A DNA stretch of 64,000 nucleotides, taken from assembly GCA_028719205.1 (NCBI GenBank), contig JAQUKH010000002.1, positions 96,828 through 160,827 of the forward strand. The letters are read 5' to 3'. This document shows, piece by piece, positions 1 through 64,000 of the stretch. Position numbers and translations under genes: made by a program. Position 1 is the stretch's first letter. Every line of letters begins with the position of its first letter. A model generated the notes under the pieces. The model saw only the letters and a list, made by a program, of their open reading frames with translations. It was not told where the DNA came from and searched no databases. This stretch comes from a bacterium. Lineage in GTDB: Bacteria; JACRDZ01; JAQUKH01.

Positions 1-953
1 ATTTCTTTTTCAAGAGTCTGATCTGTGAACACACACAGGCTGCCGATGTTCTTTCCTTCATAATCCCTGAGGACGGAATTTTTGATCTCAAGAGGAACAG
101 AATGCCCATTTTCTGTTTGGATAAGCATTTCTTTTTTTGATTCCTTTTCCCCCATTGTAAAAAAAATATCTTCCCCAAGCTTCTTAATAGCAGGAATGGA
201 GAGTATGGGTTTTCCTTCAAGTTTTTGAGAGTCCAATTCCAGGATTTTTTCCGCGGTCTTATTAAATTTTGTAATAATTCCATTATTGTCAATTACAATT
301 AAACCATTTGTAATTGATTGAAGAATGTGGTTGTAATATTCATTTAAGTTTTTTAATTTATCATTAGTTTCATGAAGCGCGTAAGTTGCCTTGTTAATTT
401 CCTTTTCCAGGATTTCTTTGTCATGTTCAGATTGAACAAGCAAAACTTGTTTTTTCCTAATCTCCTGGGATTGAAAACTGCTGGAAAGCGCTATTATATA
501 AAAAAACGGAAAACGAATGAGGAAACCCGGGTTAAGCAGGTATTGGATCGAGCCTTGGCTTTTAAATACCATCATGCCGTAAATCGCGCATGCCACAGTG
601 GCAACGATCAAAGTGGCATATGTGTTTTGTCCGATCGCCGCCATCAGAATTGCCAGAAAATAAATAAGGTAGAAGTCGCTATCCATTCCTCCTGTGTAAT
701 AAATAGCCAGTGAAGCAAATAATGTATCACTGATAAAGATCGAATAGACTACCCAAGGTTTTTCGAATGTCGCATCGTCAATGAAGTTCAGCATAAAGCC
801 GCTTAAACAATAAGCTATGCAAATTATAGCTATAAAAGGCGAATCAAAAATTAACTTCTGGTTTTGGACAAAAAGCAGGAGGACCACAAAGACTATCATC
901 CAGCGAAGGAGAATAAATATGGTTTTCTTAGTGTAGTTTGTGCTGATCTGCAT
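1..953 (-). CDS. Membrane-anchored PAS-domain sensor protein (N-terminal ~317 aa; the C-terminal output domain lies beyond the window start)
   Basis: Own translation of the minus strand: ATG at 953-951 (MQISTNYTKKTIFILLRW...), and the frame stays open to position 1. Several hydrophobic helices are followed by a PAS-like segment (ITNGLIVIDNNGIITKFNKTAEKILELD). It is absent from the ORF track because it runs off the window edge; plus-strand ORF 372..713 is its antisense. Confidence 0.55.
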   Translation of the reverse strand, partial: MQISTNYTKKTIFILLRWMIVFVVLLLFVQNQKLIFDSPFIAIICIAYCLSGFMLNFIDDATFEKPWVVYSIFISDTLFASLAIYYTGGMDSDFYLIYFLAILMAAIGQNTYATLIVATVACAIYGMMVFKSQGSIQYLLNPGFLIRFPFFYIIALSSSFQSQEIRKKQVLLVQSEHDKEILEKEINKATYALHETNDKLKNLNEYYNHILQSITNGLIVIDNNGIITKFNKTAEKILELDSQKLEGKPILSIPAIKKLGEDIFFTMGEKESKKEMLIQTENGHSVPLEIKNSVLRDYEGKNIGSLCVFTDQTLEKE

Positions 954-1004
954 AATTAGCAACTATATCGGCAGTTTGTCGAAAAATATATATATAAAAA
1001 ACAG

Positions 1005-2432
1005 TTATAGATCAAATATTTTTCCCGGATTTAAAATATTTTCAGGGTCAAACGTTTTTTTGATGTTTTTTAAAACATCTAAGACCGGATGGCCTATGTT
1101 TAAAGGCAGATACGGTTTTTTATAAAATCCGATCCCGTGTTCACCAGATATGCTTCCTCCAAGCGATATTACATTCGTGAATATTTCTTTCAATATTTGA
1201 GGATGGATCTCGTTCCATTTTCCGTCTTCCATATTTTTTTTCAGAATATTAAGATGGATATTCCCGTCGCCGGCATGCCCGAAACATACTATTTCTATTT
1301 TATATTTTTTTGATATTTCTTTGACTTTTCTCAACATCTTTGGTATTTCAATTCGCGGCACAACAGTATCTTCAATATCAATAACCGCGCTTTCCGCCTT
1401 AAGGCTGTCGAATAACCGCCTTCTTGCTTCCCATAAACGCTCCTGTTCGGAAGGGCTTTCAGCTACTAAAACATCAACAGCGCCATTTTCAAGGCAAATA
1501 TTCCCAAGGCTTTCGTATTGTGAGGACAGGCCTTCTTTTTTTATCCCGTCTAATTCTATAAGCAAATAAGCCTCAGCCTTTGGATAAGGAAATTTTTTCT
1601 GCAGAAACTTTTCAGAATACAGGAAACCGTCTTTTTCCACGAATTCAATGGCAGAAGGAAGGATTTTTGCCTTTATTATTTCTGAAACACACATAGTTGC
1701 CTTTTCCATGTCGTCAAAGGGAACCATTAACGCGACGCGTTCTTTCGGCAGGGAAAGAAGTTTTAAAGTGATTTTTGTAATAATTCCAAGTGTTCCCTCG
1801 GATCCGGTCAAAAGCCCGATCAAGTCGTATCCCGCGACATTTTTTATAAGTTTACCGCCGAGAGACACGATCACGCCGCTTGGCAGTACGGCCTCAAGCC
1901 CGCATATATAGTCACGGGTAATACCGTATTTGACCGCGCGGGGGCCGCCGGCATTTTCGGCTACATTCCCGCCGATGCTGCAACTGTCAAGGCTTGCAGG
2001 GTCAACCGGGTAAAACAGATCCTCTTTTTGAACCTCTTTATGCAAATTTCCGGTTATAACTCCGGGTTCGGTTGTTACCATAAGATTACCGGAATCTATT
2101 TCAAGGATCCTGTTCATTTTTTCAAGGCTGAGGACAATTCCGCCTTGTACCGGAACCGCGCCGCCGGTTAAACCGGTCCCCAGTCCGCGGGGCGTGACAG
2201 GGAATCTTTTCTCATTGGCTAAAATAAGTATTTTTGAAATTTCTTCCGCAGAGGAAGGCTTAACCACAGCCTCAGGAAAATATTTTTTTTCATGTATCTC
2301 GTCATGGCTGTATTTTTCCAGATCTTCTTTTCCTGATAAAATATTCGCGCTTCCACAAATCTTCTGCAAATCTGTTATTAATTTTTCATTCATGGCTAGA
2401 ATTTTATCATGGATCTTCAAGATTATTATCAA
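1005..2432 (-). CDS. FAD-linked oxidase (GlcD / D-lactate dehydrogenase-like, FAD-binding PCMH fold)
   Basis: Family-typical motifs: PRGLGTGLTGGAVP, GPRAVKYGITRDY, C-terminal GGSISGEHGIGF. The true start may be the internal Met at 2393 (MNEKLITDL). Confidence 0.8.
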   Translation of the reverse strand: MIIILKIHDKILAMNEKLITDLQKICGSANILSGKEDLEKYSHDEIHEKKYFPEAVVKPSSAEEISKILILANEKRFPVTPRGLGTGLTGGAVPVQGGIVLSLEKMNRILEIDSGNLMVTTEPGVITGNLHKEVQKEDLFYPVDPASLDSCSIGGNVAENAGGPRAVKYGITRDYICGLEAVLPSGVIVSLGGKLIKNVAGYDLIGLLTGSEGTLGIITKITLKLLSLPKERVALMVPFDDMEKATMCVSEIIKAKILPSAIEFVEKDGFLYSEKFLQKKFPYPKAEAYLLIELDGIKKEGLSSQYESLGNICLENGAVDVLVAESPSEQERLWEARRRLFDSLKAESAVIDIEDTVVPRIEIPKMLRKVKEISKKYKIEIVCFGHAGDGNIHLNILKKNMEDGKWNEIHPQILKEIFTNVISLGGSISGEHGIGFYKKPYLPLNIGHPVLDVLKNIKKTFDPENILNPGKIFDL

Positions 2433-2461
2433 TAAAAATAAATTTTCATTGGCAGGAATTT

Positions 2462-3490
2462 TTATCCCTCATTTTTTGATAATTTACGCTCAGAGTATTT
2501 TCCCTTTATTTTTGCAAGCGACTCTTTAGCGTAATATTGAACACCTGTATCTTTATCTTTTAATACAGCAAGGAGCGGTTCGATAGCGCGGGGGTCTCCT
2601 ATTTCACCCAGCATTTCCGCCGCTTTTCGTTTGACAATATTATTTTTATCATTCAATGCCGCGATGAGAGGTTCGACCGCGCGTTTATCTCCCAAACTTC
2701 CCAGGGCTTTTACCGCTTTCAACCGGATTCCTGTATCTTCATCCTTTAAGGTGAGCATTAAAGGCTCGAGGGCGTTATTATCACCGATCTTTCCAAGCGC
2801 TTCTATGCACCCTCTTTTTATGCCAAGATCTTCATTGCTGAGAGCGGCAATAAGATTTTTAACAGCTGGTTTGCCTATATCAGCAAGTGCTTTTATCGCG
2901 AGGTTTTGTACGTCAGCATTTTTATCCTTTAACGCGGAGATAAGAGGATCAATGCCGTACATATATTGTATTATTTCAAACAATTTTGACACGAAAGAAT
3001 CCGAAGAGTAAAATGCCCGGCTAAATGGTGCCTGGCAGGGTTTAATGGGCCTATAGGTAATTTCTGTAAGAGAAGGATTATCAATATGTGTTTCAAACTT
3101 CTTATCAATAACCGGGAATTTTTGGGATTCCAAAGATAATTTACCTGCCAGATAAACACCCGTATATAGGTTTCCGCCTGGATAATAGTAAATTCCCTCC
3201 GCGTTTCCTGTGATTTTTATTTTTAGAATAACATCACAATCTTTAGCGTCGGACAGTACAACTTCAGCATCCGCGTATCTAAAAAGGTTTTTTATCAGGG
3301 CCTCTACAGGTAAAGAAATTTCCTCGGGTTTGCAATTATCATAATACTGTTCAATCTCCACCCCGACTTTTTTCAGAGAACTGGCATAATAAATGCTTTT
3401 CTGTTTTTGCCCGGCGGAAACATTTGGAATGCAAAAAAATACAGCCAGGCAAAAAGAAAAACATAAAATCTCACACCGGTATTTTCTCAT
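2462..3490 (-). CDS. Secreted or membrane-anchored protein: N-terminal conserved domain of unknown function plus PBS-lyase-type HEAT repeats (paralog A)
   Basis: Start set at Met12 (ATG 3490) because AGGAGG lies 6-7 nt upstream. A hydrophobic signal/anchor segment is followed by repeated DxNxxVRxxAxxALGxIGDxRAxEPLI HEAT-like units. Paralogous to 7081..8106. Confidence 0.7.
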   Translation of the reverse strand: MRKYRCEILCFSFCLAVFFCIPNVSAGQKQKSIYYASSLKKVGVEIEQYYDNCKPEEISLPVEALIKNLFRYADAEVVLSDAKDCDVILKIKITGNAEGIYYYPGGNLYTGVYLAGKLSLESQKFPVIDKKFETHIDNPSLTEITYRPIKPCQAPFSRAFYSSDSFVSKLFEIIQYMYGIDPLISALKDKNADVQNLAIKALADIGKPAVKNLIAALSNEDLGIKRGCIEALGKIGDNNALEPLMLTLKDEDTGIRLKAVKALGSLGDKRAVEPLIAALNDKNNIVKRKAAEMLGEIGDPRAIEPLLAVLKDKDTGVQYYAKESLAKIKGKYSERKLSKNEG

Positions 3491-3625
3491 TAAAAAACGC
3501 CTCCTACTAAAAATATATGCCAAAATAGATTAGTTGTATAACATAAAAGAATAGATTTGTCGACAAATAAGTAAAAAAGTTATAAAATGAACCTTAATTT
3601 GATATAATTCTGAAAGGATTAAATT

Positions 3626-5350
3626 ATGGAAAACAAATTAATAAAAAATATTTTAGCCTCAGATGTTGTTTGCGTTTCTCCTGATACATATTTATCTGAT
3701 GTAGTTTTACTTATGAGGAAAAAGAACATCAGCTGTGTAGTTATAACCCGGGATAAAAAACCTATAGGGATTTTTACAGAGAGGGATATGGTCAGGATAT
3801 TATGTAAAAATACCGATCTCGGAAAAATAAAAATAGAAAAAATTATGTCAAGATCGTTAGTAGCGATCAAAAAGGATATCAATATTTATGAATTATACGA
3901 CCTTTTAATAAATAATAATATACGGCATCTTGTTGTGGTTGATGATGATAATAACACCGTCGGAATAATAACCCAGACAGATATTATCAGCAATCTGGGG
4001 CTTGAATATTTTTTTGACATTAAGGATATATCAAAAATAATGACAAAAAATTTAACAACTGTTACGGAAAAATGCCTGCTGCCGGATATAATTTCAAATA
4101 TGGCTGATCATTCTTTCAGCTGTATAATTGTGGAAAGGAAAAAGAAGCCTATCGGCATTTTTACCGAACGCGATGTTGTGGACCTTTATAACAGGGGGGT
4201 TGACTTAAAGACCTTAACAGTTGATAAAGTTATGAGTTCTCCGGTAATAACGGTCAACGCCAAAGTTCCGCTTTACAGGGCGGTTAAAACAATGAATAAT
4301 AACAAGATCCGGAGGCTGATAGTAGTTGACGATAAAGGCATTATTACCGGTTTGATTACCCAATATGATATTGTTAAAGGGCTTGAGGCAAAATATATCG
4401 AGTTTTTGAAAGATATTATTAACCAGAAAGAAAAAATACTGGAAGAAACGGAAAATGACCTTATCGAAAAAACAGCATATCTTGAGAATATCCTGTCTTC
4501 TTCAACAAATATGGCCATTATTGCCTCTCATTTAGATTTTAAAATATTATATTGCAATCCAACGGCTGAGAATATTTTCGGTTACAATTTTGAAAATATT
4601 TCTAAAACAAACCTTAAAAAAATTCTCGAAAAAGAAAATTTGGAGAAAGTACGGTTTAACCGCGCGATGAAACTGATCGAAAATAAGGGTGATTATGATT
4701 TTATGATCGAGCAGCAAAGGAAAGATGGCAGCTATTACATAGAATCCAGGCTTTCAGGTATCTGGGACAAAAGGAACAGGCTGATCGGATATGTGCTAAT
4801 ATGCAGGGATATTACCGAGCGCAAGAGGTCGGAACAGCGCCTGGAACATATGGCGCATTTTGACCTGTTGACTGATATTCCTAACCGGGTATTATTTTTT
4901 GACAGGTTAAATCACGCGATTGTCGAAGCGAACCGCGAGAAGGTTATGGTAGGGCTTCTCTTCATAGATCTGGATGGATTTAAAAATATCAATGACAGCA
5001 TGGGGCATCATATAGGAGATATGGTGTTAAAGACCGCGGCAATGCAATTAAAGAAATGTGTACGCAAATCTGATACGGTGGCCAGGATAAGCGGTGATGA
5101 ATTCGCAATTGTTCTTCATAAAATTAAAAGCAAAAAAGATTCGGAATTTGTCGCCAAAAAGATCTTAAATATTTTTTCAAAACCGTTTAATATTGAAAAG
5201 CATAAATTATCTATCAGTGTAAGTATTGGTATCAGCCTGCAGCGCCCTGATGAGGAAGGCTCGGAGAAAAAACTTTTGAATGATGCTGATACAGCTATGT
5301 ATTACGTAAAAGAGCAGGGGAAAAATAGCTTTAAATTTTTTGAGGAGTAA
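3626..5350 (+). CDS. Diguanylate-cyclase-type signalling protein: 4x CBS, PAS, GGDEF (motif reads SGDEF)
   Basis: Two CBS pairs (residues ~1-250), a PAS region and a C-terminal GGDEF domain (FIDLDGFKNINDSMGHHIGD ... RISGDEFAIVL). Confidence 0.8.
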   Translation: MENKLIKNILASDVVCVSPDTYLSDVVLLMRKKNISCVVITRDKKPIGIFTERDMVRILCKNTDLGKIKIEKIMSRSLVAIKKDINIYELYDLLINNNIRHLVVVDDDNNTVGIITQTDIISNLGLEYFFDIKDISKIMTKNLTTVTEKCLLPDIISNMADHSFSCIIVERKKKPIGIFTERDVVDLYNRGVDLKTLTVDKVMSSPVITVNAKVPLYRAVKTMNNNKIRRLIVVDDKGIITGLITQYDIVKGLEAKYIEFLKDIINQKEKILEETENDLIEKTAYLENILSSSTNMAIIASHLDFKILYCNPTAENIFGYNFENISKTNLKKILEKENLEKVRFNRAMKLIENKGDYDFMIEQQRKDGSYYIESRLSGIWDKRNRLIGYVLICRDITERKRSEQRLEHMAHFDLLTDIPNRVLFFDRLNHAIVEANREKVMVGLLFIDLDGFKNINDSMGHHIGDMVLKTAAMQLKKCVRKSDTVARISGDEFAIVLHKIKSKKDSEFVAKKILNIFSKPFNIEKHKLSISVSIGISLQRPDEEGSEKKLLNDADTAMYYVKEQGKNSFKFFEE

Positions 5351-5355
5351 GAACA

Positions 5356-7077
5356 ATGGTAATAAACAGATTAACATCCCCCTTCAGGAATACCGTGCGC
5401 CTGCGGTATATCTTAAAAGTTTTTTTAAGGCATGGATTCAGGGATTTTATCGGTAAACTTAATCTGGAAGGTTATCTTCCGTTAGCTAAAACCATGGAAT
5501 TTTTGAATGTATTCGGGGATGAAGAAAAAAAACTTACCGCCCCCGAGCGTTTCAGGATGGTTTTTGAAGAATTGGGGCCTACCTTCATAAAATTCGGCCA
5601 GTTGTTAAGTACCCGGCCTGATTATATTCCATCAGAATATATACAGGAATTTAAAAAACTGCAGGACAACGTCCCTCCTTTTTCTAAAGAGGAGGTCGAA
5701 AAAATTATAAAAAAGGAATATGGCCCTGATGCCTCTGTTGAACAAATTTTCAAAACTTTTGATTTTAAACCGGTTGCCGCGGCCTCTGTAGCTCAGGTGC
5801 ATATAGGAACTCTTATTTCAGGAGAAGAGGTGGCGGTTAAAATCCAGCGGCCTGATATAGAAGAAGTGATCCATCAGGATATTCGTATTTTATATCGCCT
5901 TGCCGGGCTGATCGAGCGGAATTTTGAAGAGAGCAGGCTTCTGGATCCTGTAGGTATTGTAGATGAATTTGAGAAAACTATTCTTAAAGAGCTGGATTTT
6001 ATAACAGAGGGATCAAGTATTGAAAAATTCAGGGCGAATTTTAAGGATTTTCCGGGTATTTATATCCCTAATGTATTTTGGGATTATACTACCCGCCGTA
6101 TTTTAGTGGTCGAAAGAGTTAATGGCCTTGAGCTGGATGAAGTGAAAAAAATAAAAGAAAAAGGCCACGACCCTAAAAAAATAGCGGACATTGGTTTAAA
6201 TTGTTTTTGTAAACAGATCATGGAAGATGGTTTTTTCCACGCGGACCCGCATCCGGGTAATTCCATGTTAATGGATGACGGCCGCATAGCGTTAATCGAT
6301 TTTGGTATTACAGGCTCTCTTGATAATGAAATGATGGAAAATATTGCCAATGTTTTTATCGGCTACAGCGAACACGATTATGAAAAGTTGGTTAAGACAT
6401 TCAGCAAGATGGGCATTACAAATGAAAACACGGATATTCCTGTTTTTAAACAGGATCTGAAGGATCTGAGCGAGCCTTTTTACGGACGCTCGCTTAAACA
6501 CATAAGTGTAAAGGAAATCTTCGATAAAATCACGCAAACCTGTCTTAAGCATAATATTAAACTTCCAAAGGATCTATTGCTGCTTTTTAAAACTTTTTTG
6601 CAGATAGAAGCTTTGGGCAGAGACCTTGACCCTGACAGCAGTGTTCTGGAAAAAGCAAAACCATACGCTTTACGGCTTTTAGATAGGGGCCATAACCCCA
6701 GGGTAGCAATAAAGAACTTTAAAAAAGACATGGCGGATTTATATTCATTAATGAAGGTAATTCCTGAAAATGTTAAGAACGTGCTTGTTCAATTAAGCAA
6801 AGGGAATCTGCGTTTTGAATTTATGCATCTCGGATTTGAAAAAATTAATATCGATATTGTGCGCGGAATTAACAGGATTACGATGGGTATAGTAATATCA
6901 GCTTCGATTATAGGTTCCGCTCTTGTTATTAGTTCCGGCACGGAAGTTTTACCGGTTACAATAACCGGTTTTGGTAAAGTTTCTCTTACCACTTTGATCG
7001 GCTTATTAGGTTTTACTATATCCACCTTGCTCAGTATTTGGCTGGTAATTTCTATTATCAGGTCTGATAAGCAATAA
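5356..7077 (+). CDS. ubiB: UbiB/ABC1-family atypical protein kinase with C-terminal TM helices
   Basis: FIKFGQLLSTRPDYIPSEYIQEFKKLQDNVPPF, AAASVAQVH, FHADPHPGN and LIDFG motifs typical of the ABC1/UbiB family. Confidence 0.85.
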   Translation: MVINRLTSPFRNTVRLRYILKVFLRHGFRDFIGKLNLEGYLPLAKTMEFLNVFGDEEKKLTAPERFRMVFEELGPTFIKFGQLLSTRPDYIPSEYIQEFKKLQDNVPPFSKEEVEKIIKKEYGPDASVEQIFKTFDFKPVAAASVAQVHIGTLISGEEVAVKIQRPDIEEVIHQDIRILYRLAGLIERNFEESRLLDPVGIVDEFEKTILKELDFITEGSSIEKFRANFKDFPGIYIPNVFWDYTTRRILVVERVNGLELDEVKKIKEKGHDPKKIADIGLNCFCKQIMEDGFFHADPHPGNSMLMDDGRIALIDFGITGSLDNEMMENIANVFIGYSEHDYEKLVKTFSKMGITNENTDIPVFKQDLKDLSEPFYGRSLKHISVKEIFDKITQTCLKHNIKLPKDLLLLFKTFLQIEALGRDLDPDSSVLEKAKPYALRLLDRGHNPRVAIKNFKKDMADLYSLMKVIPENVKNVLVQLSKGNLRFEFMHLGFEKINIDIVRGINRITMGIVISASIIGSALVISSGTEVLPVTITGFGKVSLTTLIGLLGFTISTLLSIWLVISIIRSDKQ

Positions 7078-7080
7078 CTG

Positions 7081-8106
7081 CTATTTTTCTTCAATCTTTG
7101 ACAGCCTGTTAAGTTTTTTACCATTTATCCTTATCAGAGATTCTTTCGCGTAAGACTGGATGCCGGGATCATTATCTTTCATTGCTGCCATAAGCGGTTC
7201 GATCGAACGGGTATCTCCAATTTCGCCTAATGATCTCGCCGCCTGCGATTTGACTATTTTATTCATGTCTTTAAGCGCGGAGATCAGGGGTTCAATCGCG
7301 CGCTTATTCCCTAATTTTCCCAACGCTTTCGCGGCCCTCCACCGTATACCAGGATCATCTTCTTTAAGCGCGAGAATAATATCTTCAATCGCGTAACTAT
7401 CGCCCAGTTTTCCGAGAGCGTCTATGCTGCCTCTCCTGATATAAAGATTTTCATTATACATCGCGGCAATAAGGGGATCAATAGCCGGTTTACCTATATT
7501 AACAAGCGCTTCTATTGCCATGTTTTGTATATCAGTATTTTCATCCTTTAATGCGGATATTATAGGATTAATACCATAGGTATCGTAGATTATTTCCAGT
7601 AATTTAGATACAACTGAGCCTGATAAAAAAAACGCGCGGTCAAAAGGAGCGTCACACGGCCTGAGCGGATTCCAGGTAATACTTACGGGGGAGGGAGAAT
7701 TTATATACACATCAAATTTTTTTTCACTAACAGAGATCTTTTTGGATTCTAAAGAAATTTTACCCCAAAGATACGCGCCGGTGTAAAGGTAACCTTCAGG
7801 ATAATGATAAGCGCCCTCCGCCTTTCCTTCAATTATTATTTTGAGAACGGCATCATAATTTCCGGTGCCGGGCGGGATAGCATCAACTTCCGCGTATTTA
7901 AAAAGTTGTATCGCAATGTCTTCAATGGGTAAACGAATTTCGTCCGCGTATGGTTCGCAATTTTCATAGGACTGATTAACCACAATTTGTACTCTGTTCA
8001 AAGAATTGCCGGGAAAGTCCGGTTTATGATCTTGGGCATAAATAACTTGAATAAAAAAAATTATAAAAATACCACAGCATAACAGGCTATAAATATTTCT
8101 TTTCAT
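7081..8106 (-). CDS. Secreted protein: N-terminal conserved domain of unknown function plus PBS-lyase-type HEAT repeats (paralog B)
   Basis: Signal peptide (MKRNIYSLLCCGIFIIFFIQVIYAQ). Same domain order as 2462..3490: shared motifs YENCxPY, YxYPxGxLYTGxYLxGKxSLES and PCxAPFxRAF, followed by HEAT repeats. Confidence 0.7.
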   Translation of the reverse strand: MKRNIYSLLCCGIFIIFFIQVIYAQDHKPDFPGNSLNRVQIVVNQSYENCEPYADEIRLPIEDIAIQLFKYAEVDAIPPGTGNYDAVLKIIIEGKAEGAYHYPEGYLYTGAYLWGKISLESKKISVSEKKFDVYINSPSPVSITWNPLRPCDAPFDRAFFLSGSVVSKLLEIIYDTYGINPIISALKDENTDIQNMAIEALVNIGKPAIDPLIAAMYNENLYIRRGSIDALGKLGDSYAIEDIILALKEDDPGIRWRAAKALGKLGNKRAIEPLISALKDMNKIVKSQAARSLGEIGDTRSIEPLMAAMKDNDPGIQSYAKESLIRINGKKLNRLSKIEEK

Positions 8107-8257
8107 AATTTATACCCCCTTGTTTAGGGTATATGCCAAAATATTTTGGATGTAATACAAAATAATTAATAAAGGAATTGAAACAAATAGTATTTTATGA
8201 GAGAATATTCCTAATAAACTTACTTTTATTATGGTTTTTGATTTATAATAAAAACAA

Positions 8258-8647
8258 ATGGAACCTTTAATTCCCGGGAAAAAAATAGCTAAAAGGATCA
8301 AAAGATCATTTACCGCAAGGTTTCGGGTCCTTACATCAAACTTTGAAGACTCTACCAAGTGGAATATTGTTTCTATAATAGATTTGAGTTCAAGCGGTGT
8401 TTTTTTTAAACATAATGAGGACATACCCATAGGTTCAGCAATAGAGTTAAATATTTCTCTGCCATTTGTTAACAGGCCGGCCCACTGTCTGGCCCGGGTA
8501 TGCCGGGTAGATGATGACAAGCAATTTAAAGCAGGGCTAAAAAAGATACCTGTTTATGGAATAGCCGCTCCTTTTGAAATAATGGATGAGGATATAAAAG
8601 AGGCTATAGATAATTTCGCGGAAAAACTTACCCTGATGCAAAAGTAA
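8258..8647 (+). CDS. Stand-alone PilZ-domain protein (putative c-di-GMP receptor)
   Basis: 129 aa with an N-terminal Arg-rich segment (KRIKRSFTARFR) and a DxSxxG motif (IDLSSSGVFF), as expected for PilZ. The overlapping minus ORF 8110..8520 looks non-coding. Confidence 0.55.
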   Translation: MEPLIPGKKIAKRIKRSFTARFRVLTSNFEDSTKWNIVSIIDLSSSGVFFKHNEDIPIGSAIELNISLPFVNRPAHCLARVCRVDDDKQFKAGLKKIPVYGIAAPFEIMDEDIKEAIDNFAEKLTLMQK

Positions 8648-8751
8648 AAATGGATAAACTTGAGTTAAGCGATCCTCGCCAAGTCCTTTCTTTATTTTGA
8701 TAACCTCTTTTTATATAATTATAGTACAAAAAATGCAGAGCAGAACAATCT

Positions 8752-9987
8752 ATGGACAGGATTAAGAAACTTGGAAACCGGACCTTTTCATCGCTGAAGA
8801 TACGCAATTATCGCCTGTATTTTATCGGCCAGGCTGTTTCCCTGTCCGGAACATGGATGCAGACTATCGGTCAATCCTGGCTGGTGCTGAAAATTACCCA
8901 TTCAGGTACAGCGCTGGGATTAGTGACCGCGCTTCAATTTTTGCCGCTATTATTCCTGGCTCCATTGGGCGGAGTAATGGCAGACCGGTTTTCTAAACGT
9001 AAATTACTTTTCATTACCCAATCAGTATCAGGGGTATTAGCGTTAATTCTTGGCCTGCTGGTTGCTTTTGACGCGGTACAGCTTTGGATGATATACATGC
9101 TCGCGCTGGCTTTGGGCCTGGTAAATGCCGTTGATAATCCAACCCGCCAGACGTTTATAATGGAAATGGTCGGGAAGGAAGAACTGGTAAACGCAGTCTC
9201 ATTAAATTCCGCTCAGGTGAATTTATCCCGTGTTATCGGGCCGGCCATCGGCGGAATTCTGATCGCGACAATGGGCCTCGCATCCTGTTTCATTATTAAC
9301 GCTGTTTCTTTTGCGGCTGTTTTGTTAGCGTTGTATATGATGAAGCCGGAGCACCTGCATAAAACACAGCGTTCGGAGTATGTCAAAGGCCAGCTTAAAG
9401 AAGGCTTAAGATATGTTATGGCGACACCTGTACTGAGAAATACCTTAATTATGATGGTGATAATCGGTACTCTTTCATATGAATTTATAGTGATCCTTCC
9501 TTTGCTCGCTCAATTTACTTTCCACGGTGATGCCGGCAGTTACGCCGCATTGACCGCGGCAATGGGTGTGGGGTCAGTCGCCGGAGGATTGTTTTCAGCT
9601 AACCGCCGGAATATCGACGCGCACCTTTTGGTTAAGGCCGCGCTTTTGTTTGGTTTGACAATGTTAATAACCGCTGTTATGCCTACTTTTATTCTGGCAA
9701 TGATATCCTTAGTTTTTGTCGGTATTTTTTCGATCAATTTTTTGTCGTTATGCAATGTGATTTTGCAAATGAAAAGTTCTCCAGAAATGCGCGGCAGGGT
9801 CATGGCGTTATGGACCGTGGCGTTTTTGGGAACTACTCCGATCGGCGGCCCGATAATCGGCTGGATCGGCCAGCATGCCGACCCGCGATGGGGCCTTGCG
9901 ACGGGGGGTTGTGCGGCTATTTTTGCCGCGGGGTATGGGCTTGTAACGCTTGGGAAAGAACGCTACCATAAAATTATTAATAAATAA
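8752..9987 (+). CDS. MFS transporter (12 TM)
   Basis: Hydropathy and MFS signatures (GGVMADRFSKRK loop between TM2 and TM3). Confidence 0.8.
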   Translation: MDRIKKLGNRTFSSLKIRNYRLYFIGQAVSLSGTWMQTIGQSWLVLKITHSGTALGLVTALQFLPLLFLAPLGGVMADRFSKRKLLFITQSVSGVLALILGLLVAFDAVQLWMIYMLALALGLVNAVDNPTRQTFIMEMVGKEELVNAVSLNSAQVNLSRVIGPAIGGILIATMGLASCFIINAVSFAAVLLALYMMKPEHLHKTQRSEYVKGQLKEGLRYVMATPVLRNTLIMMVIIGTLSYEFIVILPLLAQFTFHGDAGSYAALTAAMGVGSVAGGLFSANRRNIDAHLLVKAALLFGLTMLITAVMPTFILAMISLVFVGIFSINFLSLCNVILQMKSSPEMRGRVMALWTVAFLGTTPIGGPIIGWIGQHADPRWGLATGGCAAIFAAGYGLVTLGKERYHKIINK

Positions 9988-10070
9988 TATTTGTAGGGGA
10001 ACGGCTTGCTGTGCCCTAATATTTTAAAAATAAATAGAATGTTGAAATAAAATGTAGTAAAATATAAATT

Positions 10071-10883
10071 ATGACAAATAACATTTTTGAACAAATAAAA
10101 AAGATCAACGAATACGGAAAAGAGTTTTGGAGCGCGCGCGATTTGTACAAATTGCTTGGATATACGGAATATGGAAAATTTCTTCCGGCGATTGAGAGAG
10201 CAAAAGAGTCATGTAAAAACAGCGGGCAAAAAATTGATGACCATTTCGCTGGTGTGAGCGATATGGTTTTGATAGGTTCTGGAGCTGAAAGGGCCGTGGA
10301 TGATTACCGTCTTTCCCGCTATGCTTGCTATCTCATCGCTCAAAATGGTGACCCAAGAAAAGAAGAGATTGCTTTGGCTCAAACCTATTTCGCAATTCAA
10401 ACAAGACGGCAGGAAGTACGAGAATTGCAGATTGAAGACAGCAAACGCGTATTTTTGCGCGATGAAATGAAAGAGCATAACAAAAACCTTGTTCAGGCCG
10501 CAAAACAAGCAGGTGTGGTAAATTATGCTAATTTTCAGGACTTCGGGTACATGGGATTGTATGGAGGGATGCGGCAGAGGGATATTCACGCAAAAAAGAA
10601 GCTCCATAAAAATGAAGTAATTTTGGATCATATGGGAAGCGAAGAGCTTGCCGCGAATTTGTTTAGGGCTACACAGGCAGAGGCTAAGTTAAAAAGAGAA
10701 AATATTATGGGTGAACAAAAAGCTAATCAGACCCACTATGATGTTGGTAAAAAAGTCCGCAAAACAATTGCTGAGCTTGGTGGGACCATGCCGGAAAAAT
10801 TGCCGGTTTCAGAAAATGTGAAAGAATCACGGAAGAGAATTAAGGCAGAGCAAAAACTTTTGAAATTTAAAAAGAAAAATTAG
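10071..10883 (+). CDS. dinD: DNA-damage-inducible protein D (DinD) family protein
   Basis: 270 aa and collinear with E. coli DinD from memory: WSARDL.KLLGY.EY..F.P...RAKE.C.NSG..IDDHF, LSRYACYL..QNGDP, QTYFAIQTRRQE, NLFRATQ.E.KLKR, THFDVG.KVR.TI.ELGGTMPE.LP. Confidence 0.75.
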   Translation: MTNNIFEQIKKINEYGKEFWSARDLYKLLGYTEYGKFLPAIERAKESCKNSGQKIDDHFAGVSDMVLIGSGAERAVDDYRLSRYACYLIAQNGDPRKEEIALAQTYFAIQTRRQEVRELQIEDSKRVFLRDEMKEHNKNLVQAAKQAGVVNYANFQDFGYMGLYGGMRQRDIHAKKKLHKNEVILDHMGSEELAANLFRATQAEAKLKRENIMGEQKANQTHYDVGKKVRKTIAELGGTMPEKLPVSENVKESRKRIKAEQKLLKFKKKN

Positions 10884-10939
10884 GTGGAATTCCAAAATTA
10901 AAGACCTGATCCTAAATTATGGGTTGCATTTATTTGTAG

Positions 10940-10967
10940 GGGCGTATAATTATACGCCCTTTTTATT
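10940..10967 (+). terminator. Rho-independent terminator after the dinD-like gene
   Basis: Perfect 20-bp palindrome GGGCGTATAATTATACGCCC (10940-10959) followed by TTTTTATT. Confidence 0.6.
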
Positions 10968-10990
10968 ATTGTTAAATTTAGTTATTTTTA

Positions 10991-11019
10991 TTGACTTAGC
11001 TAAAATACGGGCTTAGAAT
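10991..11019 (+). promoter_or_regulatory. Sigma70-like promoter upstream of the TIR-domain gene
   Basis: TTGACT (10991-10996), 17-bp spacer, TAGAAT (11014-11019). AGGAG RBS at 11092-11096. Confidence 0.4.
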
Positions 11020-11106
11020 TGTTCAGGTAAATTCAAATTTTTACTGCAACTACAAGCTTCGTATATTAACTGATAATAGGTAAATATAAAAAGGAGTTTA
11101 TGCAAA

Positions 11107-12159
11107 ATGGCATCAAGAAAAAAATCTGACAAACACAATAACGAGACAACAACCGAAGAAACCATTGTTTCAAAATCAAAAAATCCTTTAGTTTTTATTA
11201 GCCATGATACTCGAGATACTGAACTTGCAGAAGAATTTAGTGACTTGTTAAAAAGAGCAAGTGCTGGTGCATTAAAATCATTTCGCTCTTCGGATAAAAA
11301 GGGAACACAAGGTATAGAATACGGACAGGAATGGTATCCAGCTATTATGGATAAAATAGATGAGGCTTCGGATGTTGTTTGTCTTTTGACAAAACATAGT
11401 GTTGATAGGCCTTGGATACTTTATGAGGCAGGCGTAGCTAAAGGGAAACTTGATAAGAAAGTTATTGGACTTGCTATTGGAATTCCTCTCAGTGTTGCGA
11501 TAAATGGGCCTTTTGCTCAGTTTCAAAATAATGATGGGAATGTTGATTCAATTACGAAGCTTGTCTTGGATTTGGTGAAAAAAGTTCCGGGGCTTGATCC
11601 AGACCATGCCCTCGTAAAAACACTTGTTGAATCGTTCCATAAAAAGATAACAGAAATAATTGAAAAATTTCAAAAACAAAAAACAATATGTGAAAAGAGT
11701 GAAAAAGTTGATGAAAATTCAGTTGCAAAACTTTTTGAAGAAGTCAAAATTATGTTTGATAATTTGCCTTCAAGAATTGAAAATAGAATTGACCCTGACT
11801 CAAAAAGAAGAAAAAGAAAATTTCATCCAATGATGTTTGACGAACTTATGCATATGGGAATGAAATCAGAAGACCCAAATATAAACTTTTTAATAATGAT
11901 TAGTTTTCTAAAAGATGATTATCCCTGGCTTTATGAAATAGGACTTGAAACATATCGAGGAATTAAGACCACAAAGTCAACAAATGAAAAAAGAAAATTG
12001 GTTTCATCTTTTGAACATGCATTTGAAATACTCGGACATCCAATGATGAGAGAGTTTTATGGTAAATCAGAAGACTTATATATGTTTAGCAAAGAGATAA
12101 GACATTATATGCACCGTTATCTTGACAGATATTTAGCTGATGAGAAAGTAAAAGAATAA
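11107..12159 (+). CDS. TIR-like domain protein (N-terminal ~130 aa) with a ~200-aa C-terminal domain of unknown function
   Basis: LVFISHDTRDTELAEEFSDLLKRA ... GQEWYPAIMDKIDEASDVVCLLTKHSVDRPWILYEAGVAKG resembles bacterial TIR-like domains (FIS[HY] start, acidic helix, W...E core). I do not recognise the C-terminal region. Confidence 0.55.
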   Translation: MASRKKSDKHNNETTTEETIVSKSKNPLVFISHDTRDTELAEEFSDLLKRASAGALKSFRSSDKKGTQGIEYGQEWYPAIMDKIDEASDVVCLLTKHSVDRPWILYEAGVAKGKLDKKVIGLAIGIPLSVAINGPFAQFQNNDGNVDSITKLVLDLVKKVPGLDPDHALVKTLVESFHKKITEIIEKFQKQKTICEKSEKVDENSVAKLFEEVKIMFDNLPSRIENRIDPDSKRRKRKFHPMMFDELMHMGMKSEDPNINFLIMISFLKDDYPWLYEIGLETYRGIKTTKSTNEKRKLVSSFEHAFEILGHPMMREFYGKSEDLYMFSKEIRHYMHRYLDRYLADEKVKE

Positions 12160-12520
12160 CTTATCTATCAGGCGTTGTTCCCTAGATTGAATTATTAAAG
12201 CTGTTTGAAATGGTTGAACCGTTTAATAAAATGCCCCTACAAGAAAAATTTATTTATCTGAATGTTAATTATCTCATCCCGCCCATCATTAAAATTGCCA
12301 AATAAAAAATCTTAAGAGAACAGGGCAAGCCCTGCCCCTACATTAATAATCGGAATTACAATTGTCCAAAAGATATAATATAGAAGGGCAACCACATAGG
12401 GTTGCCCCTACGGGAAAATTTCAATAAATTGAATGGTTGGCAGGATTTTAATTTTAATGTTTTTTCCATATTATGTTATAATAATCATCGAAAATTACAG
12501 GCTTTCAGGGCTGATTTTTG

Positions 12521-12549
12521 TTGACAAAAGAATTCTGGGCAAGTATCAT
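12521..12549 (+). promoter_or_regulatory. Sigma70-like promoter upstream of smc
   Basis: TTGACA (12521-12526), 17-bp spacer, TATCAT (12544-12549). Confidence 0.4.
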
Positions 12550-12614
12550 TTATTCCCACACAAAATCAGCTGTTGCGTATAGCGGGCTTTATAAAATTTT
12601 CAAAGGAGATCCAA

Positions 12615-15600
12615 TTGTTATTTAAGAAATTAGAGGTTTGTGGGTTTAAATCATTTCCGGAACTGGTGGAACTGAAGTTTGATAAAGGGGTTACTGTCAT
12701 TGTGGGGCCGAACGGTTGCGGGAAGACGAATATCCTGGATTCCATACGCTGGGTTTTGGGGGAACAGAGTTCAAGGATGATGCGCGGGAAGGAAATGCTG
12801 GACCTTATTTTTAACGGGGGATCCAATAAAAAACCAAAAGGAATGGCGGAGGTTTCTCTTACGCTTCTGGATACCGAAGGGGTTTTGCCGACGGAATACA
12901 GCGAAGTGACCATAACCCGCAGGCTTTTCAGGTCGGGAGAAAGCGAGTATTTATTGAACCGCAACACCTGCAGGCTGAAGGATATACAGGAGTTGTTCAT
13001 GGATACTGGCTTGGGCGCGGACGCGTATTCGATCATTGAACAATCCCAGACGGACCTGATACTGAGCAATAATCCGTCAATGCGCCGGAGCCTTTTTGAA
13101 GAGGCCGCGGGTATTACCAAATATAAGGCAAGAAAAAGGGAAACGCTTCGCAAGCTTGAAACGACCGAGCAGAATTTACTCCGTATTTATGATATTGTTG
13201 CTGAGATCAAACGGCAGATGAATTCACTGAAAAGGCAGGCCGGCCGTGCGGAACGCTATAAAAAATTTCTTGATGAGTGCCAGGGGCTGGAACTGAAACT
13301 GGACAGTTTTTATTTTTATGATATGGATGAAAAACGGAGCAAATACAAACAGGATCTGACTGTCTGCCAGGATGAACGCGAAGGAGTGCTTGCGCATATC
13401 TCAACATATGAGGCGGAGATAGAAAAACTGGACCTGCAGGCTATGCAGTTAGGGGATAAATTAAGCTCGATCCATGAGTCGCGGAAAAATTTCTATGAAA
13501 ATGTCGAGAACCTGACAAAAGAAATAGCGGAAATGGAAGAAAGGCTGAAAGGAAAAGATTTCAGGGGGAAAATGTTAGCAAAAGAGGTTGAAGAAGATGA
13601 GCTAAGATTAAAAGACCTGGAACGGGATCTCCTTGAAAAACAAGATGAGATCTCCGCGCTGGATGACTTGATGATCGTGTGGGAAGAAGAATTTGAGGTT
13701 TTGGCCAAAGATAGAGAGGATGTCGAAATAAAAAGCAAAGAGGCAGAATCTTTTTTAAAAGAAAAAGAAAGTAATCTTGATAATGTTGAGACGAGGATTT
13801 GGGAAAAAAATAAGCTTAAGCAGGATCTGGAAAAGAGACAGCAGGAAGCGGCCGCTTCAAAAGAAAATCTGATAAATTTAATAGAAGGCACAAAGGTAAA
13901 GGTAGAAAATCTTCAAAAGGATCTGGATGAGAAAAAAGAGATATTGAAAGCCTCGAGAAACAATATAGAATCACTACGGAATAAACTGGAAGAATTAAGG
14001 CAGGAACTTATTAAAAATCAGGAACTGCTGCAGAAGGTTATGCCTTCTATTAATGATACTTATAATGAAGTTGCCAAGCTTGATTATAAGATTAAGATGC
14101 TGGAGCAGCTTGAAAAAGAGGCGATCGGCTACAGCCGCGGCGTAAAAGAATTAATGCAGGCGGAGAAAGACGGGAAGATCAAAAAAGACGGTGTTTTCGC
14201 GCCGCTTGTAAGCAAAATAAATATTTCCGAAGAATATAAAACTGCCTTGGAATCCGCGTTAGGAGAAGGGATCAATTATTTTTTAGCTGAAACCGTTGAT
14301 AAAATAAATGAGTGCATAAATTATTTATATAATGAGGGTAAAGGAAAAGCAGCTTTTTTAAATATGGATAATTTCAAAAAAATGGAATATCCAAACTCCG
14401 GCCTGCCTGCCCCTGAAAACTCCAGGTTATTGTTGGACCTTGTAGACGTCGATGAAAATTTAAGGCCTATAGTTTCATATCTTTTAAAGGGTGTTTTTAT
14501 TGTGGATTCAGATATTTCTATTGAAATGCTCGAAAAACTTCCGCCTGAAGTTAAGATTGTTGCCAAAAACGGAAAAATATTCTCAAGGGAATTGATCGCG
14601 GGAGGAAAAGATTCAGCGGAATCCGTAAGTATTATAGGCCGTGAAAAAAATATTAATATCCTTAAGGAAAAGATCGGTGAATTAAGAAAACATCTGGAAA
14701 TTAAAACACAGGAAAAAGAGAATATTGATAAAAGACAACTTGAGATCCAGTCGCTTATTAATGAATTGAATGATGAGATCAAGGCAAAGGAATATAATTT
14801 CATTGAAAATGAAAGACTGGTGATGAAACTGGAGTTAGAATCAAACCAGCTTATAACAGAAAACATCGGCCGTGAAACAAGCGTGAAAGAGATAGAAAGC
14901 CGTTTAGAGTCGGTAATAAAAGAATTTGAGGATATAAAGTTTGATATAGAAAGCCTGCTCGAAGAAAAAGAGAAGAGGTCCTCAGATCTTGAAGAAATGA
15001 GGGGCCAATATAGAATTCTCGAACAGAAAAAAGACAGTCTGATGTCTCTGGGTAATGAAAAAAAAGTGAACCTTGCTTCTGTTAAAGAGAAAAAAACGGC
15101 TTGCCTTGACCTGGAAAAAAGGATAAATGATATTATCGCTGACAGTAAGGATAAAATACTGACAAAATCAAGCGAAATAGCTTTAATAAAAAAGACAACA
15201 TATGAAGAAACAGTATATTTTGAAGAAAAGAGAAAAACTCTTGAGCATGCAAAAAATGAAAATAACAAGGAGAGTTTTGACAGGGACGGGATAGAAAAAC
15301 TTGAAAAGGAATTGAGGCTGAACGCGAAACAGCTTGAGGAAAGAGTTAAAGAGGAAAGGCATAAGCTAAGGACTCTGGAGGAAAATATCGCGGGCTTGCA
15401 GATCAAAGAGACGGAACTGCGCGTGCAGGAGGATAATTTACGGCAGAAGATGCAGAATGTTTACAAATTTTCCTTCCAGGATGATTCCCGCCCTCCTAAA
15501 GAGGAAATAGAAAATCTGGAAGAGGTAACATTGCGCATAGAAAACCTGCATAGCGAAATGAACCAGATGGGATTAGTTAATATGATGGCGCTGGAGGAGT

Positions 15601-16286
15601 ATAAGGAAATCGAAGAGAGATATAATTTTTTATCCAATCAGCAAAAAGATCTGGAAGACGCGAAGAATAATTTAAATGACACTATTTCAAAGATCAACAA
15701 AGAAAGCATTGAAAGGTTTAGGGCTACATTTGATAAAATAAGAGAGAATTTCGCTCAGGTTTTTGCGAAGTTTTTTAAAGGTGGCAGGGCGGATATAGTT
15801 TTAACGGAAAATGATATTCTTGAGTCCAATATTGAAATAATCGCTCAGCCTCCGGGAAAGAAACCCGAGAGTATCCAGCTGCTTTCCGGAGGGGAGAGGG
15901 CGCTGACCGCTATCGGGCTTTTGCTTTCTATTTTTATGGTTAAACCAAGTCCCTTCCTGATCTTGGATGAAGTAGATGCCCCATTGGATGATCCGAATGT
16001 CAGGCGGTTTACCGAGGTTATCAGGGAATTCGCGAAGAATACCCAGTTTATCGTTATTACACACAATAAAAGAACCATGGAAATGGCCGATTGTTTATAC
16101 GGTGTTACAATGGAAGAGCCGGGTGTTTCAAAGCTTGTCTCAGTTAATTTTAAAAAGGAAGAACGCACACCGGACCCTATTATTGTAAAAGATGGGACGG
16201 GGGAAAATTCAGGAGCTGAAGAAAATGCAAAAGATAATATCGCAGCCGCTGTCGAGGCTGGCGCGGTGGAAACAAAGGCTTCTTAA
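12615..16286 (+). CDS. smc: Chromosome segregation protein SMC
   Basis: Walker A GPNGCGKTN. A long EK-rich coiled coil and a hinge. C-terminal signature LSGGERALTAIGLLLSIF plus Walker B LILDEVDAPLD. Start moved to the in-frame TTG at 12615 (protein LLFKKLEVCGFKSF...), which has AAAGGAG 6 nt upstream; the ORF-track ATG at 12573 has no RBS. Confidence 0.9.
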   Translation: MLFKKLEVCGFKSFPELVELKFDKGVTVIVGPNGCGKTNILDSIRWVLGEQSSRMMRGKEMLDLIFNGGSNKKPKGMAEVSLTLLDTEGVLPTEYSEVTITRRLFRSGESEYLLNRNTCRLKDIQELFMDTGLGADAYSIIEQSQTDLILSNNPSMRRSLFEEAAGITKYKARKRETLRKLETTEQNLLRIYDIVAEIKRQMNSLKRQAGRAERYKKFLDECQGLELKLDSFYFYDMDEKRSKYKQDLTVCQDEREGVLAHISTYEAEIEKLDLQAMQLGDKLSSIHESRKNFYENVENLTKEIAEMEERLKGKDFRGKMLAKEVEEDELRLKDLERDLLEKQDEISALDDLMIVWEEEFEVLAKDREDVEIKSKEAESFLKEKESNLDNVETRIWEKNKLKQDLEKRQQEAAASKENLINLIEGTKVKVENLQKDLDEKKEILKASRNNIESLRNKLEELRQELIKNQELLQKVMPSINDTYNEVAKLDYKIKMLEQLEKEAIGYSRGVKELMQAEKDGKIKKDGVFAPLVSKINISEEYKTALESALGEGINYFLAETVDKINECINYLYNEGKGKAAFLNMDNFKKMEYPNSGLPAPENSRLLLDLVDVDENLRPIVSYLLKGVFIVDSDISIEMLEKLPPEVKIVAKNGKIFSRELIAGGKDSAESVSIIGREKNINILKEKIGELRKHLEIKTQEKENIDKRQLEIQSLINELNDEIKAKEYNFIENERLVMKLELESNQLITENIGRETSVKEIESRLESVIKEFEDIKFDIESLLEEKEKRSSDLEEMRGQYRILEQKKDSLMSLGNEKKVNLASVKEKKTACLDLEKRINDIIADSKDKILTKSSEIALIKKTTYEETVYFEEKRKTLEHAKNENNKESFDRDGIEKLEKELRLNAKQLEERVKEERHKLRTLEENIAGLQIKETELRVQEDNLRQKMQNVYKFSFQDDSRPPKEEIENLEEVTLRIENLHSEMNQMGLVNMMALEEYKEIEERYNFLSNQQKDLEDAKNNLNDTISKINKESIERFRATFDKIRENFAQVFAKFFKGGRADIVLTENDILESNIEIIAQPPGKKPESIQLLSGGERALTAIGLLLSIFMVKPSPFLILDEVDAPLDDPNVRRFTEVIREFAKNTQFIVITHNKRTMEMADCLYGVTMEEPGVSKLVSVNFKKEERTPDPIIVKDGTGENSGAEENAKDNIAAAVEAGAVETKAS

Positions 16287-17157
16287 ATCCCGCCAGTTGA
16301 TCTTAGGCCCGTTAGAGAGATTAATTACAGGAAAAGAAAATGTTTCAGAGGAACTGCTGTCCGAGCTTGAGGAAATTCTGGTGCGTTCTGATATCGGAGT
16401 GCATATAAGTGACCGGATCATATTGGATCTTAAATATACGAATTTTAAACCGGGTGAAGACAGGATACTGAAAATAAAAGAGATCATTGAAAAAAGGATC
16501 TTAGGTATAATCGGGGAAGATAATGTCCCTCTTAGCGGGTCATTCCCTTTAGTTATTTTAATGATCGGTGTTAACGGCAGCGGAAAAACTTCCACTGTTG
16601 GGAAATTGGCATTTAAGTACCATAAAGAAAATAAAAAGGTATTAGTTGCCGCATGCGACACATTCCGCGCGGCTGCCGTAGAACAGCTTGAAATATGGAA
16701 GACGAGAGCCGGTGTGGATATTATTAAAGGTAAGGAAGGAACAGATCCTGCGGCATTGGTTTATGACGCGGGAAAATTAGTTTCTGAAAAAGGATATCAG
16801 GTTTTAATAATAGATACGGCGGGGCGCCTGCATAATAAATCAAATTTGATGGAGGAGTTAAAAAAGATAAAGCGGACCGTCGGTAAGGTGCTGCCGGGTA
16901 TTTCCCTGGAAATACTTCTCGTCATGGATGCTACCTGCGGCCAGAATGGTATCCAGCAGGCAAAATTATTTAAGGAAGCGATAGGTGTTACAGGTATAGT
17001 GCTTACTAAATTGGACGGGACCAGTAAGGGCGGGATAGCGGTGTCTATTAAAGAAAGCTTGGGAGTTCCCGTAAAATTGATAGGGCTGGGAGAAGGGGTA
17101 GAGGATCTTGAAGATTTTTCTCCGGGGGATTTTGTCAGGGCTTTACTGGAAGAATAG
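16225..17157 (+). CDS. ftsY: Signal recognition particle receptor FtsY (short form, NG domain)
   Basis: GVNGSGKTST, DTFRAAA, DTAGR and TKLDGTSKGG motifs. Start chosen at the Met with AGGAG 9 nt upstream; it overlaps the smc 3' end by ~60 nt. Confidence 0.85.
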   Translation: MQKIISQPLSRLARWKQRLLKSRQLILGPLERLITGKENVSEELLSELEEILVRSDIGVHISDRIILDLKYTNFKPGEDRILKIKEIIEKRILGIIGEDNVPLSGSFPLVILMIGVNGSGKTSTVGKLAFKYHKENKKVLVAACDTFRAAAVEQLEIWKTRAGVDIIKGKEGTDPAALVYDAGKLVSEKGYQVLIIDTAGRLHNKSNLMEELKKIKRTVGKVLPGISLEILLVMDATCGQNGIQQAKLFKEAIGVTGIVLTKLDGTSKGGIAVSIKESLGVPVKLIGLGEGVEDLEDFSPGDFVRALLEE

Positions 17158-17214
17158 AAGATTGTTTTAAAATATATAAATAATTAAGAAAATTTTTAAA
17201 GGAGGATTTGAAAC

Positions 17215-17361
17215 ATGGAGTGTTGTGACAGTTGTTCCAGGTATGAGCTTTGCCCGCAGCCGGAAGAATGCTGCCCAAAATGTGAAAGTTATGATGATTG
17301 TAATCATGGGGATGATTCTATTAAGGAAGATTCAGACGATGATGATGAAGAATGGGGATAG
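17215..17361 (+). CDS. Small Cys-rich acidic protein (48 aa): MECCDSCSRYELCPQPEECCPKCESYDDCNHGDDSIKEDSDDDDEEWG
   Basis: Not in the ORF track (below its size cut-off). Strong RBS AAAGGAGG 6 nt upstream. 10 Cys in 48 aa, arranged CCxxC...C...CCxxC...C, with a poly-Asp/Glu tail. Ends 24 nt before the rtcB start. Confidence 0.45.
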   Translation: MECCDSCSRYELCPQPEECCPKCESYDDCNHGDDSIKEDSDDDDEEWG

Positions 17362-17385
17362 AGTCTCAATAAACTAAGGAGTGAT

Positions 17386-18843
17386 ATGTCCGGATCATGG
17401 ACTGGGCCGTTGGAAAAGATCGATGAATACCGCTGGCTGATCCCTAAAAGCTTCCAGGACGGTATGCGTGTGCCGGGGCTGATTTATACCACAGAACAAT
17501 TGATCAAAGATCTTCGTATGGACCAGACACCGGTACAGGTGGCAAATGTAGCCTGCCTTCCGGGAATCCTTAAATATTCTATGGCAATGCCTGATATCCA
17601 CTGGGGGTATGGGTTCCCGATCGGTGGAGTAGCCGCGTGCGGGCTTAAAGACGGAGTTATTTCCCCCGGCGGCGTAGGTTATGATATTAATTGCGGTGTG
17701 CGTTTGATGCGCACTGATTTGTGCGCGGATGAAATTGAAAATAAAATGGAGGAATTGTTAAATAAGCTGTTTAATAATATTCCTTCAGGGCTCGGGACAA
17801 AAGGAAAGATCCGTTTATCAAATAAGGAACTTAGGGAAGTTCTTGTAAAAGGTTCCGCATGGGCGGTAAAAAAAGGTTACGGGTGGCCCGAAGATATTGA
17901 ATTGACTGAAGGCAATGGATGCCTGCCCGGGGCGGATCCGGATAAGGTAAGTGAACGAGCGATGGAAAGAGGAAGACCTCAGTCCGGCACGCTTGGTTCA
18001 GGCAATCATTTTCTGGAGGTTCAGGAAGTTGTAGAAATTTACAACCCTGAAATTGCCGATGTTTTCGGCCTGCGAAAAGGGCAGGTAATGGTAATGATGC
18101 ACTCCGGTTCACGCGGGTTAGGGTACCAGGTTTGCGATGATTATTTAAAGGTAATGGGACGGGCTGTTTCCAAATATAATTTTTCACTGCCTGACAGGCA
18201 GTTAGCATGCGCGCCGATAAATTCGCCTGAAGGTAAAGATTATTTTTCCGCTATGGCCGCGGCCGCGAATTACGCGTGGGCTAACCGGCAGTGGCTTATG
18301 CACTGGACGCGGGAGGTCTTTTCTGATGTTTTTGCCGCAAGCCCGGAAAAATTAGGAATGTCTTTAGTCTATGATGTTACCCACAATATTGCAAAATTCG
18401 AAGATCACGAAATAGAGGGGAAAATACAAAAGGTTTGTGTCCACCGTAAAGGCGCGACACGTTCTTTCTGCCCGGGGCATCCCGACCTGCCGGAAAAATA
18501 TAAAATTTCCGGCCAGCCTGTAATTATTCCCGGTGATATGGGCAGGAATTCATATGTTATGGTGGGAACAAAAAAAGCGATGGAAGAAACATTCGGTTCA
18601 ACCTGCCACGGAGCCGGAAGGTTGATGAGCAGGACAAGCGCCATGAAAGCCGCCTCAGGGAAACAGATCTACGACGAATTATCCAACCGGAACATCCTTG
18701 TAAGAACCGGCAATATAAGAACACTTTCCGAAGAAGCCCCTGCCGCGTATAAAAATGTAAATGAAATAGTCGATATAGTCCACGGCGCAGGCCTTTCCCT
18801 GAAAGTCGCCAAACTCCGCCCGCTTGGAGTGATCAAAGGTTAA
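17386..18843 (+). CDS. rtcB: RNA-splicing ligase RtcB
   Basis: Full-length RtcB family protein (GYDINCGVR, GSGNHF, CHGAGR motifs). Confidence 0.9.
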   Translation: MSGSWTGPLEKIDEYRWLIPKSFQDGMRVPGLIYTTEQLIKDLRMDQTPVQVANVACLPGILKYSMAMPDIHWGYGFPIGGVAACGLKDGVISPGGVGYDINCGVRLMRTDLCADEIENKMEELLNKLFNNIPSGLGTKGKIRLSNKELREVLVKGSAWAVKKGYGWPEDIELTEGNGCLPGADPDKVSERAMERGRPQSGTLGSGNHFLEVQEVVEIYNPEIADVFGLRKGQVMVMMHSGSRGLGYQVCDDYLKVMGRAVSKYNFSLPDRQLACAPINSPEGKDYFSAMAAAANYAWANRQWLMHWTREVFSDVFAASPEKLGMSLVYDVTHNIAKFEDHEIEGKIQKVCVHRKGATRSFCPGHPDLPEKYKISGQPVIIPGDMGRNSYVMVGTKKAMEETFGSTCHGAGRLMSRTSAMKAASGKQIYDELSNRNILVRTGNIRTLSEEAPAAYKNVNEIVDIVHGAGLSLKVAKLRPLGVIKG

Positions 18844-18918
18844 GATTTTATTTCATCGACAAACAAAAGAAAAAGATATAAAATGTTTTCCATATAGTTT
18901 TTAAAAAGGAGACGGTAA

Positions 18919-19242
18919 ATGAGAAAAGGGATCATCCGTATATTTTTGGTTATGTCCTTATTTTTAGTGTTTTTTCCGTTTGGCTGCGCGACTGTCGGAC
19001 GCGACTTTGCTGTTTCTGAAGTAAATAAAATACAAACAGGCAAAACCACGCTAAGTGAAGTTCGTTCTATGTTCGGTTCTCCATGGCGGGTTGGGATAGA
19101 AAACGGTAAAAAAATATGGACATATGGGAAATATCATTACAGATTATTTGGTGAAACAAGCACTAAAGACCTCGTGATTGTTTTTGATGATAAAGGGACA
19201 GTTGAATCATACACATTTAACACAACTGAACATCAGGAATAG
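18919..19242 (+). CDS. Small lipoprotein, BamE/SmpA-OmlA-like
   Basis: Signal peptide with Cys (FPFGC), followed by an ~80-aa domain with GKTTLSEVRSMFGSP resembling the SmpA/OmlA fold. Confidence 0.45.
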   Translation: MRKGIIRIFLVMSLFLVFFPFGCATVGRDFAVSEVNKIQTGKTTLSEVRSMFGSPWRVGIENGKKIWTYGKYHYRLFGETSTKDLVIVFDDKGTVESYTFNTTEHQE

Positions 19243-19250
19243 GTGAAAAA

Positions 19251-20708
19251 ATGATAATGAAACGATATATTATTTGTTTTATATTAATTTTTTTCTTTTC
19301 AGTTCCATGTTTTGCGCAGACCTCAGATAGCACGCAAACGACGAGAAACGAATTAAAAATAAATAAAGCTGAATATGAAGACGTAATTACTTTATTTAAG
19401 AAGATGAAGGTTGAAAAGTTTGTTAAACCGGATGTGTGCGGCGGATGCCATGCTGAAATATATAAACAGTGGCAGGGTTCAATGCACAGCAAGGCATTTA
19501 TTGACCCGGTTTGGCGTGCCGCTACTAAATTATTTAATGGTGAAGCTAAGACATTAGGGCAAATACTTGAAATGAAAACATGCGTGAAATGCCATACTCC
19601 GCTTGGATTCCGTTCCAAACTTATTCAGTCCCCGGCAGATAATTATGATGAGCTGGAGGATATTCCCGCGCAGGGTATTTTCTGCAACTGGTGCCATAAT
19701 ATTAATGAGGCAATCCAGATCGGAGACGCGGGATATGAGGTAAAATCAGGTGAAGGAGAAGAATACGCGTCGACCATGATAGGCCCGCGCGAAGACGCGA
19801 GATGGAATGATTCAACTAAACTCAAACAATCTGATTTCCATCCGTCGGAATATTCAAAATTTTATACTAAATCCGAGTTTTGCGGCTTATGCCACAATGT
19901 GTCCCATATTGAGAACAAACTTCCGATCGAGCAGACTTATAATGAGTGGAAAGATGGGCCGTACAATAATGGGGATGATACGACGACTGTTCATTGTCAG
20001 GATTGCCATATGAGGCAGAAATCAGGGATCCCTTCCACGGGAAATACTGATAAGCCGGATAATCCCGGGCGGGCGGCGGATCAAGGCCCGGACAGAGGCC
20101 ACGTATGGACTCATTATTTTGCCGGCGGGAATTCAATCGTGCCGAAACTGCTGGGGAGCGATATTCATTCATATTTAGCAATTGACAGGCTTACGCACTC
20201 GGCTTCATTGGAGATAATACCTGATGATTCCTATGTGAAAGGCGCTGTTTCAAAAATAAAAATTAAGGTTACAAATTCCGGCGCGGGGCATTATCTTCCT
20301 ACAGGTGTTACCGCGATAAGGCAGATGTGGCTTGATATTAAGATCACCGATAAAAACGGGGCAGAAATTTATAGATCAGGCGGAATGGATACAGAAGGAA
20401 ACCTTGAGAAAAATACGGTTTTATTTAATACAATACTTGGGGATAAGGACGGAAATCCTGTTATAAATGTGGCTCTCGCTGACAGGATACTTTATGATCA
20501 TAGAATTCTTCCCAAAGGTTATATGGTCGAAAATTACAGTTTTATTATACCCGAAAACGCGGTTTCTCCGCTTCAGATTGAAACCGTTTTAAAATACCGC
20601 AGTGTCGCGCCTTCGCTATTAAAAACACTTTTAGGCGGGAAAACATTAGGAGAGCCTGTTCCGGTAATTGATATGGCTATTTTATCGAAAAAAATAGATT
20701 TTGAATAA
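19251..20708 (+). CDS. Multihaem c-type cytochrome (5 CxxCH motifs), secreted
   Basis: Signal peptide. CGGCH, CVKCH, CNWCH, CGLCH and CQDCH haem-binding motifs. Confidence 0.8.
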   Translation: MIMKRYIICFILIFFFSVPCFAQTSDSTQTTRNELKINKAEYEDVITLFKKMKVEKFVKPDVCGGCHAEIYKQWQGSMHSKAFIDPVWRAATKLFNGEAKTLGQILEMKTCVKCHTPLGFRSKLIQSPADNYDELEDIPAQGIFCNWCHNINEAIQIGDAGYEVKSGEGEEYASTMIGPREDARWNDSTKLKQSDFHPSEYSKFYTKSEFCGLCHNVSHIENKLPIEQTYNEWKDGPYNNGDDTTTVHCQDCHMRQKSGIPSTGNTDKPDNPGRAADQGPDRGHVWTHYFAGGNSIVPKLLGSDIHSYLAIDRLTHSASLEIIPDDSYVKGAVSKIKIKVTNSGAGHYLPTGVTAIRQMWLDIKITDKNGAEIYRSGGMDTEGNLEKNTVLFNTILGDKDGNPVINVALADRILYDHRILPKGYMVENYSFIIPENAVSPLQIETVLKYRSVAPSLLKTLLGGKTLGEPVPVIDMAILSKKIDFE

Positions 20709-20735
20709 AACTTAAAAATAAAGGAGTTTATATTA

Positions 20736-21062
20736 ATGGAAACAATTGATATCAATCATTTTATGAAAGTAAAATTAAAAACCGGTGAGATACTGGAAGC
20801 CGCGGCTCATCCTGACGCGGATAAATTATATGTTTTGAAGGTAAATCTTGGAGACAGGATCGTCCAGATAGTCGCGGGTATCAGATTGTCTTATAAACCG
20901 GAAGAATTGATCGGGAAAAAAGTTGTTGTTGTCGAAAATCTTGAACCCAAGCCTTTGAGGGGAGTCCTTTCAGAAGGAATGATCCTTGCTGCTTCATCTC
21001 CGAACGGCCCTGTCATTGTAAGCCCTGAAAAAGTTGTTGAAAATGGAGCCACAGTAAAATAA
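20736..21062 (+). CDS. tRNA-binding protein (Trbp111/CsaA-like OB-fold, MetRS C-terminal-domain-like)
   Basis: 108 aa. FxKVxLKxGxIxxAxxHPDADKLYVLKVNLG...VVVxNLxPxxLRGVxSEGMIL pattern. RBS AAAGGAG. Confidence 0.7.
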   Translation: METIDINHFMKVKLKTGEILEAAAHPDADKLYVLKVNLGDRIVQIVAGIRLSYKPEELIGKKVVVVENLEPKPLRGVLSEGMILAASSPNGPVIVSPEKVVENGATVK

Positions 21063-21114
21063 ATCCATCCTTAAATAAAAACTAATAAAAAATTAAAAAA
21101 AACCGAAAAAATAC

Positions 21115-21142
21115 TTGACAAATATAATAAATATTATATAAT
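21115..21142 (+). promoter_or_regulatory. Near-consensus sigma70 promoter for the polyamine-operon regulator
   Basis: TTGACA (21115-21120), 16-bp spacer, TATAAT (21137-21142). Confidence 0.55.
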
Positions 21143-21149
21143 ATTTCCT

Positions 21150-21169
21150 AAGTTTAGTTTACTAAACTT
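21150..21169. promoter_or_regulatory. Putative operator: 9-bp inverted repeat AAGTTTAGT-tt-ACTAAACTT immediately downstream of the -10
   Basis: Perfect palindrome overlapping the predicted transcription start; the typical position for autoregulation by the adjacent HTH regulator. Confidence 0.4.
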
Positions 21170-21200
21170 TTTGTTTTGTATAACAGACCTTGGGAATTTG

Positions 21201-21737
21201 ATGAAAATCGGGAAAAGAATTAAAGAATTGCGGCAGGCAAGCGGTTTAACACAGGAAGAGCTGGCCTTAAGGTCGAATTTAACAAAAGGGTTTATTTCTC
21301 AGGTTGAGCATGATTTGACTTCTTTGTCGGTTGACAGTTTAGTCCAGATCCTGGCGGCGTTAGATGAATCGCCCGCTGATTTTTTTCGTGAAGCGCTTCA
21401 GGAAAAGGTTGTTTTTGGGAAAGATGACAGGGTAAAGGTTGAAAAGCGCGGGGTGAAAAGATTCGAACTTTTGGTTCCGGCGGCCCAGAACAGGGAAATG
21501 GAGCCGGCCATAGTTATTTTATCCCAGGGTGAAAAAACGCCACGTGAGGATTCTCATGAAGGCGAGGAGTTCGGATATGTGGTTGAAGGAAAGATCGCGA
21601 TCCGTTTAGGCGCTAAGTTTTTTTACGCTAAAGAAGAAGATTGTTTTTATTTTACAGCTAATACCGTCCATTATTTGCAAAATGCCGGACGAAAGACAGC
21701 TGTTGTTGTATGGGTTTCATCGCCCCCTATGTTTTAA
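21201..21737 (+). CDS. XRE-family HTH plus cupin transcriptional regulator (PuuR-like)
   Basis: N-terminal HTH (IGKRIKELRQASGLTQEELALRSNLTKGFISQVE) and C-terminal cupin barrel. It sits directly upstream of the polyamine biosynthesis genes, as PuuR-type regulators do. Confidence 0.7.
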   Translation: MKIGKRIKELRQASGLTQEELALRSNLTKGFISQVEHDLTSLSVDSLVQILAALDESPADFFREALQEKVVFGKDDRVKVEKRGVKRFELLVPAAQNREMEPAIVILSQGEKTPREDSHEGEEFGYVVEGKIAIRLGAKFFYAKEEDCFYFTANTVHYLQNAGRKTAVVVWVSSPPMF

Positions 21738-21789
21738 ATGGCGGTGTAAATAGCCGGCGGTATAAACCGGTTAGAAGGAGGATGAAAAA

Positions 21790-22215
21790 TTGAAAGCATT
21801 AGGACGTCATATTTTGGTAGAATACTTTGGGTGTGACCGTAAAGTCTTAAATAATTTGGATTCGATCAAAAGATTTATGGATGAGGCCGCGATTCGAAGT
21901 GGGGCTACTATTGTTGACAATGTTTTTCATCTTTTCAATCCGCATGGAGTCAGTGGAGTTGTGGTTATTGCTGAATCGCATCTTGCGATCCATACATGGC
22001 CGGAGTATGGTTACGCGGCTGTTGACCTGTTTACCTGCGGGGAGACTGTTGACCCGTGGAAGGCATTTGAATTTTTAAAAGAAAAATTGGGTTCAAATCA
22101 TTCTACTACAATGGAAATGAAACGCGGGCAGATAGAGGGAGTAAAGGTTCTGCGTCATAAACCGGAGATAGTGGTTGATGAACTGTCAGAACTGGAAGTT
22201 CCTGTGGAAGTTTAG
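21790..22215 (+). CDS. speH: S-adenosylmethionine decarboxylase proenzyme (small SpeH/class 1 type)
   Basis: [12 protein letters not shown], [31 protein letters not shown] start with GAAGGAGG upstream. Confidence 0.85.
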
Positions 22216-22236
22216 GAAAATTTTGTAGATGGGAAA

Positions 22237-23199
22237 ATGCCTAATAAAAGTGAAAGATATATAGTAGAAAAGCTCAATCCGAATTTCGGATATTTTTATA
22301 AAGTTAGAAAAACTTTAATCTCGAAAAGAACAAAGTTCCAAAAGATAGAGCTTGTAGAAACGCCTGAGTTTGGGAATGTTTTATTGCTTGATAATGTTAC
22401 CCAGGTAGGCGAGAAGAATGAATTTTTATATCATGAACCAATGGTTCATCCTGCCTTGTGTTCTCATCCTAATCCTCAAAATATTTTAATTATCGGTGCC
22501 GGCGATGGAGGTATTTTAAGGGAAGTCCTAAAGCATAATACCGTTAAAAAAGTTATAATGGTAGAGCTTGACGGCGAGGTTGTGGAATTCTCTAAAAAAT
22601 ATCTAACGAACGTCAATAAAAATTGCTTTAAAGATAAAAGAGTAAAAGTTATTGTCGGCGACGGAAGATTTTACCTGGAAACCACAAAAGATAAATTTGA
22701 TGTAGTGATAATGGATATGACGGACCCATTCGGGCCATCAATAATGCTTTATACTAAAGAGTTTTTCCAACATGTGAAAAAGGCGTTCAAAGATAAAAGA
22801 GGCATTTTAACAATGCACACCGAGTCCCCTATTTCAAGGCCTCAAATATTTAATTCAATAATAAAAACCCTCGAAGGTGTGTTCAAAAATGTGAATATTT
22901 TTTATTTATATATTCAAATGTATGCTACACTATGGTCCATAGGCATATGTTCTGATACAGTAGATACATCAAAACTTAAACATGACAGGATCTCGGATAT
23001 ATTAAAAAAACGGAAAGTGGGTAAACTCTACGCGTATTCAGGTTTGATCCATGAATCGATGCAGGCGGAGTTTCCGTTCATAAGTGATATAAAAAAACAA
23101 AAAGCTCCTGTACTTACAGATAAAAAACACGAGTTTTCGGAAAAAATCGATTGTAATTTACATTCTCATTTTGGGATAGTTGAATTAAAAATAAAATGA
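22237..23199 (+). CDS. speE: Polyamine aminopropyltransferase (spermidine synthase)
   Basis: KIELVETPEFGNVLLLDNVTQ, IIGAGDGGILREV, MVELDGEVV, MDMTDPFGP. Confidence 0.85.
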   Translation: MPNKSERYIVEKLNPNFGYFYKVRKTLISKRTKFQKIELVETPEFGNVLLLDNVTQVGEKNEFLYHEPMVHPALCSHPNPQNILIIGAGDGGILREVLKHNTVKKVIMVELDGEVVEFSKKYLTNVNKNCFKDKRVKVIVGDGRFYLETTKDKFDVVIMDMTDPFGPSIMLYTKEFFQHVKKAFKDKRGILTMHTESPISRPQIFNSIIKTLEGVFKNVNIFYLYIQMYATLWSIGICSDTVDTSKLKHDRISDILKKRKVGKLYAYSGLIHESMQAEFPFISDIKKQKAPVLTDKKHEFSEKIDCNLHSHFGIVELKIK

Positions 23200-24296
23200 T
23201 TTCGTTTAAAAAAGCTAAAACTTATATTGAAAAATTCGGTTCTCCGCTTTTACTGCTTTCAAAAGACCAGGTTAAAGAAAATTACAGCGTTCTTAAAAAA
23301 TGCCTGCCTTCAGTTGATCTTTACTACGCGGTTAAATCAAATCCGAATATTGAGCTTTTAAGGGCGGTCAAGGAAGTTGACGGTTTTTTTGATCTGGCAT
23401 CCGCCGGTGAAATAAAGATCCTCAAAGAGCTTAATATCCCCGCGTCAAAATGTATTTACACACACCCGATAAAAAAGAGAGAAGATATTAAATACGCGCT
23501 TGATTACGGCGTGAAATTATTTATTATTGATAATGAATATGAGATCCCCAAGCTTATTGAGTTCAAAAAAGATCTGGATGTGCTGGTCAGGATCTCAATA
23601 TCAAATCCAGATTGTCCTGTGGATCTGTCACTGAAGTTTGGAGCTGAGCCGAAGGACGCGCTGGATCTGATTAAAAAGGCCCATAAAGAAGGGATTTCAG
23701 TCAAAGGTATCAGTTTTCATGTGGGTTCGCAGAATGTAAATGCTTACAAATATATCGAGGCGCTGGAATTTTGTAAGGATATATTTAAACTGGCCGCGCT
23801 TGAAGAAATATATTTTGATACTCTGGATATTGGCGGCGGTTTTCCCGTAAGCTATACTAAAAATATTATGCCTATTGATTATTCATGTTCCATAATAAAC
23901 AATTATCTGGAGAAAAATTTCCAAAATTGCCGTGTTATAGCGGAGCCTGGCAGGTTTATTTCCGCGACCAGTATGACGCTGATCGCGAGTGTTGTAGGAA
24001 AGTCGAAAAGGAAGGGTATTTACTGGTACTATCTTGATGACGGGCTTTATTCGACTTTTACCGGCAAGGTATTTGATGCCTGTGATTATAAGATCCTTAC
24101 TGAAAAGTCCGGTGAACCTAAAGCATGTGTAATCGCGGGGCCTACCTGCGATTCTTTTGATATTATATATAAAAATATATTGCTTCCGGAACTGGATATT
24201 GGTGATATACTGATATTTCCGAATATGGGCTCGTATACGAACGCAAGCGCGACTAATTTTAATTGTATTGAACCTACAAAGATAATAGTAGTATAA
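23196..24296 (+). CDS. PLP-dependent decarboxylase, Orn/Lys/Arg/DAP decarboxylase family (fold III)
   Basis: YAVKSNPN...LGTGFD-like block, HVGSQ, GGGFPV. The context suggests ornithine decarboxylase or carboxy(nor)spermidine decarboxylase. ATGA overlap with speE. Confidence 0.7.
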   Translation: MISFKKAKTYIEKFGSPLLLLSKDQVKENYSVLKKCLPSVDLYYAVKSNPNIELLRAVKEVDGFFDLASAGEIKILKELNIPASKCIYTHPIKKREDIKYALDYGVKLFIIDNEYEIPKLIEFKKDLDVLVRISISNPDCPVDLSLKFGAEPKDALDLIKKAHKEGISVKGISFHVGSQNVNAYKYIEALEFCKDIFKLAALEEIYFDTLDIGGGFPVSYTKNIMPIDYSCSIINNYLEKNFQNCRVIAEPGRFISATSMTLIASVVGKSKRKGIYWYYLDDGLYSTFTGKVFDACDYKILTEKSGEPKACVIAGPTCDSFDIIYKNILLPELDIGDILIFPNMGSYTNASATNFNCIEPTKIIVV

Positions 24297-24325
24297 TAAA
24301 AATATAAGTACAAGGAGGCTTGGAT

Positions 24326-25198
24326 ATGAAAGAGGAAATATTTCAATCTAATTCATGCCATTTTTGGATAACAGACGATAGATTTGATAAGATAAGGCTT
24401 GAGATAAAGGTTAAGGAAATATGTTTTAGCGGGAAAAGTCCTTTTCAGAAAATAGAGGTATTTAATACCTATGAATTCGGCAGGGTATTGGTTTTGGGCG
24501 GCGTTATAGTTCTCGCGGAAAAGGATGAATACATTTACCATGAAATGATCACGCATGTTCCCTTATTCAGCCATCCGAAACCTGAGAATGTTTTAGTGAT
24601 AGGAGGTGGAGACGGCGGTGTTGTCAGGGAAGTAATTAAACATAAGGATGTTAAGCAGGTAACTGTCATTGAAATTGATAAAATGGTAGTTGATATCAGC
24701 AAAAAGTATTTTTCCGACTTAAGCGCTGGATTAAACGATAAACGGATAAAAATTATTTATAATGACGGTTCTAAGTATATCAATGAGATCAAAGAAAAAT
24801 TTGATATAATTTTAGTTGATTCTTATGATCCTATAGGTACAATGCAGCATTTGACCGGTAAGGATTTTTTTGAAGACCTGTTCGACCATTTAACTGATGA
24901 CGGGATCATGGTAACTCCATCCCAATCCCCGATAACTAATTATAATCTTGTGAAAAAAACTTTTAAAAGCCTTTCAAATATTTTTCCAATAAGCAAATTA
25001 TATCTTTCCTATCTTCCGAGCAGCCCTTTTGGAATGATGAGTTTCATTATTTGCTCGAAAAAATATGATCCGGAAAAAGATATAACCGTAACTGGACTTG
25101 ATAATTTTGACGCGAAATATTATAATATTGATATTCATAAAGCATCTTTTTCTTTACCTACTTTTATTAAAGAAATGAAACAAAAAGGAGATAAATAA
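24326..25198 (+). CDS. Second polyamine aminopropyltransferase (spermidine-synthase family paralog)
   Basis: KIEVFNTYEFGRVLVLGGVIV, VIGGGDGGVVREV, IEIDKMVV, VDSYDPIG. Start at the ATG with AGGAGG 6 nt upstream. Confidence 0.8.
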   Translation: MKEEIFQSNSCHFWITDDRFDKIRLEIKVKEICFSGKSPFQKIEVFNTYEFGRVLVLGGVIVLAEKDEYIYHEMITHVPLFSHPKPENVLVIGGGDGGVVREVIKHKDVKQVTVIEIDKMVVDISKKYFSDLSAGLNDKRIKIIYNDGSKYINEIKEKFDIILVDSYDPIGTMQHLTGKDFFEDLFDHLTDDGIMVTPSQSPITNYNLVKKTFKSLSNIFPISKLYLSYLPSSPFGMMSFIICSKKYDPEKDITVTGLDNFDAKYYNIDIHKASFSLPTFIKEMKQKGDK

Positions 25199-25776
25199 TG
25201 GGCAAGAAAATATTAAATCCTTCGGCTTCTCTTTTGCCTTGTCCTATTGGCTTGATCACAACCCAGAGCATAGGCGGCAAACCAAATATAATTACATTAG
25301 CATGGATGGGTATGATCTCGTCTGATCCGCCAATGGTAAGTATTTCAGTAAGGAGTACAAGATTCAGCCATAAACTTTTAAAAGAAAACGGGGATTTTGT
25401 AATTAATATTCCGGACGCTAAGGATCTTGAAAGAATAGATTTTTGCGGGACGGTAAGTGGAAAGAATACTGATAAATTTAAAGAGGCAAATTTTACATTT
25501 GGAAAAGCAGAACAGGTAAAGGCTCCGATAATACTTGAATGCCCTGTTAATATTGAGTGCCGCACAAAAGATTTTCTGAGCTATGCGACTCACGACGCGT
25601 TTATAGCTGAAATTTTGACCATTCAGGTTGATGAAGAGATTGTAGAGAAAGAAGGCGGTAAATGGAATATAGAGAAAATTAATCCTCTTGTTTATTGTCC
25701 GCCAAGCCAGGAATATTGGACGCTTGGGAAAAAAGTCGGAAATTACGGATTTACCAAAGGGAAGATAAATAAGTGA
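25198..25776 (+). CDS. Flavin reductase-like FMN-binding protein
   Basis: Flavin reductase (split-barrel) family pattern. TAATG overlap with the upstream gene. Confidence 0.65.
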   Translation: MGKKILNPSASLLPCPIGLITTQSIGGKPNIITLAWMGMISSDPPMVSISVRSTRFSHKLLKENGDFVINIPDAKDLERIDFCGTVSGKNTDKFKEANFTFGKAEQVKAPIILECPVNIECRTKDFLSYATHDAFIAEILTIQVDEEIVEKEGGKWNIEKINPLVYCPPSQEYWTLGKKVGNYGFTKGKINK

Positions 25777-25912
25777 GGGGGCGTTAATTTCGACCCCTCG
25801 TCCTGAGGAACGAAGAAACGAAGGATCTCTAAAGAATAGAAAAACCAGATCCTTCATTCGCTAAAGCTCATTCAGGATGAGCCTCGAGGAATAAAAACTC
25901 CCCCGGGCTCAA

Positions 25913-26689
25913 TTATTTTAATGCTTTGGCTGCTAATAATGCCGCGCCCAATGCTCCCACTAGTTGCGGGTCAAAATCAAATTCAGCGAATTTTTGGCCC
26001 AATTCTTTTTCTAACGCTGTCCGCATTGCCTCGTTTTTAGCTACTCCGCCTGTAAAAGCAATGTAAGGTTTTATTTTCAGGCCTTTAGCAGAATTCACTA
26101 TTCGTTTTGCCATGGTCTGGATCAATCCCGCCACAATATCTTTTCTTTTGTATTTTTCGGAAAGCAGCGAAATAATTTCTGTTTCGGCAAATACTGTACA
26201 GGTAGAATTTATCGAGCACGGTGCCTTTGATCGGCAATAAAGCGCGGATAGATCGTGAAGTTTCAGTCCCAGCGCGTGGGCGGTAACCTCGAAAAATTTC
26301 CCCGTGCCCGCGGAACAGCGGTCATTCATATTAAAATCCAGAACAATCCCGTCATTATCTAATATTATTATTTTGCAATCCTGTCCGCCTATGTCGATTA
26401 TTGTCCGGATCTTGGGTAAAAGATGATACATTCCTTTTGCGTGGCATGTTATTTCCGTAACGGTTTTATCGGCAAAAGGCACGTTTACCCGGCCGTATCC
26501 GGTGGCAACGATATAATTGATATCTTTTTTCTTTAGAGAGGAAAGCTTGAAGAGCTTTTGGAGCACGAGCTTGCCGCGGTCTGTTTCTTTGAAAGCGGTA
26601 TGAAAAATAGTTTCAGCAACGATTTTACCGTCCCTTAAAATTATGCCCTTGCTTGTATTTGAACCGATATCAATTCCGATTGTGATCAT
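25913..26689 (-). CDS. BadF/BadG/BcrA/BcrD-type ATPase (CoA-substrate-specific enzyme activase, HgdC-like)
   Basis: ITIGIDIGSNTSKGII and DIGGQD motifs, with C-terminal cluster-binding Cys residues. Confidence 0.7.
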   Translation of the reverse strand: MITIGIDIGSNTSKGIILRDGKIVAETIFHTAFKETDRGKLVLQKLFKLSSLKKKDINYIVATGYGRVNVPFADKTVTEITCHAKGMYHLLPKIRTIIDIGGQDCKIIILDNDGIVLDFNMNDRCSAGTGKFFEVTAHALGLKLHDLSALYCRSKAPCSINSTCTVFAETEIISLLSEKYKRKDIVAGLIQTMAKRIVNSAKGLKIKPYIAFTGGVAKNEAMRTALEKELGQKFAEFDFDPQLVGALGAALLAAKALK

Positions 26690-26698
26690 AAAATTTTT

Positions 26699-28000
26699 TT
26701 AAAGTACCACCTTTAACATGTTCCTGCCGTTATTTTTAGACCAGTAAAGGCCTTCATCGGCTCTTTTTAGTAATTTGTTAATGGTATCATCATTTTTAAA
26801 TTGTGTTATTCCAAAAGAACAAGTGACGTTCTTATTAAAAGTAAAATTATATTTTTCGATTATCATTCTCAGCTTTTCAATGAATTGCCCCGCGGTTTCC
26901 CAACTGTGACCAGGCATTAAGATCAAAAATTCATCGCCGCCCAACCGGGCGAAAAAATCGGTTGAACGGATATTTTTATTAACAAGCCCGGCGATTTCCT
27001 GAAGCAAATTGTCACCCATATTATGCCCGTACTGGTCGTTAATATTTTTAAAATAATCGATATCAAAAATTATTATAGTTAAAGGGAGATTATACCGCTG
27101 CGCTCTTTTGATCTCTAATCCCAGTACCTCGTAAAGCCAGCGCCTGTTATGTACACCTGTCAGATCGTCTGTTGTTGCCTGAGTTTTAAGTAATTGATTC
27201 GCGTGTTTTAATTCTTTTTCAGTTTGTTTTAAGTCATTAAATAAAAGGCTGTATGGTTCTGTAATGCCGGTTTCAATAATAACTTTATATAACAGATAAA
27301 ATGCCAAAATTTCGGAAAAATGGCCCACCATATCGCAAAAATCCTGAATACTGATACAGAAGATAAAGGCTACTTCGGAAATGATCATAAATATCATAGA
27401 TAAAATCAATAATTTTAAAGTTTTTTTATCAAAATTATCACGATGTTTGAGAGTAAAAACAATAGCTAATAAAAAAATAAAAATGATAATATACTCACTT
27501 ATTATTTTAAATAAAGTCAGCCCATAGCCTTCGATGTAACAGGTTGGGAAGATATTCCAATAAAAAATGGATAATAGAATTAAAAAAAACACTGCAATAT
27601 AAGTCCCAATTATTATATTAAAATTTAAATTTCGTTTAAATAGTAATGGGGCGAAGCAGAAGGAAATACTTTGAATATATCTTGCGGATATCCAAAGCTG
27701 GATAAATAGGTTAGTGCCATGTCCCCTGAATATATTCATTTCCGGGAAAGCAAAGGCATGAAACAAGTCTAAAGTTCCGATAAAAAAGTATGCTGTGCCT
27801 ATAAATAAAATATATTTGTTTGCAATGGAATCACGCACATTCCACACAACCATAAAAGTGGAAAACGCGACGATAATGCTGAAAACTTCCGCGAAACTGT
27901 GGAAAAGAATGTAACTGTATAAACTTGTAAGGAATAATATTAAAAGAGCGGGGAAAAAAAACAAATCGGATAAAGGCAGGTTAAGGTTTTTCTTTTTCAT
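26699..28000 (-). CDS. Membrane-bound diguanylate cyclase (multi-TM sensor plus GGDEF)
   Basis: ~7 TM helices, then a GGDEF domain with an intact RLGGDEFLIL motif. Confidence 0.85.
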   Translation of the reverse strand: MKKKNLNLPLSDLFFFPALLILFLTSLYSYILFHSFAEVFSIIVAFSTFMVVWNVRDSIANKYILFIGTAYFFIGTLDLFHAFAFPEMNIFRGHGTNLFIQLWISARYIQSISFCFAPLLFKRNLNFNIIIGTYIAVFFLILLSIFYWNIFPTCYIEGYGLTLFKIISEYIIIFIFLLAIVFTLKHRDNFDKKTLKLLILSMIFMIISEVAFIFCISIQDFCDMVGHFSEILAFYLLYKVIIETGITEPYSLLFNDLKQTEKELKHANQLLKTQATTDDLTGVHNRRWLYEVLGLEIKRAQRYNLPLTIIIFDIDYFKNINDQYGHNMGDNLLQEIAGLVNKNIRSTDFFARLGGDEFLILMPGHSWETAGQFIEKLRMIIEKYNFTFNKNVTCSFGITQFKNDDTINKLLKRADEGLYWSKNNGRNMLKVVL

Positions 28001-28057
28001 AATTAGTTGTAAAATTATAAGTTTTTTAGAAATAGAAAAAGACCTATATGTTTAAGT

Positions 28058-29548
28058 TTAATCATTGTGCAGCTGAATGTCAATTGTTTTTTGATTTGGA
28101 AACGCGGACGAAAATGCCTCGATCCTTTTTCTTGTGATATCTTTGCCTAAAAGGAAGATGGTTTCAAAAAGTCCGGGTGTGACAGTCTTGCCTGTGAGGA
28201 TAATTCTTAATGCCTGGATGGTTTCTTTAGGTTTTACATTATGTTTTTCAGATATATCCCTGATTGTTTTTTCAATAGTTTCAAGGTTAAAAGGTTCCAA
28301 CTGTAAAAGCGCATCTTTTGTATCAGGGATAATAGTCAATCCGTTTTTAGATTTTTCCAGAACCTTTAATATATCTTCAGAGTATTCGATTCTGTCCTTA
28401 AAAAAGAAATCCGTATAAGGGACAATATCGCCTAACAATTTTAATCTATCACCTACGATCTCAACGATTTTTTGAAGGAACTCTGTTCTGTCTTCATTTT
28501 TAGCTAATAAACCGGCTTTCTGTAAGAAGGGGATAACTAATTTTGTTCTTTCAGGCAGCGGTGCATTTTTAATATATTCACCGTTTAACCAGATAAGTTT
28601 TTCGGTGTTAAAAACCGCGGCATTTTTTCCTATACGTTCCAGCGAAAATTTCTCGATCAGCTCTTCGCGTGAAAATATTTCCTGTTTTTCATCAAAAGAC
28701 CAGCCGAGCCTCGCAAGAAAATTTATCAGCGCGTCCGGAAGGTAGCCTTTTTCCGCGTATTCATCCACTGCGGTTGCCCCGTGCCTTTTTGATAAACGGG
28801 TATGGTCTGATCCCAGTATCATAGGGAGATGCCCGAATTGAGGGAGCGCGGCGTTCAGTGCATGGTACAAAAGGATCTGCCTCGGGGTATTTGAAATATG
28901 ATCGTCCCCGCGCAGGACATGCGTAATCTTCATTGTAATATCATCAATGACAACCGCGAAATTATAGGTTGGTATCTGGTCATTGGATTTCAGGATTACA
29001 AAATCATCCAAGTCCTCATTTTTGAATTTTATCTCACCCCGGATAAGATCTATAAAAGAAGTTTCTCCTGAAGGGATCTTAAACCTTATAGCGGGTGTCT
29101 GTCCATTTTTCCGGAGCTCATCCTTTTTTTCTTTGCTGAGCGCAAGGCATCTGCGGTCATAGACAAAAGGAACGCCTTTTTTTTGAGCCTCTTCTCTTCT
29201 CGCCTGAAGTTCTTCCGCCTTGCAGAAACAAAAATAAGCTTTTTCTTCACAAAGCAGTTTATCAATGAATTTCGCGTAAATATCTTTTCTTTCAAATTGG
29301 TAATACGGGCCGTAATCGCCGCCAACTTCAGGGCCTTCATCCCAATTGAGCCCCAGAAATTTCATAGCGTCAATTATTTCCTTTGCGGATGCTTCCGAAG
29401 ACCGTGCCACATCGGTATCTTCAATCCTCAAAATAAATTTCCCGCCGACATGCCTCGCGAAAAGCCAGTTAAAAAGGGCAGTGCGGGCTCCGCCAAGATG
29501 TAAATGCCCTGTCGGGCTTGGGGCAAATCGGACTCGAATATTATTCAT
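28058..29548 (-). CDS. gltX: Glutamyl-tRNA synthetase
   Basis: VRFAPSPTGHLHLGGARTALFNWLFARH, KLSKRHG. Confidence 0.9.
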   Translation of the reverse strand: MNNIRVRFAPSPTGHLHLGGARTALFNWLFARHVGGKFILRIEDTDVARSSEASAKEIIDAMKFLGLNWDEGPEVGGDYGPYYQFERKDIYAKFIDKLLCEEKAYFCFCKAEELQARREEAQKKGVPFVYDRRCLALSKEKKDELRKNGQTPAIRFKIPSGETSFIDLIRGEIKFKNEDLDDFVILKSNDQIPTYNFAVVIDDITMKITHVLRGDDHISNTPRQILLYHALNAALPQFGHLPMILGSDHTRLSKRHGATAVDEYAEKGYLPDALINFLARLGWSFDEKQEIFSREELIEKFSLERIGKNAAVFNTEKLIWLNGEYIKNAPLPERTKLVIPFLQKAGLLAKNEDRTEFLQKIVEIVGDRLKLLGDIVPYTDFFFKDRIEYSEDILKVLEKSKNGLTIIPDTKDALLQLEPFNLETIEKTIRDISEKHNVKPKETIQALRIILTGKTVTPGLFETIFLLGKDITRKRIEAFSSAFPNQKTIDIQLHND

Positions 29549-29627
29549 ATTAATAAGATTTCCTTTTTCAATATTTAAAGCGTAAATGATAAACTAAATT
29601 TTACGAAATGGCAAGCGCAATCATCTA

Positions 29628-30107
29628 TTAAAGGGTTTTACTTAAAATTAACCTGCACTTACTGTTCCCATCACCGATCCTGTGCGTAAATTCGATATTC
29701 AACCCGCAGGCTTGAAATGTGCCCAAGTCGATTTGATAGGCAATATCGCATAATGCTTTGATTTTCTCATCTGAAAAATTGTTTTCCTTCCATGCCTCGA
29801 CAAGGGGGCAGGCTTTCATGATCAGGACGCATTCATTTTCATTCACTTTTTCTATTCCCGGATTGAAAATTTTGCCGTTTAGCGGGGAGGATTTCACGAA
29901 TTCTTTCGCGAGGGCTTTCAGTCCGCCTTTTTTCAATGCCTTTTTATATTTTCCGCACTTTGATTCTCCTAATTTGTAGATGCTTTCGGAAAAAATTTTG
30001 CCGGCTTTTTTTGCTCCCAGTTTTTCTTTCATTTCTTCATAGATAAACGCGTAGGCCATGGCCCTGCTTTTAATAGCGTCTTTGAGCTCTTTTCCTGTTT
30101 TAACCAT
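29628..30107 (-). CDS. Hypothetical protein (possibly ATC-hydrolase-like family)
   Basis: 159 aa, Lys-rich, with conserved Cys (CPLVEAW, LCDIAYQ, ACGLNIEF). The assignment is tentative and from memory. Confidence 0.3.
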   Translation of the reverse strand: MVKTGKELKDAIKSRAMAYAFIYEEMKEKLGAKKAGKIFSESIYKLGESKCGKYKKALKKGGLKALAKEFVKSSPLNGKIFNPGIEKVNENECVLIMKACPLVEAWKENNFSDEKIKALCDIAYQIDLGTFQACGLNIEFTHRIGDGNSKCRLILSKTL

Positions 30108-30182
30108 TTTAAGTTCCTCCTTGACTTTATCTCCCTTGTCTAATATTATACACGGAAAGCAAAGTATTAAGAAGGGGATTGC

Positions 30183-30986
30183 ATGAGTGATATTATTAAA
30201 GCAATTATTTTGGGAGTAGTCGAAGGTGTTACGGAATTTCTGCCTATTTCCTCAACTGGGCATCTGATCCTTGTAAACCAGTATATTTCTTTCAGCGAGC
30301 AGTTTACAAAGATGTTTGATATTGTGATACAACTTGGGGCAATTATATCCGTGGTGGTGTTTTTCAGAAGTAAGATCCTGCCGTTCAATAAAGATAACGC
30401 GACTGAAAAAAATCAGATATATGATATATGGAAAAAAACAATAATTGGAGTAATTCCGGCATTGTTTATCGGGGCGTTATTAAAAAAGCATATAGAGGAA
30501 TTATTATTTAATCCGTTAACTGTTTCTATCGCTCTTGTGATTGGCGGAATAGTGTTAATCTTTTTAGAAAACCTTAAAAAGGATCATAAAATCCAAACAA
30601 TCGCGGAATTAAGTTATAAAACAGCATTCATTATAGGCTTGATTCAGTGCCTTGCTATGATCCCGGGAACATCCAGGTCTGCCGCGACAATAATTGGCGC
30701 TATGATTTTAGGATGTTCACGTATTGTTGCTGTGGAATTTTCATTCTATTTAGCCATTCCTACAATTGCAGCGGCATCCGCTTATTCATTTTTAAAGGCT
30801 GGTATGATATTATCTTCGAGTGAACTTATGGCTTTAGCGATTGGTTTTATTGTTTCTTTTCTTGTAGCGTGGATAGTTATTGCAGGTTTTATGAATTTTA
30901 TAAGCAAAAGGGATTTTAAACTGTTTGGATATTACAGGATAATTCTTGGGGGAATTGTTTTGTTGATGTTTCTGCTGAAGAGATAA
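30183..30986 (+). CDS. uppP: Undecaprenyl-diphosphate phosphatase
   Basis: GVVEGVTEFLPISSTGHLIL and SRSAATIIGA motifs. 8 TM. Confidence 0.9.
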   Translation: MSDIIKAIILGVVEGVTEFLPISSTGHLILVNQYISFSEQFTKMFDIVIQLGAIISVVVFFRSKILPFNKDNATEKNQIYDIWKKTIIGVIPALFIGALLKKHIEELLFNPLTVSIALVIGGIVLIFLENLKKDHKIQTIAELSYKTAFIIGLIQCLAMIPGTSRSAATIIGAMILGCSRIVAVEFSFYLAIPTIAAASAYSFLKAGMILSSSELMALAIGFIVSFLVAWIVIAGFMNFISKRDFKLFGYYRIILGGIVLLMFLLKR

Positions 30987-31065
30987 TATTTATTAATTTC
31001 TAATTGAGGTAGATTATTTAAATAAAAAAACTACAATTGGGAATTGGAAATTAGTAATTAGAAAT

Positions 31066-31515
31066 TTATTTTCCTGTGTGCCCGAACCCGCCGTCATTTC
31101 TTTTTGTCTTTGATAAAACTGATGTTATTTTAAATTCGGCTCTTGTTATTTTGGAGATAACCATCTGCGCGATACGATCCCCGCGGTTTATTACAAAAGG
31201 TTTTTTACCTAAATTTATAATTATTATCCCTATTTCACCGCGATAATCTGCGTCTATTGTGCCGGGGCTGTTAAGGATCCCGATCCCGTGTTTTAACGCA
31301 AGGCCGCTTCTGGGCCTTATTTGGGCTTCAAAATTACTTGGAAGCGCGATCTGCAATCCGGTTGGAACAAGTTCTATTTTACCGGGTTTTATCACTAATT
31401 TTTTTGTTACTGCGGCTGAAATATCTACACCCGCAGCATGCTTACTCATGTAAACAGGCTGCGGGATATCTTCATTTCCCGGTAATCTTCGAATATCTAC
31501 TTTAACCTTGCTCAT
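31066..31515 (-). CDS. dut: dUTP diphosphatase
   Basis: [36 protein letters not shown] motifs. Confidence 0.9.
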
Positions 31516-31733
31516 GCAGGTTTCTGGACTTCTTCCGCTTTTTTATATTTCTTATTGAATTTTTCAATTCGTCCGGCAGTGTCAATTAGTTTGTGTTTGC
31601 CTGTGAAAAACGGATGGCACTGTGAGCAAATTTCCAGTTTTAATTCACTCTTTGTGGACCGGGTTACGAATTTATTGCCGCAGGCGCAGCTTACTGTAAC
31701 CTCTTCGTATTTTGGATGAATACCTTCTTTCAT
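31512..31733 (-). CDS. rpmE: 50S ribosomal protein L31
   Basis: MKEGIHPKY...CACGN...[11 protein letters not shown]. Confidence 0.9.
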
Positions 31734-31799
31734 TTCTAAACCCCTTTCTATGTACCACCCCTTTATCCCCTCCTTGCGAAGGAGGGGATGGGGGAGGTT

Positions 31800-33056
31800 T
31801 TATTTTTCAGTGCTATTAATTGATTCAAGAAAATCTTTATTAGTTTTTGTTTTTGCCATTTTTTCCAGCAATAATTCCATTATTTCCGTTTCACTTAACT
31901 GATGTAGAACGCGTAAAAGAAGCCATACACGGCTGAGCTCATCTTTGTCCATTAAAAGCTCTTCATGTCTCGTTCCTGAACGGCCTACATTAATGGCAGG
32001 GAATATTCGTTTTTCTATAAGGCCCCTGTCAAGATGCAGTTCCATGTTGCCGGTTCCTTTAAATTCTTCAAAAATTACATCGTCCATCCTGCTTCCTGTA
32101 TCAACTAAAGCAGTCGCGAGAATTGTTAAACTTCCGCCTTCTTCAATATTTCTGGCGGACCCGAAAAAGCGTTTCGGGCGCTGCAGGGCATTAGAATCAA
32201 TACCTCCCGATAGTACTTTGCCGCTTGAAGGAATAATAGAATTGTAAGCGCGTGCCAGACGGGTGATACTGTCTAACAAAATTACAACATCTTTTTGATG
32301 TTCCACAAGCCGTTTTGCCTTTTCTAAAACCATTTCCGCGACCTGGACGTGCCTTGTAGGCGGCTCGTCAAATGTGGAGCTGATTACCTCACCTTTAACT
32401 GAGCGCTGCATATCTGTTACTTCTTCGGGCCGTTCGTCAATTAAAAGAACAATTAAAGCTACTTCCGGATGGTTAGTAGTAATGCTGTTTGCTATAGCCT
32501 GAAGAAGCATGGTTTTACCGGTTCTTGGCGGGGCAACGATCAAACCTCTTTGTCCCTTTCCAATAGGGGTGATTATATCCATGACCCGCATCGATAAATT
32601 ACTTCTTGTTGTTTCGAGTTTTATCCTTTTTTGGGGGTAAAGCGGGGTTAAGTTGTCAAAAAGTATCTTGTTTTTCGCGATTTCAGGATTTTCAAAATTT
32701 ATTGCTTCAACATGCAAAAGAGCAAAATATCTTTCGCCTTCTTTTGGCGGACGAATTTGCCCTGAAACAGCATCACCTGTCCGCAAAGAAAATTTTCTGA
32801 TCTGTGACGGTGAAACATATATATCGTCAGGCCCGGGCAAATAATTGTATTTTTCAGAACGGAGAAAACCGTATCCATCCTGCAGTGTTTCCAAAACTCC
32901 CTGCCCGAATATAAGGCCGTTTTTTTCAGTTTGCCCCCTTAATATCTTGAAAATAAGTTCTTGTTTTCTTAAGTTACTAATGCCGTCTATCTTTAGATCC
33001 AGAGCGATCGTGGTCAGCTCAGAGATAGTTTTGCCTTGCAGCGCGCCTATATCCAT
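31800..33056 (-). CDS. rho: Transcription termination factor Rho
   Basis: Full-length Rho: N-terminal OB/CSD, Walker [17 protein letters not shown] and R loops. It has a ~240-bp leader (33057-33297). Confidence 0.95.
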
Positions 33057-33297
33057 TTATTTCTCCTTTTGAAACTTTTAAACACATCAGATTTATAATA
33101 TATTTCCATTTAGATTGAGAATAGAAAGCAGACAAAGATTCAGCATTTTTTTAACAGGATAAACGGAAAAGTTTGATTTGATAAAAAAAATACAACATAC
33201 TCAACATTTATTTAATCCATTAACTGGAAGAGAACTACAACCTGAAGTGAAATTGATTTTATGGTTGGTTTTCAATTATTTCAGATTACAGTATATA

Positions 33298-33939
33298 TTA
33301 TTCTAAAAATTTGTCAAGTGATTTTTGTAATAAATTTTTTAAATTATTTTTCAGCTCTATCTTGGATAAATTATTTTTTATATGAAAATCGGCAAATTTC
33401 ACCTTTTCTTTCAAACGCATTTGGGCCGCGATGATCTTTTGAGCCAGTATTTTCCTGTTTTTATCTTTACCTGCGAACCGCCCGATCTGAAGGCTTTTCG
33501 ATGAGGAGACAACGATTAATTTATCCGTTAAACGCAATAAACCGGTTTCGATCAGAAGCGGGGCGTCGAGTATAACCATTTTGCAGCCCGATCTTTTGCA
33601 GTTTTTTATTTGTTTTATTATCTCTGATATTATCGCCGGATGGAGTATGTTTTCCAGTCTTTTTAATTCTACGGCAGAGCAGAAGACAATTTTCCCGAGT
33701 ATTTTCCTGTCAATAGAACCATCTTTTTTTAATATATCCTTACCGAAGGCTTTTATTATTTTCCTAATGCAGACTGATCCCGGTTTCATAAGGCCATGCC
33801 CGATCTTATCCGCGTCAATTATCGGAGCGCCGGTTAACTCATGTAAAATGTCTGCAACGGTTGATTTCCCTGTGGCAAGGCCGCCAGTAATGCCTATGAC
33901 TAAAGTTTTTAGTTTTAAGTTTTTAGTTTTAAGTTTCAT
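33298..33939 (-). CDS. coaE: Dephospho-CoA kinase
   Basis: IGITGGLATGKST, IIDADKIGH. Confidence 0.85.
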   Translation of the reverse strand: MKLKTKNLKLKTLVIGITGGLATGKSTVADILHELTGAPIIDADKIGHGLMKPGSVCIRKIIKAFGKDILKKDGSIDRKILGKIVFCSAVELKRLENILHPAIISEIIKQIKNCKRSGCKMVILDAPLLIETGLLRLTDKLIVVSSSKSLQIGRFAGKDKNRKILAQKIIAAQMRLKEKVKFADFHIKNNLSKIELKNNLKNLLQKSLDKFLE

Positions 33940-33948
33940 TTATGACTT

Positions 33949-34827
33949 CTAAATTTTATTAATAAGATTATTGAATTCCAGTTCCTTAAACAATTGTTCC
34001 AGTTTTTCCCGGTTAAATTCTTTTATCCTGCAATTATGTATATCAATATCGAACGGCACGTCGGTTTTTATTACGGCGAGGCGTTTGCTTAATATGGCGG
34101 TATCTTTATTTTTTATAATGGATCTTCTGTGCTTTTCGTTTTTTATTTCGTTAACATTCTCAATGAGGTTTTCTATGGTGTTAAAGCGGTTGATGAGGCT
34201 CAGCGCGCCTTTCTGGCCGATACCGTCAACACCGGGGATATTGTCGGAACTGTCGCCGCACAGCGCGAGGAAATCCGGAATATTTTCAGGGGGGACGCCC
34301 ATTTTTTCTATGACAGCGTTACGGTCATAATATATTTTTTCCCCGCGGTCATTCAGGACTTTTATTTTACCGTTTACCAATTGAAGAATATCTTTGTCGG
34401 AGGACACGATCGTGACTTCCAGGGACTCGTTTGTAACATGTTTTGCTATCGTCCCGATAAGGTCGTCTGCCTCAAACCCGGGCATTTCGAAAATAGGGAT
34501 ATTGAATCCGTTAACCACCTCTTTGATATAAGGCATCTGGCTTTTCAGGTCATCCGGCATGGGTTTGCGGTGGATCTTATAATCTGTAAATTCTTCCGCC
34601 CTCCATGTGGTTTTAGGATGGTCAAAGGCGCAGGCGATATAATCCGGTTTTTCTTCCTTTAGGATCTTTAAGAGCATATTTGTAAATCCATATACGGCGT
34701 TAGTCATTTGCCCCTTGGAATTTTTAAGGTCGCGGATCGCGTAGAATGCCCGGTAGATGTAGGAATGGGAGTCTATTAAATAAAACCTTCCTTTTATCTC
34801 AGAAAAAAGATCTATAGTATCTTTCAT
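33949..34827 (-). CDS. 5'-3' exonuclease (stand-alone Pol I N-terminal/FEN-like domain)
   Basis: LIDSHSYIYRAFYA, GFTNMLLK, ACAFD, GFEADDLIG, GDSSDNIPGVDGIGQK. Confidence 0.85.
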   Translation of the reverse strand: MKDTIDLFSEIKGRFYLIDSHSYIYRAFYAIRDLKNSKGQMTNAVYGFTNMLLKILKEEKPDYIACAFDHPKTTWRAEEFTDYKIHRKPMPDDLKSQMPYIKEVVNGFNIPIFEMPGFEADDLIGTIAKHVTNESLEVTIVSSDKDILQLVNGKIKVLNDRGEKIYYDRNAVIEKMGVPPENIPDFLALCGDSSDNIPGVDGIGQKGALSLINRFNTIENLIENVNEIKNEKHRRSIIKNKDTAILSKRLAVIKTDVPFDIDIHNCRIKEFNREKLEQLFKELEFNNLINKI

Positions 34828-35893
34828 ATTCGGCTCCGATTTTTTCTATTGAATATTTTTTTATCGCAATCTTCCGGGCGAGGGCGCCCATTTTTTTTGT
34901 TTTTTCGGGATGTTCCAGAAGTTCAATTGCTTTTTTAGCCATTCCCTTTATATCGCCGACAGGCAGAAGATAACCCGTTATACAATTTTTTATGACCTCC
35001 GGAAGGCCTCCCGCGTTTGAGGCGATGACAGGGACCTCGCATGCCATAGCTTCAAGCGCGGTCAGCCCGAAACTTTCATTCTCCGAGGGCAGGATGAAGA
35101 TATCCGATTTTGAGAAGATCTCAGTTATATTTTTCTGGTTGCCTAAAAATGTAATATGGCGCGTCAGCTTTAACTTACGCGCAAGCTCGATACATTTATT
35201 TTTTTCAGGGCCGTCACCGGCCATTAAGAGATGGGCATTCGTTTTCTGCCGGACAATATTAAAAATTTTTATTACGTCTAACGTTCTTTTTATAGGCCGG
35301 AAATTTGAAATATGCGTGATAACTTTCTTATGTTCTCTTTTTACTGATTTTCTCTTAAGATATTCAGGATTGATAAAGTTTGGAATTAATTTGATTTCGC
35401 AATCCGCGCAAAATTTTTCTTCGGTTATTCTCTTTAAATAACGGGAAACCGCTGTTACCCCGTCGCTTACTTCAAGGCCGAATTTAACCAGCGGGAAATA
35501 TCCCGGGTCAAGCCCGATCAGATGAATATCCGTTCCATGAAGCGTGGTAATGATTTTAGGTTTTCTTGATGAAATTAATTGCGCGAGATACGCGGAAATA
35601 GTGTGTGGGAGCGCGTAATGGACATGAAAAAGGTCGAGCTTATATTTTTCAGCCACTTCTTTCATTTCACTTGCTAAAGCAAAAGCGTATAGGGGGTAAG
35701 AAAATACGGGATAGGGTTTTGTTTTTACCGGATGGAAGTACACATTTTTCAATCCGCTTTTCAGCCTGAAAGGTTTTTGTGAGGAAATAAAATGGACCTC
35801 ATGCCCCTTCCGGGCCATATACATTCCCAATTCAGTCGCTATCGCGCCGCTTCCGCCATAAGTTGGAAAACATGCAATTCCGATTTTTAACAT
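34799..35893 (-). CDS. bshA: GT4 glycosyltransferase, BshA-like (N-acetylglucosaminyl-L-malate synthase)
   Basis: LKIGIACFPTYGGSGAIATELGMYMARKGHEVHFISS closely resembles the BshA N-terminus. GT4 EX7E region. Adjacent to a BshB-like gene. Confidence 0.7.
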   Translation of the reverse strand: MLKIGIACFPTYGGSGAIATELGMYMARKGHEVHFISSQKPFRLKSGLKNVYFHPVKTKPYPVFSYPLYAFALASEMKEVAEKYKLDLFHVHYALPHTISAYLAQLISSRKPKIITTLHGTDIHLIGLDPGYFPLVKFGLEVSDGVTAVSRYLKRITEEKFCADCEIKLIPNFINPEYLKRKSVKREHKKVITHISNFRPIKRTLDVIKIFNIVRQKTNAHLLMAGDGPEKNKCIELARKLKLTRHITFLGNQKNITEIFSKSDIFILPSENESFGLTALEAMACEVPVIASNAGGLPEVIKNCITGYLLPVGDIKGMAKKAIELLEHPEKTKKMGALARKIAIKKYSIEKIGAEYERYYRSFF

Positions 35894-36564
35894 AGGATTT
35901 TAAATGGATCTGAAATTTTTAAGGGAACTTTGGAAATAAACGGTTCTCCAAACCGGGTTTTGACAAGTGAACCGCAAAATTTAGCTTTGGTTTCCAGCCT
36001 TTCCAGAAAGTCTTTCCGCTCTTTCATCCCGAATTGTGAATGATATGCCTTTATAGCCTTCATTTTTATCGCGAATTCGTCTGAAATATCAACAATAAAA
36101 CTTGGAAATACAAATTCATGCAATTGATAAAAAAATACAGTTTTAATTTTATGCGAGGCAAGAGGTATCTTTAAATTTTTCAAACCGGCGTAGAAAGCGC
36201 CTTTTTCCCCCAAAATTGAAGCTGTGACATGATCGGGATGCTGGTCCTGCCAGTATGGTAAAAGCAAAAGGGTTGGCTTGTAAAACCGTATTTTTTCCGC
36301 GAGAATGATACGGTTCTCTTCATTGTCCGCAACTTTAGCGTCGCCCATATCCAGCGTTTCTCTCGCGCTTAATTTCAAAATAGCGGAGGCCTTGATAGAT
36401 TCTTTTTTCCTTTGTTCAGGTGTTCCGAAAGTTCCGTTTTCACCTCTGGTGAGGTCAATGACGCCTGTTTTATATCCTAATTTTTCCATTTTGGATAAAA
36501 AACCGCCCGCGCAAATCTCAACATCATCAGGATGTGCCCCAAACGCTAAAATATCAAGTTTCAT
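35887..36564 (-). CDS. bshB: PIG-L/LmbE-family deacetylase, BshB-like
   Basis: LDILAFGAHPDDVEICAGG ... HPDH motifs. Immediately upstream of, and overlapping, the bshA-like gene. Confidence 0.7.
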   Translation of the reverse strand: MKLDILAFGAHPDDVEICAGGFLSKMEKLGYKTGVIDLTRGENGTFGTPEQRKKESIKASAILKLSARETLDMGDAKVADNEENRIILAEKIRFYKPTLLLLPYWQDQHPDHVTASILGEKGAFYAGLKNLKIPLASHKIKTVFFYQLHEFVFPSFIVDISDEFAIKMKAIKAYHSQFGMKERKDFLERLETKAKFCGSLVKTRFGEPFISKVPLKISDPFKILC

Positions 36565-36732
36565 ATTTTACTCCATAATATTATTAAACCATTATAGTCA
36601 TTTTAATCAATAAAATCAAGAACGATTCAATAAAAATGATGTGACTAAATCCTTCCAATAGTTTATTGACTTTACCTGTTTTCTGTGATTAAATAAATTC
36701 TAAAGTAATTCTATTTTACAGGAGATTATGTT

Positions 36733-38481
36733 TTGAAAATGAGATTGGCAAAAACAGCCGGATTTTGTATGGGAGTTCGGCTTGCGTTAAATAAGGTGTT
36801 AGAAGTTATAAATGAGAAAAAGGGGACAGATGAACTTATTTTTACTTTTGGGCCCATTATTCATAATAATCAGGTAATAGAATTATTAAATTCCAGAGGG
36901 GTGGAGGTTATAAATGATATCTCCCAACTTGAAAAATATAAAGGCAAACCCATTACGGTTGTTATCCGGTCACACGGGATTTCCCCTCAGGTTCGTAAAC
37001 AAATCATTGAAACCGGAGCAAACATATGCGACGCGACCTGTCCGCGTGTTGCTAAGGTGCAGTCTATAATCAAGAAATATTATAATGATGGCTATGATAT
37101 TATAATAATAGGCGACAAGGGACATGCTGAAGTTATAGGGCTTTTAGGATTCGCGGAAAATAAAGGCTATGTAATAAGCTCAATCCATGATATAGAAAAT
37201 CTTCCTCCATTGACAAAGAAAATATGTGTTATAGGCCAAACTACGCAGGATGAAAAATTTTTTTCAGAAATAACGGAAAATCTAAAACGGAAGTTCAAAA
37301 ATGTGGAAATATTTGACACTATTTGCGATTCAACTTCCATGCGTCAGAGCGAACTCAAAGAATTAGCCGCGACCTCCGAGGTTGTTATTGTAGTAGGCGG
37401 AAAAAACAGCGCGAATACGGCGCGCCTGGCGTCTCTCGCCAGCGAGCAGGGGACACCTACATTCCATGTGGAAACTTCTCTTGAGATACAACCGGATATG
37501 ATACAGAATTTCAGTTCGATCAGTATAACCGCAGGCGCTTCTACTCCCAACTGGATATTTCTTGATGTAGCGGAAAAAGTATTGGAGGTTAAAAAGCATA
37601 ATCTATTCTTTTTTAATAGATTTTTATTGACTCTTGGGCAGAATATATTAAAAACAAATATATTTATTTCTTTAGGCGCGGCGAGTTTAACTTATGCCAG
37701 CTGTGTTATTCAGCAAATAGAACCCAGATTTATTTATTTCCTGCTTTCCTTTTTATATATATTTTCAATGTATATATTAAACCAATTTACCGAACAGGTG
37801 AGTGTTGGATTTAATTACCCCGGTAAAAAACATTTTTATGACCGGCACCGCGGTGTTTTGATAACGGCGGGTATTTTAAGCGGCATAGCTTCGCTTGTTG
37901 TTTCCTTAAATCTGGGAATAACAATTTTTTCCCTTTTATTTATAGCGGTTTTAATGGGAATAATATATCAGGTTAAGGTTATACCTGAAAACTGGGGGAA
38001 AATATTCAAATATCAAAGGCTGAAAGACATTCCGGCATCAAAAGATATTTTTCTTGCTTTAGGATGGGTTGTTGTAATTGTGCTTTTTCCTTTGCTGGGA
38101 AGCGGCAAAGCGTTTACATCCGGTACAATACTGCTTTTGGTTTATGTTTTTACAGTAGTATTTATTCACTCTTTGATATACGGGATAAGAGACCTGCAGG
38201 GAGATATAATGATAGGTAAAGAAACGCTGCCTATCTTATTAGGAGAGAGAAAATCAATAAAATTCATTAAAAAACTTTGTGTTTTTTTGATCGGACTATT
38301 TCTAATATTTTTGTTAAAAGGATGGATACCTTCTTATAGTTTTTCCATATTTCTAATGCCTGTGTATATTTTAATATATATAAATATCTATAAAAATTTC
38401 AATTTTAACCGAGATCTATTTGAGCTGATCATAGATGCTCCTTTTTTACTATCAGGCCTGTTTAGTTTCTTCAGGATCTAA
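36733..38481 (+). CDS. ispH: IspH (4-hydroxy-3-methylbut-2-enyl diphosphate reductase) fused to a C-terminal ~300-aa polytopic membrane domain resembling UbiA-superfamily prenyltransferases
   Basis: Residues 1-285 are a typical IspH/LytB: GFCMGV, three conserved Cys, HN, ASTPN. Residues ~290-582 have ~8 TM helices and a YGIRDLQGDIMIGKETLPILLG block matching the second Asp-rich motif of UbiA/ChlG-type enzymes (YxxxDxxxD...G..TLP...G). The first motif is degenerate (NQFTE). An ATG at 36739 is an alternative start. Confidence 0.75.
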   Translation: MKMRLAKTAGFCMGVRLALNKVLEVINEKKGTDELIFTFGPIIHNNQVIELLNSRGVEVINDISQLEKYKGKPITVVIRSHGISPQVRKQIIETGANICDATCPRVAKVQSIIKKYYNDGYDIIIIGDKGHAEVIGLLGFAENKGYVISSIHDIENLPPLTKKICVIGQTTQDEKFFSEITENLKRKFKNVEIFDTICDSTSMRQSELKELAATSEVVIVVGGKNSANTARLASLASEQGTPTFHVETSLEIQPDMIQNFSSISITAGASTPNWIFLDVAEKVLEVKKHNLFFFNRFLLTLGQNILKTNIFISLGAASLTYASCVIQQIEPRFIYFLLSFLYIFSMYILNQFTEQVSVGFNYPGKKHFYDRHRGVLITAGILSGIASLVVSLNLGITIFSLLFIAVLMGIIYQVKVIPENWGKIFKYQRLKDIPASKDIFLALGWVVVIVLFPLLGSGKAFTSGTILLLVYVFTVVFIHSLIYGIRDLQGDIMIGKETLPILLGERKSIKFIKKLCVFLIGLFLIFLLKGWIPSYSFSIFLMPVYILIYINIYKNFNFNRDLFELIIDAPFLLSGLFSFFRI

Positions 38482-38492
38482 AACGATCTCCT

Positions 38493-39917
38493 TTACAAAT
38501 AGATAAAGTAATGCCTTGCCATTAAAGATTGAAGTTCTGCCTGGTTTTTTGGAGAGAAAACTTCAAAAAGTTCATCTATAAATTCGAATCCGTATTTTGT
38601 CAAAAACTGTATGATATTCAATCTTCTTTCCTGTAAAACCTGTTGAGGGAATAAATAATTGAATATCTGTTTCAATTCAGGATTTTGTCTTAAAGGCTGC
38701 TGTATTTTTTTATCAAGCCGGTTTTGAAAATCCATTATGGAAAGACCTGACCGGGATAAAAGGCCTGATATGAAATCAGGAATTATTGTCGCCCCGTACC
38801 GAGGGTAAATTAAAGGCATAGAAATGTTATGATAGTAATATAATTCTTTCAGCTGGGCAAAATAAGCGGTTTCATTAGGCCCAGCGACATAAACAGATGT
38901 TTTCAAAAGCCAGTCCTGAAGAACAGGCCGTAAAGCCACATTCGGACTGAATAATTCGGGCCTTGCGTCTAAAAGGGAAGTGATTTGATCTCTTGAAAAT
39001 TTAGAACCGTCTGTCTGAAAATAAGGTTCAAAGAATTTCAGTTTTTTTCTTTGATCATTTTCTTCTAAAAAAATATGGGTATTATTCGGAAAAGCTGAAA
39101 GCGCGGGGGGGTAGCCTTTTTCTTTTAAAAGGTTTTCTGATTTTTGAATAAACTGACAAGGCTTAAGAGGATCTTCCAACTCCTTTTTAAATACAGGTTT
39201 TGAAAGTTTCTGGACCTCAGTCTGCCGGGGGTCGATGAGCACAAGGCCGCGGGAGGAAAATAATTGAGTAAGGCAGGACGCGAACCAATCTATAAGGTTA
39301 AGGTCTTGCCCCGATCTTATATTCCCGAAATTTAATATAACTTCGTTATTTTCTCCGGCTATATCATCCTTAAATTTCAGGATAAAATTGTAAATATCCT
39401 GATAATTGAGCGTAATTTTAGAAAAAGATGCTCCTGTTTTTTCTTTCGGAAAAGGGAAGATAAGATCTTTTAATTTGTTCTCTTTGTTTACGTAAAAAAA
39501 AGAGGAGATATTCGCTATGTTACTGTCTGACGATTCGATCCAGAATACAGGCACGTATTTTTTGCCTGTTTTTTTTGTAAGAGTATCGGCCAATATTATC
39601 GCGGTAATAGTTTTATAAATGGTATAGAGCGGGCCTGAAAAAAGGCCCGGCTGCTGCCCTGTAGCAATTACACATGTTTTGGGATCTTTTAATGAGAGGA
39701 TATTGCTTAATGTTTTCTCTGTGCAGTTAAAATTATTATTATATTTAAAAAGATGTTCAATAAGGTTATTATCGCGGGGGATATGGTTTTCAGGCACAGT
39801 TTCCAGAGAAGGATCGAAATTAAAGAAATCTTTCAGTTCTGGAAAATTGCGGATGTAGTCAATAAAAATCTTAGTCTTATAAATATTTTCAGGATCTATT
39901 AATTCGAATCTTTTCAT
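38493..39917 (-). CDS. bshC: Bacillithiol biosynthesis cysteine-adding enzyme BshC-like
   Basis: ATGQQPGLFSGPLYTIYKTITAIILA matches the BshC signature GQQxGLxxGPLYTxxK. Length ~475 aa. Confidence 0.65.
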   Translation of the reverse strand: MKRFELIDPENIYKTKIFIDYIRNFPELKDFFNFDPSLETVPENHIPRDNNLIEHLFKYNNNFNCTEKTLSNILSLKDPKTCVIATGQQPGLFSGPLYTIYKTITAIILADTLTKKTGKKYVPVFWIESSDSNIANISSFFYVNKENKLKDLIFPFPKEKTGASFSKITLNYQDIYNFILKFKDDIAGENNEVILNFGNIRSGQDLNLIDWFASCLTQLFSSRGLVLIDPRQTEVQKLSKPVFKKELEDPLKPCQFIQKSENLLKEKGYPPALSAFPNNTHIFLEENDQRKKLKFFEPYFQTDGSKFSRDQITSLLDARPELFSPNVALRPVLQDWLLKTSVYVAGPNETAYFAQLKELYYYHNISMPLIYPRYGATIIPDFISGLLSRSGLSIMDFQNRLDKKIQQPLRQNPELKQIFNYLFPQQVLQERRLNIIQFLTKYGFEFIDELFEVFSPKNQAELQSLMARHYFIYL

Positions 39918-40634
39918 TTATGCTATCTTAAAAAAAGAACCAATTCGAAGTTTCCATACTAAAAAAAGCGCCTCCCACATGATCTTTCGTGACATTTTGG
40001 ATGTTCCCGAATGCCGGTCCGCGAATATAATAGGAATTTCACCGATATGGTATCCAAGCTCTTGCGCGCGGAAATTCATTTCTATCTGAAAAGCATAACC
40101 GTCAGAAGTAATTCTATCCAGATTTATATTTTCCAATACTTCACGGCGGAAACATTTAAAACCGCCGGTACAATCATGTATCTTAAGCCCGGTAATTAAT
40201 CTTGTATAATTATTGGCTACAAGGCTAATGATAAGCCTTTTTATAGGCCAGTTGATAACACTGACCATGCCGTTAAGATACCGGGAGCCAATTACCAGAT
40301 CATAATTTTCAATCTGTTTTAAGAACTCCGGTATTTTTTCGGGGTTATGGGAGAAATCCGCGTCCATTTCTATTATATAATCAGGTTTTTGTTTTATTGC
40401 CCAATGGAATCCTTCTATATATGCCCGTCCAAGGCCTTGTTTTTTCGGACGATGAATAACGGACACCTGCGGATATTCTTTGGAGAGGCCATCGGCTATC
40501 TTTCCAGTCCCATCAGGAGAATTATCATCTACAATTAAAATGCCAATATTAAGATTAAAACCAAGAATTATTTTTATTAGAGGTGTTATATTGGTTGCTT
40601 CGTTATAAGTAGGAATAACAACGATTGCTGTCAT
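39918..40634 (-). CDS. GT2 polyprenyl-phosphate sugar synthase (Dpm1-like dolichyl/undecaprenyl-phosphate mannosyltransferase)
   Basis: VVIPTYNE, DDNSPDGT, EMDADFSH and GSRY motifs. Confidence 0.8.
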   Translation of the reverse strand: MTAIVVIPTYNEATNITPLIKIILGFNLNIGILIVDDNSPDGTGKIADGLSKEYPQVSVIHRPKKQGLGRAYIEGFHWAIKQKPDYIIEMDADFSHNPEKIPEFLKQIENYDLVIGSRYLNGMVSVINWPIKRLIISLVANNYTRLITGLKIHDCTGGFKCFRREVLENINLDRITSDGYAFQIEMNFRAQELGYHIGEIPIIFADRHSGTSKMSRKIMWEALFLVWKLRIGSFFKIA

Positions 40635-40789
40635 TTATCAGTTTTTTTACTTTTTATTGCCTGGATTATTTGTAATACAATAGCGATAAATAATGTTATT
40701 GTAGAAGCCACTAGAAACAACCAGTTAAAAATACCATTCCACGAGATTGGAACTCCTAAAAGAGAAATTGCAGTTTTTGTTAAATCCAT
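40631..40789 (-). CDS. Small hydrophobic protein (52 aa, 1-2 TM): MDLTKTAISLLGVPISWNGIFNWLFLVASTITLFIAIVLQIIQAIKSKKTDK
   Basis: Not in the ORF track. AGGAG 6 nt upstream. Its TGA stop overlaps the ATG of the Dpm1-like GT2 (ATGA), suggesting translational coupling. Confidence 0.45.
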   Translation of the reverse strand: MDLTKTAISLLGVPISWNGIFNWLFLVASTITLFIAIVLQIIQAIKSKKTDK

Positions 40790-40852
40790 TTTCGACTCCT
40801 AATTTCATTCCCTGAATTATATCCAACATTAAAATAAATGTCAATTATATTA

Positions 40853-42214
40853 CTACCATTTAGATTTTAGAAAATACAATACATCGTAAAGCAAATCGCC
40901 GTTTTTTAAACTGCGTAAAAAACGATGCCAAAAATAAGAAGGACGCAAATAGTATTCGCGGAAAGCTCTTTTGTAATAAAGGCTGATTGTCGGCCAATCC
41001 AAATTTTCGTGTTGAAAGATAGGTTTTTCAATTTGATGAACAATATAAGACGGCCAATCCTGGTGTAATATTTTCCCTTTAGCTAATAGCTCTTGATAAT
41101 AATCTGTTCCCGGATACGGAATACAAATATCAAATTTAGCGATAGAAAGAGGAAGGCTTTTGGAAAATTGGATTGTTTTTTCCATTGATTCCTCTGTTTC
41201 TCCCGAAAGTCCGAAAATAAAAAAGCCAAAAGTGTCGATACCGGCATTGTTGGCGGCGGTTACCGCCCGTTTAATTTGCTCCAGTGTTGTTTTTTTACTG
41301 ATTTTTTCCAAAACTTTTTGATCGCCTGTTTCAATTCCGAACCCTGTTTGCCACAACCCTGCTTTTTTTGCGATCCGGAAAAATTCCTCATCTACTAAAT
41401 TAACCCGGACTCCATTGATAAGAGACCATGGAAATTTAAGGCCACGCCGGACTATTTCATTGCAAATCGCTTTCGCCCGTTTAATATCCTGGGTAAAGCT
41501 GTCATCGGCGATATGGATTTCTTTAAAGCCGCATTTAAGCATATATTCCATTTCGTCAACTACTCTATTTGTTGATTTCATGCGATAATCGGTCCCAAAA
41601 GTTAATTTACTGCAGAAATTACAACTGTATGCGCAGCCACGGCTTGTTTCAATATGTCCTACAGGATTAGCACGTGAAGATATCCGGGAATTTTTGTATT
41701 TTGTTAAGTCAAATAATTGCCATGCGGGAAATGGCAGACTGTCAAGATCAACTATTAATGGGCGTGCCGGAATAACACGCGGTGCAGATGATAACGGGCT
41801 TTTAAGTAAATCCGGTAAAACTAAGTCACCTTCGCCCAGTATGATAATATCAAAACATCCGGCTGCGGCAGCTTCTTCAGGCATTGCCGTGATATGAACC
41901 CCTCCGGCAATTGTTTTAACGGCCGGATATTTTTTCTTAACATTAGCCATTAAATCCCGAGTAATATTGTAAACAGGAGTTTTAATTGAGGCTGCCACAA
42001 TATCAGGCTGGAAACTGTCAATTTCTTCTGACAAAGATTGCCATGGGTCATTTACAAAATCCAGATCAATAATCCGTACGCTGTGATCCTTAATCAAATG
42101 TCCGGCAAGTGTGGCCAACGTCAAATTAGGATAACTTGGGGCAGCTATACGGACATTGGTTTTTAAATAAGTGATATTACGTGAAGGGGCATTAAAAAAT
42201 AGGATTTTAAACAT
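40853..42214 (-). CDS. B12-binding radical SAM enzyme (class B)
   Basis: N-terminal cobalamin-binding Rossmann segment (IAGGVHITAMPEE), CAYSCNFC CxxxCxxC motif. Start set at Met24 (MFKILFF), 1 nt after the stop of the upstream GT2. Confidence 0.8.
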   Translation of the reverse strand: MFKILFFNAPSRNITYLKTNVRIAAPSYPNLTLATLAGHLIKDHSVRIIDLDFVNDPWQSLSEEIDSFQPDIVAASIKTPVYNITRDLMANVKKKYPAVKTIAGGVHITAMPEEAAAAGCFDIIILGEGDLVLPDLLKSPLSSAPRVIPARPLIVDLDSLPFPAWQLFDLTKYKNSRISSRANPVGHIETSRGCAYSCNFCSKLTFGTDYRMKSTNRVVDEMEYMLKCGFKEIHIADDSFTQDIKRAKAICNEIVRRGLKFPWSLINGVRVNLVDEEFFRIAKKAGLWQTGFGIETGDQKVLEKISKKTTLEQIKRAVTAANNAGIDTFGFFIFGLSGETEESMEKTIQFSKSLPLSIAKFDICIPYPGTDYYQELLAKGKILHQDWPSYIVHQIEKPIFQHENLDWPTISLYYKRAFREYYLRPSYFWHRFLRSLKNGDLLYDVLYFLKSKW

Positions 42215-42215
42215 A

Positions 42216-42956
42216 TTAATTTTTTCTAAAAATAGCTGACTTATAGAACGATTTTGCCAGGATAAATAAAAATAATGTCCCAAAAGTTCCGAAGGAATAC
42301 TTTAAACAATTTTTTAAACTGGCGCCGCGTTTTTTCCCGGAATAGCAGGTTTCTACCGGAACCTGAGCGATCTTTATGTGGTTATAAACAGCTTGAACTA
42401 TGATTTCAAAACTAAAAAGATAATCATTTGAATTTGCTTCAAAATTTGATTTTTCCAGCAGTTCTTTTGTATATACCCGAAATCCCTGATGAAGGTCGTC
42501 AATTTTAATACCGAGCACTACTTCATCAATTTTGTTTAATATCCTGATAGGCAGGATCTTCCACGGGTACATTCCGTTTTTTCCAGGATTATCTCCGTTT
42601 GAAAAGCGGCTACCCAGCACAAGCCCGGCTCCCTTTTCAACTTCTCTTATTGCCGCCGGTATACTGGAAGGTTTGTATTCACCGTCAGGATGGATATCAA
42701 CAATAATTTCGGCTCCTTTTCCGAGAGCGATCTTGACTGCTTCTTTTATATTGCCCCCGTACCCCAGATTGACGGGATTTTGGTATGATTCAATACCTAA
42801 TTTTTTGGATAATTCAAAAGTATTATCATGAGAAAAATCATCAACCAGTATGATATCATCCACAAAATGTTTAGGAAATTCAGTATAAAACTTTTCCAGG
42901 GTTTTAGAAGCGTTATATGCTATAAAAATAGCAATTATTTTTTTTTTCTTTTCCAT
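42216..42956 (-). CDS. GT2-family glycosyltransferase
   Basis: IFIAYNASKTL, LVDDFSHDNT and a DxD-like VDIHPDGE. Start chosen at MEKKKKIIAIF. Confidence 0.7.
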   Translation of the reverse strand: MEKKKKIIAIFIAYNASKTLEKFYTEFPKHFVDDIILVDDFSHDNTFELSKKLGIESYQNPVNLGYGGNIKEAVKIALGKGAEIIVDIHPDGEYKPSSIPAAIREVEKGAGLVLGSRFSNGDNPGKNGMYPWKILPIRILNKIDEVVLGIKIDDLHQGFRVYTKELLEKSNFEANSNDYLFSFEIIVQAVYNHIKIAQVPVETCYSGKKRGASLKNCLKYSFGTFGTLFLFILAKSFYKSAIFRKN

Positions 42957-43089
42957 AAGGGGGAAGTTTATCATATTTACTAAACTTATGCAAATGTTTT
43001 ATTTGTGGTGAAAATCCGGATTACTTGCTATAAATTCAGTAATTATTTTTTTTCTTCCATGGAAGCGGTATATCATATATAATTAGCTA

Positions 43090-44025
43090 ATGCGATGTTT
43101 TATTTGTAGCAGTGAAAATCCTGATTACCTGTTTTCTACGAAAGATTATATTACAGGAGATACATTTTCGATTTTTAAATGTTCTAAATGCGGGAATTCT
43201 TTTACGGACCCTAAGCCGGAGGATATTGAGAAGTATTATTCAAAAAACTATTATGGAAAGCGCAAATCTTTTGCCGAGAATTTAATTAATTATTCAAGGC
43301 TGCAAAAAATTAATAGTTTGTTTGGAAGTAATACCAGGCCATTACCGTTGATCTTGGATGTTGGTTGTGGAAACGGCAGTTTTTTATCTCTTTTATCAAA
43401 AAGGGGATGGCCGGTTTGTGGAACTGAAGTCGCGCCCGAAAATAATTTCGCGTGTGAAGAACTAAATTCAAAAGTATTTAATAAAGATTTAATCAAATGT
43501 GAGCTTGAGGACAAAAAATTTGATATAATTACAATGTGGCACACTTTCGAGCATTTTTCTGAACCCGTGGATTATTTATTAGAGGCGGGAAGGATTTTAA
43601 AAGATGAAGGTGTTTTAATAATTGAAGTACCTAATTTCAAATCCTGGCAGGCAAGGTTGACCCGCGGTAACTGGTTTCACCTGGACGCGCCGAGGCATTT
43701 GGCGCATTATAACCCGGAGGGCGTCAGTTTCCTTCTGAATTCAACAGGATTTGAGGCGTTTAAAATTTCTCATATTTCTTTTATATATAGTTTGTTTGGA
43801 TTTATTCAAAGCATTATTAATATTTTTACAAAAAGAAATAATTTATTGTTTGATTTAATAAATAAAAAGATCAAAATAACCCGTATTAATATTAAAGACA
43901 TAATTATTACCTCTTTTTTAATTATCCCTGTATCATGCGTAAGTATTTTTGCTGTATTTTTGGAATCAATTTATAAAAGAGGGGGAATTGTTATTATATA
44001 CGCGCGCAAAAAGGAGCAAAATTAA
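43090..44025 (+). CDS. Class I SAM-dependent methyltransferase with N-terminal Zn-ribbon
   Basis: CFICSS...CSKCGNSF ribbon. LDVGCGNGSF SAM motif I. Confidence 0.75.
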   Translation: MRCFICSSENPDYLFSTKDYITGDTFSIFKCSKCGNSFTDPKPEDIEKYYSKNYYGKRKSFAENLINYSRLQKINSLFGSNTRPLPLILDVGCGNGSFLSLLSKRGWPVCGTEVAPENNFACEELNSKVFNKDLIKCELEDKKFDIITMWHTFEHFSEPVDYLLEAGRILKDEGVLIIEVPNFKSWQARLTRGNWFHLDAPRHLAHYNPEGVSFLLNSTGFEAFKISHISFIYSLFGFIQSIINIFTKRNNLLFDLINKKIKITRINIKDIIITSFLIIPVSCVSIFAVFLESIYKRGGIVIIYARKKEQN

Positions 44026-45245
44026 TGAAATCGTTAACAAGAGAAGAAAAAATAAGTTATATAAGTACAATAATCTTAATCGGATTTATGTGTACTTATA
44101 TTTATGATTACTGGATGGGGGCATATTTGGGTAAAAGCTATCCTTTTAATACCTTTTTATTCAAACCTTGGGATAGATTTAATGATTTTTTTACTCCTAT
44201 GAACATAGTTCTACGGGGTAATGGTAATCCTTATAATTTTATATCACCTGATTCCATCAATTCTCCTTTATATCATCTTATGGCAATTGGTTTTATGTAT
44301 ATAAACCCATTTTTATCTTTTATAGTATGTATTTTCGCTTTCATCATATTTTTTGTTTATGTAATCAGCAAAAATTTAGTTTTGGCAACTAGAATGGAAA
44401 CTTTTAAAAATGCGATCATTTTTTCATTTTTTACCGCTATTTTCCTTTTTTCTTTAGAAAGGAGCAATTATGAAATAATAATTTTTGTTTTGATATATTT
44501 TTTCCTTGAATTTTACAGAAAAAAAAATCTTATTACATGCGTAATAATCTTATCAGTTGCAATTGCACTTAAGGCCGCACCAGGAGTTCTTATTTTACTT
44601 TTTTTGGATGCGAAGCAGTATAAAGAAGCATTACTGACATTAGTAATTACATTAGCTTTAAATCTCCTCAGTTACTCGGTATTTACGGGAGGATTATGGC
44701 ATAATTTTCAAAATAATTTAATAAGTATGAAGCTTTATAGTAAAGCCTATGCCATGTCTATGGGAGGGGGCGTAGGTACGAATTCCTTATGGGGGGCCGT
44801 AAAAATATTAAGAGAATATTTTTTCAACTATATAAATATAGAAACTCTGTATTATGTGCATTATATTATTGCGTTTACAATTTTTGTTTCAGTTTCAGCT
44901 TATATATTAAAGATCGAGAAAGTATTTTGGAAAAAATTGTCTTTGATGATAATTATGATGAGTCTTTTACCTCATCATTCAGGATATCCTAAATTAATGC
45001 ATCTTTATTTCCCTATGTTTTTATTTATTAACAGCGGGGAGAAAGATAAATATGATCTGATATATACAGTTTTATTCGCGTTAATATTAATACCAAAAGC
45101 TTACTATCACTTTCCCTTTTTGCCGGAATTAAATGAAAGCGCTATTTTACTTCCGCTGTTTATGGTTTTATTTATGGGTTTTATTATATATGACGGATTC
45201 AGAACGTATAAAATAAAAGAAAAAACAAAAACTTGCATTGCGTAA
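44025..45245 (+). CDS. Polytopic integral membrane protein, putative GT-C-type glycosyltransferase (DUF2029/GT87-like)
   Basis: ~11 TM helices. Located in the glycan cluster next to the polyprenyl-P-sugar synthase. No soluble domain. Confidence 0.35.
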   Translation: MKSLTREEKISYISTIILIGFMCTYIYDYWMGAYLGKSYPFNTFLFKPWDRFNDFFTPMNIVLRGNGNPYNFISPDSINSPLYHLMAIGFMYINPFLSFIVCIFAFIIFFVYVISKNLVLATRMETFKNAIIFSFFTAIFLFSLERSNYEIIIFVLIYFFLEFYRKKNLITCVIILSVAIALKAAPGVLILLFLDAKQYKEALLTLVITLALNLLSYSVFTGGLWHNFQNNLISMKLYSKAYAMSMGGGVGTNSLWGAVKILREYFFNYINIETLYYVHYIIAFTIFVSVSAYILKIEKVFWKKLSLMIIMMSLLPHHSGYPKLMHLYFPMFLFINSGEKDKYDLIYTVLFALILIPKAYYHFPFLPELNESAILLPLFMVLFMGFIIYDGFRTYKIKEKTKTCIA

Positions 45246-45311
45246 GATACAAAACAGGGATTTTAAAAATTAATGGTAAAATAATGATTAACAAAAATGG
45301 AGATAAATAAA

Positions 45312-46088
45312 ATGAAGGTTGTTATTCTTTGCGGAGGAAAAGGGACAAGAATGAAGGAAGAAACTGAGTTTCGTCCCAAGCCTTTGGTAAATATTGGCGG
45401 GTATCCGATTATTTGGCATATTATGAAGATATACGCGCATTATGGATTTAAAGATTTTGTTCTTTGTCTTGGGTATAAAGGAAATATGATCAAGGAATAT
45501 TTTTTGAATTATGAAGCAATGAATAATGATTTTACCGTTTGTCTGGGCGCAAAAAATAAAATAAAATTTCATAGCAAACACGAAGAACACAATTGGAATG
45601 TAACGTTAGTTGATACCGGTGAAGAAGCAATGACAGGTGCAAGAGTGAAAAAAGTCGAAAAATATATTGATACTGATCTGTTTATGGTAACTTATGGTGA
45701 TGGAGTAGCTGACATTGATATAAGAAAATTGGTTAATTTCCATAATTCACACGGAAAAATCGGGACGATCACCGGAGTTCATCCCTCTTCACGTTTTGGA
45801 GAATTAATTATCAAAGAAAATAAAGTCAGTAAATTTTATGAAAAACCTCAGGTGAGCCAGGGCCTTATAAATGGAGGTTTTTTTGTTTTCAAAAAAGAAA
45901 TTTTTAAATATATTAAAGAAGATGAAAGCTGTCTTTTAGAAAAAGAACCATTAGAAACACTTGCCAAAGAAAGCAACTTAATGGCTTATCTTCATCTTGG
46001 ATTCTGGCAGTGCGTTGATACTTATCGGGAATTAGAGGTATTAAATGATTTATGGAAAACGCCTCATCCTCCATGGAAGGTTTGGTAA
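45312..46088 (+). CDS. rfbF: Glucose-1-phosphate cytidylyltransferase
   Basis: MKVVILCGGKGTRMKEETEFRPKPLVNIGGYPIIWHIMKIY is the canonical RfbF/DdhA N-terminus. Confidence 0.85.
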   Translation: MKVVILCGGKGTRMKEETEFRPKPLVNIGGYPIIWHIMKIYAHYGFKDFVLCLGYKGNMIKEYFLNYEAMNNDFTVCLGAKNKIKFHSKHEEHNWNVTLVDTGEEAMTGARVKKVEKYIDTDLFMVTYGDGVADIDIRKLVNFHNSHGKIGTITGVHPSSRFGELIIKENKVSKFYEKPQVSQGLINGGFFVFKKEIFKYIKEDESCLLEKEPLETLAKESNLMAYLHLGFWQCVDTYRELEVLNDLWKTPHPPWKVW

Positions 46089-46093
46089 AAAAT

Positions 46094-47086
46094 ATGGGAA
46101 GCAGCTTTTGGTTGAAAAAAAAGGTTCTTATTACAGGTTATGAAGGTTTTTTAGGTTCTAATTTAACACAGAATTTATTAAATCAAGGCGCGAAAATATG
46201 GGGCTTGGATATTAAAACCCGCCGAAAAGAAACTATCCTGTCAAAAAAAGAATTAAATAAAATTAAAATAATAAAAGGCAGTGTTGAAAATTTATCGCTT
46301 GTTTCTAAAATTATTAAAGAAAATAAAATTGAAATAGTTTTTCATTTAGCCGCCAGCGCTCTTGTCGGGAATTGTTTAAAAAATCCAGTCGAGGCATTTT
46401 CCACTAATATAGAAGGAACGTGGAATATCCTTGAGTCCTGTAGAAATAACAAACATATTAAAGCTATTATTATTGCTTCCAGTGATAAGGCGTATGGGAG
46501 TCAAAAGAAATTACCTTACCTGGAAAATACCCCGTTAGCAGGAGAACATCCCTATGATGTTTCAAAAAGCTGCGCGGATCTGATTGCTTATGCCTATTAT
46601 CACACATATGATATGCCGGTTGCGGTAACGCGCTGCGGCAACATTTATGGGCCGGGAGATTTTAATTTTTCCAGAATAATCCCCGAAACCGTAAAATGCG
46701 CGCTTTCGGGCAACAAACTTATGATTAGAAGTGACGGGAAGTTTGTACGGGATTATGTTTATGTCGGAGATATTGTCAATGGTTATATAATGCTCGCGGA
46801 ACAATTAGAAAAGAAAGATTTAAGGGGAGAGGCATTTAATTTCAGCGATGAAAATCCCATAAACGTAATAGAATTAGTTAAAAATATCTATAAGCAAGTG
46901 GGCGCGAAAACGAATTATATAATTCTTAACAAAGCAAAATATGAGATAAAGAATCAATATTTGGCATCCGCGAAGGCAAGAAAAATCCTTGGTTGGAAGC
47001 CGGAATACACTTTGAAAGATGGGATCGAGAGAACTATTGATTGGCATAAAAATAATTATGGATATTCAAAAAAATGTCCCTTATGA
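46094..47086 (+). CDS. rfbG: CDP-glucose 4,6-dehydratase
   Basis: KKVLITGYEGFLGSNL, SSDKAYG, YDVSKSC (SDR Yx3K) and overall RfbG/DdhB length. Confidence 0.8.
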   Translation: MGSSFWLKKKVLITGYEGFLGSNLTQNLLNQGAKIWGLDIKTRRKETILSKKELNKIKIIKGSVENLSLVSKIIKENKIEIVFHLAASALVGNCLKNPVEAFSTNIEGTWNILESCRNNKHIKAIIIASSDKAYGSQKKLPYLENTPLAGEHPYDVSKSCADLIAYAYYHTYDMPVAVTRCGNIYGPGDFNFSRIIPETVKCALSGNKLMIRSDGKFVRDYVYVGDIVNGYIMLAEQLEKKDLRGEAFNFSDENPINVIELVKNIYKQVGAKTNYIILNKAKYEIKNQYLASAKARKILGWKPEYTLKDGIERTIDWHKNNYGYSKKCPL

Positions 47087-47583
47087 ATGAAAATAAGAAA
47101 ACAATTGATCTATTGGAATCTTTAGTAAAAGACCCCTCTAAAGGCCTCCCCGAAGAAGTATTCCTTTTTTTAACCAGAATTACCCCCATGGTTAACGTTG
47201 ATTTGCTTATAAAAAATGAACAAAATCATACGCTTCTTACATGGAGAGATGATGCCTTTCACTCCGCCGGCTGGCATGTTCCGGGAGGTATTATAAGATA
47301 TAAAGAAACATTTTCTGACAGAATTAATGCTGTTGCCATGACCGAGCTTGGAGTCCGTGTAAAGTTCAAGAAGGCTCCATTGGTGCTGAATGAAGTTATT
47401 CATCCGACAATAAAAGTCCGGGGCCACTTTATTTCTTTGTTGTATGAGTGCGTATTAATAAGCCCCCTTAATAAAAATCTTGAATTTAAGGGAGGAACTC
47501 CCAAGCCGGGAGAATGGGCGTGGCACAGCAAATGTCCGGACAATATAATCTCAGCCCATGAAATGTATAGGAGTTTTATATGA
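47074..47583 (+). CDS. Nudix hydrolase, GDP-mannose mannosyl hydrolase (WcaH/NudD)-like
   Basis: Collinear with E. coli NudD from memory: TPMVNVDLLIKN vs TPLVSLDFIVEN, and GWHVPGGIIRYKETFSDRINAVAMTELGV vs [30 protein letters not shown]. Confidence 0.6.
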   Translation: MSLMNENKKTIDLLESLVKDPSKGLPEEVFLFLTRITPMVNVDLLIKNEQNHTLLTWRDDAFHSAGWHVPGGIIRYKETFSDRINAVAMTELGVRVKFKKAPLVLNEVIHPTIKVRGHFISLLYECVLISPLNKNLEFKGGTPKPGEWAWHSKCPDNIISAHEMYRSFI

Positions 47584-48491
47584 CGGATAGCGCCATGAAA
47601 ACTGCCATCGTTACCGGTCCTACCAGCCTGGTTGGCTATTGGCTTATTAAAGAATTAATCGATAATAATGTTATTGTTTACGCGCTCTGCCGGAAAAATT
47701 CTAAAAGGCGCAAAAATCTTGATATATTTGATAAATTAAAAATTATAGAACTAGATATTGAAGAAATAGATAAATTACCATTATTAGTTGATAATATAGA
47801 TGTTTTTTATCATCTGGCCTGGGAAGGCGAAAGAAATGATTATGCTGCGCAAAGCAAAAATATTACAAATTCCATCAAAGCAATGGAAACCGCAAAGAAA
47901 GTTGGAGCATATAATTTTATTGTGACCGGTTCTCAGGCAGAATACGGCAGTCAAAATTTTATAGCTACCGAGGAATCTACTCCAAAACCCGATACGGCTT
48001 ATGGAATTTGTAAGTTATCCACTTTTAACATTTTATGTGTGTTAGCTGAAAAAATAAATATTAACTTAATTTGGGCGAGATTATTCAGTGTATATGGATT
48101 ATATGATCACCCAAATAAATTAATTCCGTATATATTAAATTGTTTTAAAAAAAATATTTCACCCGAACTTACTAAAGCTGAGCAATATTGGGATTTTTTG
48201 CATGCAACAGACGCGGCGAAAGCTCTTTATTCAATAAGTAAGATCAAATCCGTAAATATTTATAACATTGCTTACGGCAGTGGTAAGCCGTTAAAGGAAT
48301 ACATTGTTGAAGCCAGAAATTTATGCAATCCCAATGTAACGCTCAAATTCGGAACAGTGCCGGAAAATATAAAAAAAGCCGTATCCTTGAGAGCTGACAT
48401 TAATAAAATAAAAAAAGATACACAATGGGAACCTAAAATTTCATTTGCCGAAGGTATTAAAACGATGTATAATGAAAAAATAAATTTTTAA
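47580..48491 (+). CDS. NAD-dependent epimerase/dehydratase-family reductase (CDP-abequose/paratose synthase-like)
   Basis: TAIVTGPTSLVGYWL Rossmann motif, YGICK (Yx3K). ~300 aa, in a CDP-dideoxyhexose context. Confidence 0.65.
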   Translation: MTDSAMKTAIVTGPTSLVGYWLIKELIDNNVIVYALCRKNSKRRKNLDIFDKLKIIELDIEEIDKLPLLVDNIDVFYHLAWEGERNDYAAQSKNITNSIKAMETAKKVGAYNFIVTGSQAEYGSQNFIATEESTPKPDTAYGICKLSTFNILCVLAEKININLIWARLFSVYGLYDHPNKLIPYILNCFKKNISPELTKAEQYWDFLHATDAAKALYSISKIKSVNIYNIAYGSGKPLKEYIVEARNLCNPNVTLKFGTVPENIKKAVSLRADINKIKKDTQWEPKISFAEGIKTMYNEKINF

Positions 48492-48516
48492 AAAGATCTA
48501 AATAAATATTCCAAAA

Positions 48517-49449
48517 ATGCAAAAACTTATATCTATTTTTACTCCTTGTTATAACGAAGAGGAGAATATCAAATTAATTTATTCACGGGTTAAATCTGTA
48601 ATGAACGGGTTTAATAATTACAGTTATGAACATGTTTTTATTGATAATTGTTCAAAAGACAAAACATTAAATATTTTAAGAGATATTGCTTCAAAAGATA
48701 AAAATGTCAAGATAATAGTGAATGCAAAGAATTTTGGAATAATTCGGTCAGGTTTTCATGGAATAATTCAATGTAAGGGGGACGCTGTAATACCTATAGC
48801 CGCTGACCTGCAGGATCCGCCGGAGATGATCAGAGATTTTATTCTCAAATGGGAAGAAGGTTATAAACTGGTTATTGGGGTGAAAACAAATAGCAAAGAG
48901 AACCCGGTAATGTATTTAATTCGTAAAATATTTTACGATATTATTTCTCGAATAGCTGAGACTGAACAAATCAAAAATTTTAACGGTTATGCTCTTTATG
49001 ACAAATCGTTTATTGAAGTAATTTCTAAAATTGATGATCCTTACCCGTATTTTAGAGGAATGGTTTCTGATTTCGGATTTGATCGTTACGAAATCCCTTA
49101 TAATCAGCCAAAGCGTGAACGCGGAAAATCGAGTTACAGTTTTTATTCTCTTTACGACACCGCTATGCAGGGATTTGTTAATCATTCAAAAGTACCGTTA
49201 CGATTGGCTAGTTTCATCGGTTTTGGCGTAGCTATAATAAGTTTTATGGTCGCAATAGGTTATTTTATATATAAACTATTTTATTGGGACAATTTTCAGG
49301 TTGGTGTCGCGCCTTTGGTGACAGGTATTTTCTTCTTTAGCGGAGTCCAATTGTTTTTTTTGGGAATAATTGGTGAATATATCGGCGCAATTTTTACTCA
49401 AGTTAAGAAGCGTCCATTAGTTATAGAAAAAGAGAGAATTAATTTTTGA
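48517..49449 (+). CDS. GT2 polyisoprenyl-phosphate glycosyltransferase (GtrB-like, two C-terminal TM helices)
   Basis: ISIFTPCYNEEENI, IDNCSKDKT, ADLQDPPE, followed by two TM helices. Confidence 0.8.
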   Translation: MQKLISIFTPCYNEEENIKLIYSRVKSVMNGFNNYSYEHVFIDNCSKDKTLNILRDIASKDKNVKIIVNAKNFGIIRSGFHGIIQCKGDAVIPIAADLQDPPEMIRDFILKWEEGYKLVIGVKTNSKENPVMYLIRKIFYDIISRIAETEQIKNFNGYALYDKSFIEVISKIDDPYPYFRGMVSDFGFDRYEIPYNQPKRERGKSSYSFYSLYDTAMQGFVNHSKVPLRLASFIGFGVAIISFMVAIGYFIYKLFYWDNFQVGVAPLVTGIFFFSGVQLFFLGIIGEYIGAIFTQVKKRPLVIEKERINF

Positions 49450-49451
49450 TT

Positions 49452-50318
49452 CTATCCCTTGCGTCTCAATTTCTTGATTATCGGCATTTCGCGCTGAGTT
49501 ACTTTTTTGATCCCATCTCCCATGGCTATCTCCATTACGCGTATTCCTGAAACCATCTTGATCACTCCTCCCGGCCCGAGTGATGCCGCCTGATCTGATC
49601 CCCACATAGCCCTATCCAAAGTTATATGACGTTCCACTACACAGGCACCCAGAGCTATCACGGATACTGATGTCGGTATACCGGTTTCATGGCCGGAATA
49701 GCCGGTAGGAACCCCATATCGCTGCCGCAAGACGGGAATAACGGACAGGTTCAATTCATCATAGTTAGCCGGATAAGTACTGGTCGCGTGCAGGATAACC
49801 ATATCTTTCTTCCCGAGAACTTCTACCGCGTGATCAATCTGTTCTATGGTGCTCATTCCCGTAGATAAGATAATCGGTTTACCCTTCGCCCTTGTGTATC
49901 TCAGTAGGTCGTCATCGGTCAAACTGGCCGAGGCTATCTTATAACAAGGTACATCAAACTGGTCGATAAAATCGACCGAACCTTCATCCCAGCACGAGGC
50001 GAACCAGGTTATCCCTTTTTCCCGGCAGTACCGGTTGATCTCCTGGTATTCCTCTATCTCAAACTCCAAGCCGTATTTCAGGTCACCATTGGTCTTTCCA
50101 AAAGGACTTTCGCGGGGAGCCGCCAGTTCTTCGGGTTTATATACCACCTCTATGTTTCGCTTCTGAAACTTGACAGCATCGCATCCGGCCAATTTAGCCA
50201 GGTCTATAAGTTTTTTTGCTATATCTATATCACCGTTATGGTTGATGCCGATTTCCGCAATTATATAACATGGATGGCCTTCCCCGATTTTCCTGTTGCC
50301 TATTTGAACCGATATCAT
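49452..50318 (-). CDS. NeuB-family PEP-condensing sugar synthase (N-acetylneuraminate synthase-like TIM barrel, no C-terminal SAF domain)
   Basis: IIAEIGINHNGD, AVKFQK, YKIASA, GYSGHE motifs. 288 aa. Confidence 0.75.
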   Translation of the reverse strand: MISVQIGNRKIGEGHPCYIIAEIGINHNGDIDIAKKLIDLAKLAGCDAVKFQKRNIEVVYKPEELAAPRESPFGKTNGDLKYGLEFEIEEYQEINRYCREKGITWFASCWDEGSVDFIDQFDVPCYKIASASLTDDDLLRYTRAKGKPIILSTGMSTIEQIDHAVEVLGKKDMVILHATSTYPANYDELNLSVIPVLRQRYGVPTGYSGHETGIPTSVSVIALGACVVERHITLDRAMWGSDQAASLGPGGVIKMVSGIRVMEIAMGDGIKKVTQREMPIIKKLRRKG

Positions 50319-50409
50319 TTCCAGTCCTCCCTTTTATTTTTTTTGGCGTTTCATTTCCCGCCGCCTATTATTCAATTATACATCATTTTAACTTTTTAAA
50401 CCTAAATAT

Positions 50410-51459
50410 TTATTTTTTTAAATTTTTTGGATCAAGCTTTTCAATAGGAAATCCGTCAACTTTATCTTCAACAGGGAACAAGCGAAACCAATCGCAATTT
50501 TTACAAAGCCTGTTTTGATGCTTATTGCCGGACAACAGCATTTTCCTAAAATTAAAAAGATCTTCGCCTTCCCAAATTTCTTTTAATGTATGCAATTTAA
50601 CATTGTCTATTCGAGTTGCCCGGGGAGCATCGTGTGTACACATAACGACATCGCCGTTAGAACAGATAACCATTCCAATAAAAGGCCTTGGGCATGTTTT
50701 TAGATCATGAAGGCTTTTATCATAGTCTTCACGCGTTCGTTTTGCGTCTTCAGGATTCGTATAATAAGAACCAATTAAATCCGCATTATTATATTTTGAC
50801 GCGTCAAAAACTTTTTCGAAACCAATTTCGTCTGCAATATCTTTATATAAATTTATAAAAACTTCATTTTCACTGGTATAAGTGTCAAACATTTTAACAA
50901 AAATATATGGTTTTGAACTTCCTTTTTTATCGCGGATCCTTTTTAACGCTGCTATGTTATCCCTGATCTTGTGTATATCAATGCTGTTATTGGTTACACT
51001 TTTATGGTGGTCATTAATCACGGAATAAATGGAAAAACGAATAGCATCTAATTGGTATTCTACAAGTTTTTCGCTTATAGCTTCAGTAAGCAAAGAGCCA
51101 TTGCTAAACATATCCAGACGTTCAGCAATATCCGCATCCTTTGCCATTTTGATCATTTCACACATTTTTGGATGTAAAAAAGGTTCTCCCAGGGCTGTCA
51201 ACCTGAGTAATTTTAATTTTGGGCCGGGCCATGTTCGCAATTCATCAATCATTTTTTTATATAGATCGAAATCCAAATGAATAAATGGCTTCAAATCTTC
51301 CCGATTTTTTTCCTGTCCATGCGCGCAGGGCTTACATTTAAAATTGCAGAAATTTGTAGGCTCAATAAAAATAGAGAAAGGTTTCTTAAGCGGCAGTAAA
51401 TCACGCAATAGCCTTCTGTTTGACTTATTGATTATTGTAAAATCGTTACTTTTTTCCAT
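50410..51459 (-). CDS. Radical SAM enzyme with C-terminal Cys-rich (SPASM/twitch-like) extension
   Basis: CNFKCKPC CxxxCxxC motif. C-terminal CSNGDVVMC...CKNC. Confidence 0.75.
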   Translation of the reverse strand: MEKSNDFTIINKSNRRLLRDLLPLKKPFSIFIEPTNFCNFKCKPCAHGQEKNREDLKPFIHLDFDLYKKMIDELRTWPGPKLKLLRLTALGEPFLHPKMCEMIKMAKDADIAERLDMFSNGSLLTEAISEKLVEYQLDAIRFSIYSVINDHHKSVTNNSIDIHKIRDNIAALKRIRDKKGSSKPYIFVKMFDTYTSENEVFINLYKDIADEIGFEKVFDASKYNNADLIGSYYTNPEDAKRTREDYDKSLHDLKTCPRPFIGMVICSNGDVVMCTHDAPRATRIDNVKLHTLKEIWEGEDLFNFRKMLLSGNKHQNRLCKNCDWFRLFPVEDKVDGFPIEKLDPKNLKK

Positions 51460-51484
51460 ATAATACCCCCCCCTCTATTACTTT

Positions 51485-52549
51485 TTATTTTATAAAATCA
51501 TCTGCTGAAAAAGCCTCTTTCCAGCTTATCGGAAGCGGTTTCCCATAAAATTTAGACATATAATTTTTAATGAAATTCCTGTCCAAACCTGCAAGACAAA
51601 CAGGATTCCGTTTGTGAAAGAACTTGATTTTAAATGACCTCTCAATAATATCCTTAAGAGGTTCTTCAAAAATATTTCCCATGGAAATATGTATAAATCC
51701 GCAGGGTAAAAAATCACCATATTTTGTTATATGGGAATTCTTTATGATGCATGCGCATCCGCCGCGCTCTTCGCCGTATGAAGGCAGCATATCCCATTGA
51801 AGCATTGGATATTCTTTTTTCAATTCAATCAAATAGTTAACGTCCTGTTCATCAAGTAAAACTTCTTCCTTGCCTTCCCATCTTCCTACCGCCTTTGCTA
51901 TCATAATATCAAAGTTAAATAAATTTTTTTGACAAAATTCCGCGATTTGTTTCGTAGCGGGAGTTCGACAAGTCTGGTGCGAGATTACTGTTTGAATATT
52001 GACCTGTAAACCCGCTTCTCTTGCGATAAAAAGGGCCTCAATCGCTTTTTTATATCCTTCATTTTTGCCCCTTGTCTGTTGATATATTTTTTCATCGATG
52101 CTGTCCAGGCTGATCTTGACTTTATCCAAACCGATTTTTTTTAAGTGCTCCGCGCGGCTTTTGTCTAAAAGCAAGCCATTTGTACTCATCGCGAGGTGAA
52201 ACTTCTCAGGATTCAAGGCGGAAATAACATCATCTATATCAGGGAAAGTCAGCGGTTCGCCGCCGGAAATTGTGAATTGAGCGAGGCCCATTTCATCTGC
52301 CTGACGGGAAAGATCTTTTAGTGATTCTATTGTTAAGACTTTTTTCTTTTTCGCCAGGCTAAGATTTGAGCAATGCGCGCAGTGCATATTGCATCTATAA
52401 TCATAACACAAATCTATCATTGTGACTGATTCGCCCCGGGCTACTTTTTCAGGAAATCTCATGATTTTTTCAAAAACAAGAGGTTTTTCCCGTTTTAGTT
52501 TTTCCCGCCTTAAATTTTCAACTTCTTTTCTGCTTTTTTCAATTATCAT
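51485..52549 (-). CDS. Radical SAM enzyme with C-terminal Cys-rich extension
   Basis: CNMHCAHC motif, GGEPL. C-terminal GGCACII...CGF. Confidence 0.75.
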   Translation of the reverse strand: MIIEKSRKEVENLRREKLKREKPLVFEKIMRFPEKVARGESVTMIDLCYDYRCNMHCAHCSNLSLAKKKKVLTIESLKDLSRQADEMGLAQFTISGGEPLTFPDIDDVISALNPEKFHLAMSTNGLLLDKSRAEHLKKIGLDKVKISLDSIDEKIYQQTRGKNEGYKKAIEALFIAREAGLQVNIQTVISHQTCRTPATKQIAEFCQKNLFNFDIMIAKAVGRWEGKEEVLLDEQDVNYLIELKKEYPMLQWDMLPSYGEERGGCACIIKNSHITKYGDFLPCGFIHISMGNIFEEPLKDIIERSFKIKFFHKRNPVCLAGLDRNFIKNYMSKFYGKPLPISWKEAFSADDFIK

Positions 52550-52580
52550 AAGTAATGCCCTTTATAATTCTATAATTGTT

Positions 52581-53702
52581 TCATATTGCAAAGCATACAG
52601 TCTCTCTCAAATCATCACTATAATGCCGTAAATAAATTTTATAATCAGGAACTAACGTTTTTAAATAAAATGGTATCTTCCAAAAATGGTCCGGAGAATG
52701 ATAGACGCATATGGCAAGTTTAGGTTTATATTTTTTTATTATTTTTTCAGCTCCTATCAGCGCCTCCATCTCCGCTCCTTCAATATCCATTTTGATATAA
52801 GTCGGAATTATATCTTTCAAATGTTCAGAAAGAGCGACGACATGCCCGGTTATCCCGGATGAATTATTAATGCATGTGGATGAAGTATTTGAATGATATT
52901 TAATCGTCATATTCTTGTTAAAAAGGCCTAAGTTATTGCAAATGATTTTCCCCTGGATATCCGGCTTCAATTTCTGAATATTTTTTTGCAATCTTAAATA
53001 ATTGTTGTAATCTAGTTCATAGGAAATAATTTTATTAAATTTATTATTTGTTTTTATTAAAAAATCTTGAATTGTGTCTCCGTCATATGTCCCGACATCA
53101 ACAAATACTTCATTATCTGTAAGATTAAGTATATTTTCCGGGAAATACTGAATTCCATCTTTTTTAATACCAACTTTAGTATCGTAAGAAGAAATCGGGC
53201 TGTACCAGTTTTTTAATATAGTAATAAAGCTGTCAATTGATTCTTTATCCGATAAAATATCAGCTAAATTGCACATATTCTCTTTTAAGCTATTGGCGTC
53301 GCTTTTTAATAAGTAATCCTTTATCCCTAATAATAGAAATTTTGGGAATATAATATAATTATTGAAATTAAGTGTTTTTAATTGCTTAATAATTTCTTCG
53401 TAATAACTTGAGGTAATAATAATTAATAGATTACCCTTATAATTATCAAGCTGAAGGGGGGCTTTGCAGGGAATGTTCAGACAAATTTCTTTGTCCCATA
53501 AATCAGGTTTATTATCGAAAAAGAAATCTATTTTAATATTTTTTGAATTCAGGAAAAGCGCCAGATCAATTCCTCTGATATTCGCGCCGAATAAGCATAA
53601 ATGTTCAGCCTTATTTAATCGGGCATACAATTCTTTCACTTCACTGCCTGATGACTTGTTATATAAATCTATCAAACTGCAAATTTCTTGTTTATAATCC
53701 AT
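52581..53702 (-). CDS. FkbM-family methyltransferase with N-terminal Rossmann-like domain
   Basis: VDVGTYDGD and C-terminal YIKMDIEGAEMEAL as in the FkbM family. Confidence 0.7.
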   Translation of the reverse strand: MDYKQEICSLIDLYNKSSGSEVKELYARLNKAEHLCLFGANIRGIDLALFLNSKNIKIDFFFDNKPDLWDKEICLNIPCKAPLQLDNYKGNLLIIITSSYYEEIIKQLKTLNFNNYIIFPKFLLLGIKDYLLKSDANSLKENMCNLADILSDKESIDSFITILKNWYSPISSYDTKVGIKKDGIQYFPENILNLTDNEVFVDVGTYDGDTIQDFLIKTNNKFNKIISYELDYNNYLRLQKNIQKLKPDIQGKIICNNLGLFNKNMTIKYHSNTSSTCINNSSGITGHVVALSEHLKDIIPTYIKMDIEGAEMEALIGAEKIIKKYKPKLAICVYHSPDHFWKIPFYLKTLVPDYKIYLRHYSDDLRETVCFAI

Positions 53703-53713
53703 AATGATCCTCG

Positions 53714-54712
53714 CTAAAATCCGATCTTTTTCTTTATTTCAAGGGCTATTTTTAGGACATCGATTCCTGCATTTAAAGGAATCATGGAATCCTTTACACC
53801 ATTTATCAGCATAATAAAATCCTTTATTTCATCAATAAACATATCATTTCTATCAAAATTTTCAGATATATTTATAACAGTAGGAGCAATTTCTTTATCT
53901 CTATATAAAATTGTCAAATTTTTTGCGTAATAGTCCCAAAACATCTTACCCTTGGTGCCGATTATTTCGAATGATCTTGTTGGAGGATATTGCCAATAAT
54001 CGAGGTGCAGCGAAACAATAAAATTATTCTTATATTCTAGTATAGATTTTACCATATCTTCAGCATCACCGTCAAGAGGTGTTATTTTCCCGCCGATAGA
54101 ATAAATATTTTCCGGCATACCAAAGAACCAGTAAAGGTAATCAATATCGTGACTGAAACATAAGACCGCCCCGCCTCCGCCGCTTTTATAAGCAGCGTAT
54201 GTAGTCCGGTAATCTTCCCATGGATGCCAATCCTCAATATTTTCTCCCATAACTATATTTGCTGATATCGGTTTTCCGATCTCTCCGCTTTCCACCATGG
54301 TTTTCATTTTTTTCAGCAAGGGATGCCATCGTAAATTATACCCGATCATGATTTTTAGCTTTTTTTGTTCAGCAAGGGATTTTAACTCATCAAGGCCATC
54401 CAAATTGTTTGAAAGGGGTTTTTCTATGAAAAGATGTTTACCTGATCTTGCGGCCCGCAATGAAATATCAATGTGCCTGCTGTTTGGGTTTGTCACAAAA
54501 ACGGCATCGGGATTAAAATCATTGATCGCTTCTTCAAAATTATAATAAGATTTGACCTTTAGGCCGGATTTTGCCTGTTCCTGAAAAAATTTTTCTACAA
54601 ATGGAGTATTTGTTCTGCTAAATCGAAATGCCGCCACCTCATGTCCAAGAGATTTGAGGTTCTTATAATGTCTTTGTCCTATTGATCCGATTCCACAAAT
54701 TAAGAATTTCAT
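53714..54712 (-). CDS. Gfo/Idh/MocA-family NAD(P)-dependent oxidoreductase
   Basis: MKFLICGIGSIGQRH N-terminal Rossmann. EKP motif. Confidence 0.8.
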   Translation of the reverse strand: MKFLICGIGSIGQRHYKNLKSLGHEVAAFRFSRTNTPFVEKFFQEQAKSGLKVKSYYNFEEAINDFNPDAVFVTNPNSRHIDISLRAARSGKHLFIEKPLSNNLDGLDELKSLAEQKKLKIMIGYNLRWHPLLKKMKTMVESGEIGKPISANIVMGENIEDWHPWEDYRTTYAAYKSGGGGAVLCFSHDIDYLYWFFGMPENIYSIGGKITPLDGDAEDMVKSILEYKNNFIVSLHLDYWQYPPTRSFEIIGTKGKMFWDYYAKNLTILYRDKEIAPTVINISENFDRNDMFIDEIKDFIMLINGVKDSMIPLNAGIDVLKIALEIKKKIGF

Positions 54713-55458
54713 TATAAAGCTGTTCTTCCGCCGTCGATTACTAACGAAGCGCCTGTCATATAAGAAGATGCCTCAGACAGCAAAAAATGTATTACTCCAT
54801 TGTATTCATCTTTTTTTGCCATTCTTCCCAGCATATTCAAATTGCTGTTTCTCTTAACAAAATCTTCAGGCTGATTGTTAAACATACCTCCCGGCACGGC
54901 GGCATTTACCCTGATATTATATCTGCCAAGATATGACGCCCACGACCTCATTAATCCCAAAATGCCGGTTTTTGAAGTGACATAAGCTATATCCTTAAAT
55001 TTACCCTGGTCATAAATGCTGTTATTAGGAGCGATCATAGCAAGATCTGAGGACACATAAATAATAGAACCGCTGCGTTGTTTCATCATATGAGGTGCTG
55101 CAGCCTGAGTAATAATATGAGCTGCCGTCAGATTAACTTCTAACTCTTTCTTCCAAAGTTCCAACGGGAAATCCTCATAAGGTTTCCAGAAGTCTTTCGC
55201 GGTTTCACTTCCCGGAGAAGCATTAATAGCAGCTACATTTACAAGGCCATCGATCCGGCCGTATTTTTTGATTATTTCCTCAACATTTTTTATTACTTCC
55301 TTTTGATTTGTGATATCAACAGGATTTTCACCCGTTTTATCAAAATTAACCGTGGTAGCCCCGCATTGATCTAAATATTTTTTAAACTGGGAACCTAAAA
55401 AACCATTTCCGCCTGTAATAATTATTACTTTGTCAGCGATCGAAAAAATATTTTTCAT
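54712..55458 (-). CDS. SDR-family oxidoreductase
   Basis: ITGGNGFLG. Yx3K (YVTSK). Confidence 0.8.
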   Translation of the reverse strand: MKNIFSIADKVIIITGGNGFLGSQFKKYLDQCGATTVNFDKTGENPVDITNQKEVIKNVEEIIKKYGRIDGLVNVAAINASPGSETAKDFWKPYEDFPLELWKKELEVNLTAAHIITQAAAPHMMKQRSGSIIYVSSDLAMIAPNNSIYDQGKFKDIAYVTSKTGILGLMRSWASYLGRYNIRVNAAVPGGMFNNQPEDFVKRNSNLNMLGRMAKKDEYNGVIHFLLSEASSYMTGASLVIDGGRTAL

Positions 55459-55461
55459 AAT

Positions 55462-57279
55462 TTAGTTTTCTTCTTCTATCAAGGGGATATACATATTGGA
55501 CAAAAGCTCATCTCGATCCAAAAAAGGCCATTGATCTTCCAATGGTTTGGATACCATTGTTCCGTCTTTCTTTCGTTTTGAAGAAACCTTTGGGGATACC
55601 TTAAAATCAGGTATGACAAGAACATCACAGATGACCGGCCCGTCATAATCGAATACATCTTTGATTTTTGTTTCCAGTTCACTCGTATCATTAATTCTGA
55701 CTGCCTTTATTTTATAAGCTTCCGCGATAGAAATGATATCAGGCAATGTCAATCCTGAAGACGGGCCATTGCCTAAAAAATTACCATTAAAATGAGTTTC
55801 TTGCATTGTCCTGATTGATGAGTATCCGTTATTGTTCATTACAAAAATTTTAACAGGCAAATTTAATCTATGGAGTGTTTCCAGTTCCTGGATGTTCAAC
55901 TGGATGCCTCCATCACCCGCGATACAGATGGTTCTTTTTCCGCCATTCGCGATTGACGCGCTTATGCTTAAAGGAAGTTCAAAACCCATTGGGCCTAATC
56001 CATGATTAGTAAGGAACTTCTGATTTTTTTTGATCTTAAATGCCTGGAATGTATATTCCGCGGTGGTTCCGGCGCAACATGGAGAAATTATATCATCACT
56101 ATCAGCAATATGAGATATTAAATCTATTAATTGGTAAGGATTGACCAGGCCGGATTTTGTAAAATAATCTTTTCTGATAATAGGATATTTATTACGCCAT
56201 TCTTTTATTTTATCCTTCCATTTTGATATATCCCTGATCTTGATTTTATCAGATCTCTCTAATAATTCTTCCATTATCAATTTTGCGTCCGCGGCGATCT
56301 TTAAATCAACTTTAAAATTAAGTTTCTTTATTTCATTAGGGTCAATATCTATAACGATTTTTTTCGCGGCTCTTGCAAAAGATTTTGTATCAAATCCTGT
56401 TTGCGTGAAATCCAGCCTTGAACCGATCGATATCAAGAGATCAGAATTTTGAACCGCAAAATTCGCGGCACGTTCGCCCAATAACCCGCCTCTTCCCGCG
56501 TACAAGGGATGTTCTTCAGGAAATAAATCCATTGCTTTCCACGTTGGAATTACAGGGATACCTAATTTTATTATTAAATCAAAAAATATTTTTTTTGATT
56601 TTGAAATTTTTATCCCGTCTCCCGCGATTATTACAGGCCTTTCAGAATTATTTAACAATTTAATAATTTTATTTATTTTGTTATCGAATATTGAAATATC
56701 GGCCTTCTTTCCATTTAATTCCAATGGATCAAAACTTTTTAGATCCGTTTCTTCGATGATGCTTCCTTGTACATCCAATGGGATATCAAGCCATACAGGC
56801 CCGGGCCTTCCGCTCAATGCCAGATATAAAGCTTTTTCCAAATGGTATTTAATCATATCCGGCTCCATTACAGTAACAGAATATTTTGTAATTGATTGAA
56901 CCATTGATATGATATCAACTTCCTGGATCCCTAATTGGCGTATTTTTTTGCCTTTCATTATATCCGGCCTTTTAACCTGGCCCGAAAAAAACATACAAGG
57001 GATCGAGTCGATCCATGCCGCGCAAACTCCGGTGATCGCATTAGTGCCTCCGGGGCCGGTCGTAACCAAACCGACTCCGATATGCTCTGTATGCATCGCA
57101 TACGCTTCGGCAGCAATGGCAACAGATTGTTCATGAAGCATGCAAACAGGTTCAATATCTTTACATCTGGCAAGAGAATCAACTAAATGCATCGCGCCCC
57201 CGCCCGGCAAATAAAAAACATGCTTTACTTTCTGCCTGGTAATGAATTTTATAATATAATCTGATAACTTAATTTTCAT
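55462..57279 (-). CDS. Thiamine-diphosphate-dependent enzyme of the acetolactate-synthase large-subunit family (YerE-like candidate)
   Basis: N-terminal Pyr domain (FYLPGGGAMHL), central domain, C-terminal PP domain (GDGG...NN TPP-binding motif). Confidence 0.8.
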   Translation of the reverse strand: MKIKLSDYIIKFITRQKVKHVFYLPGGGAMHLVDSLARCKDIEPVCMLHEQSVAIAAEAYAMHTEHIGVGLVTTGPGGTNAITGVCAAWIDSIPCMFFSGQVKRPDIMKGKKIRQLGIQEVDIISMVQSITKYSVTVMEPDMIKYHLEKALYLALSGRPGPVWLDIPLDVQGSIIEETDLKSFDPLELNGKKADISIFDNKINKIIKLLNNSERPVIIAGDGIKISKSKKIFFDLIIKLGIPVIPTWKAMDLFPEEHPLYAGRGGLLGERAANFAVQNSDLLISIGSRLDFTQTGFDTKSFARAAKKIVIDIDPNEIKKLNFKVDLKIAADAKLIMEELLERSDKIKIRDISKWKDKIKEWRNKYPIIRKDYFTKSGLVNPYQLIDLISHIADSDDIISPCCAGTTAEYTFQAFKIKKNQKFLTNHGLGPMGFELPLSISASIANGGKRTICIAGDGGIQLNIQELETLHRLNLPVKIFVMNNNGYSSIRTMQETHFNGNFLGNGPSSGLTLPDIISIAEAYKIKAVRINDTSELETKIKDVFDYDGPVICDVLVIPDFKVSPKVSSKRKKDGTMVSKPLEDQWPFLDRDELLSNMYIPLIEEEN

Positions 57280-57466
57280 TTTTGCTTTTCATCTTTCTAT
57301 TTCAATATTTTTATAATATTAAAAGATTATAATACAATAAAAAATAGTTGTCAATAAAGTATTGTTGGTGACAGTACATGTATGTTATAATTGAAAAACC
57401 ATTAATATTTAGAGATATAATTTTATCGGAAATATTTTCGCTTATTAAGGAAATCATAGAGCAAAA

Positions 57467-58780
57467 ATGGGAACTAAATTACGAAAAGAAATATTATCAA
57501 AGGTTAAAGAATTTTATAAAATAAAAGATAAGGAAAAATTTGTCCCGGGTAAAACTTTAATTAATTACGCGGGTCGCGTATATGATGAAAAAGAATTAAT
57601 TAATTTAATTGACGCTTCATTGGATTTCTGGCTGACAACCGGCAGATACGCACTGGAATTTGAAAAGAAACTTGCCTATTTTCTCAAAATAAAATATTGT
57701 TTATTAACAAACTCCGGTTCATCAGCCAATCTTTTAGCGGTTTCCGCTTTAACCTCGCCTCTGTTGAAAGAGAAGCGGTTAAAACCGGGAGATGAGGTTA
57801 TTACTACGGCTTGCGGTTTCCCGACAACTCTTAACCCGATATTACAGAATAATTTAGTTCCTGTTTTTATTGATATAAATTTGGGTACATATGATATTCA
57901 GGTTGATAAAATTGAGAAAGCGATCACTAAAAAAACAAAGGCGATTTTTGTTGCCCATACACTTGGTAATCCATTTAATTTAGATAAAATATTAAAACTG
58001 GCTGATAAATACGGTTTATGGCTTCTCGAGGATAATTGTGATGCTCTGGGCTCAAGGTATAAGGGAAAATATACGGGAACATTCGGGCATATTTCTACCG
58101 CCAGTTTTTATCCCGCGCATCATATTACAATGGGGGAGGGTGGGGCAGTTTTAACAAATGACCCGTTGCTGAAAAAAATAATTCTTTCTTTTCGTGATTG
58201 GGGAAGGGATTGTTTCTGTGAACCCGGGCACGATAATACCTGCGGGAAAAGATTCTCTCAGCAATTTGGGGAATTGCCGCCTGGTTATGATCATAAATAT
58301 GTTTATTCGCATATAGGTTATAATTTGAAAGTAACTGATATGCAGGCGGCTATAGGATGCGCCCAATTAGAAAAGCTGCCGGGATTTATTGAAGCACGTA
58401 AAAATAATTTCACGGCTTTGTATAATCACTTGAGAAAATATAATAAATTTTTAGTTCTTCCGGAAGCAACAGAAAATTCTGAACCGAGCTGGTTCGGGTT
58501 TCCTATTCTTGTTAAACAGGGTGTGCCGTTCAGCCGTTCGGATATTGTTAATTATCTTGAAAAAAATAGAATAGCTACAAGGATGCTTTTCGGCGGCAAC
58601 CTGACAAAGCAGCCTGCTTACCTTAAATCGAAATATCGCGTTTCCGGCGGGTTGAAAAATACAGATTTAGTGATGAATAACCTGTTTTGGATCGGGGTGT
58701 ATCCGGGTTTAACTGAAGAAAAAATAGATTACATTGAAAAAATATTTAAACAATTTTTTAATCTACAGGAAAAACGGTAA
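57467..58780 (+). CDS. rfbH: CDP-6-deoxy-D-xylo-4-hexulose-3-dehydrase (E1, RfbH/DdhC), DegT family
   Basis: 437 aa. The usual Lys is replaced by His in the DegT active-site block (FYPAHHITMGEGG). Cys cluster RDWGRDCFCEPGHDNTCGKRF typical of the E1 [2Fe-2S] site. Confidence 0.8.
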   Translation: MGTKLRKEILSKVKEFYKIKDKEKFVPGKTLINYAGRVYDEKELINLIDASLDFWLTTGRYALEFEKKLAYFLKIKYCLLTNSGSSANLLAVSALTSPLLKEKRLKPGDEVITTACGFPTTLNPILQNNLVPVFIDINLGTYDIQVDKIEKAITKKTKAIFVAHTLGNPFNLDKILKLADKYGLWLLEDNCDALGSRYKGKYTGTFGHISTASFYPAHHITMGEGGAVLTNDPLLKKIILSFRDWGRDCFCEPGHDNTCGKRFSQQFGELPPGYDHKYVYSHIGYNLKVTDMQAAIGCAQLEKLPGFIEARKNNFTALYNHLRKYNKFLVLPEATENSEPSWFGFPILVKQGVPFSRSDIVNYLEKNRIATRMLFGGNLTKQPAYLKSKYRVSGGLKNTDLVMNNLFWIGVYPGLTEEKIDYIEKIFKQFFNLQEKR

Positions 58781-61071
58781 TGGAAAATAATATAACTGAT
58801 AAAACAGCTGGTTTTGAAAAATGGATTCCTTTTATTTTGTATATAATTGTTACAATTATATATGCTTTCCGGTTTTTTAAACCGGGACAAATGATTTTTG
58901 GGCATGACATAATTTTGGGTAATCAATATGGCGATGTTTTTGTAAATGGACTATTAAAAACAGGTGAGATTCCTTTCTGGAATCCGTATAGTTACAGCGG
59001 TACGCCTTGTTTTGGCGCTTTAGGCCCGTTTTTTTATCCAACAAATATTATTTATTCTTTGTCTGGCATTTCCCTGCCTTTGTATTATTTATGTGAATAT
59101 ATGCTATGTATCTTTTTGAGCGGGTCTTTTATGTATTTATACGCTAAAAACATAGGGCTATCAAAAACAAGCAGTTTCCTGGCAGGTATATTTTTTATGT
59201 TTTCAGGAAATATTATTACTTTAATGAATGCGGGGCATATGCTCAATATTCAAGCTATTACATACATACCGATTATATTGTATTTTTTTGATAAAGGGAT
59301 CCAGAAAGATACAATATTTTATTTTCTTCTCACGGCCTGTTTTTTAGGTATCCAAAGCTACACTGCAGGATTTCAAATAGTGGCTTATACGGCCGTGTTT
59401 TTGTTTTTATATCTGCTTTTGAAAATTGTTTTTGAAAAAAAATCTTATAATTTAATCGGATATTTTATGCTTATAGCGGTACTTGTTCCTTTAATTGCCG
59501 CGGTATACGTTATCCCTTCTAATTATTTTTTTAAGTTTTCTTATCGCGCGGCCCCAACTTATGAATATTTCACTTCATGGTCTTTTCCTCCAATGGAAGC
59601 TATTACTTTTTTACTGCCCAGATTTTTTGGTTTTATGGAAGCAACCTATTGGGGAATTTATCAATTCAGGATAACAAGTGATTATTTTGGGATTCTTCCT
59701 ATTATTTTAGCTTTTCTATCAGTATTTTTTCTGATAAAAGACAAAAGGGTATTATGTTTTACAATATTATCTATTATTAGTTTATTACTCTCCCTCGGAG
59801 GGTATACCCCGCTTTACAAAATACTCTATCATTTTCCAATTATTTCATCATTCCGCAATCCAAGCCGGTGGTTGGTATTTTTTACATTTTTTACAGTATT
59901 ATTAGCCGGTTTTGGTATTGATTTTATTATAAACTTTGCTGACAAAAAATACAAAAAAGAAAAATTTATACAATTTAACGCCTTTAAAATAATATTAATC
60001 ATTTTGTCTGCATGTTTTTTAATGATCTGGGTCTGGTTTTCATTAAATAATAAAATAATAATTCCAAATATGCAGACTTGGGAACTAATAAGAAAAAAGA
60101 CTAATTATCTAAATATATATGTACTCTATAAAATGATTGCCGGAGACCTGTTCAGGTTAGCGATGCTTTTTACAGCCAGTACGGTTTTTATTTTGCTGGC
60201 TTTTTATGGTAAGATCAGCAAATACGTTTTAACCGGATGTTTGCTGGTTTTATTTTTAGCAGATATGTGGTATATCGGCTTGTTGTCAGTCAGAACTGTG
60301 CCGATTCCTAAGCCGGATATCAGGCAGGAAGAAACAATTGATTTTTTAAAACAGGATAGTTCCTTGTATCGAGTACTTCCCGTTGATGGTTTTAGTTCTG
60401 AAAATTGGTTTATGGGCTCCAAAATTCAAAGCGTGAAGGGTTATTTAATTAGTTTAAAGAATTATCATGACGCGATGGACAATGGGGTATTTAATAATAT
60501 AAATTTTTTAAATTTACTAAATGTAAAATATATTTTAACTACAAGAAATATAGATTATCCGGTATTTAAATTAGTTTATAACCAGAATATAAATATCTAT
60601 CAAAATCTGGCAGTGTCGCCCCGGGCTTCTTTATTTAATAAAATAGAAGTTAATAAAGACAGATCAGATTATATGAGTAAACTTATGTCCCCTGATTTTA
60701 ATATAAAGGAAAAGCTGATTATTAACGAAGATTTTGAAGAAAAATTAGATACTGTATCGTTTAACGGGGACGAGATAAATATAACGGCATATCATCCTAA
60801 CTATATTACCCTTGATGTTAATAATCCGGGTAATTCTGTTCTTCTCATGAGTGAAATTTATTATCCTGAATGGAAGGCTACAGTTGATGGTAAGGAATCT
60901 AAGATATATCAGGCAGATGAGTTATTCCGGGCTGTATATTTAACAAAAGGATCCCATCATGTGGAATTTCACTATAGCCCTAAATTGCTTTATATCGGAA
61001 CAGTTATATCTATTATAACTATTTTTTCTATTTTAATATTTTTGATCAGATATAAGATCAACTTAAAATAA
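58780..61071 (+). CDS. YfhO-family polytopic membrane protein (putative glycan/glycopolymer glycosyltransferase) with C-terminal extracytoplasmic domain
   Basis: ~13 TM helices, then a ~250-aa soluble domain and a terminal TM. YfhO-like architecture. Confidence 0.55.
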   Translation: MENNITDKTAGFEKWIPFILYIIVTIIYAFRFFKPGQMIFGHDIILGNQYGDVFVNGLLKTGEIPFWNPYSYSGTPCFGALGPFFYPTNIIYSLSGISLPLYYLCEYMLCIFLSGSFMYLYAKNIGLSKTSSFLAGIFFMFSGNIITLMNAGHMLNIQAITYIPIILYFFDKGIQKDTIFYFLLTACFLGIQSYTAGFQIVAYTAVFLFLYLLLKIVFEKKSYNLIGYFMLIAVLVPLIAAVYVIPSNYFFKFSYRAAPTYEYFTSWSFPPMEAITFLLPRFFGFMEATYWGIYQFRITSDYFGILPIILAFLSVFFLIKDKRVLCFTILSIISLLLSLGGYTPLYKILYHFPIISSFRNPSRWLVFFTFFTVLLAGFGIDFIINFADKKYKKEKFIQFNAFKIILIILSACFLMIWVWFSLNNKIIIPNMQTWELIRKKTNYLNIYVLYKMIAGDLFRLAMLFTASTVFILLAFYGKISKYVLTGCLLVLFLADMWYIGLLSVRTVPIPKPDIRQEETIDFLKQDSSLYRVLPVDGFSSENWFMGSKIQSVKGYLISLKNYHDAMDNGVFNNINFLNLLNVKYILTTRNIDYPVFKLVYNQNINIYQNLAVSPRASLFNKIEVNKDRSDYMSKLMSPDFNIKEKLIINEDFEEKLDTVSFNGDEINITAYHPNYITLDVNNPGNSVLLMSEIYYPEWKATVDGKESKIYQADELFRAVYLTKGSHHVEFHYSPKLLYIGTVISIITIFSILIFLIRYKINLK

Positions 61072-62479
61072 GGTCTTTTATTACTACAAAGGCTATTTTT
61101 ATTTTATTTTGGAGATTAAAATAAGTACTAAGGTCAAAAATCCGCTGGATAATATACTTTGGAGATAAATAGAATCGTCTGAATGCTTTCTTTTGGAAAT
61201 TTTCCAGTATTTCTTTAGAAAGCCCGTGTGGAATATATACCGGCAGGGGTTTTCGGCTGTACATATAATCCTCCCAGGCGGCATTTGATACTAATCCCTC
61301 TTTTTGCGCGTAAGCGAATAAGGGTGAACCGGGGAGTATATACGTGATATTAAAGAGCGCGTAAGTAGGGGATAGTTCACACGCGAAACTTATGGTTCTT
61401 TCCAGATCATCAAGAGTTTCCGTAGGATGCCCGAACATAAAAAAAGATGTGGTTTCGATACCTATTTTGCGGCACCACTTGAAGGCCTGACGGAAGGCAT
61501 CATCATGGATCTTTTTATTCAGGACGTAACGAACCCTTTCCGAACCCGCTTCTACCCCAAAAGAAATTTTGATACAACCGGACTTATGCATTAATTTTAG
61601 CAATTTCTCGTCTACCAGATTAGCCCTGGTTTGGCAGCCCCATTTTATTTTTATACCTTTTTCTATTATCAGGTTGCACAGCTTGGTTACATTTTCTTTA
61701 CGCATCGTAAAAGTATCATCTTCAAAATTTATATATTTTACTTTAAATTTATTTTTTACTTCAATAATTTCTTCGATAATATTTTCAGCACTGCGGAAAC
61801 GGCAAATTTTTCCTACTGAAGGGCGGGAGCAATATATACAATTAAACGGACAGCCGCGTGATGTGACCATGGAGGTGATAAGCCCATTAATAACCGGGCT
61901 GAAATATTTTTCATTAGGTAATAAATGCCTGGCAGGAAACGTGATCGCATCAAGGTTTGGAGTAGCATCCCGCTCATTAACAACAAGTTCTCCATCTTTC
62001 AGGTAGATTAATCCTTTTATTTGGCTCAGGTCCTGTTTTTCCCGGAGGATGTGTTTACAAAGCTGAACCAAACCATGATCAGCTTCACCTATAAAACCGA
62101 ACTGCAAACCAAGTTTTTTTATTAATTCGGGTTCTACAGAGATATGGGCTCCTCCAAGGATAATAATAATTTTGGGAAATTCCTGTTTTATTTTTTGTAT
62201 CAAAGCGTAAACAGCCCTTAGCGTCATGGTTGTTACAGTTATTCCTACTAAAGGAGGCGCTTCTTCTTTTATTTGTTGCATTATTTCATCTTCAGTTAAG
62301 AAGGAGGCTGAAGCTTCAATGATCTTTGCAGAAAAGCCGTTTTTCTCAAGAGACGCGGCTAAATAAGCCAATCCCAAATGGGGATAATTTACATAAAAAC
62401 CTTCATTTCTTTTTTTAGTTTTGGTTTTTATATTATCTGTATAACTATATGGAGGATTGATAAAAACAAAATCTGTCAT
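61058..62479 (-). CDS. B12-binding radical SAM enzyme (class B)
   Basis: B12-binding segment (ILGGAHISVEPE). CPFNCIYC motif. Confidence 0.8.
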   Translation of the reverse strand: MTDFVFINPPYSYTDNIKTKTKKRNEGFYVNYPHLGLAYLAASLEKNGFSAKIIEASASFLTEDEIMQQIKEEAPPLVGITVTTMTLRAVYALIQKIKQEFPKIIIILGGAHISVEPELIKKLGLQFGFIGEADHGLVQLCKHILREKQDLSQIKGLIYLKDGELVVNERDATPNLDAITFPARHLLPNEKYFSPVINGLITSMVTSRGCPFNCIYCSRPSVGKICRFRSAENIIEEIIEVKNKFKVKYINFEDDTFTMRKENVTKLCNLIIEKGIKIKWGCQTRANLVDEKLLKLMHKSGCIKISFGVEAGSERVRYVLNKKIHDDAFRQAFKWCRKIGIETTSFFMFGHPTETLDDLERTISFACELSPTYALFNITYILPGSPLFAYAQKEGLVSNAAWEDYMYSRKPLPVYIPHGLSKEILENFQKKAFRRFYLSPKYIIQRIFDLSTYFNLQNKIKIAFVVIKDLILS

Positions 62480-63958
62480 TTATTTTACCTTTTTGTTAGT
62501 TTCTTTTCCAAGCGTCTTATTTCTTATAATAAAAAAAATGTACTTAAAAAATCCTGTCATAAAAACAGGATTTTTAATAAAAAACCAGATATACCGTTTA
62601 AAAAAAACTTTCGGGTTACGGAATAAAATATTAAAATGGTATGTGACATATTTACGGGAAACCATTTTATCTATTTCCGCGGAAGTAAAGTCTTTAGTGT
62701 TTATATAACAGGCGGCGTACTCAATATTATTATAATCATAATCATTGGTAAGATACTTTTTTTCTTTGCAGATATCATATAGCTCTGTGCCGGGGAGAGG
62801 GGTAGCGATCAAAAACATAGCATGATCAAGTTTGAGCTCATCAGCGAGAGCAAATGTTTTCTTTATATCTTCTTTTGTTTCTCCCGGAAATCCGCTTACA
62901 AAGAAAGCGCTGGTTGCTATCTTCAGTTTCTTCATGATTTTAACTATATTTTTAATATGTTCAATATTACACGGCTTGCGAATTATATTTTTCAGTACAT
63001 TTTCATCCCCGCTTTCAACCGCGAGGGTTAGTTCGTAACAGCCGCTTTCTTTTAAAACGGTAAGCAGTTCTTCATCAAGCGTCCATGCCGCGACTCCCTG
63101 CGGCGTGCACCATTTTATATCTAAATTCAGTTCCTTTAGTTTTGAAAATATACTCATGGCTCTTTTTTTATTTAAAGTTAAATTATCGTCCAGAAAATGA
63201 AGTTCTTTGATATTATAGGTATCTTTAAGGAATTTTATTTCTTCTATAACATTTTCAGGGGAACGGGTCCTGTATCTGTTTCCCCAGTGTTTGGTTGTAG
63301 CGCAAAAAACACAGTGGCCGCTGCAGCCCCTCGATGTGATCATAGAAGTATTCGGTTTTCTCAAGGGAGTGGTTGCCTGGGGGAGATTGATCTCCAGATA
63401 TTTTTTCATATTTAAGAGGTGCCGTGCCGGGAAAGGAATGGAATCCAGGTCCAGAATAAAACTATTTTTTGGGTTGACTCCCACTTGTCCGTTCTGACGA
63501 AAAGCCAAACCGTCCAGAGTTGAGTAATCCCTGCCGGATTCAATGCACTTAATCAATTCCAAAACAGTATTTTCTCCCTCTCCAATAACGATAAAATCAA
63601 TATTTTTATCCTGTTCCAGTATTTCTTTTGAAAAAACAGAAGGATGTTCCCCTCCGGCCATAGTAATTATATCCGGGTTATATTCTTTTGCCGCTTTGCA
63701 TACAAATTGCAGATTTTGGTACTGGGGAGAAAAAAGACAGCTTACACCGACAATATCGGGCTTAAATTGCTGCATATGCTGGATTAACTCTGAATAGGTT
63801 AACCCATAGCGGTAATGATTTTTATTAATTTGCTCCTCGGCGTAAAATCCTTCTAAAGCGGCATCAATAATTTTAACCGTGTATCCGTTTTTTTCAAGAA
63901 CAGCCGCGATATATGCTAAACCTAAAGGAGGCACAGCCCGCTTAATTCTTCCTTTCAT
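62480..63958 (-). CDS. B12-binding radical SAM enzyme (class B)
   Basis: B12-binding segment (TMAGGEHPSVF). CSGHCVFC motif. Its start abuts another minus-strand reading frame that continues past the window end (TAATG overlap at 63956-63960). Confidence 0.8.
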   Translation of the reverse strand: MKGRIKRAVPPLGLAYIAAVLEKNGYTVKIIDAALEGFYAEEQINKNHYRYGLTYSELIQHMQQFKPDIVGVSCLFSPQYQNLQFVCKAAKEYNPDIITMAGGEHPSVFSKEILEQDKNIDFIVIGEGENTVLELIKCIESGRDYSTLDGLAFRQNGQVGVNPKNSFILDLDSIPFPARHLLNMKKYLEINLPQATTPLRKPNTSMITSRGCSGHCVFCATTKHWGNRYRTRSPENVIEEIKFLKDTYNIKELHFLDDNLTLNKKRAMSIFSKLKELNLDIKWCTPQGVAAWTLDEELLTVLKESGCYELTLAVESGDENVLKNIIRKPCNIEHIKNIVKIMKKLKIATSAFFVSGFPGETKEDIKKTFALADELKLDHAMFLIATPLPGTELYDICKEKKYLTNDYDYNNIEYAACYINTKDFTSAEIDKMVSRKYVTYHFNILFRNPKVFFKRYIWFFIKNPVFMTGFFKYIFFIIRNKTLGKETNKKVK

Positions 63959-64000
63959 TAAAGTGTAAGGAGGAGAAATAAGTAATATTTTGTTGATCTT

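What the first reader, a model, noticed from the sequence alone, without database searches (positions are those of the whole stretch)
10071..12159. Two-gene islet (DinD-like plus TIR-domain protein) inserted between an MFS gene and the conserved smc-ftsY pair
The flanking genes are core housekeeping (MFS transporter, smc, ftsY). Between them sit a DinD-family gene with its own palindromic terminator and a separately promoted gene. That second gene has an N-terminal TIR-like domain (LVFISH...W...E core) and an uncharacterised ~200-aa C-terminal domain. In bacteria, TIR-domain proteins are overwhelmingly NAD+-degrading effectors or sensors of antiphage systems such as Thoeris. DinD-like proteins are frequently carried on mobile elements. 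The pair is bracketed by a repeated GTAGGGG(C) motif and followed by 412 bp of structured non-coding DNA, which is consistent with an acquired defence or accessory cassette. I am not aware of a described system with this composition.
Basis: partly seen in the sequence, partly recalled or inferred. Interest (0 to 1): 0.7.

Follow-up and report, generated by a model that had tools for sequence, protein, structure and literature searches.

The report
Unlinked dinD and solo TIR genes
Two unrelated accessory genes, a standard dinD and a widespread but unstudied stand-alone TIR protein that probably degrades NAD+ as a candidate anti-phage gene, sit side by side upstream of smc by coincidence and are not a new two-gene defence system.

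Summary

The pairing is not a system. No dinD lies within 10 kb of a TIR homologue in any of 85 other loci, and no other gene is conserved beside the TIR gene either. The TIR family is large (over 3,000 proteins, at least 252 species, many phyla, one archaeon) and always occurs alone.

The region is variable. The only close relative has a VapBC cassette, a truncated dinD and a DUF1016 gene after the same MFS gene. The TIR gene has the lowest GC3 in the window. The MFS gene is itself a compositional outlier, not core.

GTAGGGGC hairpins cluster here and look REP-like.

Verdict: ordinary dinD plus an uncharacterised solo TIR family, probably a single-protein NADase defence. Interest is moderate.

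The parts
8752..9987 (+). MFS_3 transporter gene, the left flank. It is itself a compositional outlier and probably acquired.
   Evidence: Pfam MFS_3 8e-68. GC3 50.5% (z +2.4) and codon-usage z -2.5. An 89%-identical copy in L167 has a different left neighbour.
9993..10019 (+). GTAGGGG hairpin A, the weakest of the set. It lies in the 33-bp segment (9989-10021) that a 930-bp VapBC cassette occupies in relative L167.
   Evidence: fold z -1.07.
10022..10070 (+). dinD upstream/promoter region, conserved at about 89% with relative L167.
   Evidence: blastn L167 3003-3242 against window 10022-10261. Promoter-like matches at 10024-10053 and 10042-10070.
10071..10883 (+). dinD (DNA damage-inducible protein D; Bro-N N-terminal domain).
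   Evidence: NF008573 4.6e-114, above cut-off. Bro-N. PADLOC PDC-S13. 55-61% identity to E. coli dinD loci.
10936..10961 (+). GTAGGGGC hairpin B plus T-run: the intrinsic terminator of dinD.
   Evidence: 10 pairs, tail TTTATTATTG; -14.4 kcal/mol, z -3.75.
10991..11019 (+). Sigma-70-like promoter match upstream of the TIR gene (TTGACT-17-TAGAAT).
   Evidence: 10 of 12 positions. This is a consensus match only.
11107..12159 (+). Solo TIR-family gene (350 aa).
11185..11676 (+). TIR domain (residues 27-190), with the invariant W103-x3-E107 motif.
11716..12156 (+). C-terminal all-helical domain (residues 204-350), unique to this TIR family. It includes a polybasic RRKRKFHP loop.
12234..12240 (-). 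GTAGGGG copy C, with no stable hairpin.
   Evidence: (z +0.44).
12322..12341 (-). GTAGGGGC hairpin D.
   Evidence: z -1.81.
12384..12411 (-). GTAGGGGC hairpin E.
   Evidence: -16.6 kcal/mol, z -3.13.
12521..12549 (+). Best promoter-like site in the region (TTGACA-17-TATCAT), upstream of smc.
   Evidence: 11 of 12 positions.
12615..16286 (+). smc, the right flank and a core gene. The start is TTG at 12615, not 12573.
   Evidence: Gene call in L001 and the NCBI protein of 1223 aa. smc-ftsY linkage in 27 of 80 distant loci.

Best explanation
The stretch from about 8.7 to 12.6 kb, just upstream of the core smc-ftsY pair, is a small variable region. It holds independently acquired single-gene units (an MFS_3 transporter, dinD, and a TIR-family gene), each with its own signals, separated by REP-like GTAGGGGC hairpins.

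dinD is an ordinary member of the DinD/Bro-N family. In E. coli, DinD is an SOS-induced protein that removes RecA filaments, and the gene is common on phages, satellites and plasmids. It has no conserved functional link to its TIR neighbour.

The TIR gene belongs to a large, horizontally scattered family that always occurs alone. The family combines a very strongly conserved TIR domain, which carries the catalytic WxxxE glutamate, with a faster-evolving family-specific helical C-terminal domain.

The most likely mechanism is inferred by analogy with SpbK and other TIR NADases; it is not shown here. The C-terminal domain recognises a trigger, such as a phage protein. That drives head-to-tail clustering of TIR domains. 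E107 then cleaves NAD+, and the infected cell stops growing. This would make the protein a single-protein sensor-effector.
For: Shown:
- Domain identities.
- W103 and E107 are invariant in 40 homologues. WxxxE contains the essential catalytic Glu in BtpA and BtpB (PMC7188309).
- The gene stands alone. DinD is near a homologue in 0 of 85 other loci. There is no recurrent neighbour within 6 kb on either side. Immediate neighbours are heterogeneous and mostly housekeeping. No ThsA, SIR2, cyclase or pAgo is present in the 64-kb window.
- Horizontal spread. More than 3,351 hits at 63-78% identity among the best 120. At least 252 GTDB species in many phyla, plus Methanoperedens. The host's own proteins are singletons with distant relatives only. 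The TIR gene's GC3 of 22% is the lowest of 51 ORFs. Homology with other loci stops at the ORF ends.
- A conserved enzyme with a variable second domain: 83% against 57% mean pairwise identity.
- Variable locus: relative L167 has VapBC, a truncated dinD and DUF1016.
- SpbK precedent: a single TIR protein whose filament formation, triggered by the phage portal protein, activates its NADase (PMC12847820).
Against: - No experiment or NADase assay exists for this family.
- Immediate neighbours of family members are mostly housekeeping genes. Only a small minority are integrases or defence genes (4 integrases, 2 other TIRs, single AbiGi, Old and AriA hits among 145 neighbours). The usual defence-island signal is therefore weak.
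- The TIR domain is unusually conserved for an immune protein.
- The family is almost absent from phages and plasmids, and no mobility gene accompanies it here.
- Accessory status in this lineage rests on a single 3.6-kb relative contig that ends before smc.
Confidence: 0.55

Rival explanations
1. One reading: dinD and the TIR gene form one two-gene defence or accessory cassette, acquired together and working together.
For: The genes are adjacent and on the same strand. Both match PADLOC profiles. The GTAGGGG hairpins occur around both genes.
Against: DinD lies near a TIR-family gene in 0 of 85 other loci. A strong terminator and a 223-bp gap separate the two genes. Their composition differs: dinD GC3 is 39%, typical of the host, while the TIR gene's is 22%. 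The relative L167 keeps MFS and the start of dinD at 83-89% nucleotide identity, with VapBC and DUF1016 alongside. No TIR gene is seen within its contig.
Confidence: 0.04
2. The TIR protein is a ThsB-like signal generator. It senses infection and makes a cADPR-type or His-ADPR-type messenger for an effector encoded elsewhere in the genome.
For: Weak hits to ThsB profiles (PADLOC 2e-6 to 5e-4; Pfam ThsB_TIR 20.0 bits). ThsB structures appear among the fold matches.
Against: The Pfam ThsB_TIR score is below its cut-off of 21.2. No ThsA-like gene is present in the 64-kb window. No neighbour is conserved across 80 species. Known Thoeris genes are adjacent to each other.
Confidence: 0.1
3. The TIR family is not immune at all. 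It could be a conserved nucleotide- or NAD-processing or regulatory enzyme, or a toxin used against other cells, that spreads horizontally.
For: The catalytic domain is very highly conserved (83% across phyla). Neighbours are mostly housekeeping genes, and defence-island context is rare. Nucleoside 2-deoxyribosyltransferases and MilB are close in fold. A conserved polybasic loop is present.
Against: The distribution is sporadic. The pattern scan, which requires exact conserved motifs, found it in 252 of about 185,000 species genomes. The gene is a compositional outlier here. The WxxxE signature and the best fold match both point to a defence NADase. The protein has no signal peptide or transmembrane segment; the maximum hydropathy, at residues 119-137, lies inside the TIR core.
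Confidence: 0.2
4. The two genes are resident, vertically inherited genes of this lineage, not an islet.
For: dinD has typical host composition. Its start and promoter are conserved next to MFS in the one relative. There are no integrase, transposase or tRNA landmarks.
Against: The TIR gene is compositionally aberrant and far more similar to Bacteroidota proteins than host core genes are to anything known. dinD is truncated in the relative, and the relative's gene content differs. None of 80 distant loci have MFS, dinD or TIR upstream of smc.
Confidence: 0.1

Closest known systems
SpbK (Bacillus subtilis ICEBs1 single-protein TIR abortive-infection system)
   Different: Sequence identity is only 14%. 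The domain order is reversed (TIR is N-terminal here). The second domain is unrelated. The PADLOC spbK profile matches only residues 8-50. The trigger and the activity of this protein are unknown.
ThsB of Thoeris
   Same: TIR_2-type bacterial TIR with a catalytic Glu. Weak profile hits and fold similarity.
   Different: No ThsA partner. The Pfam ThsB_TIR score is below its cut-off. There is an extra 150-aa helical domain.
PADLOC profile 'TIR-TM' (PDLC03016)
   Same: It is the only library profile that extends past the TIR domain into the C-terminal region (residues 70-315, E 8e-14).
   Different: The match is weak (50 bits). The protein has no transmembrane segment. I could not establish which system the profile belongs to; the literature search found nothing relevant.
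E. coli DinD (PcsA) / PADLOC candidate PDC-S13
   Same: ORF1 matches over its full length and above the equivalog cut-off. It is 55-61% identical to E. coli dinD loci. It has a Bro-N N-terminal domain.
   Different: Nothing distinguishes it. LexA control and RecA inhibition cannot be tested here.
REP elements (GTAG plus palindrome, mobilised by RAYT/Y1 transposases)
   Same: A 5' GTAG followed by a GC-rich imperfect palindrome. The elements are strictly intergenic, occur on both strands and are clustered.
   Different: The palindrome interiors differ between copies. Only five copies are visible. No RAYT gene is present in the 64-kb window. The genome-wide copy number is unknown.

Membership tests
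DinD (NCBIfam NF008573) | Full-length HMM score above the equivalog cut-off | tested here: met
   380.6 bits against 242, covering residues 3-265.
DinD (NCBIfam NF008573) | N-terminal Bro-N DNA-binding domain | tested here: met
   PF02498 35.7 bits against 25.6, residues 9-106.
DinD (NCBIfam NF008573) | SOS (LexA) induction and inhibition of RecA filaments | not testable with these tools
   The LexA motif of this lineage is unknown. The known function comes from the E. coli literature (Uranga 2011, cited in PMC4849656).
PADLOC PDC-S13 (single-gene phage-defence candidate) | Profile match | tested here: met
   PDLC04919 E 4.2e-116. The system is only a candidate, and no paper mentioning it was found.
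TIR domain NADases | TIR_2 profile above the gathering score | tested here: met
   35.5 bits against 28.
TIR domain NADases | TIR (flavodoxin-like) fold | tested here: met
TIR domain NADases | Catalytic Glu within a WxxxE motif | tested here: met
   W103 and E107 are invariant in 40 sequences. The role of the motif is described in PMC7188309.
TIR domain NADases | NAD+ cleavage activity | not testable with these tools
   Needs a biochemical assay.
Thoeris (ThsA + ThsB) | ThsB_TIR profile above its cut-off | tested here: not met
   20.0 bits against 21.2.
Thoeris (ThsA + ThsB) | Adjacent ThsA effector (SIR2-SLOG or Macro/TM) | tested here: not met
   None in the window. No neighbour is conserved across 80 loci.
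SpbK | Profile match over the protein, with an N-terminal domain followed by a C-terminal TIR | tested here: not met
   The PADLOC spbK profile matches only residues 8-50, E 5e-6. The domain order is reversed.
CBASS / Pycsar / SPARTA TIR effectors | Adjacent cyclase or pAgo, plus a SAVED, STING, cNMP or APAZ domain | tested here: not met
   No such Pfam or PADLOC hits in the protein or its neighbours.
REP elements | 5' GTAG followed by an imperfect palindrome, in extragenic DNA | tested here: met
   Four of the five local copies have this form, and all five are intergenic.
REP elements | High genome-wide copy number and a cognate RAYT gene | tested here: inconclusive
   Only 64 kb is available. 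No Y1_Tnp homologue is in the window. The only copy outside the region (61365) is inside an ORF and has no hairpin.

The most novel reading that the evidence does not exclude
The solo TIR family is a new kind of self-contained single-protein immune sensor-effector. It has a TIR domain with a catalytic WxxxE motif, fused to a family-specific helical domain with a conserved polybasic loop that matches no known fold. It spreads as a bare ORF into housekeeping neighbourhoods across bacterial phyla and into archaea. The C-terminal domain would be a previously unknown trigger-recognition module. Alternatively, the near-invariant TIR domain points to a conserved, non-immune NAD or nucleotide signalling role.
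Probability: 0.3. Interest if true: 0.55.

Novelty: new variant of a known kind. Interest (0 to 1): 0.35.

Why it matters
The two-gene 'new system' does not survive testing, so no new defence architecture needs to be named.

What remains useful is a large, cross-phylum, always-solo TIR family that current defence catalogues barely capture. PADLOC gives only a weak hit, and Pfam and NCBIfam have nothing for its C-terminal domain. If it is a one-protein NADase defence like SpbK, it would add a new sensor domain to the TIR immune repertoire. It would also be an easy target for experiments: one 1-kb gene, with an obvious E107 catalytic mutant.

The locus also shows how small accessory genes (TA modules, dinD, DUF1016, TIR) turn over next to a core gene in a very poorly sampled lineage.

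Tried and rejected
- **Synteny in close relatives from the smc side.** The metagenome scan and the protein search with the SMC N-terminus found only relatives at about 60% identity or less. The look-up at 90% identity shows that four of the five window proteins queried are singletons; only the MFS protein has a second cluster member, a partial JGI sequence. The presence/absence test therefore rests on one 3.6-kb contig, L167.
- **Alternative partners for the C-terminal domain.** I checked whether it occurs fused to other N-terminal domains. It does not. The shorter hits are N-terminally truncated fragments of the same architecture.
- **Fold search of the C-terminal domain.** Only generic helical bundles came back. 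The afdb50 library was unavailable.
- **Solved relatives by sequence.** None were found; the top hits were spurious ribosomal protein L36 matches.
- **Rfam on the intergenic DNA.** Only sub-threshold MicX noise.
- **Conserved non-coding DNA around TIR homologues.** None found.
- **Literature.** Searches for 'TIR-TM' and 'PDC-S13' found nothing relevant.
- **Phage or plasmid carriage of the TIR family.** Essentially absent: 2 of 2.9 million viral contigs, one partial megaplasmid copy, and one distant full-length relative (27% identity) on a 1.26-Mb Tritonibacter replicon.
- **The repeats as insertion boundaries.** Rejected. They occur in every intergenic gap of the region, on both strands, with differing stems.
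Full report

ORF1 is an unambiguous DinD. It matches NCBIfam equivalog NF008573 at E 4.6e-114 and 380.6 bits, against a cut-off of 242. It has a Pfam Bro-N domain at its N-terminus and matches PADLOC candidate PDC-S13 at 4e-116. It is 55-61% identical to E. coli dinD loci. Homologues occur on plasmids, Campylobacter phages and streptococcal satellite phages. A 10-bp GC-rich hairpin with a T-run follows the gene. Its fold z-score is -3.75.

ORF2 matches Pfam TIR_2 above threshold (35.5 bits against 28, residues 29-123). It scores just below threshold for ThsB_TIR (20.0 bits against 21.2) and has no NCBIfam hit.

**The TIR protein.** An AlphaFold model built from 40 homologues (pLDDT 70) shows a TIR domain at residues 28-195 and an all-helical domain at residues 204-349.
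- Foldseek finds plant TIRs, TIR-APAZ, EcThsB, BtpA and SpbK.
- W103 and E107 form a WxxxE motif that is invariant in all 40 aligned homologues. This motif holds the essential catalytic glutamate in bacterial TIR NADases (PMC7188309).
- The C-terminal domain modelled alone (pLDDT 76) matches only generic helical bundles, with Z no higher than 7.5. It has no Pfam family.
- An exhaustive search with the C-terminal domain found 429 cluster representatives. Essentially all carry the same TIR domain in front, and the shorter ones are truncated fragments.
- The protein has no transmembrane segment. The PADLOC profile named 'TIR-TM' is nevertheless the only library profile that reaches into this domain, and weakly (8e-14).

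**Is it a two-gene system? No.** The TIR family is large: 3,351 hits, with the best 120 all about 350 aa long and 63-78% identical. It occurs in at least 252 GTDB species across Bacteroidota, Nitrospinota, Nitrospirota, Omnitrophota, Planctomycetota, Verrucomicrobiota, Acidobacteriota, Pseudomonadota, Clostridia and a Methanoperedens archaeon.
- In 85 other loci with up to 10-kb flanks, DinD was never present.
- No neighbour family recurs. The largest cluster covers 7 of 80 loci and is a generic ABC ATPase.
- The 145 immediate neighbours are heterogeneous and mostly housekeeping: ATP synthase, molybdopterin oxidoreductases, ribonucleotide reductase and thymidylate synthase. Only 4 are integrases, 2 are other TIR proteins, and there are single AbiGi, Old and AriA hits.
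- Individual look-ups show the same picture. In Fluviicola the gene sits between lptD and yceI. In Chitinophaga it is beside a thiolase gene. In Rurimicrobium it is next to an integrase.
- Homology between the window and other loci stops at the ORF boundaries.

The TIR gene is therefore a stand-alone unit, and its adjacency to dinD here is coincidental.

**Is the region accessory? Largely yes, but differently from what was proposed.**
- The host lineage is almost unsampled. Of the five window proteins looked up, four are singletons at 90% identity among about 15 billion sequences; only the MFS protein has a second cluster member, a partial JGI sequence.
- The best SMC relatives are only about 45-60% identical. 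None of 80 distant smc loci has MFS, dinD or TIR upstream, while 27 keep ftsY downstream.
- Against that background, a TIR protein 70-78% identical to Bacteroidota proteins must have been transferred.
- Its GC3 (22.2%) is the lowest of 51 ORFs in the window (z -2.3). dinD is compositionally typical.
- The supposedly core MFS gene has the second-highest GC3 of the 51 ORFs (50.5%, z +2.4) and the most atypical codon usage (z -2.5). Its nearest named homologues are in Patescibacteria and Chloroflexota.
- The single close relative found is L167 (MFS 89% amino-acid identity, 83-89% nucleotide identity). It has a different gene to the left of MFS. It carries a 930-bp VapB-VapC cassette exactly where the window has a 33-bp segment holding the first GTAGGGG hairpin. 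Its dinD is truncated after about 62 codons and is followed by the start of a DUF1016 gene. No TIR gene appears before the contig ends.
- The rest of the window is ordinary metabolism and cell-envelope biosynthesis. It contains no integrase, ThsA, SIR2 or other defence system.

**Repeats and non-coding DNA.** The window-wide count of GTAGGGG is not above chance (6 found against 3.2 expected). However, 5 of the 6 copies lie in the three intergenic gaps of this region. All four AGGGG...GCCCT hairpins in the 64 kb are here as well. Two of them fold far better than shuffled controls (z -3.1 and -3.75).

A 5' GTAG followed by a GC-rich palindrome, extragenic, on both strands, is the REP-element signature. 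Copy number and a RAYT gene could not be checked, and none is present in the window. The spacer from the TIR gene to smc is 455 bp, measured to the annotated TTG start at 12615. It contains hairpins D and E and the best promoter-like site in the region, and no Rfam family.

**Mechanism.** What is shown: a TIR fold with an intact catalytic motif, a family-specific second domain, solo occurrence, and horizontal spread. The TIR domain is far more conserved than the C-terminal domain (83% against 57% mean pairwise identity).

What is inferred: by analogy with SpbK, a single TIR protein whose NADase is switched on when a phage portal protein clusters its TIR domains into head-to-tail filaments (PMC12847820). 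On that model the C-terminal domain is the trigger sensor, and E107 cleaves NAD+ to stop the infected cell.

The caveats are real. The defence-island context is weak. The TIR domain is unusually conserved for an immune protein. Nucleoside 2-deoxyribosyltransferases are almost as close in fold. I put the solo TIR NADase defence model at about 0.55. A non-immune enzymatic or regulatory role is about 0.2, a ThsB-like signal generator with an unlinked effector about 0.1, and the original two-gene system about 0.04.

**Novelty and verdict.** dinD is already known. The TIR gene is a member of an existing but uncharacterised family. NCBI already annotates it as a 'TIR domain-containing protein'. It is best described as a new variant of the single-protein TIR defence theme. 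The claimed new two-gene system is not real. Interest is moderate to low (0.35).

Noticed in passing
window 8752-9987: The MFS_3 gene has the second-highest GC3 of 51 ORFs (50.5%, z +2.4) and the most atypical codon usage (z -2.5). Its closest named homologues (61-67% identity) are in Patescibacteria (Sungbacteria, Daviesbacteria, Moranbacteria) and Chloroflexota. It looks horizontally acquired too.
   Followed up: partly
L167 2074-3579 (Logan SRR32119625): The only close relative has a VapB(RHH)-VapC(PIN) cassette inserted between MFS and dinD. Its dinD is truncated after about 62 codons and is followed by the start of a DUF1016/YhcG-like gene. Its left neighbour is DFP (CoaBC) rather than PilZ.
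   Followed up: yes
L168 1380-1580 and 2920-3600: The closest TIR homologue (78% identity) is preceded by an array of short GC-rich hairpins. It is followed 350 bp downstream by a Y1_Tnp (RAYT/IS200-like) gene flanked by inverted copies of the same two hairpins. This is a textbook RAYT-REP arrangement next to a solo TIR gene.
   Followed up: partly
window 61365-61371: The only GTAGGGG copy outside the region lies inside an ORF (61058-62479, minus strand) and has no adjacent palindrome. It is probably a chance match.
   Followed up: yes
window 11785-11835 (residues about 227-243) and 11107-11125: Family-wide conserved polybasic loop (RRRRKFHP-MM) in a low-confidence part of the model, plus a conserved M-x-x-RKK N-terminus ahead of a variable 20-residue tail. 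Their function is unknown; nucleic-acid or partner binding is possible.
   Followed up: no
L030 1262-2299: A family member at 59% identity sits on a Candidatus Methanoperedens (archaeal) MAG contig. This suggests inter-domain transfer, unless the contig was mis-binned.
   Followed up: no
whole window: The host lineage is nearly unique in public data. Of five proteins tested, four are singleton clusters at 90% identity among about 15 billion sequences; the MFS protein shares its cluster with one partial JGI sequence. The best SMC N-terminal hits (about 45-63% local identity) come from Omnitrophota, Hydrogenedentota, Zixibacteria, Eisenbacteria and Verrucomicrobia.
   Followed up: partly
window 16225-16286: The called ftsY start overlaps the 3' end of smc by about 62 bp, consistent with a tightly coupled smc-ftsY operon.
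   Followed up: no
H4, NZ_CP086266.1 1317949-1318716 (Ralstonia sp. RS647 megaplasmid): An unannotated stretch covers residues 47-304 of the TIR protein at 50.6% identity. It is probably a truncated or pseudogenised family member.
   Followed up: no

Follow-up and report, generated by a model that had tools for sequence, protein, structure and literature searches.

The gene examined here occupies positions 36733-38481 of the 64-kb stretch of DNA that was analysed as a whole (the window), as a single open reading frame that begins with TTG, encodes 582 amino acids plus a stop codon and contains no internal stops. All features described below lie on the + strand. A Shine-Dalgarno-like AGGAG (36720-36724, from direct reading of the sequence) precedes the start by 8 nt, and the encoded N-terminus agrees with the family consensus MxVxLAxxAGFC. 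The protein joins an IspH (HMBPP reductase) domain (aa 1-285; 36733-37587) through a linker with an amphipathic interfacial helix (aa 286-309, helix at 293-307 by DSSP on the model; 37588-37659) to a nine-helix membrane domain of the UbiA superfamily (aa 310-582; 37660-38478). The uninterrupted fusion of IspH to a UbiA-type membrane domain that an earlier note had described from this DNA was therefore borne out. The AlphaFold2 model of the whole chain had a pLDDT of 95.1 and a pTM of 0.90.

Both profile and structural searches identified the N-terminal domain. LYTB (PF02401) matched aa 4-283 (E = 3.2e-89, 299 bits against a cutoff of 24.5, profile positions 2-266 of 267), and TIGR00216 ispH scored 275 bits against a cutoff of 187.85. 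Foldseek matched the IspH part to 3dnf, 3szu and 3ke8 (E 1e-17 to 1e-21, TM 0.83-0.85), and the rmsd of 2.0-2.2 Å to the E. coli IspH entries 3ke8 and 3szu indicated a three-lobed alpha/beta trefoil fold. Across 88 fusions, C12, C103, C198, H44, H81, H131, E133, T171, S226, N228 and S270 were 100% conserved; the His, Thr, Ser and Asn among them belong to the substrate-binding set. The invariant columns at Cys12 (codon 36766-36768), Cys103 (37039-37041) and Cys198 (37324-37326) are those that we take to be the [4Fe-4S] ligands, Cys12 being the first, with E133 presumably the catalytic Glu, after mapping to E. coli IspH C12/C96/C197/E126. Judged by its residues and fold, the segment 1-285 is a fully equipped HMBPP reductase, in agreement with the complete IspH previously read there, and no second ispH was found within the 64-kb window.

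Stand-alone IspH/LytB proteins, such as those of E. coli and Aquifex aeolicus, share the trefoil fold, the three cysteine ligands and the full substrate-binding set but are soluble, whereas the IspH of the window is held at the membrane permanently. The IspH-RPS1 fusions of Clostridia and Fusobacteria (NF000907) likewise begin with an IspH of this type, but continue with four to six soluble S1 RNA-binding repeats instead of a membrane domain. NF000907 was the top NCBIfam match of the window protein, via its IspH part (model positions 1-281 of 671), but because the score of 312 bits falls under the cutoff of 624 the protein lies outside that family, and a Pfam scan found no S1 domain in it. The IspH activity of IspH-RPS1 does not depend on the domains fused to it (Rao, O'Dowd, Li, Wang and Oldfield, Chem Sci 2015, PMC4746011; hereafter Rao et al.).

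An HMM scan of the C-terminal half, which the earlier note had proposed as a check, placed UbiA (PF01040) at aa 377-553 (E = 1.1e-14, 54.8-57.1 bits against a gathering cutoff of 34.2), the alignment covering only profile positions 70-232 of 250; all 31 family members sampled also matched PF01040. The model shows nine transmembrane helices, where about eight had been counted from the sequence, and one short interfacial helix, with cytoplasmic caps. Foldseek matched the membrane domain to 4tq3 (AfUbiA; E = 4.5e-5, TM 0.66) and 4od4 (ApUbiA; TM 0.73) and also to the DGGGPS entries 7bpu and 6m31, with target-normalised TM-scores to AfUbiA, ApUbiA and DGGGPS structures ranging from 0.53 to 0.73. 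No sequence similarity to solved UbiA proteins was detected by phmmer or hmmsearch (single sequence, E ≤ 10; family profile, E ≤ 1), so the link to those structures runs only via Pfam and fold. The best NCBIfam model for the membrane domain, PRK13591 'prenyltransferase', scored 32 bits, far under its cutoff of 238.

Lysine and arginine residues numbered 13 in the predicted cytoplasmic loops versus 3 outside. The active site of UbiA enzymes sits at the cytoplasmic loops HL2-3, HL4-5 and HL6-7, and an N-in topology puts these conserved loops on the IspH side of the membrane. As the earlier note had envisaged, IspH is placed at the membrane, being part of a single chain with the nine-helix domain.

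Nothing speaks positively for an assembly or sequencing artefact, whether by frameshift, by loss of a stop codon or by chimeric joining of adjacent ispH and ubiA genes, although the source of the window is a metagenome-assembled genome and a T-rich run lies close to the junction. We consider such an origin extremely improbable. A Logan assembly of run SRR22315506, made independently, was 100% identical over 7,259 bp and encoded the same protein. The DNA carries no stop or frameshift at the junction, which was modelled at a pLDDT of at least 93. A search for the same fusion in other genomes, also proposed earlier, found it at full length in 77 of 80 related loci from GTDB species representatives, the remaining three ending at contig ends; it was therefore present in 77/77 assessable loci, including those of the cultured Dethiosulfatarculus sandiegensis and Desulfocarbo indianensis. 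The position of the junction was constant, with the membrane domain beginning near residue 290 in 87 full-length cluster representatives, and the same architecture was seen in 120/120 of the top profile matches listed and in fusions already published (PMC4746011). The 77/77 loci, the identical independent assembly and the confident junction model effectively rule out a frameshift or misassembly at the junction, and the window protein is almost certainly a genuine member of the IspH-UbiA family.

The suggestion that the fusion was undescribed does not hold, because Rao et al. had reported 47 IspH-UbiA "Rosetta stone" fusions in 2015, with the UbiA part classed as CDD PT_UbiA_5 (PMC4746011). They raised the idea that the fusion localises IspH at the membrane beside a prenyltransferase, described two DXXXD repeats and only sulfate-reducing hosts, and could not express the full-length protein. 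A limited literature search found no later work on IspH-UbiA function. The window protein resembles the published fusions in having an N-terminal IspH and a roughly 290-aa, 9-TM UbiA-like C-terminus in about 580 aa, and is homologous to the sulfate-reducer proteins over its full length; it differs in its host, an unclassified 'bacterium' MAG that is no recognised sulfate reducer.

The family proved large, with 5,258 clusters at E ≤ 1e-100 in a profile search, and all 120 matches listed from among these clusters carried PF02401 together with PF01040. From the top 150 representatives of one search and 7 matches of another we assembled 157 family proteins, 87 of them full-length fusions. Apparent stand-alone members of the clade (33/157) were mostly fragments that begin mid-helix or with an IspH tail; only P0079, P0090, P0112 and P0151 were possible stand-alone genes. 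For genomic loci, a peptide pattern from the KDIPxSK region (derived from a 7-sequence subset) was searched in GTDB, which retrieved 208 species representatives, and 80 related loci were retained; the exact species named by Rao et al. are not among them. When the membrane domain alone was used in tblastn (E 1e-39 to 1e-59), all matched loci were fusions, with hosts in Desulfobacterales, Desulfarculales (the cultured Dethiosulfatarculus and Desulfocarbo), Desulfobaccales and Syntrophobacterales. Hosts beyond the sulfate reducers comprised anammox Planctomycetota, Nitrospinota, Zixibacteria, Edwardsbacteria and the unclassified MAG of the window. The closest relative, the uncharacterised metagenomic protein P0008, was 61% identical over its full length, and for other members identity reached no more than 44% at full length and some 40% within the membrane domain. 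By sequence comparison, the window protein is a divergent new member of the known IspH-UbiA family.

Divergences of the IspH and membrane domains were strongly correlated (r = 0.93), showing that the halves diverged together since an old fusion, and the membrane half changed faster (mean identity 38% vs 52% for IspH). The model predicts that the two halves pack as one rigid unit.

Within the membrane domain, the first Asp-rich motif (N350-QFT-E354-QVS-V358; 37780-37806) lies at the cytoplasmic end of TM2 and does not have the full NxxxDxxxD pattern. In the hhalign register against E. coli UbiA, N350 corresponds to N67, E354 to D71 and V358 to D75. Across the family alignment the Asn was present in 84% and D/E in 67%, with the third Asp in only 11%, which differs from the two DXXXD repeats reported by Rao et al. 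In AfUbiA, Mg is bound directly by N68, D72, D198 and D202 but not by the third motif-1 Asp, D76 (PMC4106721). The description of NQFTE (aa 350-354) as a degenerate first motif was thus correct in that the motif is incomplete, but the sole loss is an Asp that is no direct Mg ligand in AfUbiA.

The second Asp-rich motif and its cap (38182-38244; hhalign and family alignment) run from G484 through D487, D491 and the KET to LPILLG504, within the block YGIRDLQGDIMIGKETLPILLG (aa 483-504). This motif, identified already in the earlier note, is intact: D487 and D491 align to E. coli UbiA D191 and D195. It falls in HL6-7, the lowest-entropy segment of the domain, and its conservation was high (D491 100%, D/E487 85%, G495 99%, E/D497 99%, T498 93%). 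A family signature, K431-D-I-P-A-S-K437 (38023-38043; family alignment), occupies cytoplasmic loop HL4-5, with P434 at 94%, S436 at 96% and K/R437 at 100%. Tyr412 (37966-37968), at the end of TM4, was Tyr in 233/233 fusions and is the putative equivalent of the catalytic Y139 of AfUbiA, as judged from its position in the fold and not by aligning the structures residue by residue; no residue of the UbiA family is better conserved than Y139 (PMC4106721). A conserved acidic pair, E564-LII-D568 (38422-38436; family alignment), marks the cytoplasmic end of TM9 (E/D564 85% and D/E568 97% in 233 fusions) and may act near the active-site cavity. The window protein departs from the family consensus at R479H (R in 91% of the family), at D484G and in having E for D at the motif-1 ligand E354, and by hhalign a non-basic residue stands where canonical UbiA has its RP(L) diphosphate-loop arginine.

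Compared with the archaeal homologues AfUbiA (4TQ3/4TQ4), ApUbiA (4OD4/4OD5) and DGGGP synthase (7BPU, 6M31), the window protein thus shares the nine-helix fold, a cytoplasm-facing active site, and the N, D/E, D, D Mg positions with the catalytic Tyr. It lacks the third Asp of motif 1 and the Arg of the RP diphosphate loop, has a longer HL4-5 with the KDIPxSK signature and an extra TM9 acidic pair, and is fused to IspH.

Retention of the putative metal site varied across the family. The window protein keeps all the positions of the AfUbiA Mg ligands (N350, E354, D487, D491) together with Y412, that is N-E-Y-D-D, while the full N-[D/E]-Y-[D/E]-D set was kept by only 104/233 fusions (45%). Direct Mg ligands were replaced across whole clades, with N changed to Y or L, D to N (51 sequences) and D to S or H, though Tyr412 and Asp491 never varied. 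Mutations equivalent to those substitutions abolish function in AfUbiA and EcMenA (PMC4106721). Catalysis is therefore not assured family-wide, because several clades substitute direct Mg ligands. These substitutions would fit a pseudoenzyme, a UbiA-like half that no longer transfers prenyl groups and only anchors or scaffolds a housekeeping IspH at the membrane or regulates it by sensing lipids or prenyl phosphates, as would the loss of the third motif-1 Asp from 89% of members, the non-basic residue in place of the RP(L) arginine, the faster evolution of the membrane domain and the lack of any conserved partner gene. The conserved cytoplasmic loops would then be a docking surface for IspH, in keeping with the fixed contact between the domains on the cytoplasmic side that the high pTM implies. 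We regard a pseudoenzyme as possible but rather doubtful: nine helices are more than an anchor needs, and an anchor has no need of invariant buried polar residues at catalytic fold positions (Y412, D491, K/R437, E/D497, D/E568). In addition, neither the catalytic Tyr nor any of the four Mg-ligand positions is lost in the window protein itself, and Mg2+ can still be ligated by Asn or Glu substitutes.

We also assessed gene neighbourhoods for a functional partner. Bacillithiol genes flank the fusion in the window, as noted previously, with BshA (484 bits vs a cutoff of 273.7), BshB1 (220 vs 182.5) and BshC (366 vs 265.8) all above cutoff. However, bsh genes adjoined the fusion in 0/80 related loci, and a functional tie to them was rejected as lineage-specific. 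A link to the glycan genes was likewise unsupported, since the window GT2 (39918-40634) was related only generically (E = 3.5e-4) to the GT2 that lies downstream of the fusion in one lineage. No conserved operon partner pointing to an acceptor was found among the 80 loci, in which neighbours reflected clade-restricted synteny. Dus was upstream in 19/80, a soluble GT2 was downstream in 16/80 with HIT nearby, and a nitroreductase was at +1 in 5; upstream neighbours in Desulfobacterales were a ParB-like gene, an unannotated 173-aa gene (cluster c16) and DUF3842.

The fusion gene of the window does lie near polyprenyl-phosphate sugar genes, which would suit a UbiA-like half that is catalytic but performs something other than classical long-chain prenyl transfer, such as phosphoribosyl transfer to polyprenyl phosphate, as in mycobacterial DPPR synthase. 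This neighbourhood was not conserved in other lineages, and the DPPR synthase structure 8j8k was a much weaker Foldseek match (E = 0.099, TM 0.38) than AfUbiA or DGGGPS. Other forms of non-classical catalysis would be a UbiA-type terpene cyclase or synthase activity, or a C5-specific transferase fed DMAPP or HMBPP directly by the docked IspH. An apparently obligate, rigid and co-diverged fusion fits best with an IspH product as substrate, AfUbiA binds DMAPP in crystals (4tq4), and the remodelled metal site and extra TM9 acidic pair point in the same direction. Taken together, non-classical catalysis of any of these kinds appears unlikely. It is similarly improbable that the membrane half is a dedicated partner docked under the IspH active site, where it would attach DMAPP or HMBPP to a membrane acceptor. 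If that were true, the lost third motif-1 Asp and the new TM9 E/D pair would reflect an altered substrate, and an unrecognised prenylated lipid or cofactor would be common to sulfate reducers, anammox bacteria, Nitrospinota and related anaerobes.

Our proposed explanation is that the fusion would be the IspH that the organism actually uses, held at the membrane's inner face, and that its UbiA half would be a Mg2+-dependent transferase that binds a prenyl diphosphate, has a membrane acceptor and gains from IPP and DMAPP produced beside it. From the sequence, we judge the chances that this half is an active prenyltransferase to be evenly balanced. If active at all, it is more likely a transferase that uses prenyl diphosphates than the 'prenyl-accepting enzyme' named in the earlier note. 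UbiA enzymes normally use C10-C55 donors, which require additional synthases, and the gain from proximity to IspH is therefore not obvious. The invariance of Y412 and D491, the conservation of K/R437 in all and of E/D497 in nearly all members, the Arg at position 479 in most members and the ranking of HL6-7 as the most conserved segment speak for activity. The replacement of direct Mg ligands in whole clades, the window protein's own departures at R479H and D484G, the lack of sequence-level similarity to solved UbiA proteins, NCBIfam matches far under their cutoffs and the lack of a conserved neighbour that would point to an acceptor speak against it, as does the possibility that the conserved cytoplasmic loops are an IspH docking surface and not an active site. 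Rao et al. arrived at the same working model (PMC4746011).

As a discovery the window gene is minor, because its architecture was already published in 2015. What the analysis adds is that the family extends far beyond sulfate reducers, that its halves co-diverged and are modelled as packing into a single rigid unit, and that direct Mg2+ ligands are substituted in several clades in which Tyr412 and Asp491 stay constant. Annotation pipelines call the fusion simply 'IspH'. A UbiA-type membrane clade seemingly exists almost only fused to the last enzyme of the MEP pathway, in a family that thousands of genomes from environmentally important anaerobes encode, among them sulfate reducers, anammox bacteria and Nitrospinota.

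A single 582-codon open reading frame at 36733-38481 (+) encodes the IspH-UbiA fusion. It starts with TTG, 8 nt downstream of an AGGAG, and its predicted N-terminus (MKMRLAKTAGFC) agrees with the family consensus MxVxLAxxAGFC. LYTB/IspH (PF02401) matched residues 4-283 (Pfam E = 3.2e-89), TIGR00216, the NCBIfam IspH equivalog, scored 275 bits (cutoff 187.85), and UbiA (PF01040) matched residues 377-553 above its gathering cutoff (E = 1.1e-14; 54.8 vs. 34.2 bits). The PF01040 alignment spanned profile positions 70-232 of 250 only, such that the region of the first Asp-rich motif falls outside the match. The peptides quoted in the earlier note were located at residues 350-354 (NQFTE) and 483-504 (YGIRDLQGDIMIGKETLPILLG). 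Together, the reading frame, profile scores and located peptides confirm its observation of an N-terminal IspH joined to a UbiA-type C-terminal part.

A frameshift or assembly artefact is effectively excluded by an intact junction, an identical independent contig and recurrence. The DNA between the two halves contains neither a stop nor a change of frame, and a 7,259-bp contig in the Logan assembly of SRR22315506 matches the window at 100% identity and yields the same 582-aa protein. The peptide pattern [RKT]LKDIP[AG]SK alone retrieved relatives in 208 GTDB species representatives, from which 80 loci were kept; 77 of these encode a full-length fusion and the remaining three are interrupted by contig ends. 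When only the membrane half served as query, an exhaustive HMMER search gave 1,253 cluster representatives at E ≤ 1e-3 (105 at E ≤ 1e-30), the best 150 of which were combined with 7 hits of a separate search. An IspH part was present in 124 of these 157 proteins, and 87 were full-length fusions (~575–585 aa, membrane domain from about residue 290). A whole-fusion profile matched 5,258 protein clusters at E ≤ 1e-100, and among the best of these, the 120 listed, all carried both PF02401 and PF01040. Apparent stand-alone members were mostly fragments with their first residue mid-helix or in the IspH tail, and this UbiA clade thus seems to occur nearly always as an IspH fusion. Four proteins of ~290–320 aa (P0079, P0090, P0112 and P0151), in which an N-terminus of their own precedes TM1 and no IspH tail is seen, may be rare stand-alone versions. 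Simple ORF calling also gave three unusually long fusions, from two Desulfarculales MAGs/isolates and one ‘Pseudomonadota’ MAG (L054, 805 aa; L068, 735 aa; L077, 654 aa), whose extra length is either a true N-terminal extension or an artefact of calling an in-frame start too far upstream.

The window protein is therefore a genuine, divergent member of a known and very widespread family. The novelty implied in the earlier note does not hold, as the architecture was published for 47 sequences, ‘primarily in Desulfobacterales’ (Rao et al., Chem Sci 2015; PMC4746011). In that study, the UbiA part was classed as CDD PT_UbiA_5, of unknown function, a Desulfobacula toluolica protein was modelled with Phyre2, and attempts to express full-length IspH-UbiA from three species failed. 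Named Thermodesulfobacteriota hosts included Desulfobacterales, Desulfarculales (including the cultured Dethiosulfatarculus sandiegensis and Desulfocarbo indianensis), Syntrophobacterales and Desulfobaccales. Further named hosts included Nitrospinota, ‘Nitrospirae’ MAGs, candidate division B38, Ca. Edwardsbacteria, Zixibacteria and the anammox Planctomycetota Ca. Brocadia, Loosdrechtia and Wunengus, and in all named hosts the fusion is annotated as IspH only. Mean pairwise identity among fusions was 52% for the IspH half and 38% for the membrane half, and the divergences of the two halves were correlated (r = 0.93), which fits one old fusion thereafter inherited as a unit. The window Rho protein (31800-33056, −) had an exact counterpart (100% identity) in an NCBI ‘MAG: bacterium’, with only a handful of relatives at 96–97% and the next tier at ~78% (Nitrospinota, Acidobacteriota); judged by sequence, the host is an unclassified lineage without a close named relative. 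Among GTDB species representatives, no membrane domain exceeded 40% identity to that of the window protein, and its closest relatives were metagenomic (81%, a fragment, and 57%).

The fusion gene splits the bacillithiol genes, with bshB1 (35887-36564, −) and bshA (34799-35893, −) divergent on one side and bshC (38493-39917, −) convergent from the other, all above NCBIfam equivalog cutoffs. A B12-binding radical SAM gene (40853-42283; best matches BchE and HpnJ, far below cutoffs) lies between two PpgS/DPM1-like polyprenyl-phosphate GT2s (39918-40634 and 42216-42974); beyond them come a methyltransferase and a membrane GT-C with weak likeness to GT87 (44025-45245). The gene content of 39918-45245 suggests a cluster for polyprenyl-phosphate-sugar-dependent modification of a glycan or lipid. 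The glycan cluster extends through 45297-53702, where a sugar nucleotidyltransferase and two dehydratase/epimerases accompany a GT2 and NeuB, a member of the sialic/nonulosonic acid synthase family, along with two radical SAM proteins, one of which has a SPASM domain, and an FkbM-type methyltransferase. The tie to bacillithiol and glycan genes suggested in the earlier note is coincidental, since the window neighbourhood was conserved at none of the 80 loci, nor were bsh neighbours found at any of them. Recurrent neighbours are clade-specific: Dus upstream (19/80), a soluble 280-aa GT2 downstream with HIT close by (16/80), ParB-like/c16/DUF3842 upstream in Desulfobacterales and a nitroreductase at +1 (5/80). 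The arrangement Dus, IspH-UbiA, GT2 and HIT (opposite strand) is conserved in a Syntrophobacterales-like group (L025, L027, L028, L031, L034, L036, L045, L046, L048, L057 and other loci), where the GT2 directly follows the fusion in the same orientation and the two may share a transcript. The sole other isoprenoid-lipid gene noticed nearby was an undecaprenyl-diphosphatase UppP/BacA ~6 kb upstream (30183-30986, +; PF02673, E = 3e-82). Elsewhere in the window, 22237-25198 holds a compact polyamine cluster in which an Orn/Arg/DAP-type PLP decarboxylase lies between two paralogous spermidine/spermine synthases of 320 and 292 aa, the aminopropyltransferase being present in duplicate.

An AlphaFold2 model built on an 87-sequence alignment of full-length fusions had a mean pLDDT of 95.1 (every residue at least 70) and a pTM of 0.90, so high for a two-domain chain that the model implies a defined interdomain arrangement. 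The modelled IspH trefoil (residues 1-288) is followed by a short amphipathic helix (293-307) and nine transmembrane helices (TM1, 310-326; TM2, 333-353; TM3, 373-392; TM4, 396-411; TM5, 436-457; TM6, 463-486; TM7, 505-528; TM8, 534-555; TM9, 560-581), with cap helices in HL2-3 (355-371) and HL6-7 (488-503). In Foldseek searches, the N-terminal half matched PDB IspH structures (E = 1e-17 to 1e-21, TM 0.83–0.85), at an rmsd of ~2 Å to the E. coli IspH:HMBPP complex. The C-terminal half matched AfUbiA (4TQ3; E = 4.5e-5, TM 0.66), ApUbiA (4OD4; TM 0.73) and DGGGP synthase (7BPU/6M31), whereas UBIAD1 and the mycobacterial PRTase 8J8K were far weaker matches. At the sequence level, the membrane domain had no match to solved structures at E ≤ 10 as a single sequence or E ≤ 1 as a family profile. 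Predicted cytoplasmic loops contain 13 Lys+Arg against 3 in predicted outside loops, consistent with an N-in topology that places IspH together with the UbiA active-site loops on the cytoplasmic face.

All of C12, C103, C198, H44, H81, H131, E133, T171, S226, N228 and S270 were 100% conserved in 88 full-length fusions, so the IspH half is constrained as a functional enzyme would be. The product is a genuine single-chain IspH and UbiA-fold membrane protein whose IspH active site is intact and whose two halves both face the cytoplasm, and the structural interpretation in the earlier note (a complete IspH and a UbiA-like membrane domain, here with nine helices) was largely right. No second ispH or UbiA homologue was found within the 64-kb window, and we infer that the fusion would be the cell’s working IspH, tethered to the membrane.

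For the UbiA half, alignment to E. coli UbiA with hhalign, of low probability and used as a register guide only, paired N350 with N67, E354 with D71, V358 with D75, D487 with D191 and D491 with D195. Across 233 full-length fusions with position-based weighting, Y412 and D491 were invariant, followed by K/R437 (100%), G495 and E/D497 (99%), W445, P453 and D/E568 (97%), S436 (96%), T498 (93%), R479 (91%), D/E487 (85%), N350 (84%), D484 (80%) and D/E354 (67%), while the third motif-1 Asp, position 358, was kept in only 11%. AfUbiA binds Mg2+ through N68, D72, D198 and D202, its R22 and K146 touch the diphosphate, and its Y139 is the superfamily’s most conserved residue (PMC4106721). By register and, for Y412, by position in the fold, the window protein has N-E-Y-D-D at the four ligand positions and the catalytic Tyr. 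The first motif, previously called degenerate, does lack its third Asp (V358), but given the AfUbiA ligands only this non-ligand Asp is missing and the ligand positions N350 and E354 are kept. We hold at about even confidence that the UbiA half would be an active Mg2+-dependent prenyl-diphosphate transferase. An acidic pair, E/D564-xxx-D/E568 (85% and 97%), at the cytoplasmic end of TM9 (38422-38436) lies outside the canonical UbiA motifs and might make up for the missing Asp.

The N-[D/E]-Y-[D/E]-D set was kept in only 104 of the 233 fusions, and coherent clades replace the Asn with Y or L, the first Asp with N (51 sequences) or the motif-2 Asp with S/H, such that the published description of IspH-UbiA as having two DXXXD repeats (PMC4746011) does not, on these alignments, hold family-wide. 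Equivalent ligand mutations eliminate binding or function in AfUbiA and EcMenA (PMC4106721). Beside these substitutions, a non-catalytic anchor or regulatory pseudoenzyme is a tentative reading that we rate below an active transferase, while altered chemistry, for example taking C5 diphosphates directly from IspH, seems unlikely. The window protein, with its ligand positions retained, has H in place of the consensus R479 and G in place of D484, and catalytic competence of its membrane half is plausible, not assured.

The membrane placement of IspH suggested in the earlier note had likewise been proposed, with the UbiA domain bringing IspH to the membrane and IPP/DMAPP being supplied to a UbiA-like prenyltransferase (PMC4746011). 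Among the papers searched, we found no later work on IspH-UbiA function.

Follow-up and report, generated by a model that had tools for sequence, protein, structure and literature searches.

Three separate sugar-decoration gene sets in a stretch of DNA from an uncultured bacterium all employ oxygen-sensitive radical enzymes

YerE-type pathways to acyl-branched CDP-3,6-dideoxyhexoses are known (PMC9306805, PMC12247030). In the scheme for erwiniose, caryophyllose and gastriose, an aldolase is followed by a YerE-like enzyme and a reductase (PMC9306805), and one YerE-like enzyme, JanthE, was characterised (PMC12188165). We analysed 64,000 nt of DNA (the window) from an uncultured bacterium, in which three separate gene sets for sugar decoration, M1, M2 and M3, all employ oxygen-sensitive radical enzymes. 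M2 is a recognisable variant of the YerE-type pathways, and its gene set agrees with the aldolase/YerE-like/reductase scheme. A first-pass annotation had recognised no described pathway in this region. We also found no paper on such a pathway in the literature.

As the first-pass annotation had proposed, five radical SAM proteins are encoded amid sugar genes at 40853-64000. Pfam assigned B12-binding and Radical_SAM domains to three of them (40853-42283, 61058-62479 and 62480-63958, all minus strand) and Radical_SAM and SPASM domains to two with C-terminal Cys clusters (50410-51459 and 51485-52549, both minus strand). All five contain exactly one CX3CX2C motif. Radical SAM genes are thus enriched here: the Poisson probability of five such genes per 23 kb is 7e-6 to 4e-3 for background rates, assumed and not measured, of 0.25 to 1 radical SAM gene per 23 kb. 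No additional homologs of the five proteins were present in the first 40 kb of the window. None of the five reached the cutoff of a curated NCBIfam family, including BchE, HpnJ, HpnR and the GenK type, and no partner genes for bacteriochlorophyll/pigment, hopanoid or lipid pathways were found within the 64-kb window. The locus thus showed neither membership in a known non-glycan subfamily nor the adjacent partner genes that would indicate an unrelated pathway. Conserved synteny supports that the radical SAM genes are part of the glycan locus and not accidentally co-located.

M1 (42974-40853 on the minus strand and 43090-45245 on the plus strand) combines a small GT2, a B12 enzyme, a class I methyltransferase and a GT-C membrane transferase. 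Its genes are given together with GT2a, which belongs to the island with uncertainty:

39918-40634, minus strand: GT2a, small DPM1/PpgS-like GT2 of 238 aa (Pfam Glycos_transf_2), abutting bshC
40853-42214, minus strand: B12_1, B12-domain radical SAM protein of 453 aa (Pfam B12-binding and Radical_SAM)
42216-42974, minus strand: GT2b, small GT2 of 252 aa resembling polyprenyl-phosphate sugar synthases (Pfam)
43090-44025, plus strand: MT23, class I SAM methyltransferase of 311 aa (Pfam Methyltransf_23)
44025-45245, plus strand: GT87-like GT-C-type membrane glycosyltransferase with about 7 TM helices (Pfam GT87; hydropathy scan)

For B12_1, which carries the motif CAYSCNFC at residue 194 and reached no NCBIfam cutoff, the ATG at 42214 is favoured as the start: alignments with orthologs 454-466 aa long cover 100% of the resulting 453-aa protein. 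Only 1 nt then separates this start from the stop of GT2b, so the tight coupling to a GT2 gene noted in the first-pass annotation is real. The best matches of GT2a and GT2b were PpgS and Dol-P-hexose synthases: in NCBIfam GT2a matched AglJ, Dol-P-hexose transferase and PpgS best, all below cutoff, and GT2b had PpgS as top match and the Dol-P-Man synthase 5MLZ as its sole match in the PDB. At a distance of 2.4 kb from B12_1 there is a gene for an IspH-UbiA fusion protein.

Orthologs of B12_1 with 57-77% identity occur in Omnitrophota, Elusimicrobia and Daviesbacteria. The complete four-gene unit was found at locus L171, with 77% identity between the B12_1 orthologs and with the order GT2-then-B12 kept, and the core of B12_1 ortholog, MT23-like protein and GT-C was found again in Elusimicrobia, Daviesbacteria and Omnitrophica. 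MT23 homologs adjoin B12_1 orthologs at L171, L010 and L012, with a PMT_2 or STT3 GT-C at the position equivalent to the M1 enzyme; at L011 the adjoining MT23 homolog is a GT2-methyltransferase fusion. M1 (GT2b, B12_1, MT23 and GT-C) would tailor a lipid- or nucleotide-linked sugar other than that of M2.

M2 (45297-58780) contains the route from CDP-glucose to CDP-4-keto-3,6-dideoxyhexose, a ThDP enzyme, a NeuB-like synthase, both Cys-cluster radical SAM proteins, a methyltransferase and a GtrB-like GT2:

45297-46088, plus strand: RfbF, glucose-1-phosphate cytidylyltransferase (TIGR02623, 346 bits, cutoff 300)
46052-47086, plus strand: RfbG, CDP-glucose 4,6-dehydratase-like (top NCBIfam match TIGR02622, 230 bits, below the cutoff of 278)
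47074-47583, plus strand: NUDIX-like protein of 169 aa (weak Pfam NUDIX match)
47580-48491, plus strand: NAD-dependent epimerase/reductase of 303 aa (Pfam Epimerase)
48517-49449, plus strand: GT2c, GtrB-like polyprenyl-phosphate glycosyltransferase with two C-terminal TM helices (TM scan)
49452-50318, minus strand: NeuB-like PEP-condensing synthase of 288 aa, without SAF domain (Pfam NeuB)
50410-51459, minus strand: rSAM_A, BtrN-like twitch radical SAM protein of 349 aa (Pfam)
51485-52549, minus strand: rSAM_B, radical SAM protein of 354 aa with MoaA-like core and twitch-like C-terminus (Pfam; best PDB match MoaA)
52581-53702, minus strand: FkbM-family methyltransferase (Pfam Methyltransf_21, TIGR01444)
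53714-54712, minus strand: GFO/IDH/MocA oxidoreductase (Pfam)
54712-55458, minus strand: short-chain dehydrogenase (Pfam adh_short), 3 nt downstream of the ThDP enzyme gene
55462-57279, minus strand: YerE-like ThDP carboligase of 605 aa (three TPP_enzyme domains)
57467-58780, plus strand: RfbH/E1, CDP-6-deoxy-4-hexulose 3-dehydrase (NF011936, 736 bits, cutoff 423)

Judged by homology, RfbF, RfbG and RfbH would form CDP-4-keto-3,6-dideoxyglucose. RfbH has the motifs C191-X57-C249-X-C251-X7-C259 and SFYPAHH, with His at the Lys position of aminotransferases. The ThDP enzyme matched JanthE best in the PDB (8RPH, 410 bits; best plant AHAS 276 bits) and scored below every AHAS cutoff. It would decarboxylate a 3-deoxy-2-oxo acid, the putative acyl donor, and attach the acyl unit at C-4, in keeping with its enzyme family and gene context. 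As candidate source of the 3-deoxy-2-oxo acid we propose the NeuB-like synthase, which would condense PEP with an aldehyde. It scored below the NeuB and PseI cutoffs, and its PDB matches SpsE and NeuB span only the TIM-barrel part. In relatives the gene order is NeuB-like, HAD phosphatase, ThDP enzyme; the window has no such HAD phosphatase, with the short-chain dehydrogenase and the GFO/IDH/MocA protein (best NCBIfam matches inositol 2-dehydrogenase and UDP-GlcNAc 3-dehydrogenase, both below cutoff) in its place, which makes the 2-oxo acid donor uncertain. The short-chain dehydrogenase, a candidate YerF-like ketoreductase, would reduce the side-chain ketone. rSAM_A and its obligate partner rSAM_B would then oxidise, dehydrate or epimerise unactivated positions, and the FkbM enzyme would O-methylate. 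Loading onto the lipid carrier would be performed by GT2c, with GtrB sll0501 as top PDB match (181 bits) and ArnC as second; no GtrA/GtcA-type flippase was found. Taken as a whole, M2 appears to be a pathway to a branched sugar of a rare kind.

The Cys-cluster pair indeed lies next to the NeuB-like gene, as the first-pass annotation had stated. Its assignment to the SPASM type held for the C-terminal Cys cluster and not for a full SPASM domain: rSAM_A has the invariant residues C38/C42/C45 and C256/C274/C319/C322, and in rSAM_B C53/C57/C60 and C265/C283/C318 are invariant across 21 orthologs. With just 3-4 conserved C-terminal Cys, both proteins are twitch-like with one auxiliary cluster. The rSAM_A family profile matched BtrN (E 6e-18) with four auxiliary-cluster Cys in register, and Foldseek with the AF2 model (pLDDT 89) retrieved BtrN, then DesII. 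Rather than the cross-linking suggested before, these sequence and model similarities would point to sugar oxidation, dehydration or epimerisation.

The M2 cassette was also found in Clostridium, Lentisphaerae, Elusimicrobia, Syntrophaceae, Synergistaceae, Chromatiaceae and Actinomycetota; orthologs of B12_1, B12_2 and B12_3 were absent there. Co-occurrence was counted by tblastn (E 1e-10, coverage at least 50%) in 10-kb flanks, on contigs that were in part truncated, which limits the counts. A ThDP enzyme homolog lay within 6.2 kb of the rSAM_A relative at 50 of 77 genome loci (median distance 2.2 kb), while RfbH-like genes and GT2c homologs (45-55% identical) were each present at 31 of the 77. 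Where the rSAM_A ortholog was at least 50% identical, rSAM_B was always found (15/15), and an FkbM-family methyltransferase accompanied the rSAM_A ortholog at 10 of 15 loci. The NUDIX-like protein has homologs with 47-52% identity in the cassettes L004, L019, L020 and L025.

M3 extends from 58780 to 64000 and beyond, with a YfhO-like transferase and two B12 enzymes:

58780-61071, plus strand: YfhO-like GT-C membrane glycosyltransferase of 763 aa with about 11 TM helices (Pfam YfhO; weak PgfM1/PgfM2 matches)
61058-62479, minus strand: B12_2, B12-domain radical SAM protein of 473 aa (Pfam)
62480-64000, minus strand: B12_3, B12-domain radical SAM protein, 511 aa in full (Pfam 62480-63958)

The last gene had been expected to continue past the window, and a 3.2-kb contig of the same sample (L001) places its start (MINKRKINK...) 19 codons upstream, 57 nt beyond 64000. 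At L007 (78-80% identity) and at L093, M3 genes occur without any CDP-sugar genes; at L093 they form one operon, headed by a 38%-identical YfhO-like homolog; the B12_2 orthologs there are 78% (L007) and 51% (L093) identical. Relatives of M3 carry in addition DUF362, methyltransferases, another SPASM radical SAM protein and a GT2, and we predict that M3 likewise extends past 64000 with more genes. Together with these, YfhO, B12_2 and B12_3 would tailor a further lipid- or nucleotide-linked sugar.

What the B12-domain enzymes do is less clear. Most characterised proteins with B12-binding and radical SAM domains are methylases, and C-methylation, named in the first-pass annotation as the typical chemistry of class B enzymes in carbohydrate pathways, is our leading guess. 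It is not established: the nearest solved relative of all three is AprD4 (73-92 bits in PDB sequence searches), a non-methylating diol dehydratase. An action on sugars is favoured by NTP_transferase-B12 fusions, found among the more than 6000 B12_3 homologs and located in a heptose-like cassette beside STT3, and by locus L172 with three consecutive B12 radical SAM genes amid sugar-nucleotide genes. A tentative alternative, less likely but deserving weight, is that these enzymes are non-methylating or cobalamin-independent, and either dehydrate sugar diols like AprD4 or form or contract rings like HpnJ and BchE, and that the neighbouring class I methyltransferases, present in every module, methylate. 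AprD4 also led the Foldseek search with the B12_3 model (pLDDT 90; TM 0.71/0.76), but the true methylases MgmA, TsrM, CysS and TokK followed closely. BchE and HpnJ were the top NCBIfam names for B12_1 and B12_2 (HpnJ for B12_2, 191 bits versus a cutoff of 578), while B12_3 matched the Sden_1168 P-methyltransferase family best (344 bits versus 575). All these matches are far below the family cutoffs, and none is therefore diagnostic.

The first-pass annotation regarded the five enzymes as one biosynthetic system, which would yield one hyper-modified sugar, multiply C-methylated, rearranged or cross-linked. All genes are indeed packed into 23 kb, their junctions are short or overlap, and non-orthologous B12-domain radical SAM proteins occur inside the M2-type cassette at 12 of the 77 loci, e.g., L005. 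The start of the YfhO-like gene (M3) overlaps the stop of RfbH (M2), and this translational coupling points to a possible functional link between M2 and M3 in this genome; the YfhO-like enzyme is possibly also the transferase of M2. We nevertheless consider a single pathway unlikely, since in other genomes each module is conserved independently: orthologs of B12_1 and of B12_2/B12_3 are accompanied by GT2, methyltransferase and GT-C genes of their own but by no CDP-sugar or ThDP genes, and the M2 cassette mostly lacks these B12 enzymes. Three GT2 and two GT-C enzymes at the locus also suggest several separate transfer events.

Still less probable is a role of the M2 radical enzymes in core deoxygenation instead of late tailoring, with RfbH and rSAM_A as a DesI/DesII-like pair or with radical SAM proteins replacing the missing E3. 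No E3 (RfbI/DdhD) reductase for E1 was found in the window or in three annotated related cassettes, the rSAM_A core resembles DesII in sequence and fold, and RfbH-like genes do accompany rSAM_A relatives at the 31 loci mentioned above. However, RfbH has the complete E1 signature (His for the Schiff-base Lys, 2Fe-2S Cys motif) and should dehydrate alone, general reductases of the cell can serve E1 as reductant, and rSAM_A tracks the ThDP enzyme more closely than RfbH.

That the radical SAM genes serve lipid, pigment or cofactor synthesis or RiPP maturation and are co-located by chance is very improbable: the IspH-UbiA gene near B12_1 and top NCBIfam names such as BchE, HpnJ, a ladderane-lipid enzyme, MoaA and a tungsten-cofactor maturase would fit, but these matches are 2- to 6-fold below cutoff, the 64 kb hold no partner genes of those pathways, intergenic gaps of at most 218 nt leave no room for conserved precursor-peptide-sized ORFs, the genes keep their GT2, GT-C, methyltransferase and NDP-sugar gene neighbours across phyla, and fusions to NTP_transferase and GT4 (GT4-rSAM_A protein P0488) are known.

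We therefore favour, as the probable reading, three glycan-decoration modules, each independently conserved, that together form an island, in which the product of M2 is a CDP-linked acyl-branched 3,6-dideoxyhexose and M1 and M3 tailor other sugars. The modules would follow a common logic: synthesis and tailoring of a sugar take place in the cytoplasm, a small GT2 then loads it onto polyprenyl phosphate, and a GT-C enzyme carries out the transfer outside the membrane. For the tailoring, each module would have recruited radical SAM enzymes.

Five radical SAM genes lie within 23 kb of the window, as established by the ORF listing and Pfam searches. Three of them encode proteins with a B12-binding (PF02310) and a Radical_SAM (PF04055) domain, in agreement with the first-pass annotation. 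The remaining two encode proteins with C-terminal Cys clusters that match the Pfam Radical_SAM and SPASM models; they had been annotated as Cys-rich radical SAM enzymes, and this holds, but the seven-Cys two-cluster SPASM motif is absent from both. The five genes and the best NCBIfam match of each product are as follows.

40853–42214, minus strand: B12_1, B12-domain radical SAM protein; best match BchE, score 169 versus cutoff 481
61058–62479, minus strand: B12_2, B12-domain radical SAM protein; best match HpnJ, 191 versus 578
62480–63958, minus strand, running past the window: B12_3, B12-domain radical SAM protein; best match Sden_1168 P-methyltransferase family, 344 versus 575, the highest ratio of the three B12 enzymes
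50410–51459, minus strand: rSAM_A, radical SAM protein with C-terminal Cys cluster; best match tungsten-cofactor maturase, 97 versus 380
51485–52549, minus strand: rSAM_B, radical SAM protein with C-terminal Cys cluster; best match MoaA, 107 versus 325

Each of the five proteins contains a single CX3CX2C motif, located at residues 194, 210 and 212 in B12_1, B12_2 and B12_3, respectively. The tight coupling of B12_1 to a small glycosyltransferase (GT2) gene was confirmed, as B12_1 starts 1 nt past the GT2 stop, and the NeuB-family gene (49452–50318, minus strand) adjoins the pair with Cys clusters, as had been described. Exact-protein look-ups beyond 64 kb retrieved contigs of 3.2 and 11.8 kb from the same run. 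Only 73 nt were gained past the window (the same-sample contig L001 ends at about 64073), and the start of B12_3 was thereby fixed: it lies 19 codons upstream on the 3.2-kb contig, giving a protein of 511 aa in total, so that the last gene indeed continues past the window. The first 40 kb of the window have housekeeping character (SMC, FtsY, RtcB, polyamine genes, GltX, Rho, BacA, bshABC), and further homologs of the five radical SAM proteins were not found there. Five radical SAM genes per 23 kb are well above a plausible background, the Poisson figures for which use assumed rates.

None of the five proteins reached any curated NCBIfam cutoff, so that none fits a characterised family. For class B the comparison covered BchE, HpnJ, HpnR, PhpK/Sden_1168, TsrM-type, KedN5, AprD4, BzaD, ladderane lipid and MCR methylase families. 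Partner genes for bacteriochlorophyll, hopanoid, ladderane, molybdopterin or RiPP synthesis were not present across the 64 kb. The objection raised in the first-pass annotation, that the class B enzymes might fall into a known non-glycan subfamily with its cognate partner genes adjacent, is thus answered by scores below the cutoffs and by missing partners. On the same grounds, membership in the BchE, HpnJ or lipid pathways was ruled out. A role of the Cys-cluster enzymes as RiPP maturases was ruled out by the gene context and because there is no space for precursor genes.

All five radical SAM genes are related to glycans, as the first-pass annotation had proposed, but they do not form a single pathway. 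They belong to an island of three modules, M1 (42974–40853 and 43090–45245), M2 (45297–58780) and M3 (58780–64000 and beyond). To the left, the island has a blurred boundary, since the stop of the glycosyltransferase gene GT2a abuts the start of bshC. The GC content, noted for 43000–46000, drops to 0.30 at 44–46 kb compared to 0.35–0.44 in the housekeeping part, consistent with horizontal exchange of the glycan island.

The glycosylation modules M1 and M3, both widely conserved and uncharacterised, combine GT2 and GT-C enzymes with B12-domain radical SAM proteins. Full-length orthologs of B12_1 with 57–64% identity occur in Omnitrophota, Elusimicrobia, Aureabacteria and Daviesbacteria. Locus L171, which has the closest B12_1 ortholog with gene context (77% identity), matches the layout in the window: a GT2 gene overlaps the B12 gene, and a divergent Methyltransf_23 gene is followed by a GT-C gene. 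In L010 and L012 the methyltransferase is again found together with a GT-C of the PMT_2 or STT3 type, and in L011 a methyltransferase is fused to a GT2. GT2b is similar to synthases of polyprenyl-phosphate sugars (PpgS, Dol-P-Man synthase), and the GT-C enzymes, identified by YfhO and GT87 Pfam matches, have 7–11 TM segments. B12_2 and B12_3 share only 32% identity with each other, and their tandem arrangement is kept in L007 (78% and 80% identity), where it is preceded by genes for DUF362, a methyltransferase, a 252-aa methyltransferase-like protein, a SPASM radical SAM protein and a GT2. The L093 operon comprises YfhO, GT2, a SPASM radical SAM protein, a methyltransferase, a B12 protein (51% identity to B12_2), two methyltransferase-like proteins and DUF362; CDP-sugar genes were not seen near this operon. 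By analogy to L007 and L093, the continuation of M3 past 64 kb is probably similar and would then include a sixth radical SAM gene.

The family of B12_3 is very large (more than 6000 matches). It includes a fusion of 770 aa between a sugar-1-phosphate nucleotidyltransferase and a B12_3-like protein (47% identity; L008 8001–10313, L009 622–2934), which is found in a heptose-like cassette of GHMP-kinase, SIS, HAD and transaldolase genes beside STT3, on contigs that are probably archaeal. This setting suggests radical modification of an NDP-heptose-like sugar by the fusion protein. In an Omnitrophica locus (L172 3936–8401), three consecutive genes for B12-domain radical SAM proteins (516, 494 and 466 aa) have DegT aminotransferase, epimerase, ATP-grasp and HAD genes as neighbors; glycan loci with several B12 radical SAM genes therefore recur. 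Loci related to M3 and M1 are flanked by giant surface-type proteins: a 2828-aa protein with beta-helix/NosD repeats (L007 1–4974) and a 3751-aa protein with Kelch repeats (L010 1–5569). They may be acceptor proteins.

The class B architecture, a B12-binding Rossmann domain plus a radical SAM domain, was confirmed for all three B12 proteins. AprD4 was the top PDB sequence match for each of them and also the top fold match for the B12_3 model (pLDDT 90), with the methylases MgmA, TsrM, CysS and TokK close behind. AprD4 is a sugar 1,2-diol dehydratase and is not known to require cobalamin. Methylation by the B12 enzymes is plausible. Like the class B enzymes AprD4, MgmA, TsrM, TokK, CysS, PhpK/Sden_1168, HpnJ and BchE, the three proteins of the window combine an N-terminal B12 Rossmann domain with a CX3CX2C barrel. 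Their conserved partners, however, are GT2, GT-C and class I methyltransferase genes and not genes for antibiotics, phosphonates, hopanoids or pigments.

Pairing of a small GT2 resembling polyprenyl-phosphate-sugar synthases with a multi-TM GT-C (YfhO-like, encoded at 58780–61071 on the plus strand, or GT87/PMT_2-like) is shared with three-component extracytoplasmic glycosylation systems, such as GtrB/GtrA/GtrV, CsbB/GtcA/YfhO, PpgS/Rv3779 and PgfS/PgfM1 (PMC7389260, PMC11092751). Unlike in those systems, radical SAM and methyltransferase genes sit between GT2 and GT-C in the window. A GtrA/GtcA flippase was not found; in the region 39918–64000 every ORF of 100 aa or more has an assignment, and intergenic gaps do not exceed 218 nt.

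The route to the sugar acceptor of M2 is well supported by the sequences of RfbF, RfbG and RfbH. RfbF passed the equivalog cutoff for glucose-1-phosphate cytidylyltransferase (TIGR02623, 346 versus 300). The top match of RfbG was CDP-glucose 4,6-dehydratase (TIGR02622), with a score of 230 under the cutoff of 278. The DegT-family protein encoded at 57467–58780 (plus strand) passed the RfbH cutoff (NF011936, 736 versus 423). It shows the Cys pattern C191-X57-C249-X-C251-X7-C259 and, within the SFYPAHH motif at residues 213–219, a His that replaces the Schiff-base Lys of aminotransferases. His in place of the PLP Lys together with the iron-sulfur motif C-X57-C-X-C-X7-C is the signature of E1. 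The iron-sulfur flavoprotein reductase E3 (RfbI/DdhD) was not found among the Pfam-scanned ORFs of the window or in the related cassettes L003–L005.

The ThDP enzyme of M2 (605 aa; 55462–57279, minus strand) is predicted to be a YerE-like carboligase. The closest solved relative in the PDB search was JanthE (8RPH, 410 bits), followed by 5AHK (287 bits), which is labelled acetolactate synthase II and which we take to be PpYerE, itself YerE-like; the best plant AHAS scored 276 bits. JanthE is a characterised YerE-like carboligase (PMC12188165). In related loci the ThDP gene co-occurs with RfbF, RfbG and RfbH by tblastn. Assignment as an acetolactate synthase was rejected: all AHAS cutoffs were missed, JanthE is the nearest relative, the context is that of a CDP-sugar pathway and a small-subunit gene is lacking. 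YerE-like enzymes transfer an acyl unit from a 2-oxo acid to C-4 of CDP-4-keto-3,6-dideoxyglucose, and in the pathways to erwiniose, caryophyllose and gastriose a neighboring aldolase provides a functionalised 2-oxo acid as the donor, with a reductase acting afterwards (PMC9306805). More than 200 YerE-type clusters were predicted in silico (PMC12247030).

An HpaI/BphI-type pyruvate aldolase is absent from the M2 cassette, and by position the NeuB-like PEP-dependent synthase takes that role. This protein of 288 aa has PF03102 as its sole domain, without the SAF (antifreeze-like) domain, and scored below the curated cutoffs for NeuB (258 versus 400) and PseI (208 versus 340). Together with the absence of a CMP-sugar synthetase gene from the locus, this ruled out a genuine sialic-acid pathway. 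In relatives, the gene immediately after the NeuB-like one encodes a KdsC-type HAD phosphatase, and the ThDP gene comes next; one relative has an HAD-SIS fusion in place of the phosphatase. This order corresponds to the arrangement of genes for KDO and KDN synthesis. Based on this correspondence, on the HAD and ThDP neighbors and on its location in the place of the aldolase, the NeuB-like enzyme would supply a 3-deoxy-2-ulosonic acid as donor for the ThDP enzyme. A candidate for the side-chain reductase is the SDR encoded 3 nt downstream of the ThDP gene, and the GtrB-like GT2c (match to 5EKP, 181 bits) has two C-terminal TM helices.

By its gene content, M2 is thus predicted to be a modified YerE-type branched-sugar pathway: the donor would come from a NeuB-type route, twitch or twitch-like radical SAM enzymes would do the tailoring, and E3 is absent. 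M2 has the following features in common with the pathways for yersiniose A, erwiniose, caryophyllose and gastriose (PMC9306805, PMC12247030): conversion of CDP-glucose via E1 to CDP-4-keto-3,6-dideoxyglucose, a YerE-like ThDP carboligase with a reductase gene alongside, a dedicated GT, and a separate C-C bond-forming enzyme that yields a functionalised 2-oxo acid. The main variation concerns this last enzyme, which is a class II pyruvate aldolase in the YerE-type pathways and a NeuB-like PEP-dependent synthase (with an HAD phosphatase in relatives) in M2. M2 also differs in lacking an E3 gene and in having two to three twitch or twitch-like radical SAM genes and an FkbM methyltransferase gene conserved in the cassette. 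Radical enzymes are not mentioned in a review of ThDP enzymes.

Both sequence and structural model argue that rSAM_A is a twitch enzyme related to sugar-modifying radical SAM enzymes and not a two-cluster SPASM enzyme. In 28 orthologs, the invariant Cys residues are C38/C42/C45 and C256/C274/C319/C322. The family profile matched BtrN (E 6e-18), and the four C-terminal Cys align with CX18C...CX2C of BtrN, the pattern by which a truncated SPASM domain binds a single auxiliary cluster. The AlphaFold model (pLDDT 89) had BtrN as its first fold match (4M7T, Foldseek E 3e-13), followed by DesII, SuiB and BlsE. That the Pfam SPASM model nonetheless matches rSAM_A and rSAM_B is explained by its coverage of twitch domains as well. 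The core of rSAM_B is MoaA-like, and its C-terminal Cys residues comprise three invariant (C265, C283, C318) and one variable. BtrN, the 2-deoxy-scyllo-inosamine dehydrogenase of butirosin synthesis, and DesII of the desosamine pathway are both sugar-modifying radical SAM enzymes. rSAM_A shares with them the abridged radical SAM core, the C-terminal twitch domain and the carbohydrate gene context, but identity is only about 17–18%, and rSAM_A is 80–100 aa longer than BtrN. Its substrate is presumably a CDP-sugar, in contrast to the aminocyclitol or TDP-aminosugar of BtrN and DesII, and its pathway would lead to a cell-surface glycan instead of an antibiotic. In M2, rSAM_A and rSAM_B would oxidise, dehydrate or epimerise the branched CDP-sugar or its side chain.

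The two Cys-cluster radical SAM proteins are core members of the M2-type cassette. A scan with one genome per species yielded 78 loci, and tblastn with the window proteins (E 1e-10, at least 50% coverage) placed an rSAM_A relative in 77 of them; the counts that follow are bounded by flanks of 10 kb and by truncated contigs. The YerE-like enzyme was encoded at most 6.2 kb from this relative in 50 of the 77 loci (median 2.2 kb). Where rSAM_A identity was at least 50% (15 loci), rSAM_B was present in all 15, the ThDP enzyme in 14, and the NeuB-like and FkbM proteins in 10 each. Carriers of rSAM_A include Victivallaceae, Elusimicrobia, Syntrophaceae, Synergistaceae, Thiorhodococcus, Desulfovibrionaceae, Omnitrophota and Thermoleophilia and, at lower identity, Lachnospiraceae, Selenomonas, Pectinatus, Acidobacteriota and many Alphaproteobacteria; at E ≤ 1e-30 the family comprises 753 clusters (50% identity). 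A GT4-rSAM_A fusion protein also exists (P0488). Homologs with 50–72% identity lie in a like cassette in Clostridium chromiireducens, Lentisphaerae and a contig labelled Parabacteroides, and more distant rSAM_A relatives are found in Selenomonas artemidis, Pectinatus haikarae and Rhodoblastus acidophilus. In C. chromiireducens, the cassette contains three twitch/SPASM radical SAM genes and ends beside a flagellin gene (L003 15897–16733), a neighborhood that suggests glycosylation of flagellin and offers a test organism that can be cultivated.

Several other loci of the window were recorded. A single ORF (36733–38481, plus strand) combines IspH/LytB (residues 4–283) and a UbiA-family prenyltransferase (residues 377–553). 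It sits between bshB and bshC at a distance of 2.4 kb from the glycan island and interrupts the bacillithiol genes bshA (GT4), bshB (PIG-L) and bshC (34799–39917); it could conceivably be linked to the supply of polyprenyl carriers. The undecaprenyl-pyrophosphate phosphatase BacA/UppP is encoded in the housekeeping part (30183–30986, plus strand). Just upstream of SMC, genes for a Bro-N domain protein and then a TIR-domain protein of 350 aa (10071–12159, plus strand) may represent a small defence or mobile insert. A polyamine cluster (21171–25198, plus strand), preceded by an HTH-cupin regulator gene, encodes two spermidine-synthase paralogs (39% identical), AdoMet decarboxylase and an Orn/DAP-type decarboxylase, which suggests a longer or branched polyamine. 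The 485-aa ORF at 19251–20708 (plus strand) was considered as a second RtcB and turned out to be a multihaem c-type cytochrome, consistent with an anaerobic respiratory lifestyle.

No description of the gene combination was found in the open-access literature, in line with the first-pass annotation, which did not recognise it as a described pathway. To our knowledge, radical SAM sugar chemistry is known nearly exclusively from antibiotic pathways (BtrN, DesII, AprD4, GenK). Here, radical SAM classes of the antibiotic type were found inside conserved cell-surface glycosylation modules, which are common and occur in Omnitrophota, Elusimicrobia, CPR bacteria, Lentisphaerae, Clostridia, Proteobacteria and archaea. 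We tentatively propose, as a possibility that we rate somewhat below even chances, that radical SAM tailoring forms a widespread, undescribed layer of surface-glycan synthesis in anaerobic or uncultivated bacteria and archaea. A twitch pair or trio would remodel YerE-type acyl-branched CDP-sugars, in which a NeuB-type ulosonic side chain would give unseen higher-carbon branched sugars, and, ahead of transfer by the GT-C, B12 enzymes would C-methylate or otherwise functionalise unactivated carbons in sugars linked to polyprenyl phosphate or to a nucleotide. Since the cultivable C. chromiireducens carries the cassette beside flagellin, the question is directly testable. If the enzymes work in this manner, the acyl-branched sugar scheme would gain a NeuB-type donor route, new biocatalysts that functionalise C-H bonds of nucleotide- or lipid-linked sugars would become available, and new sugar structures would be present on the surfaces, flagella or pili of as yet uncultured organisms.
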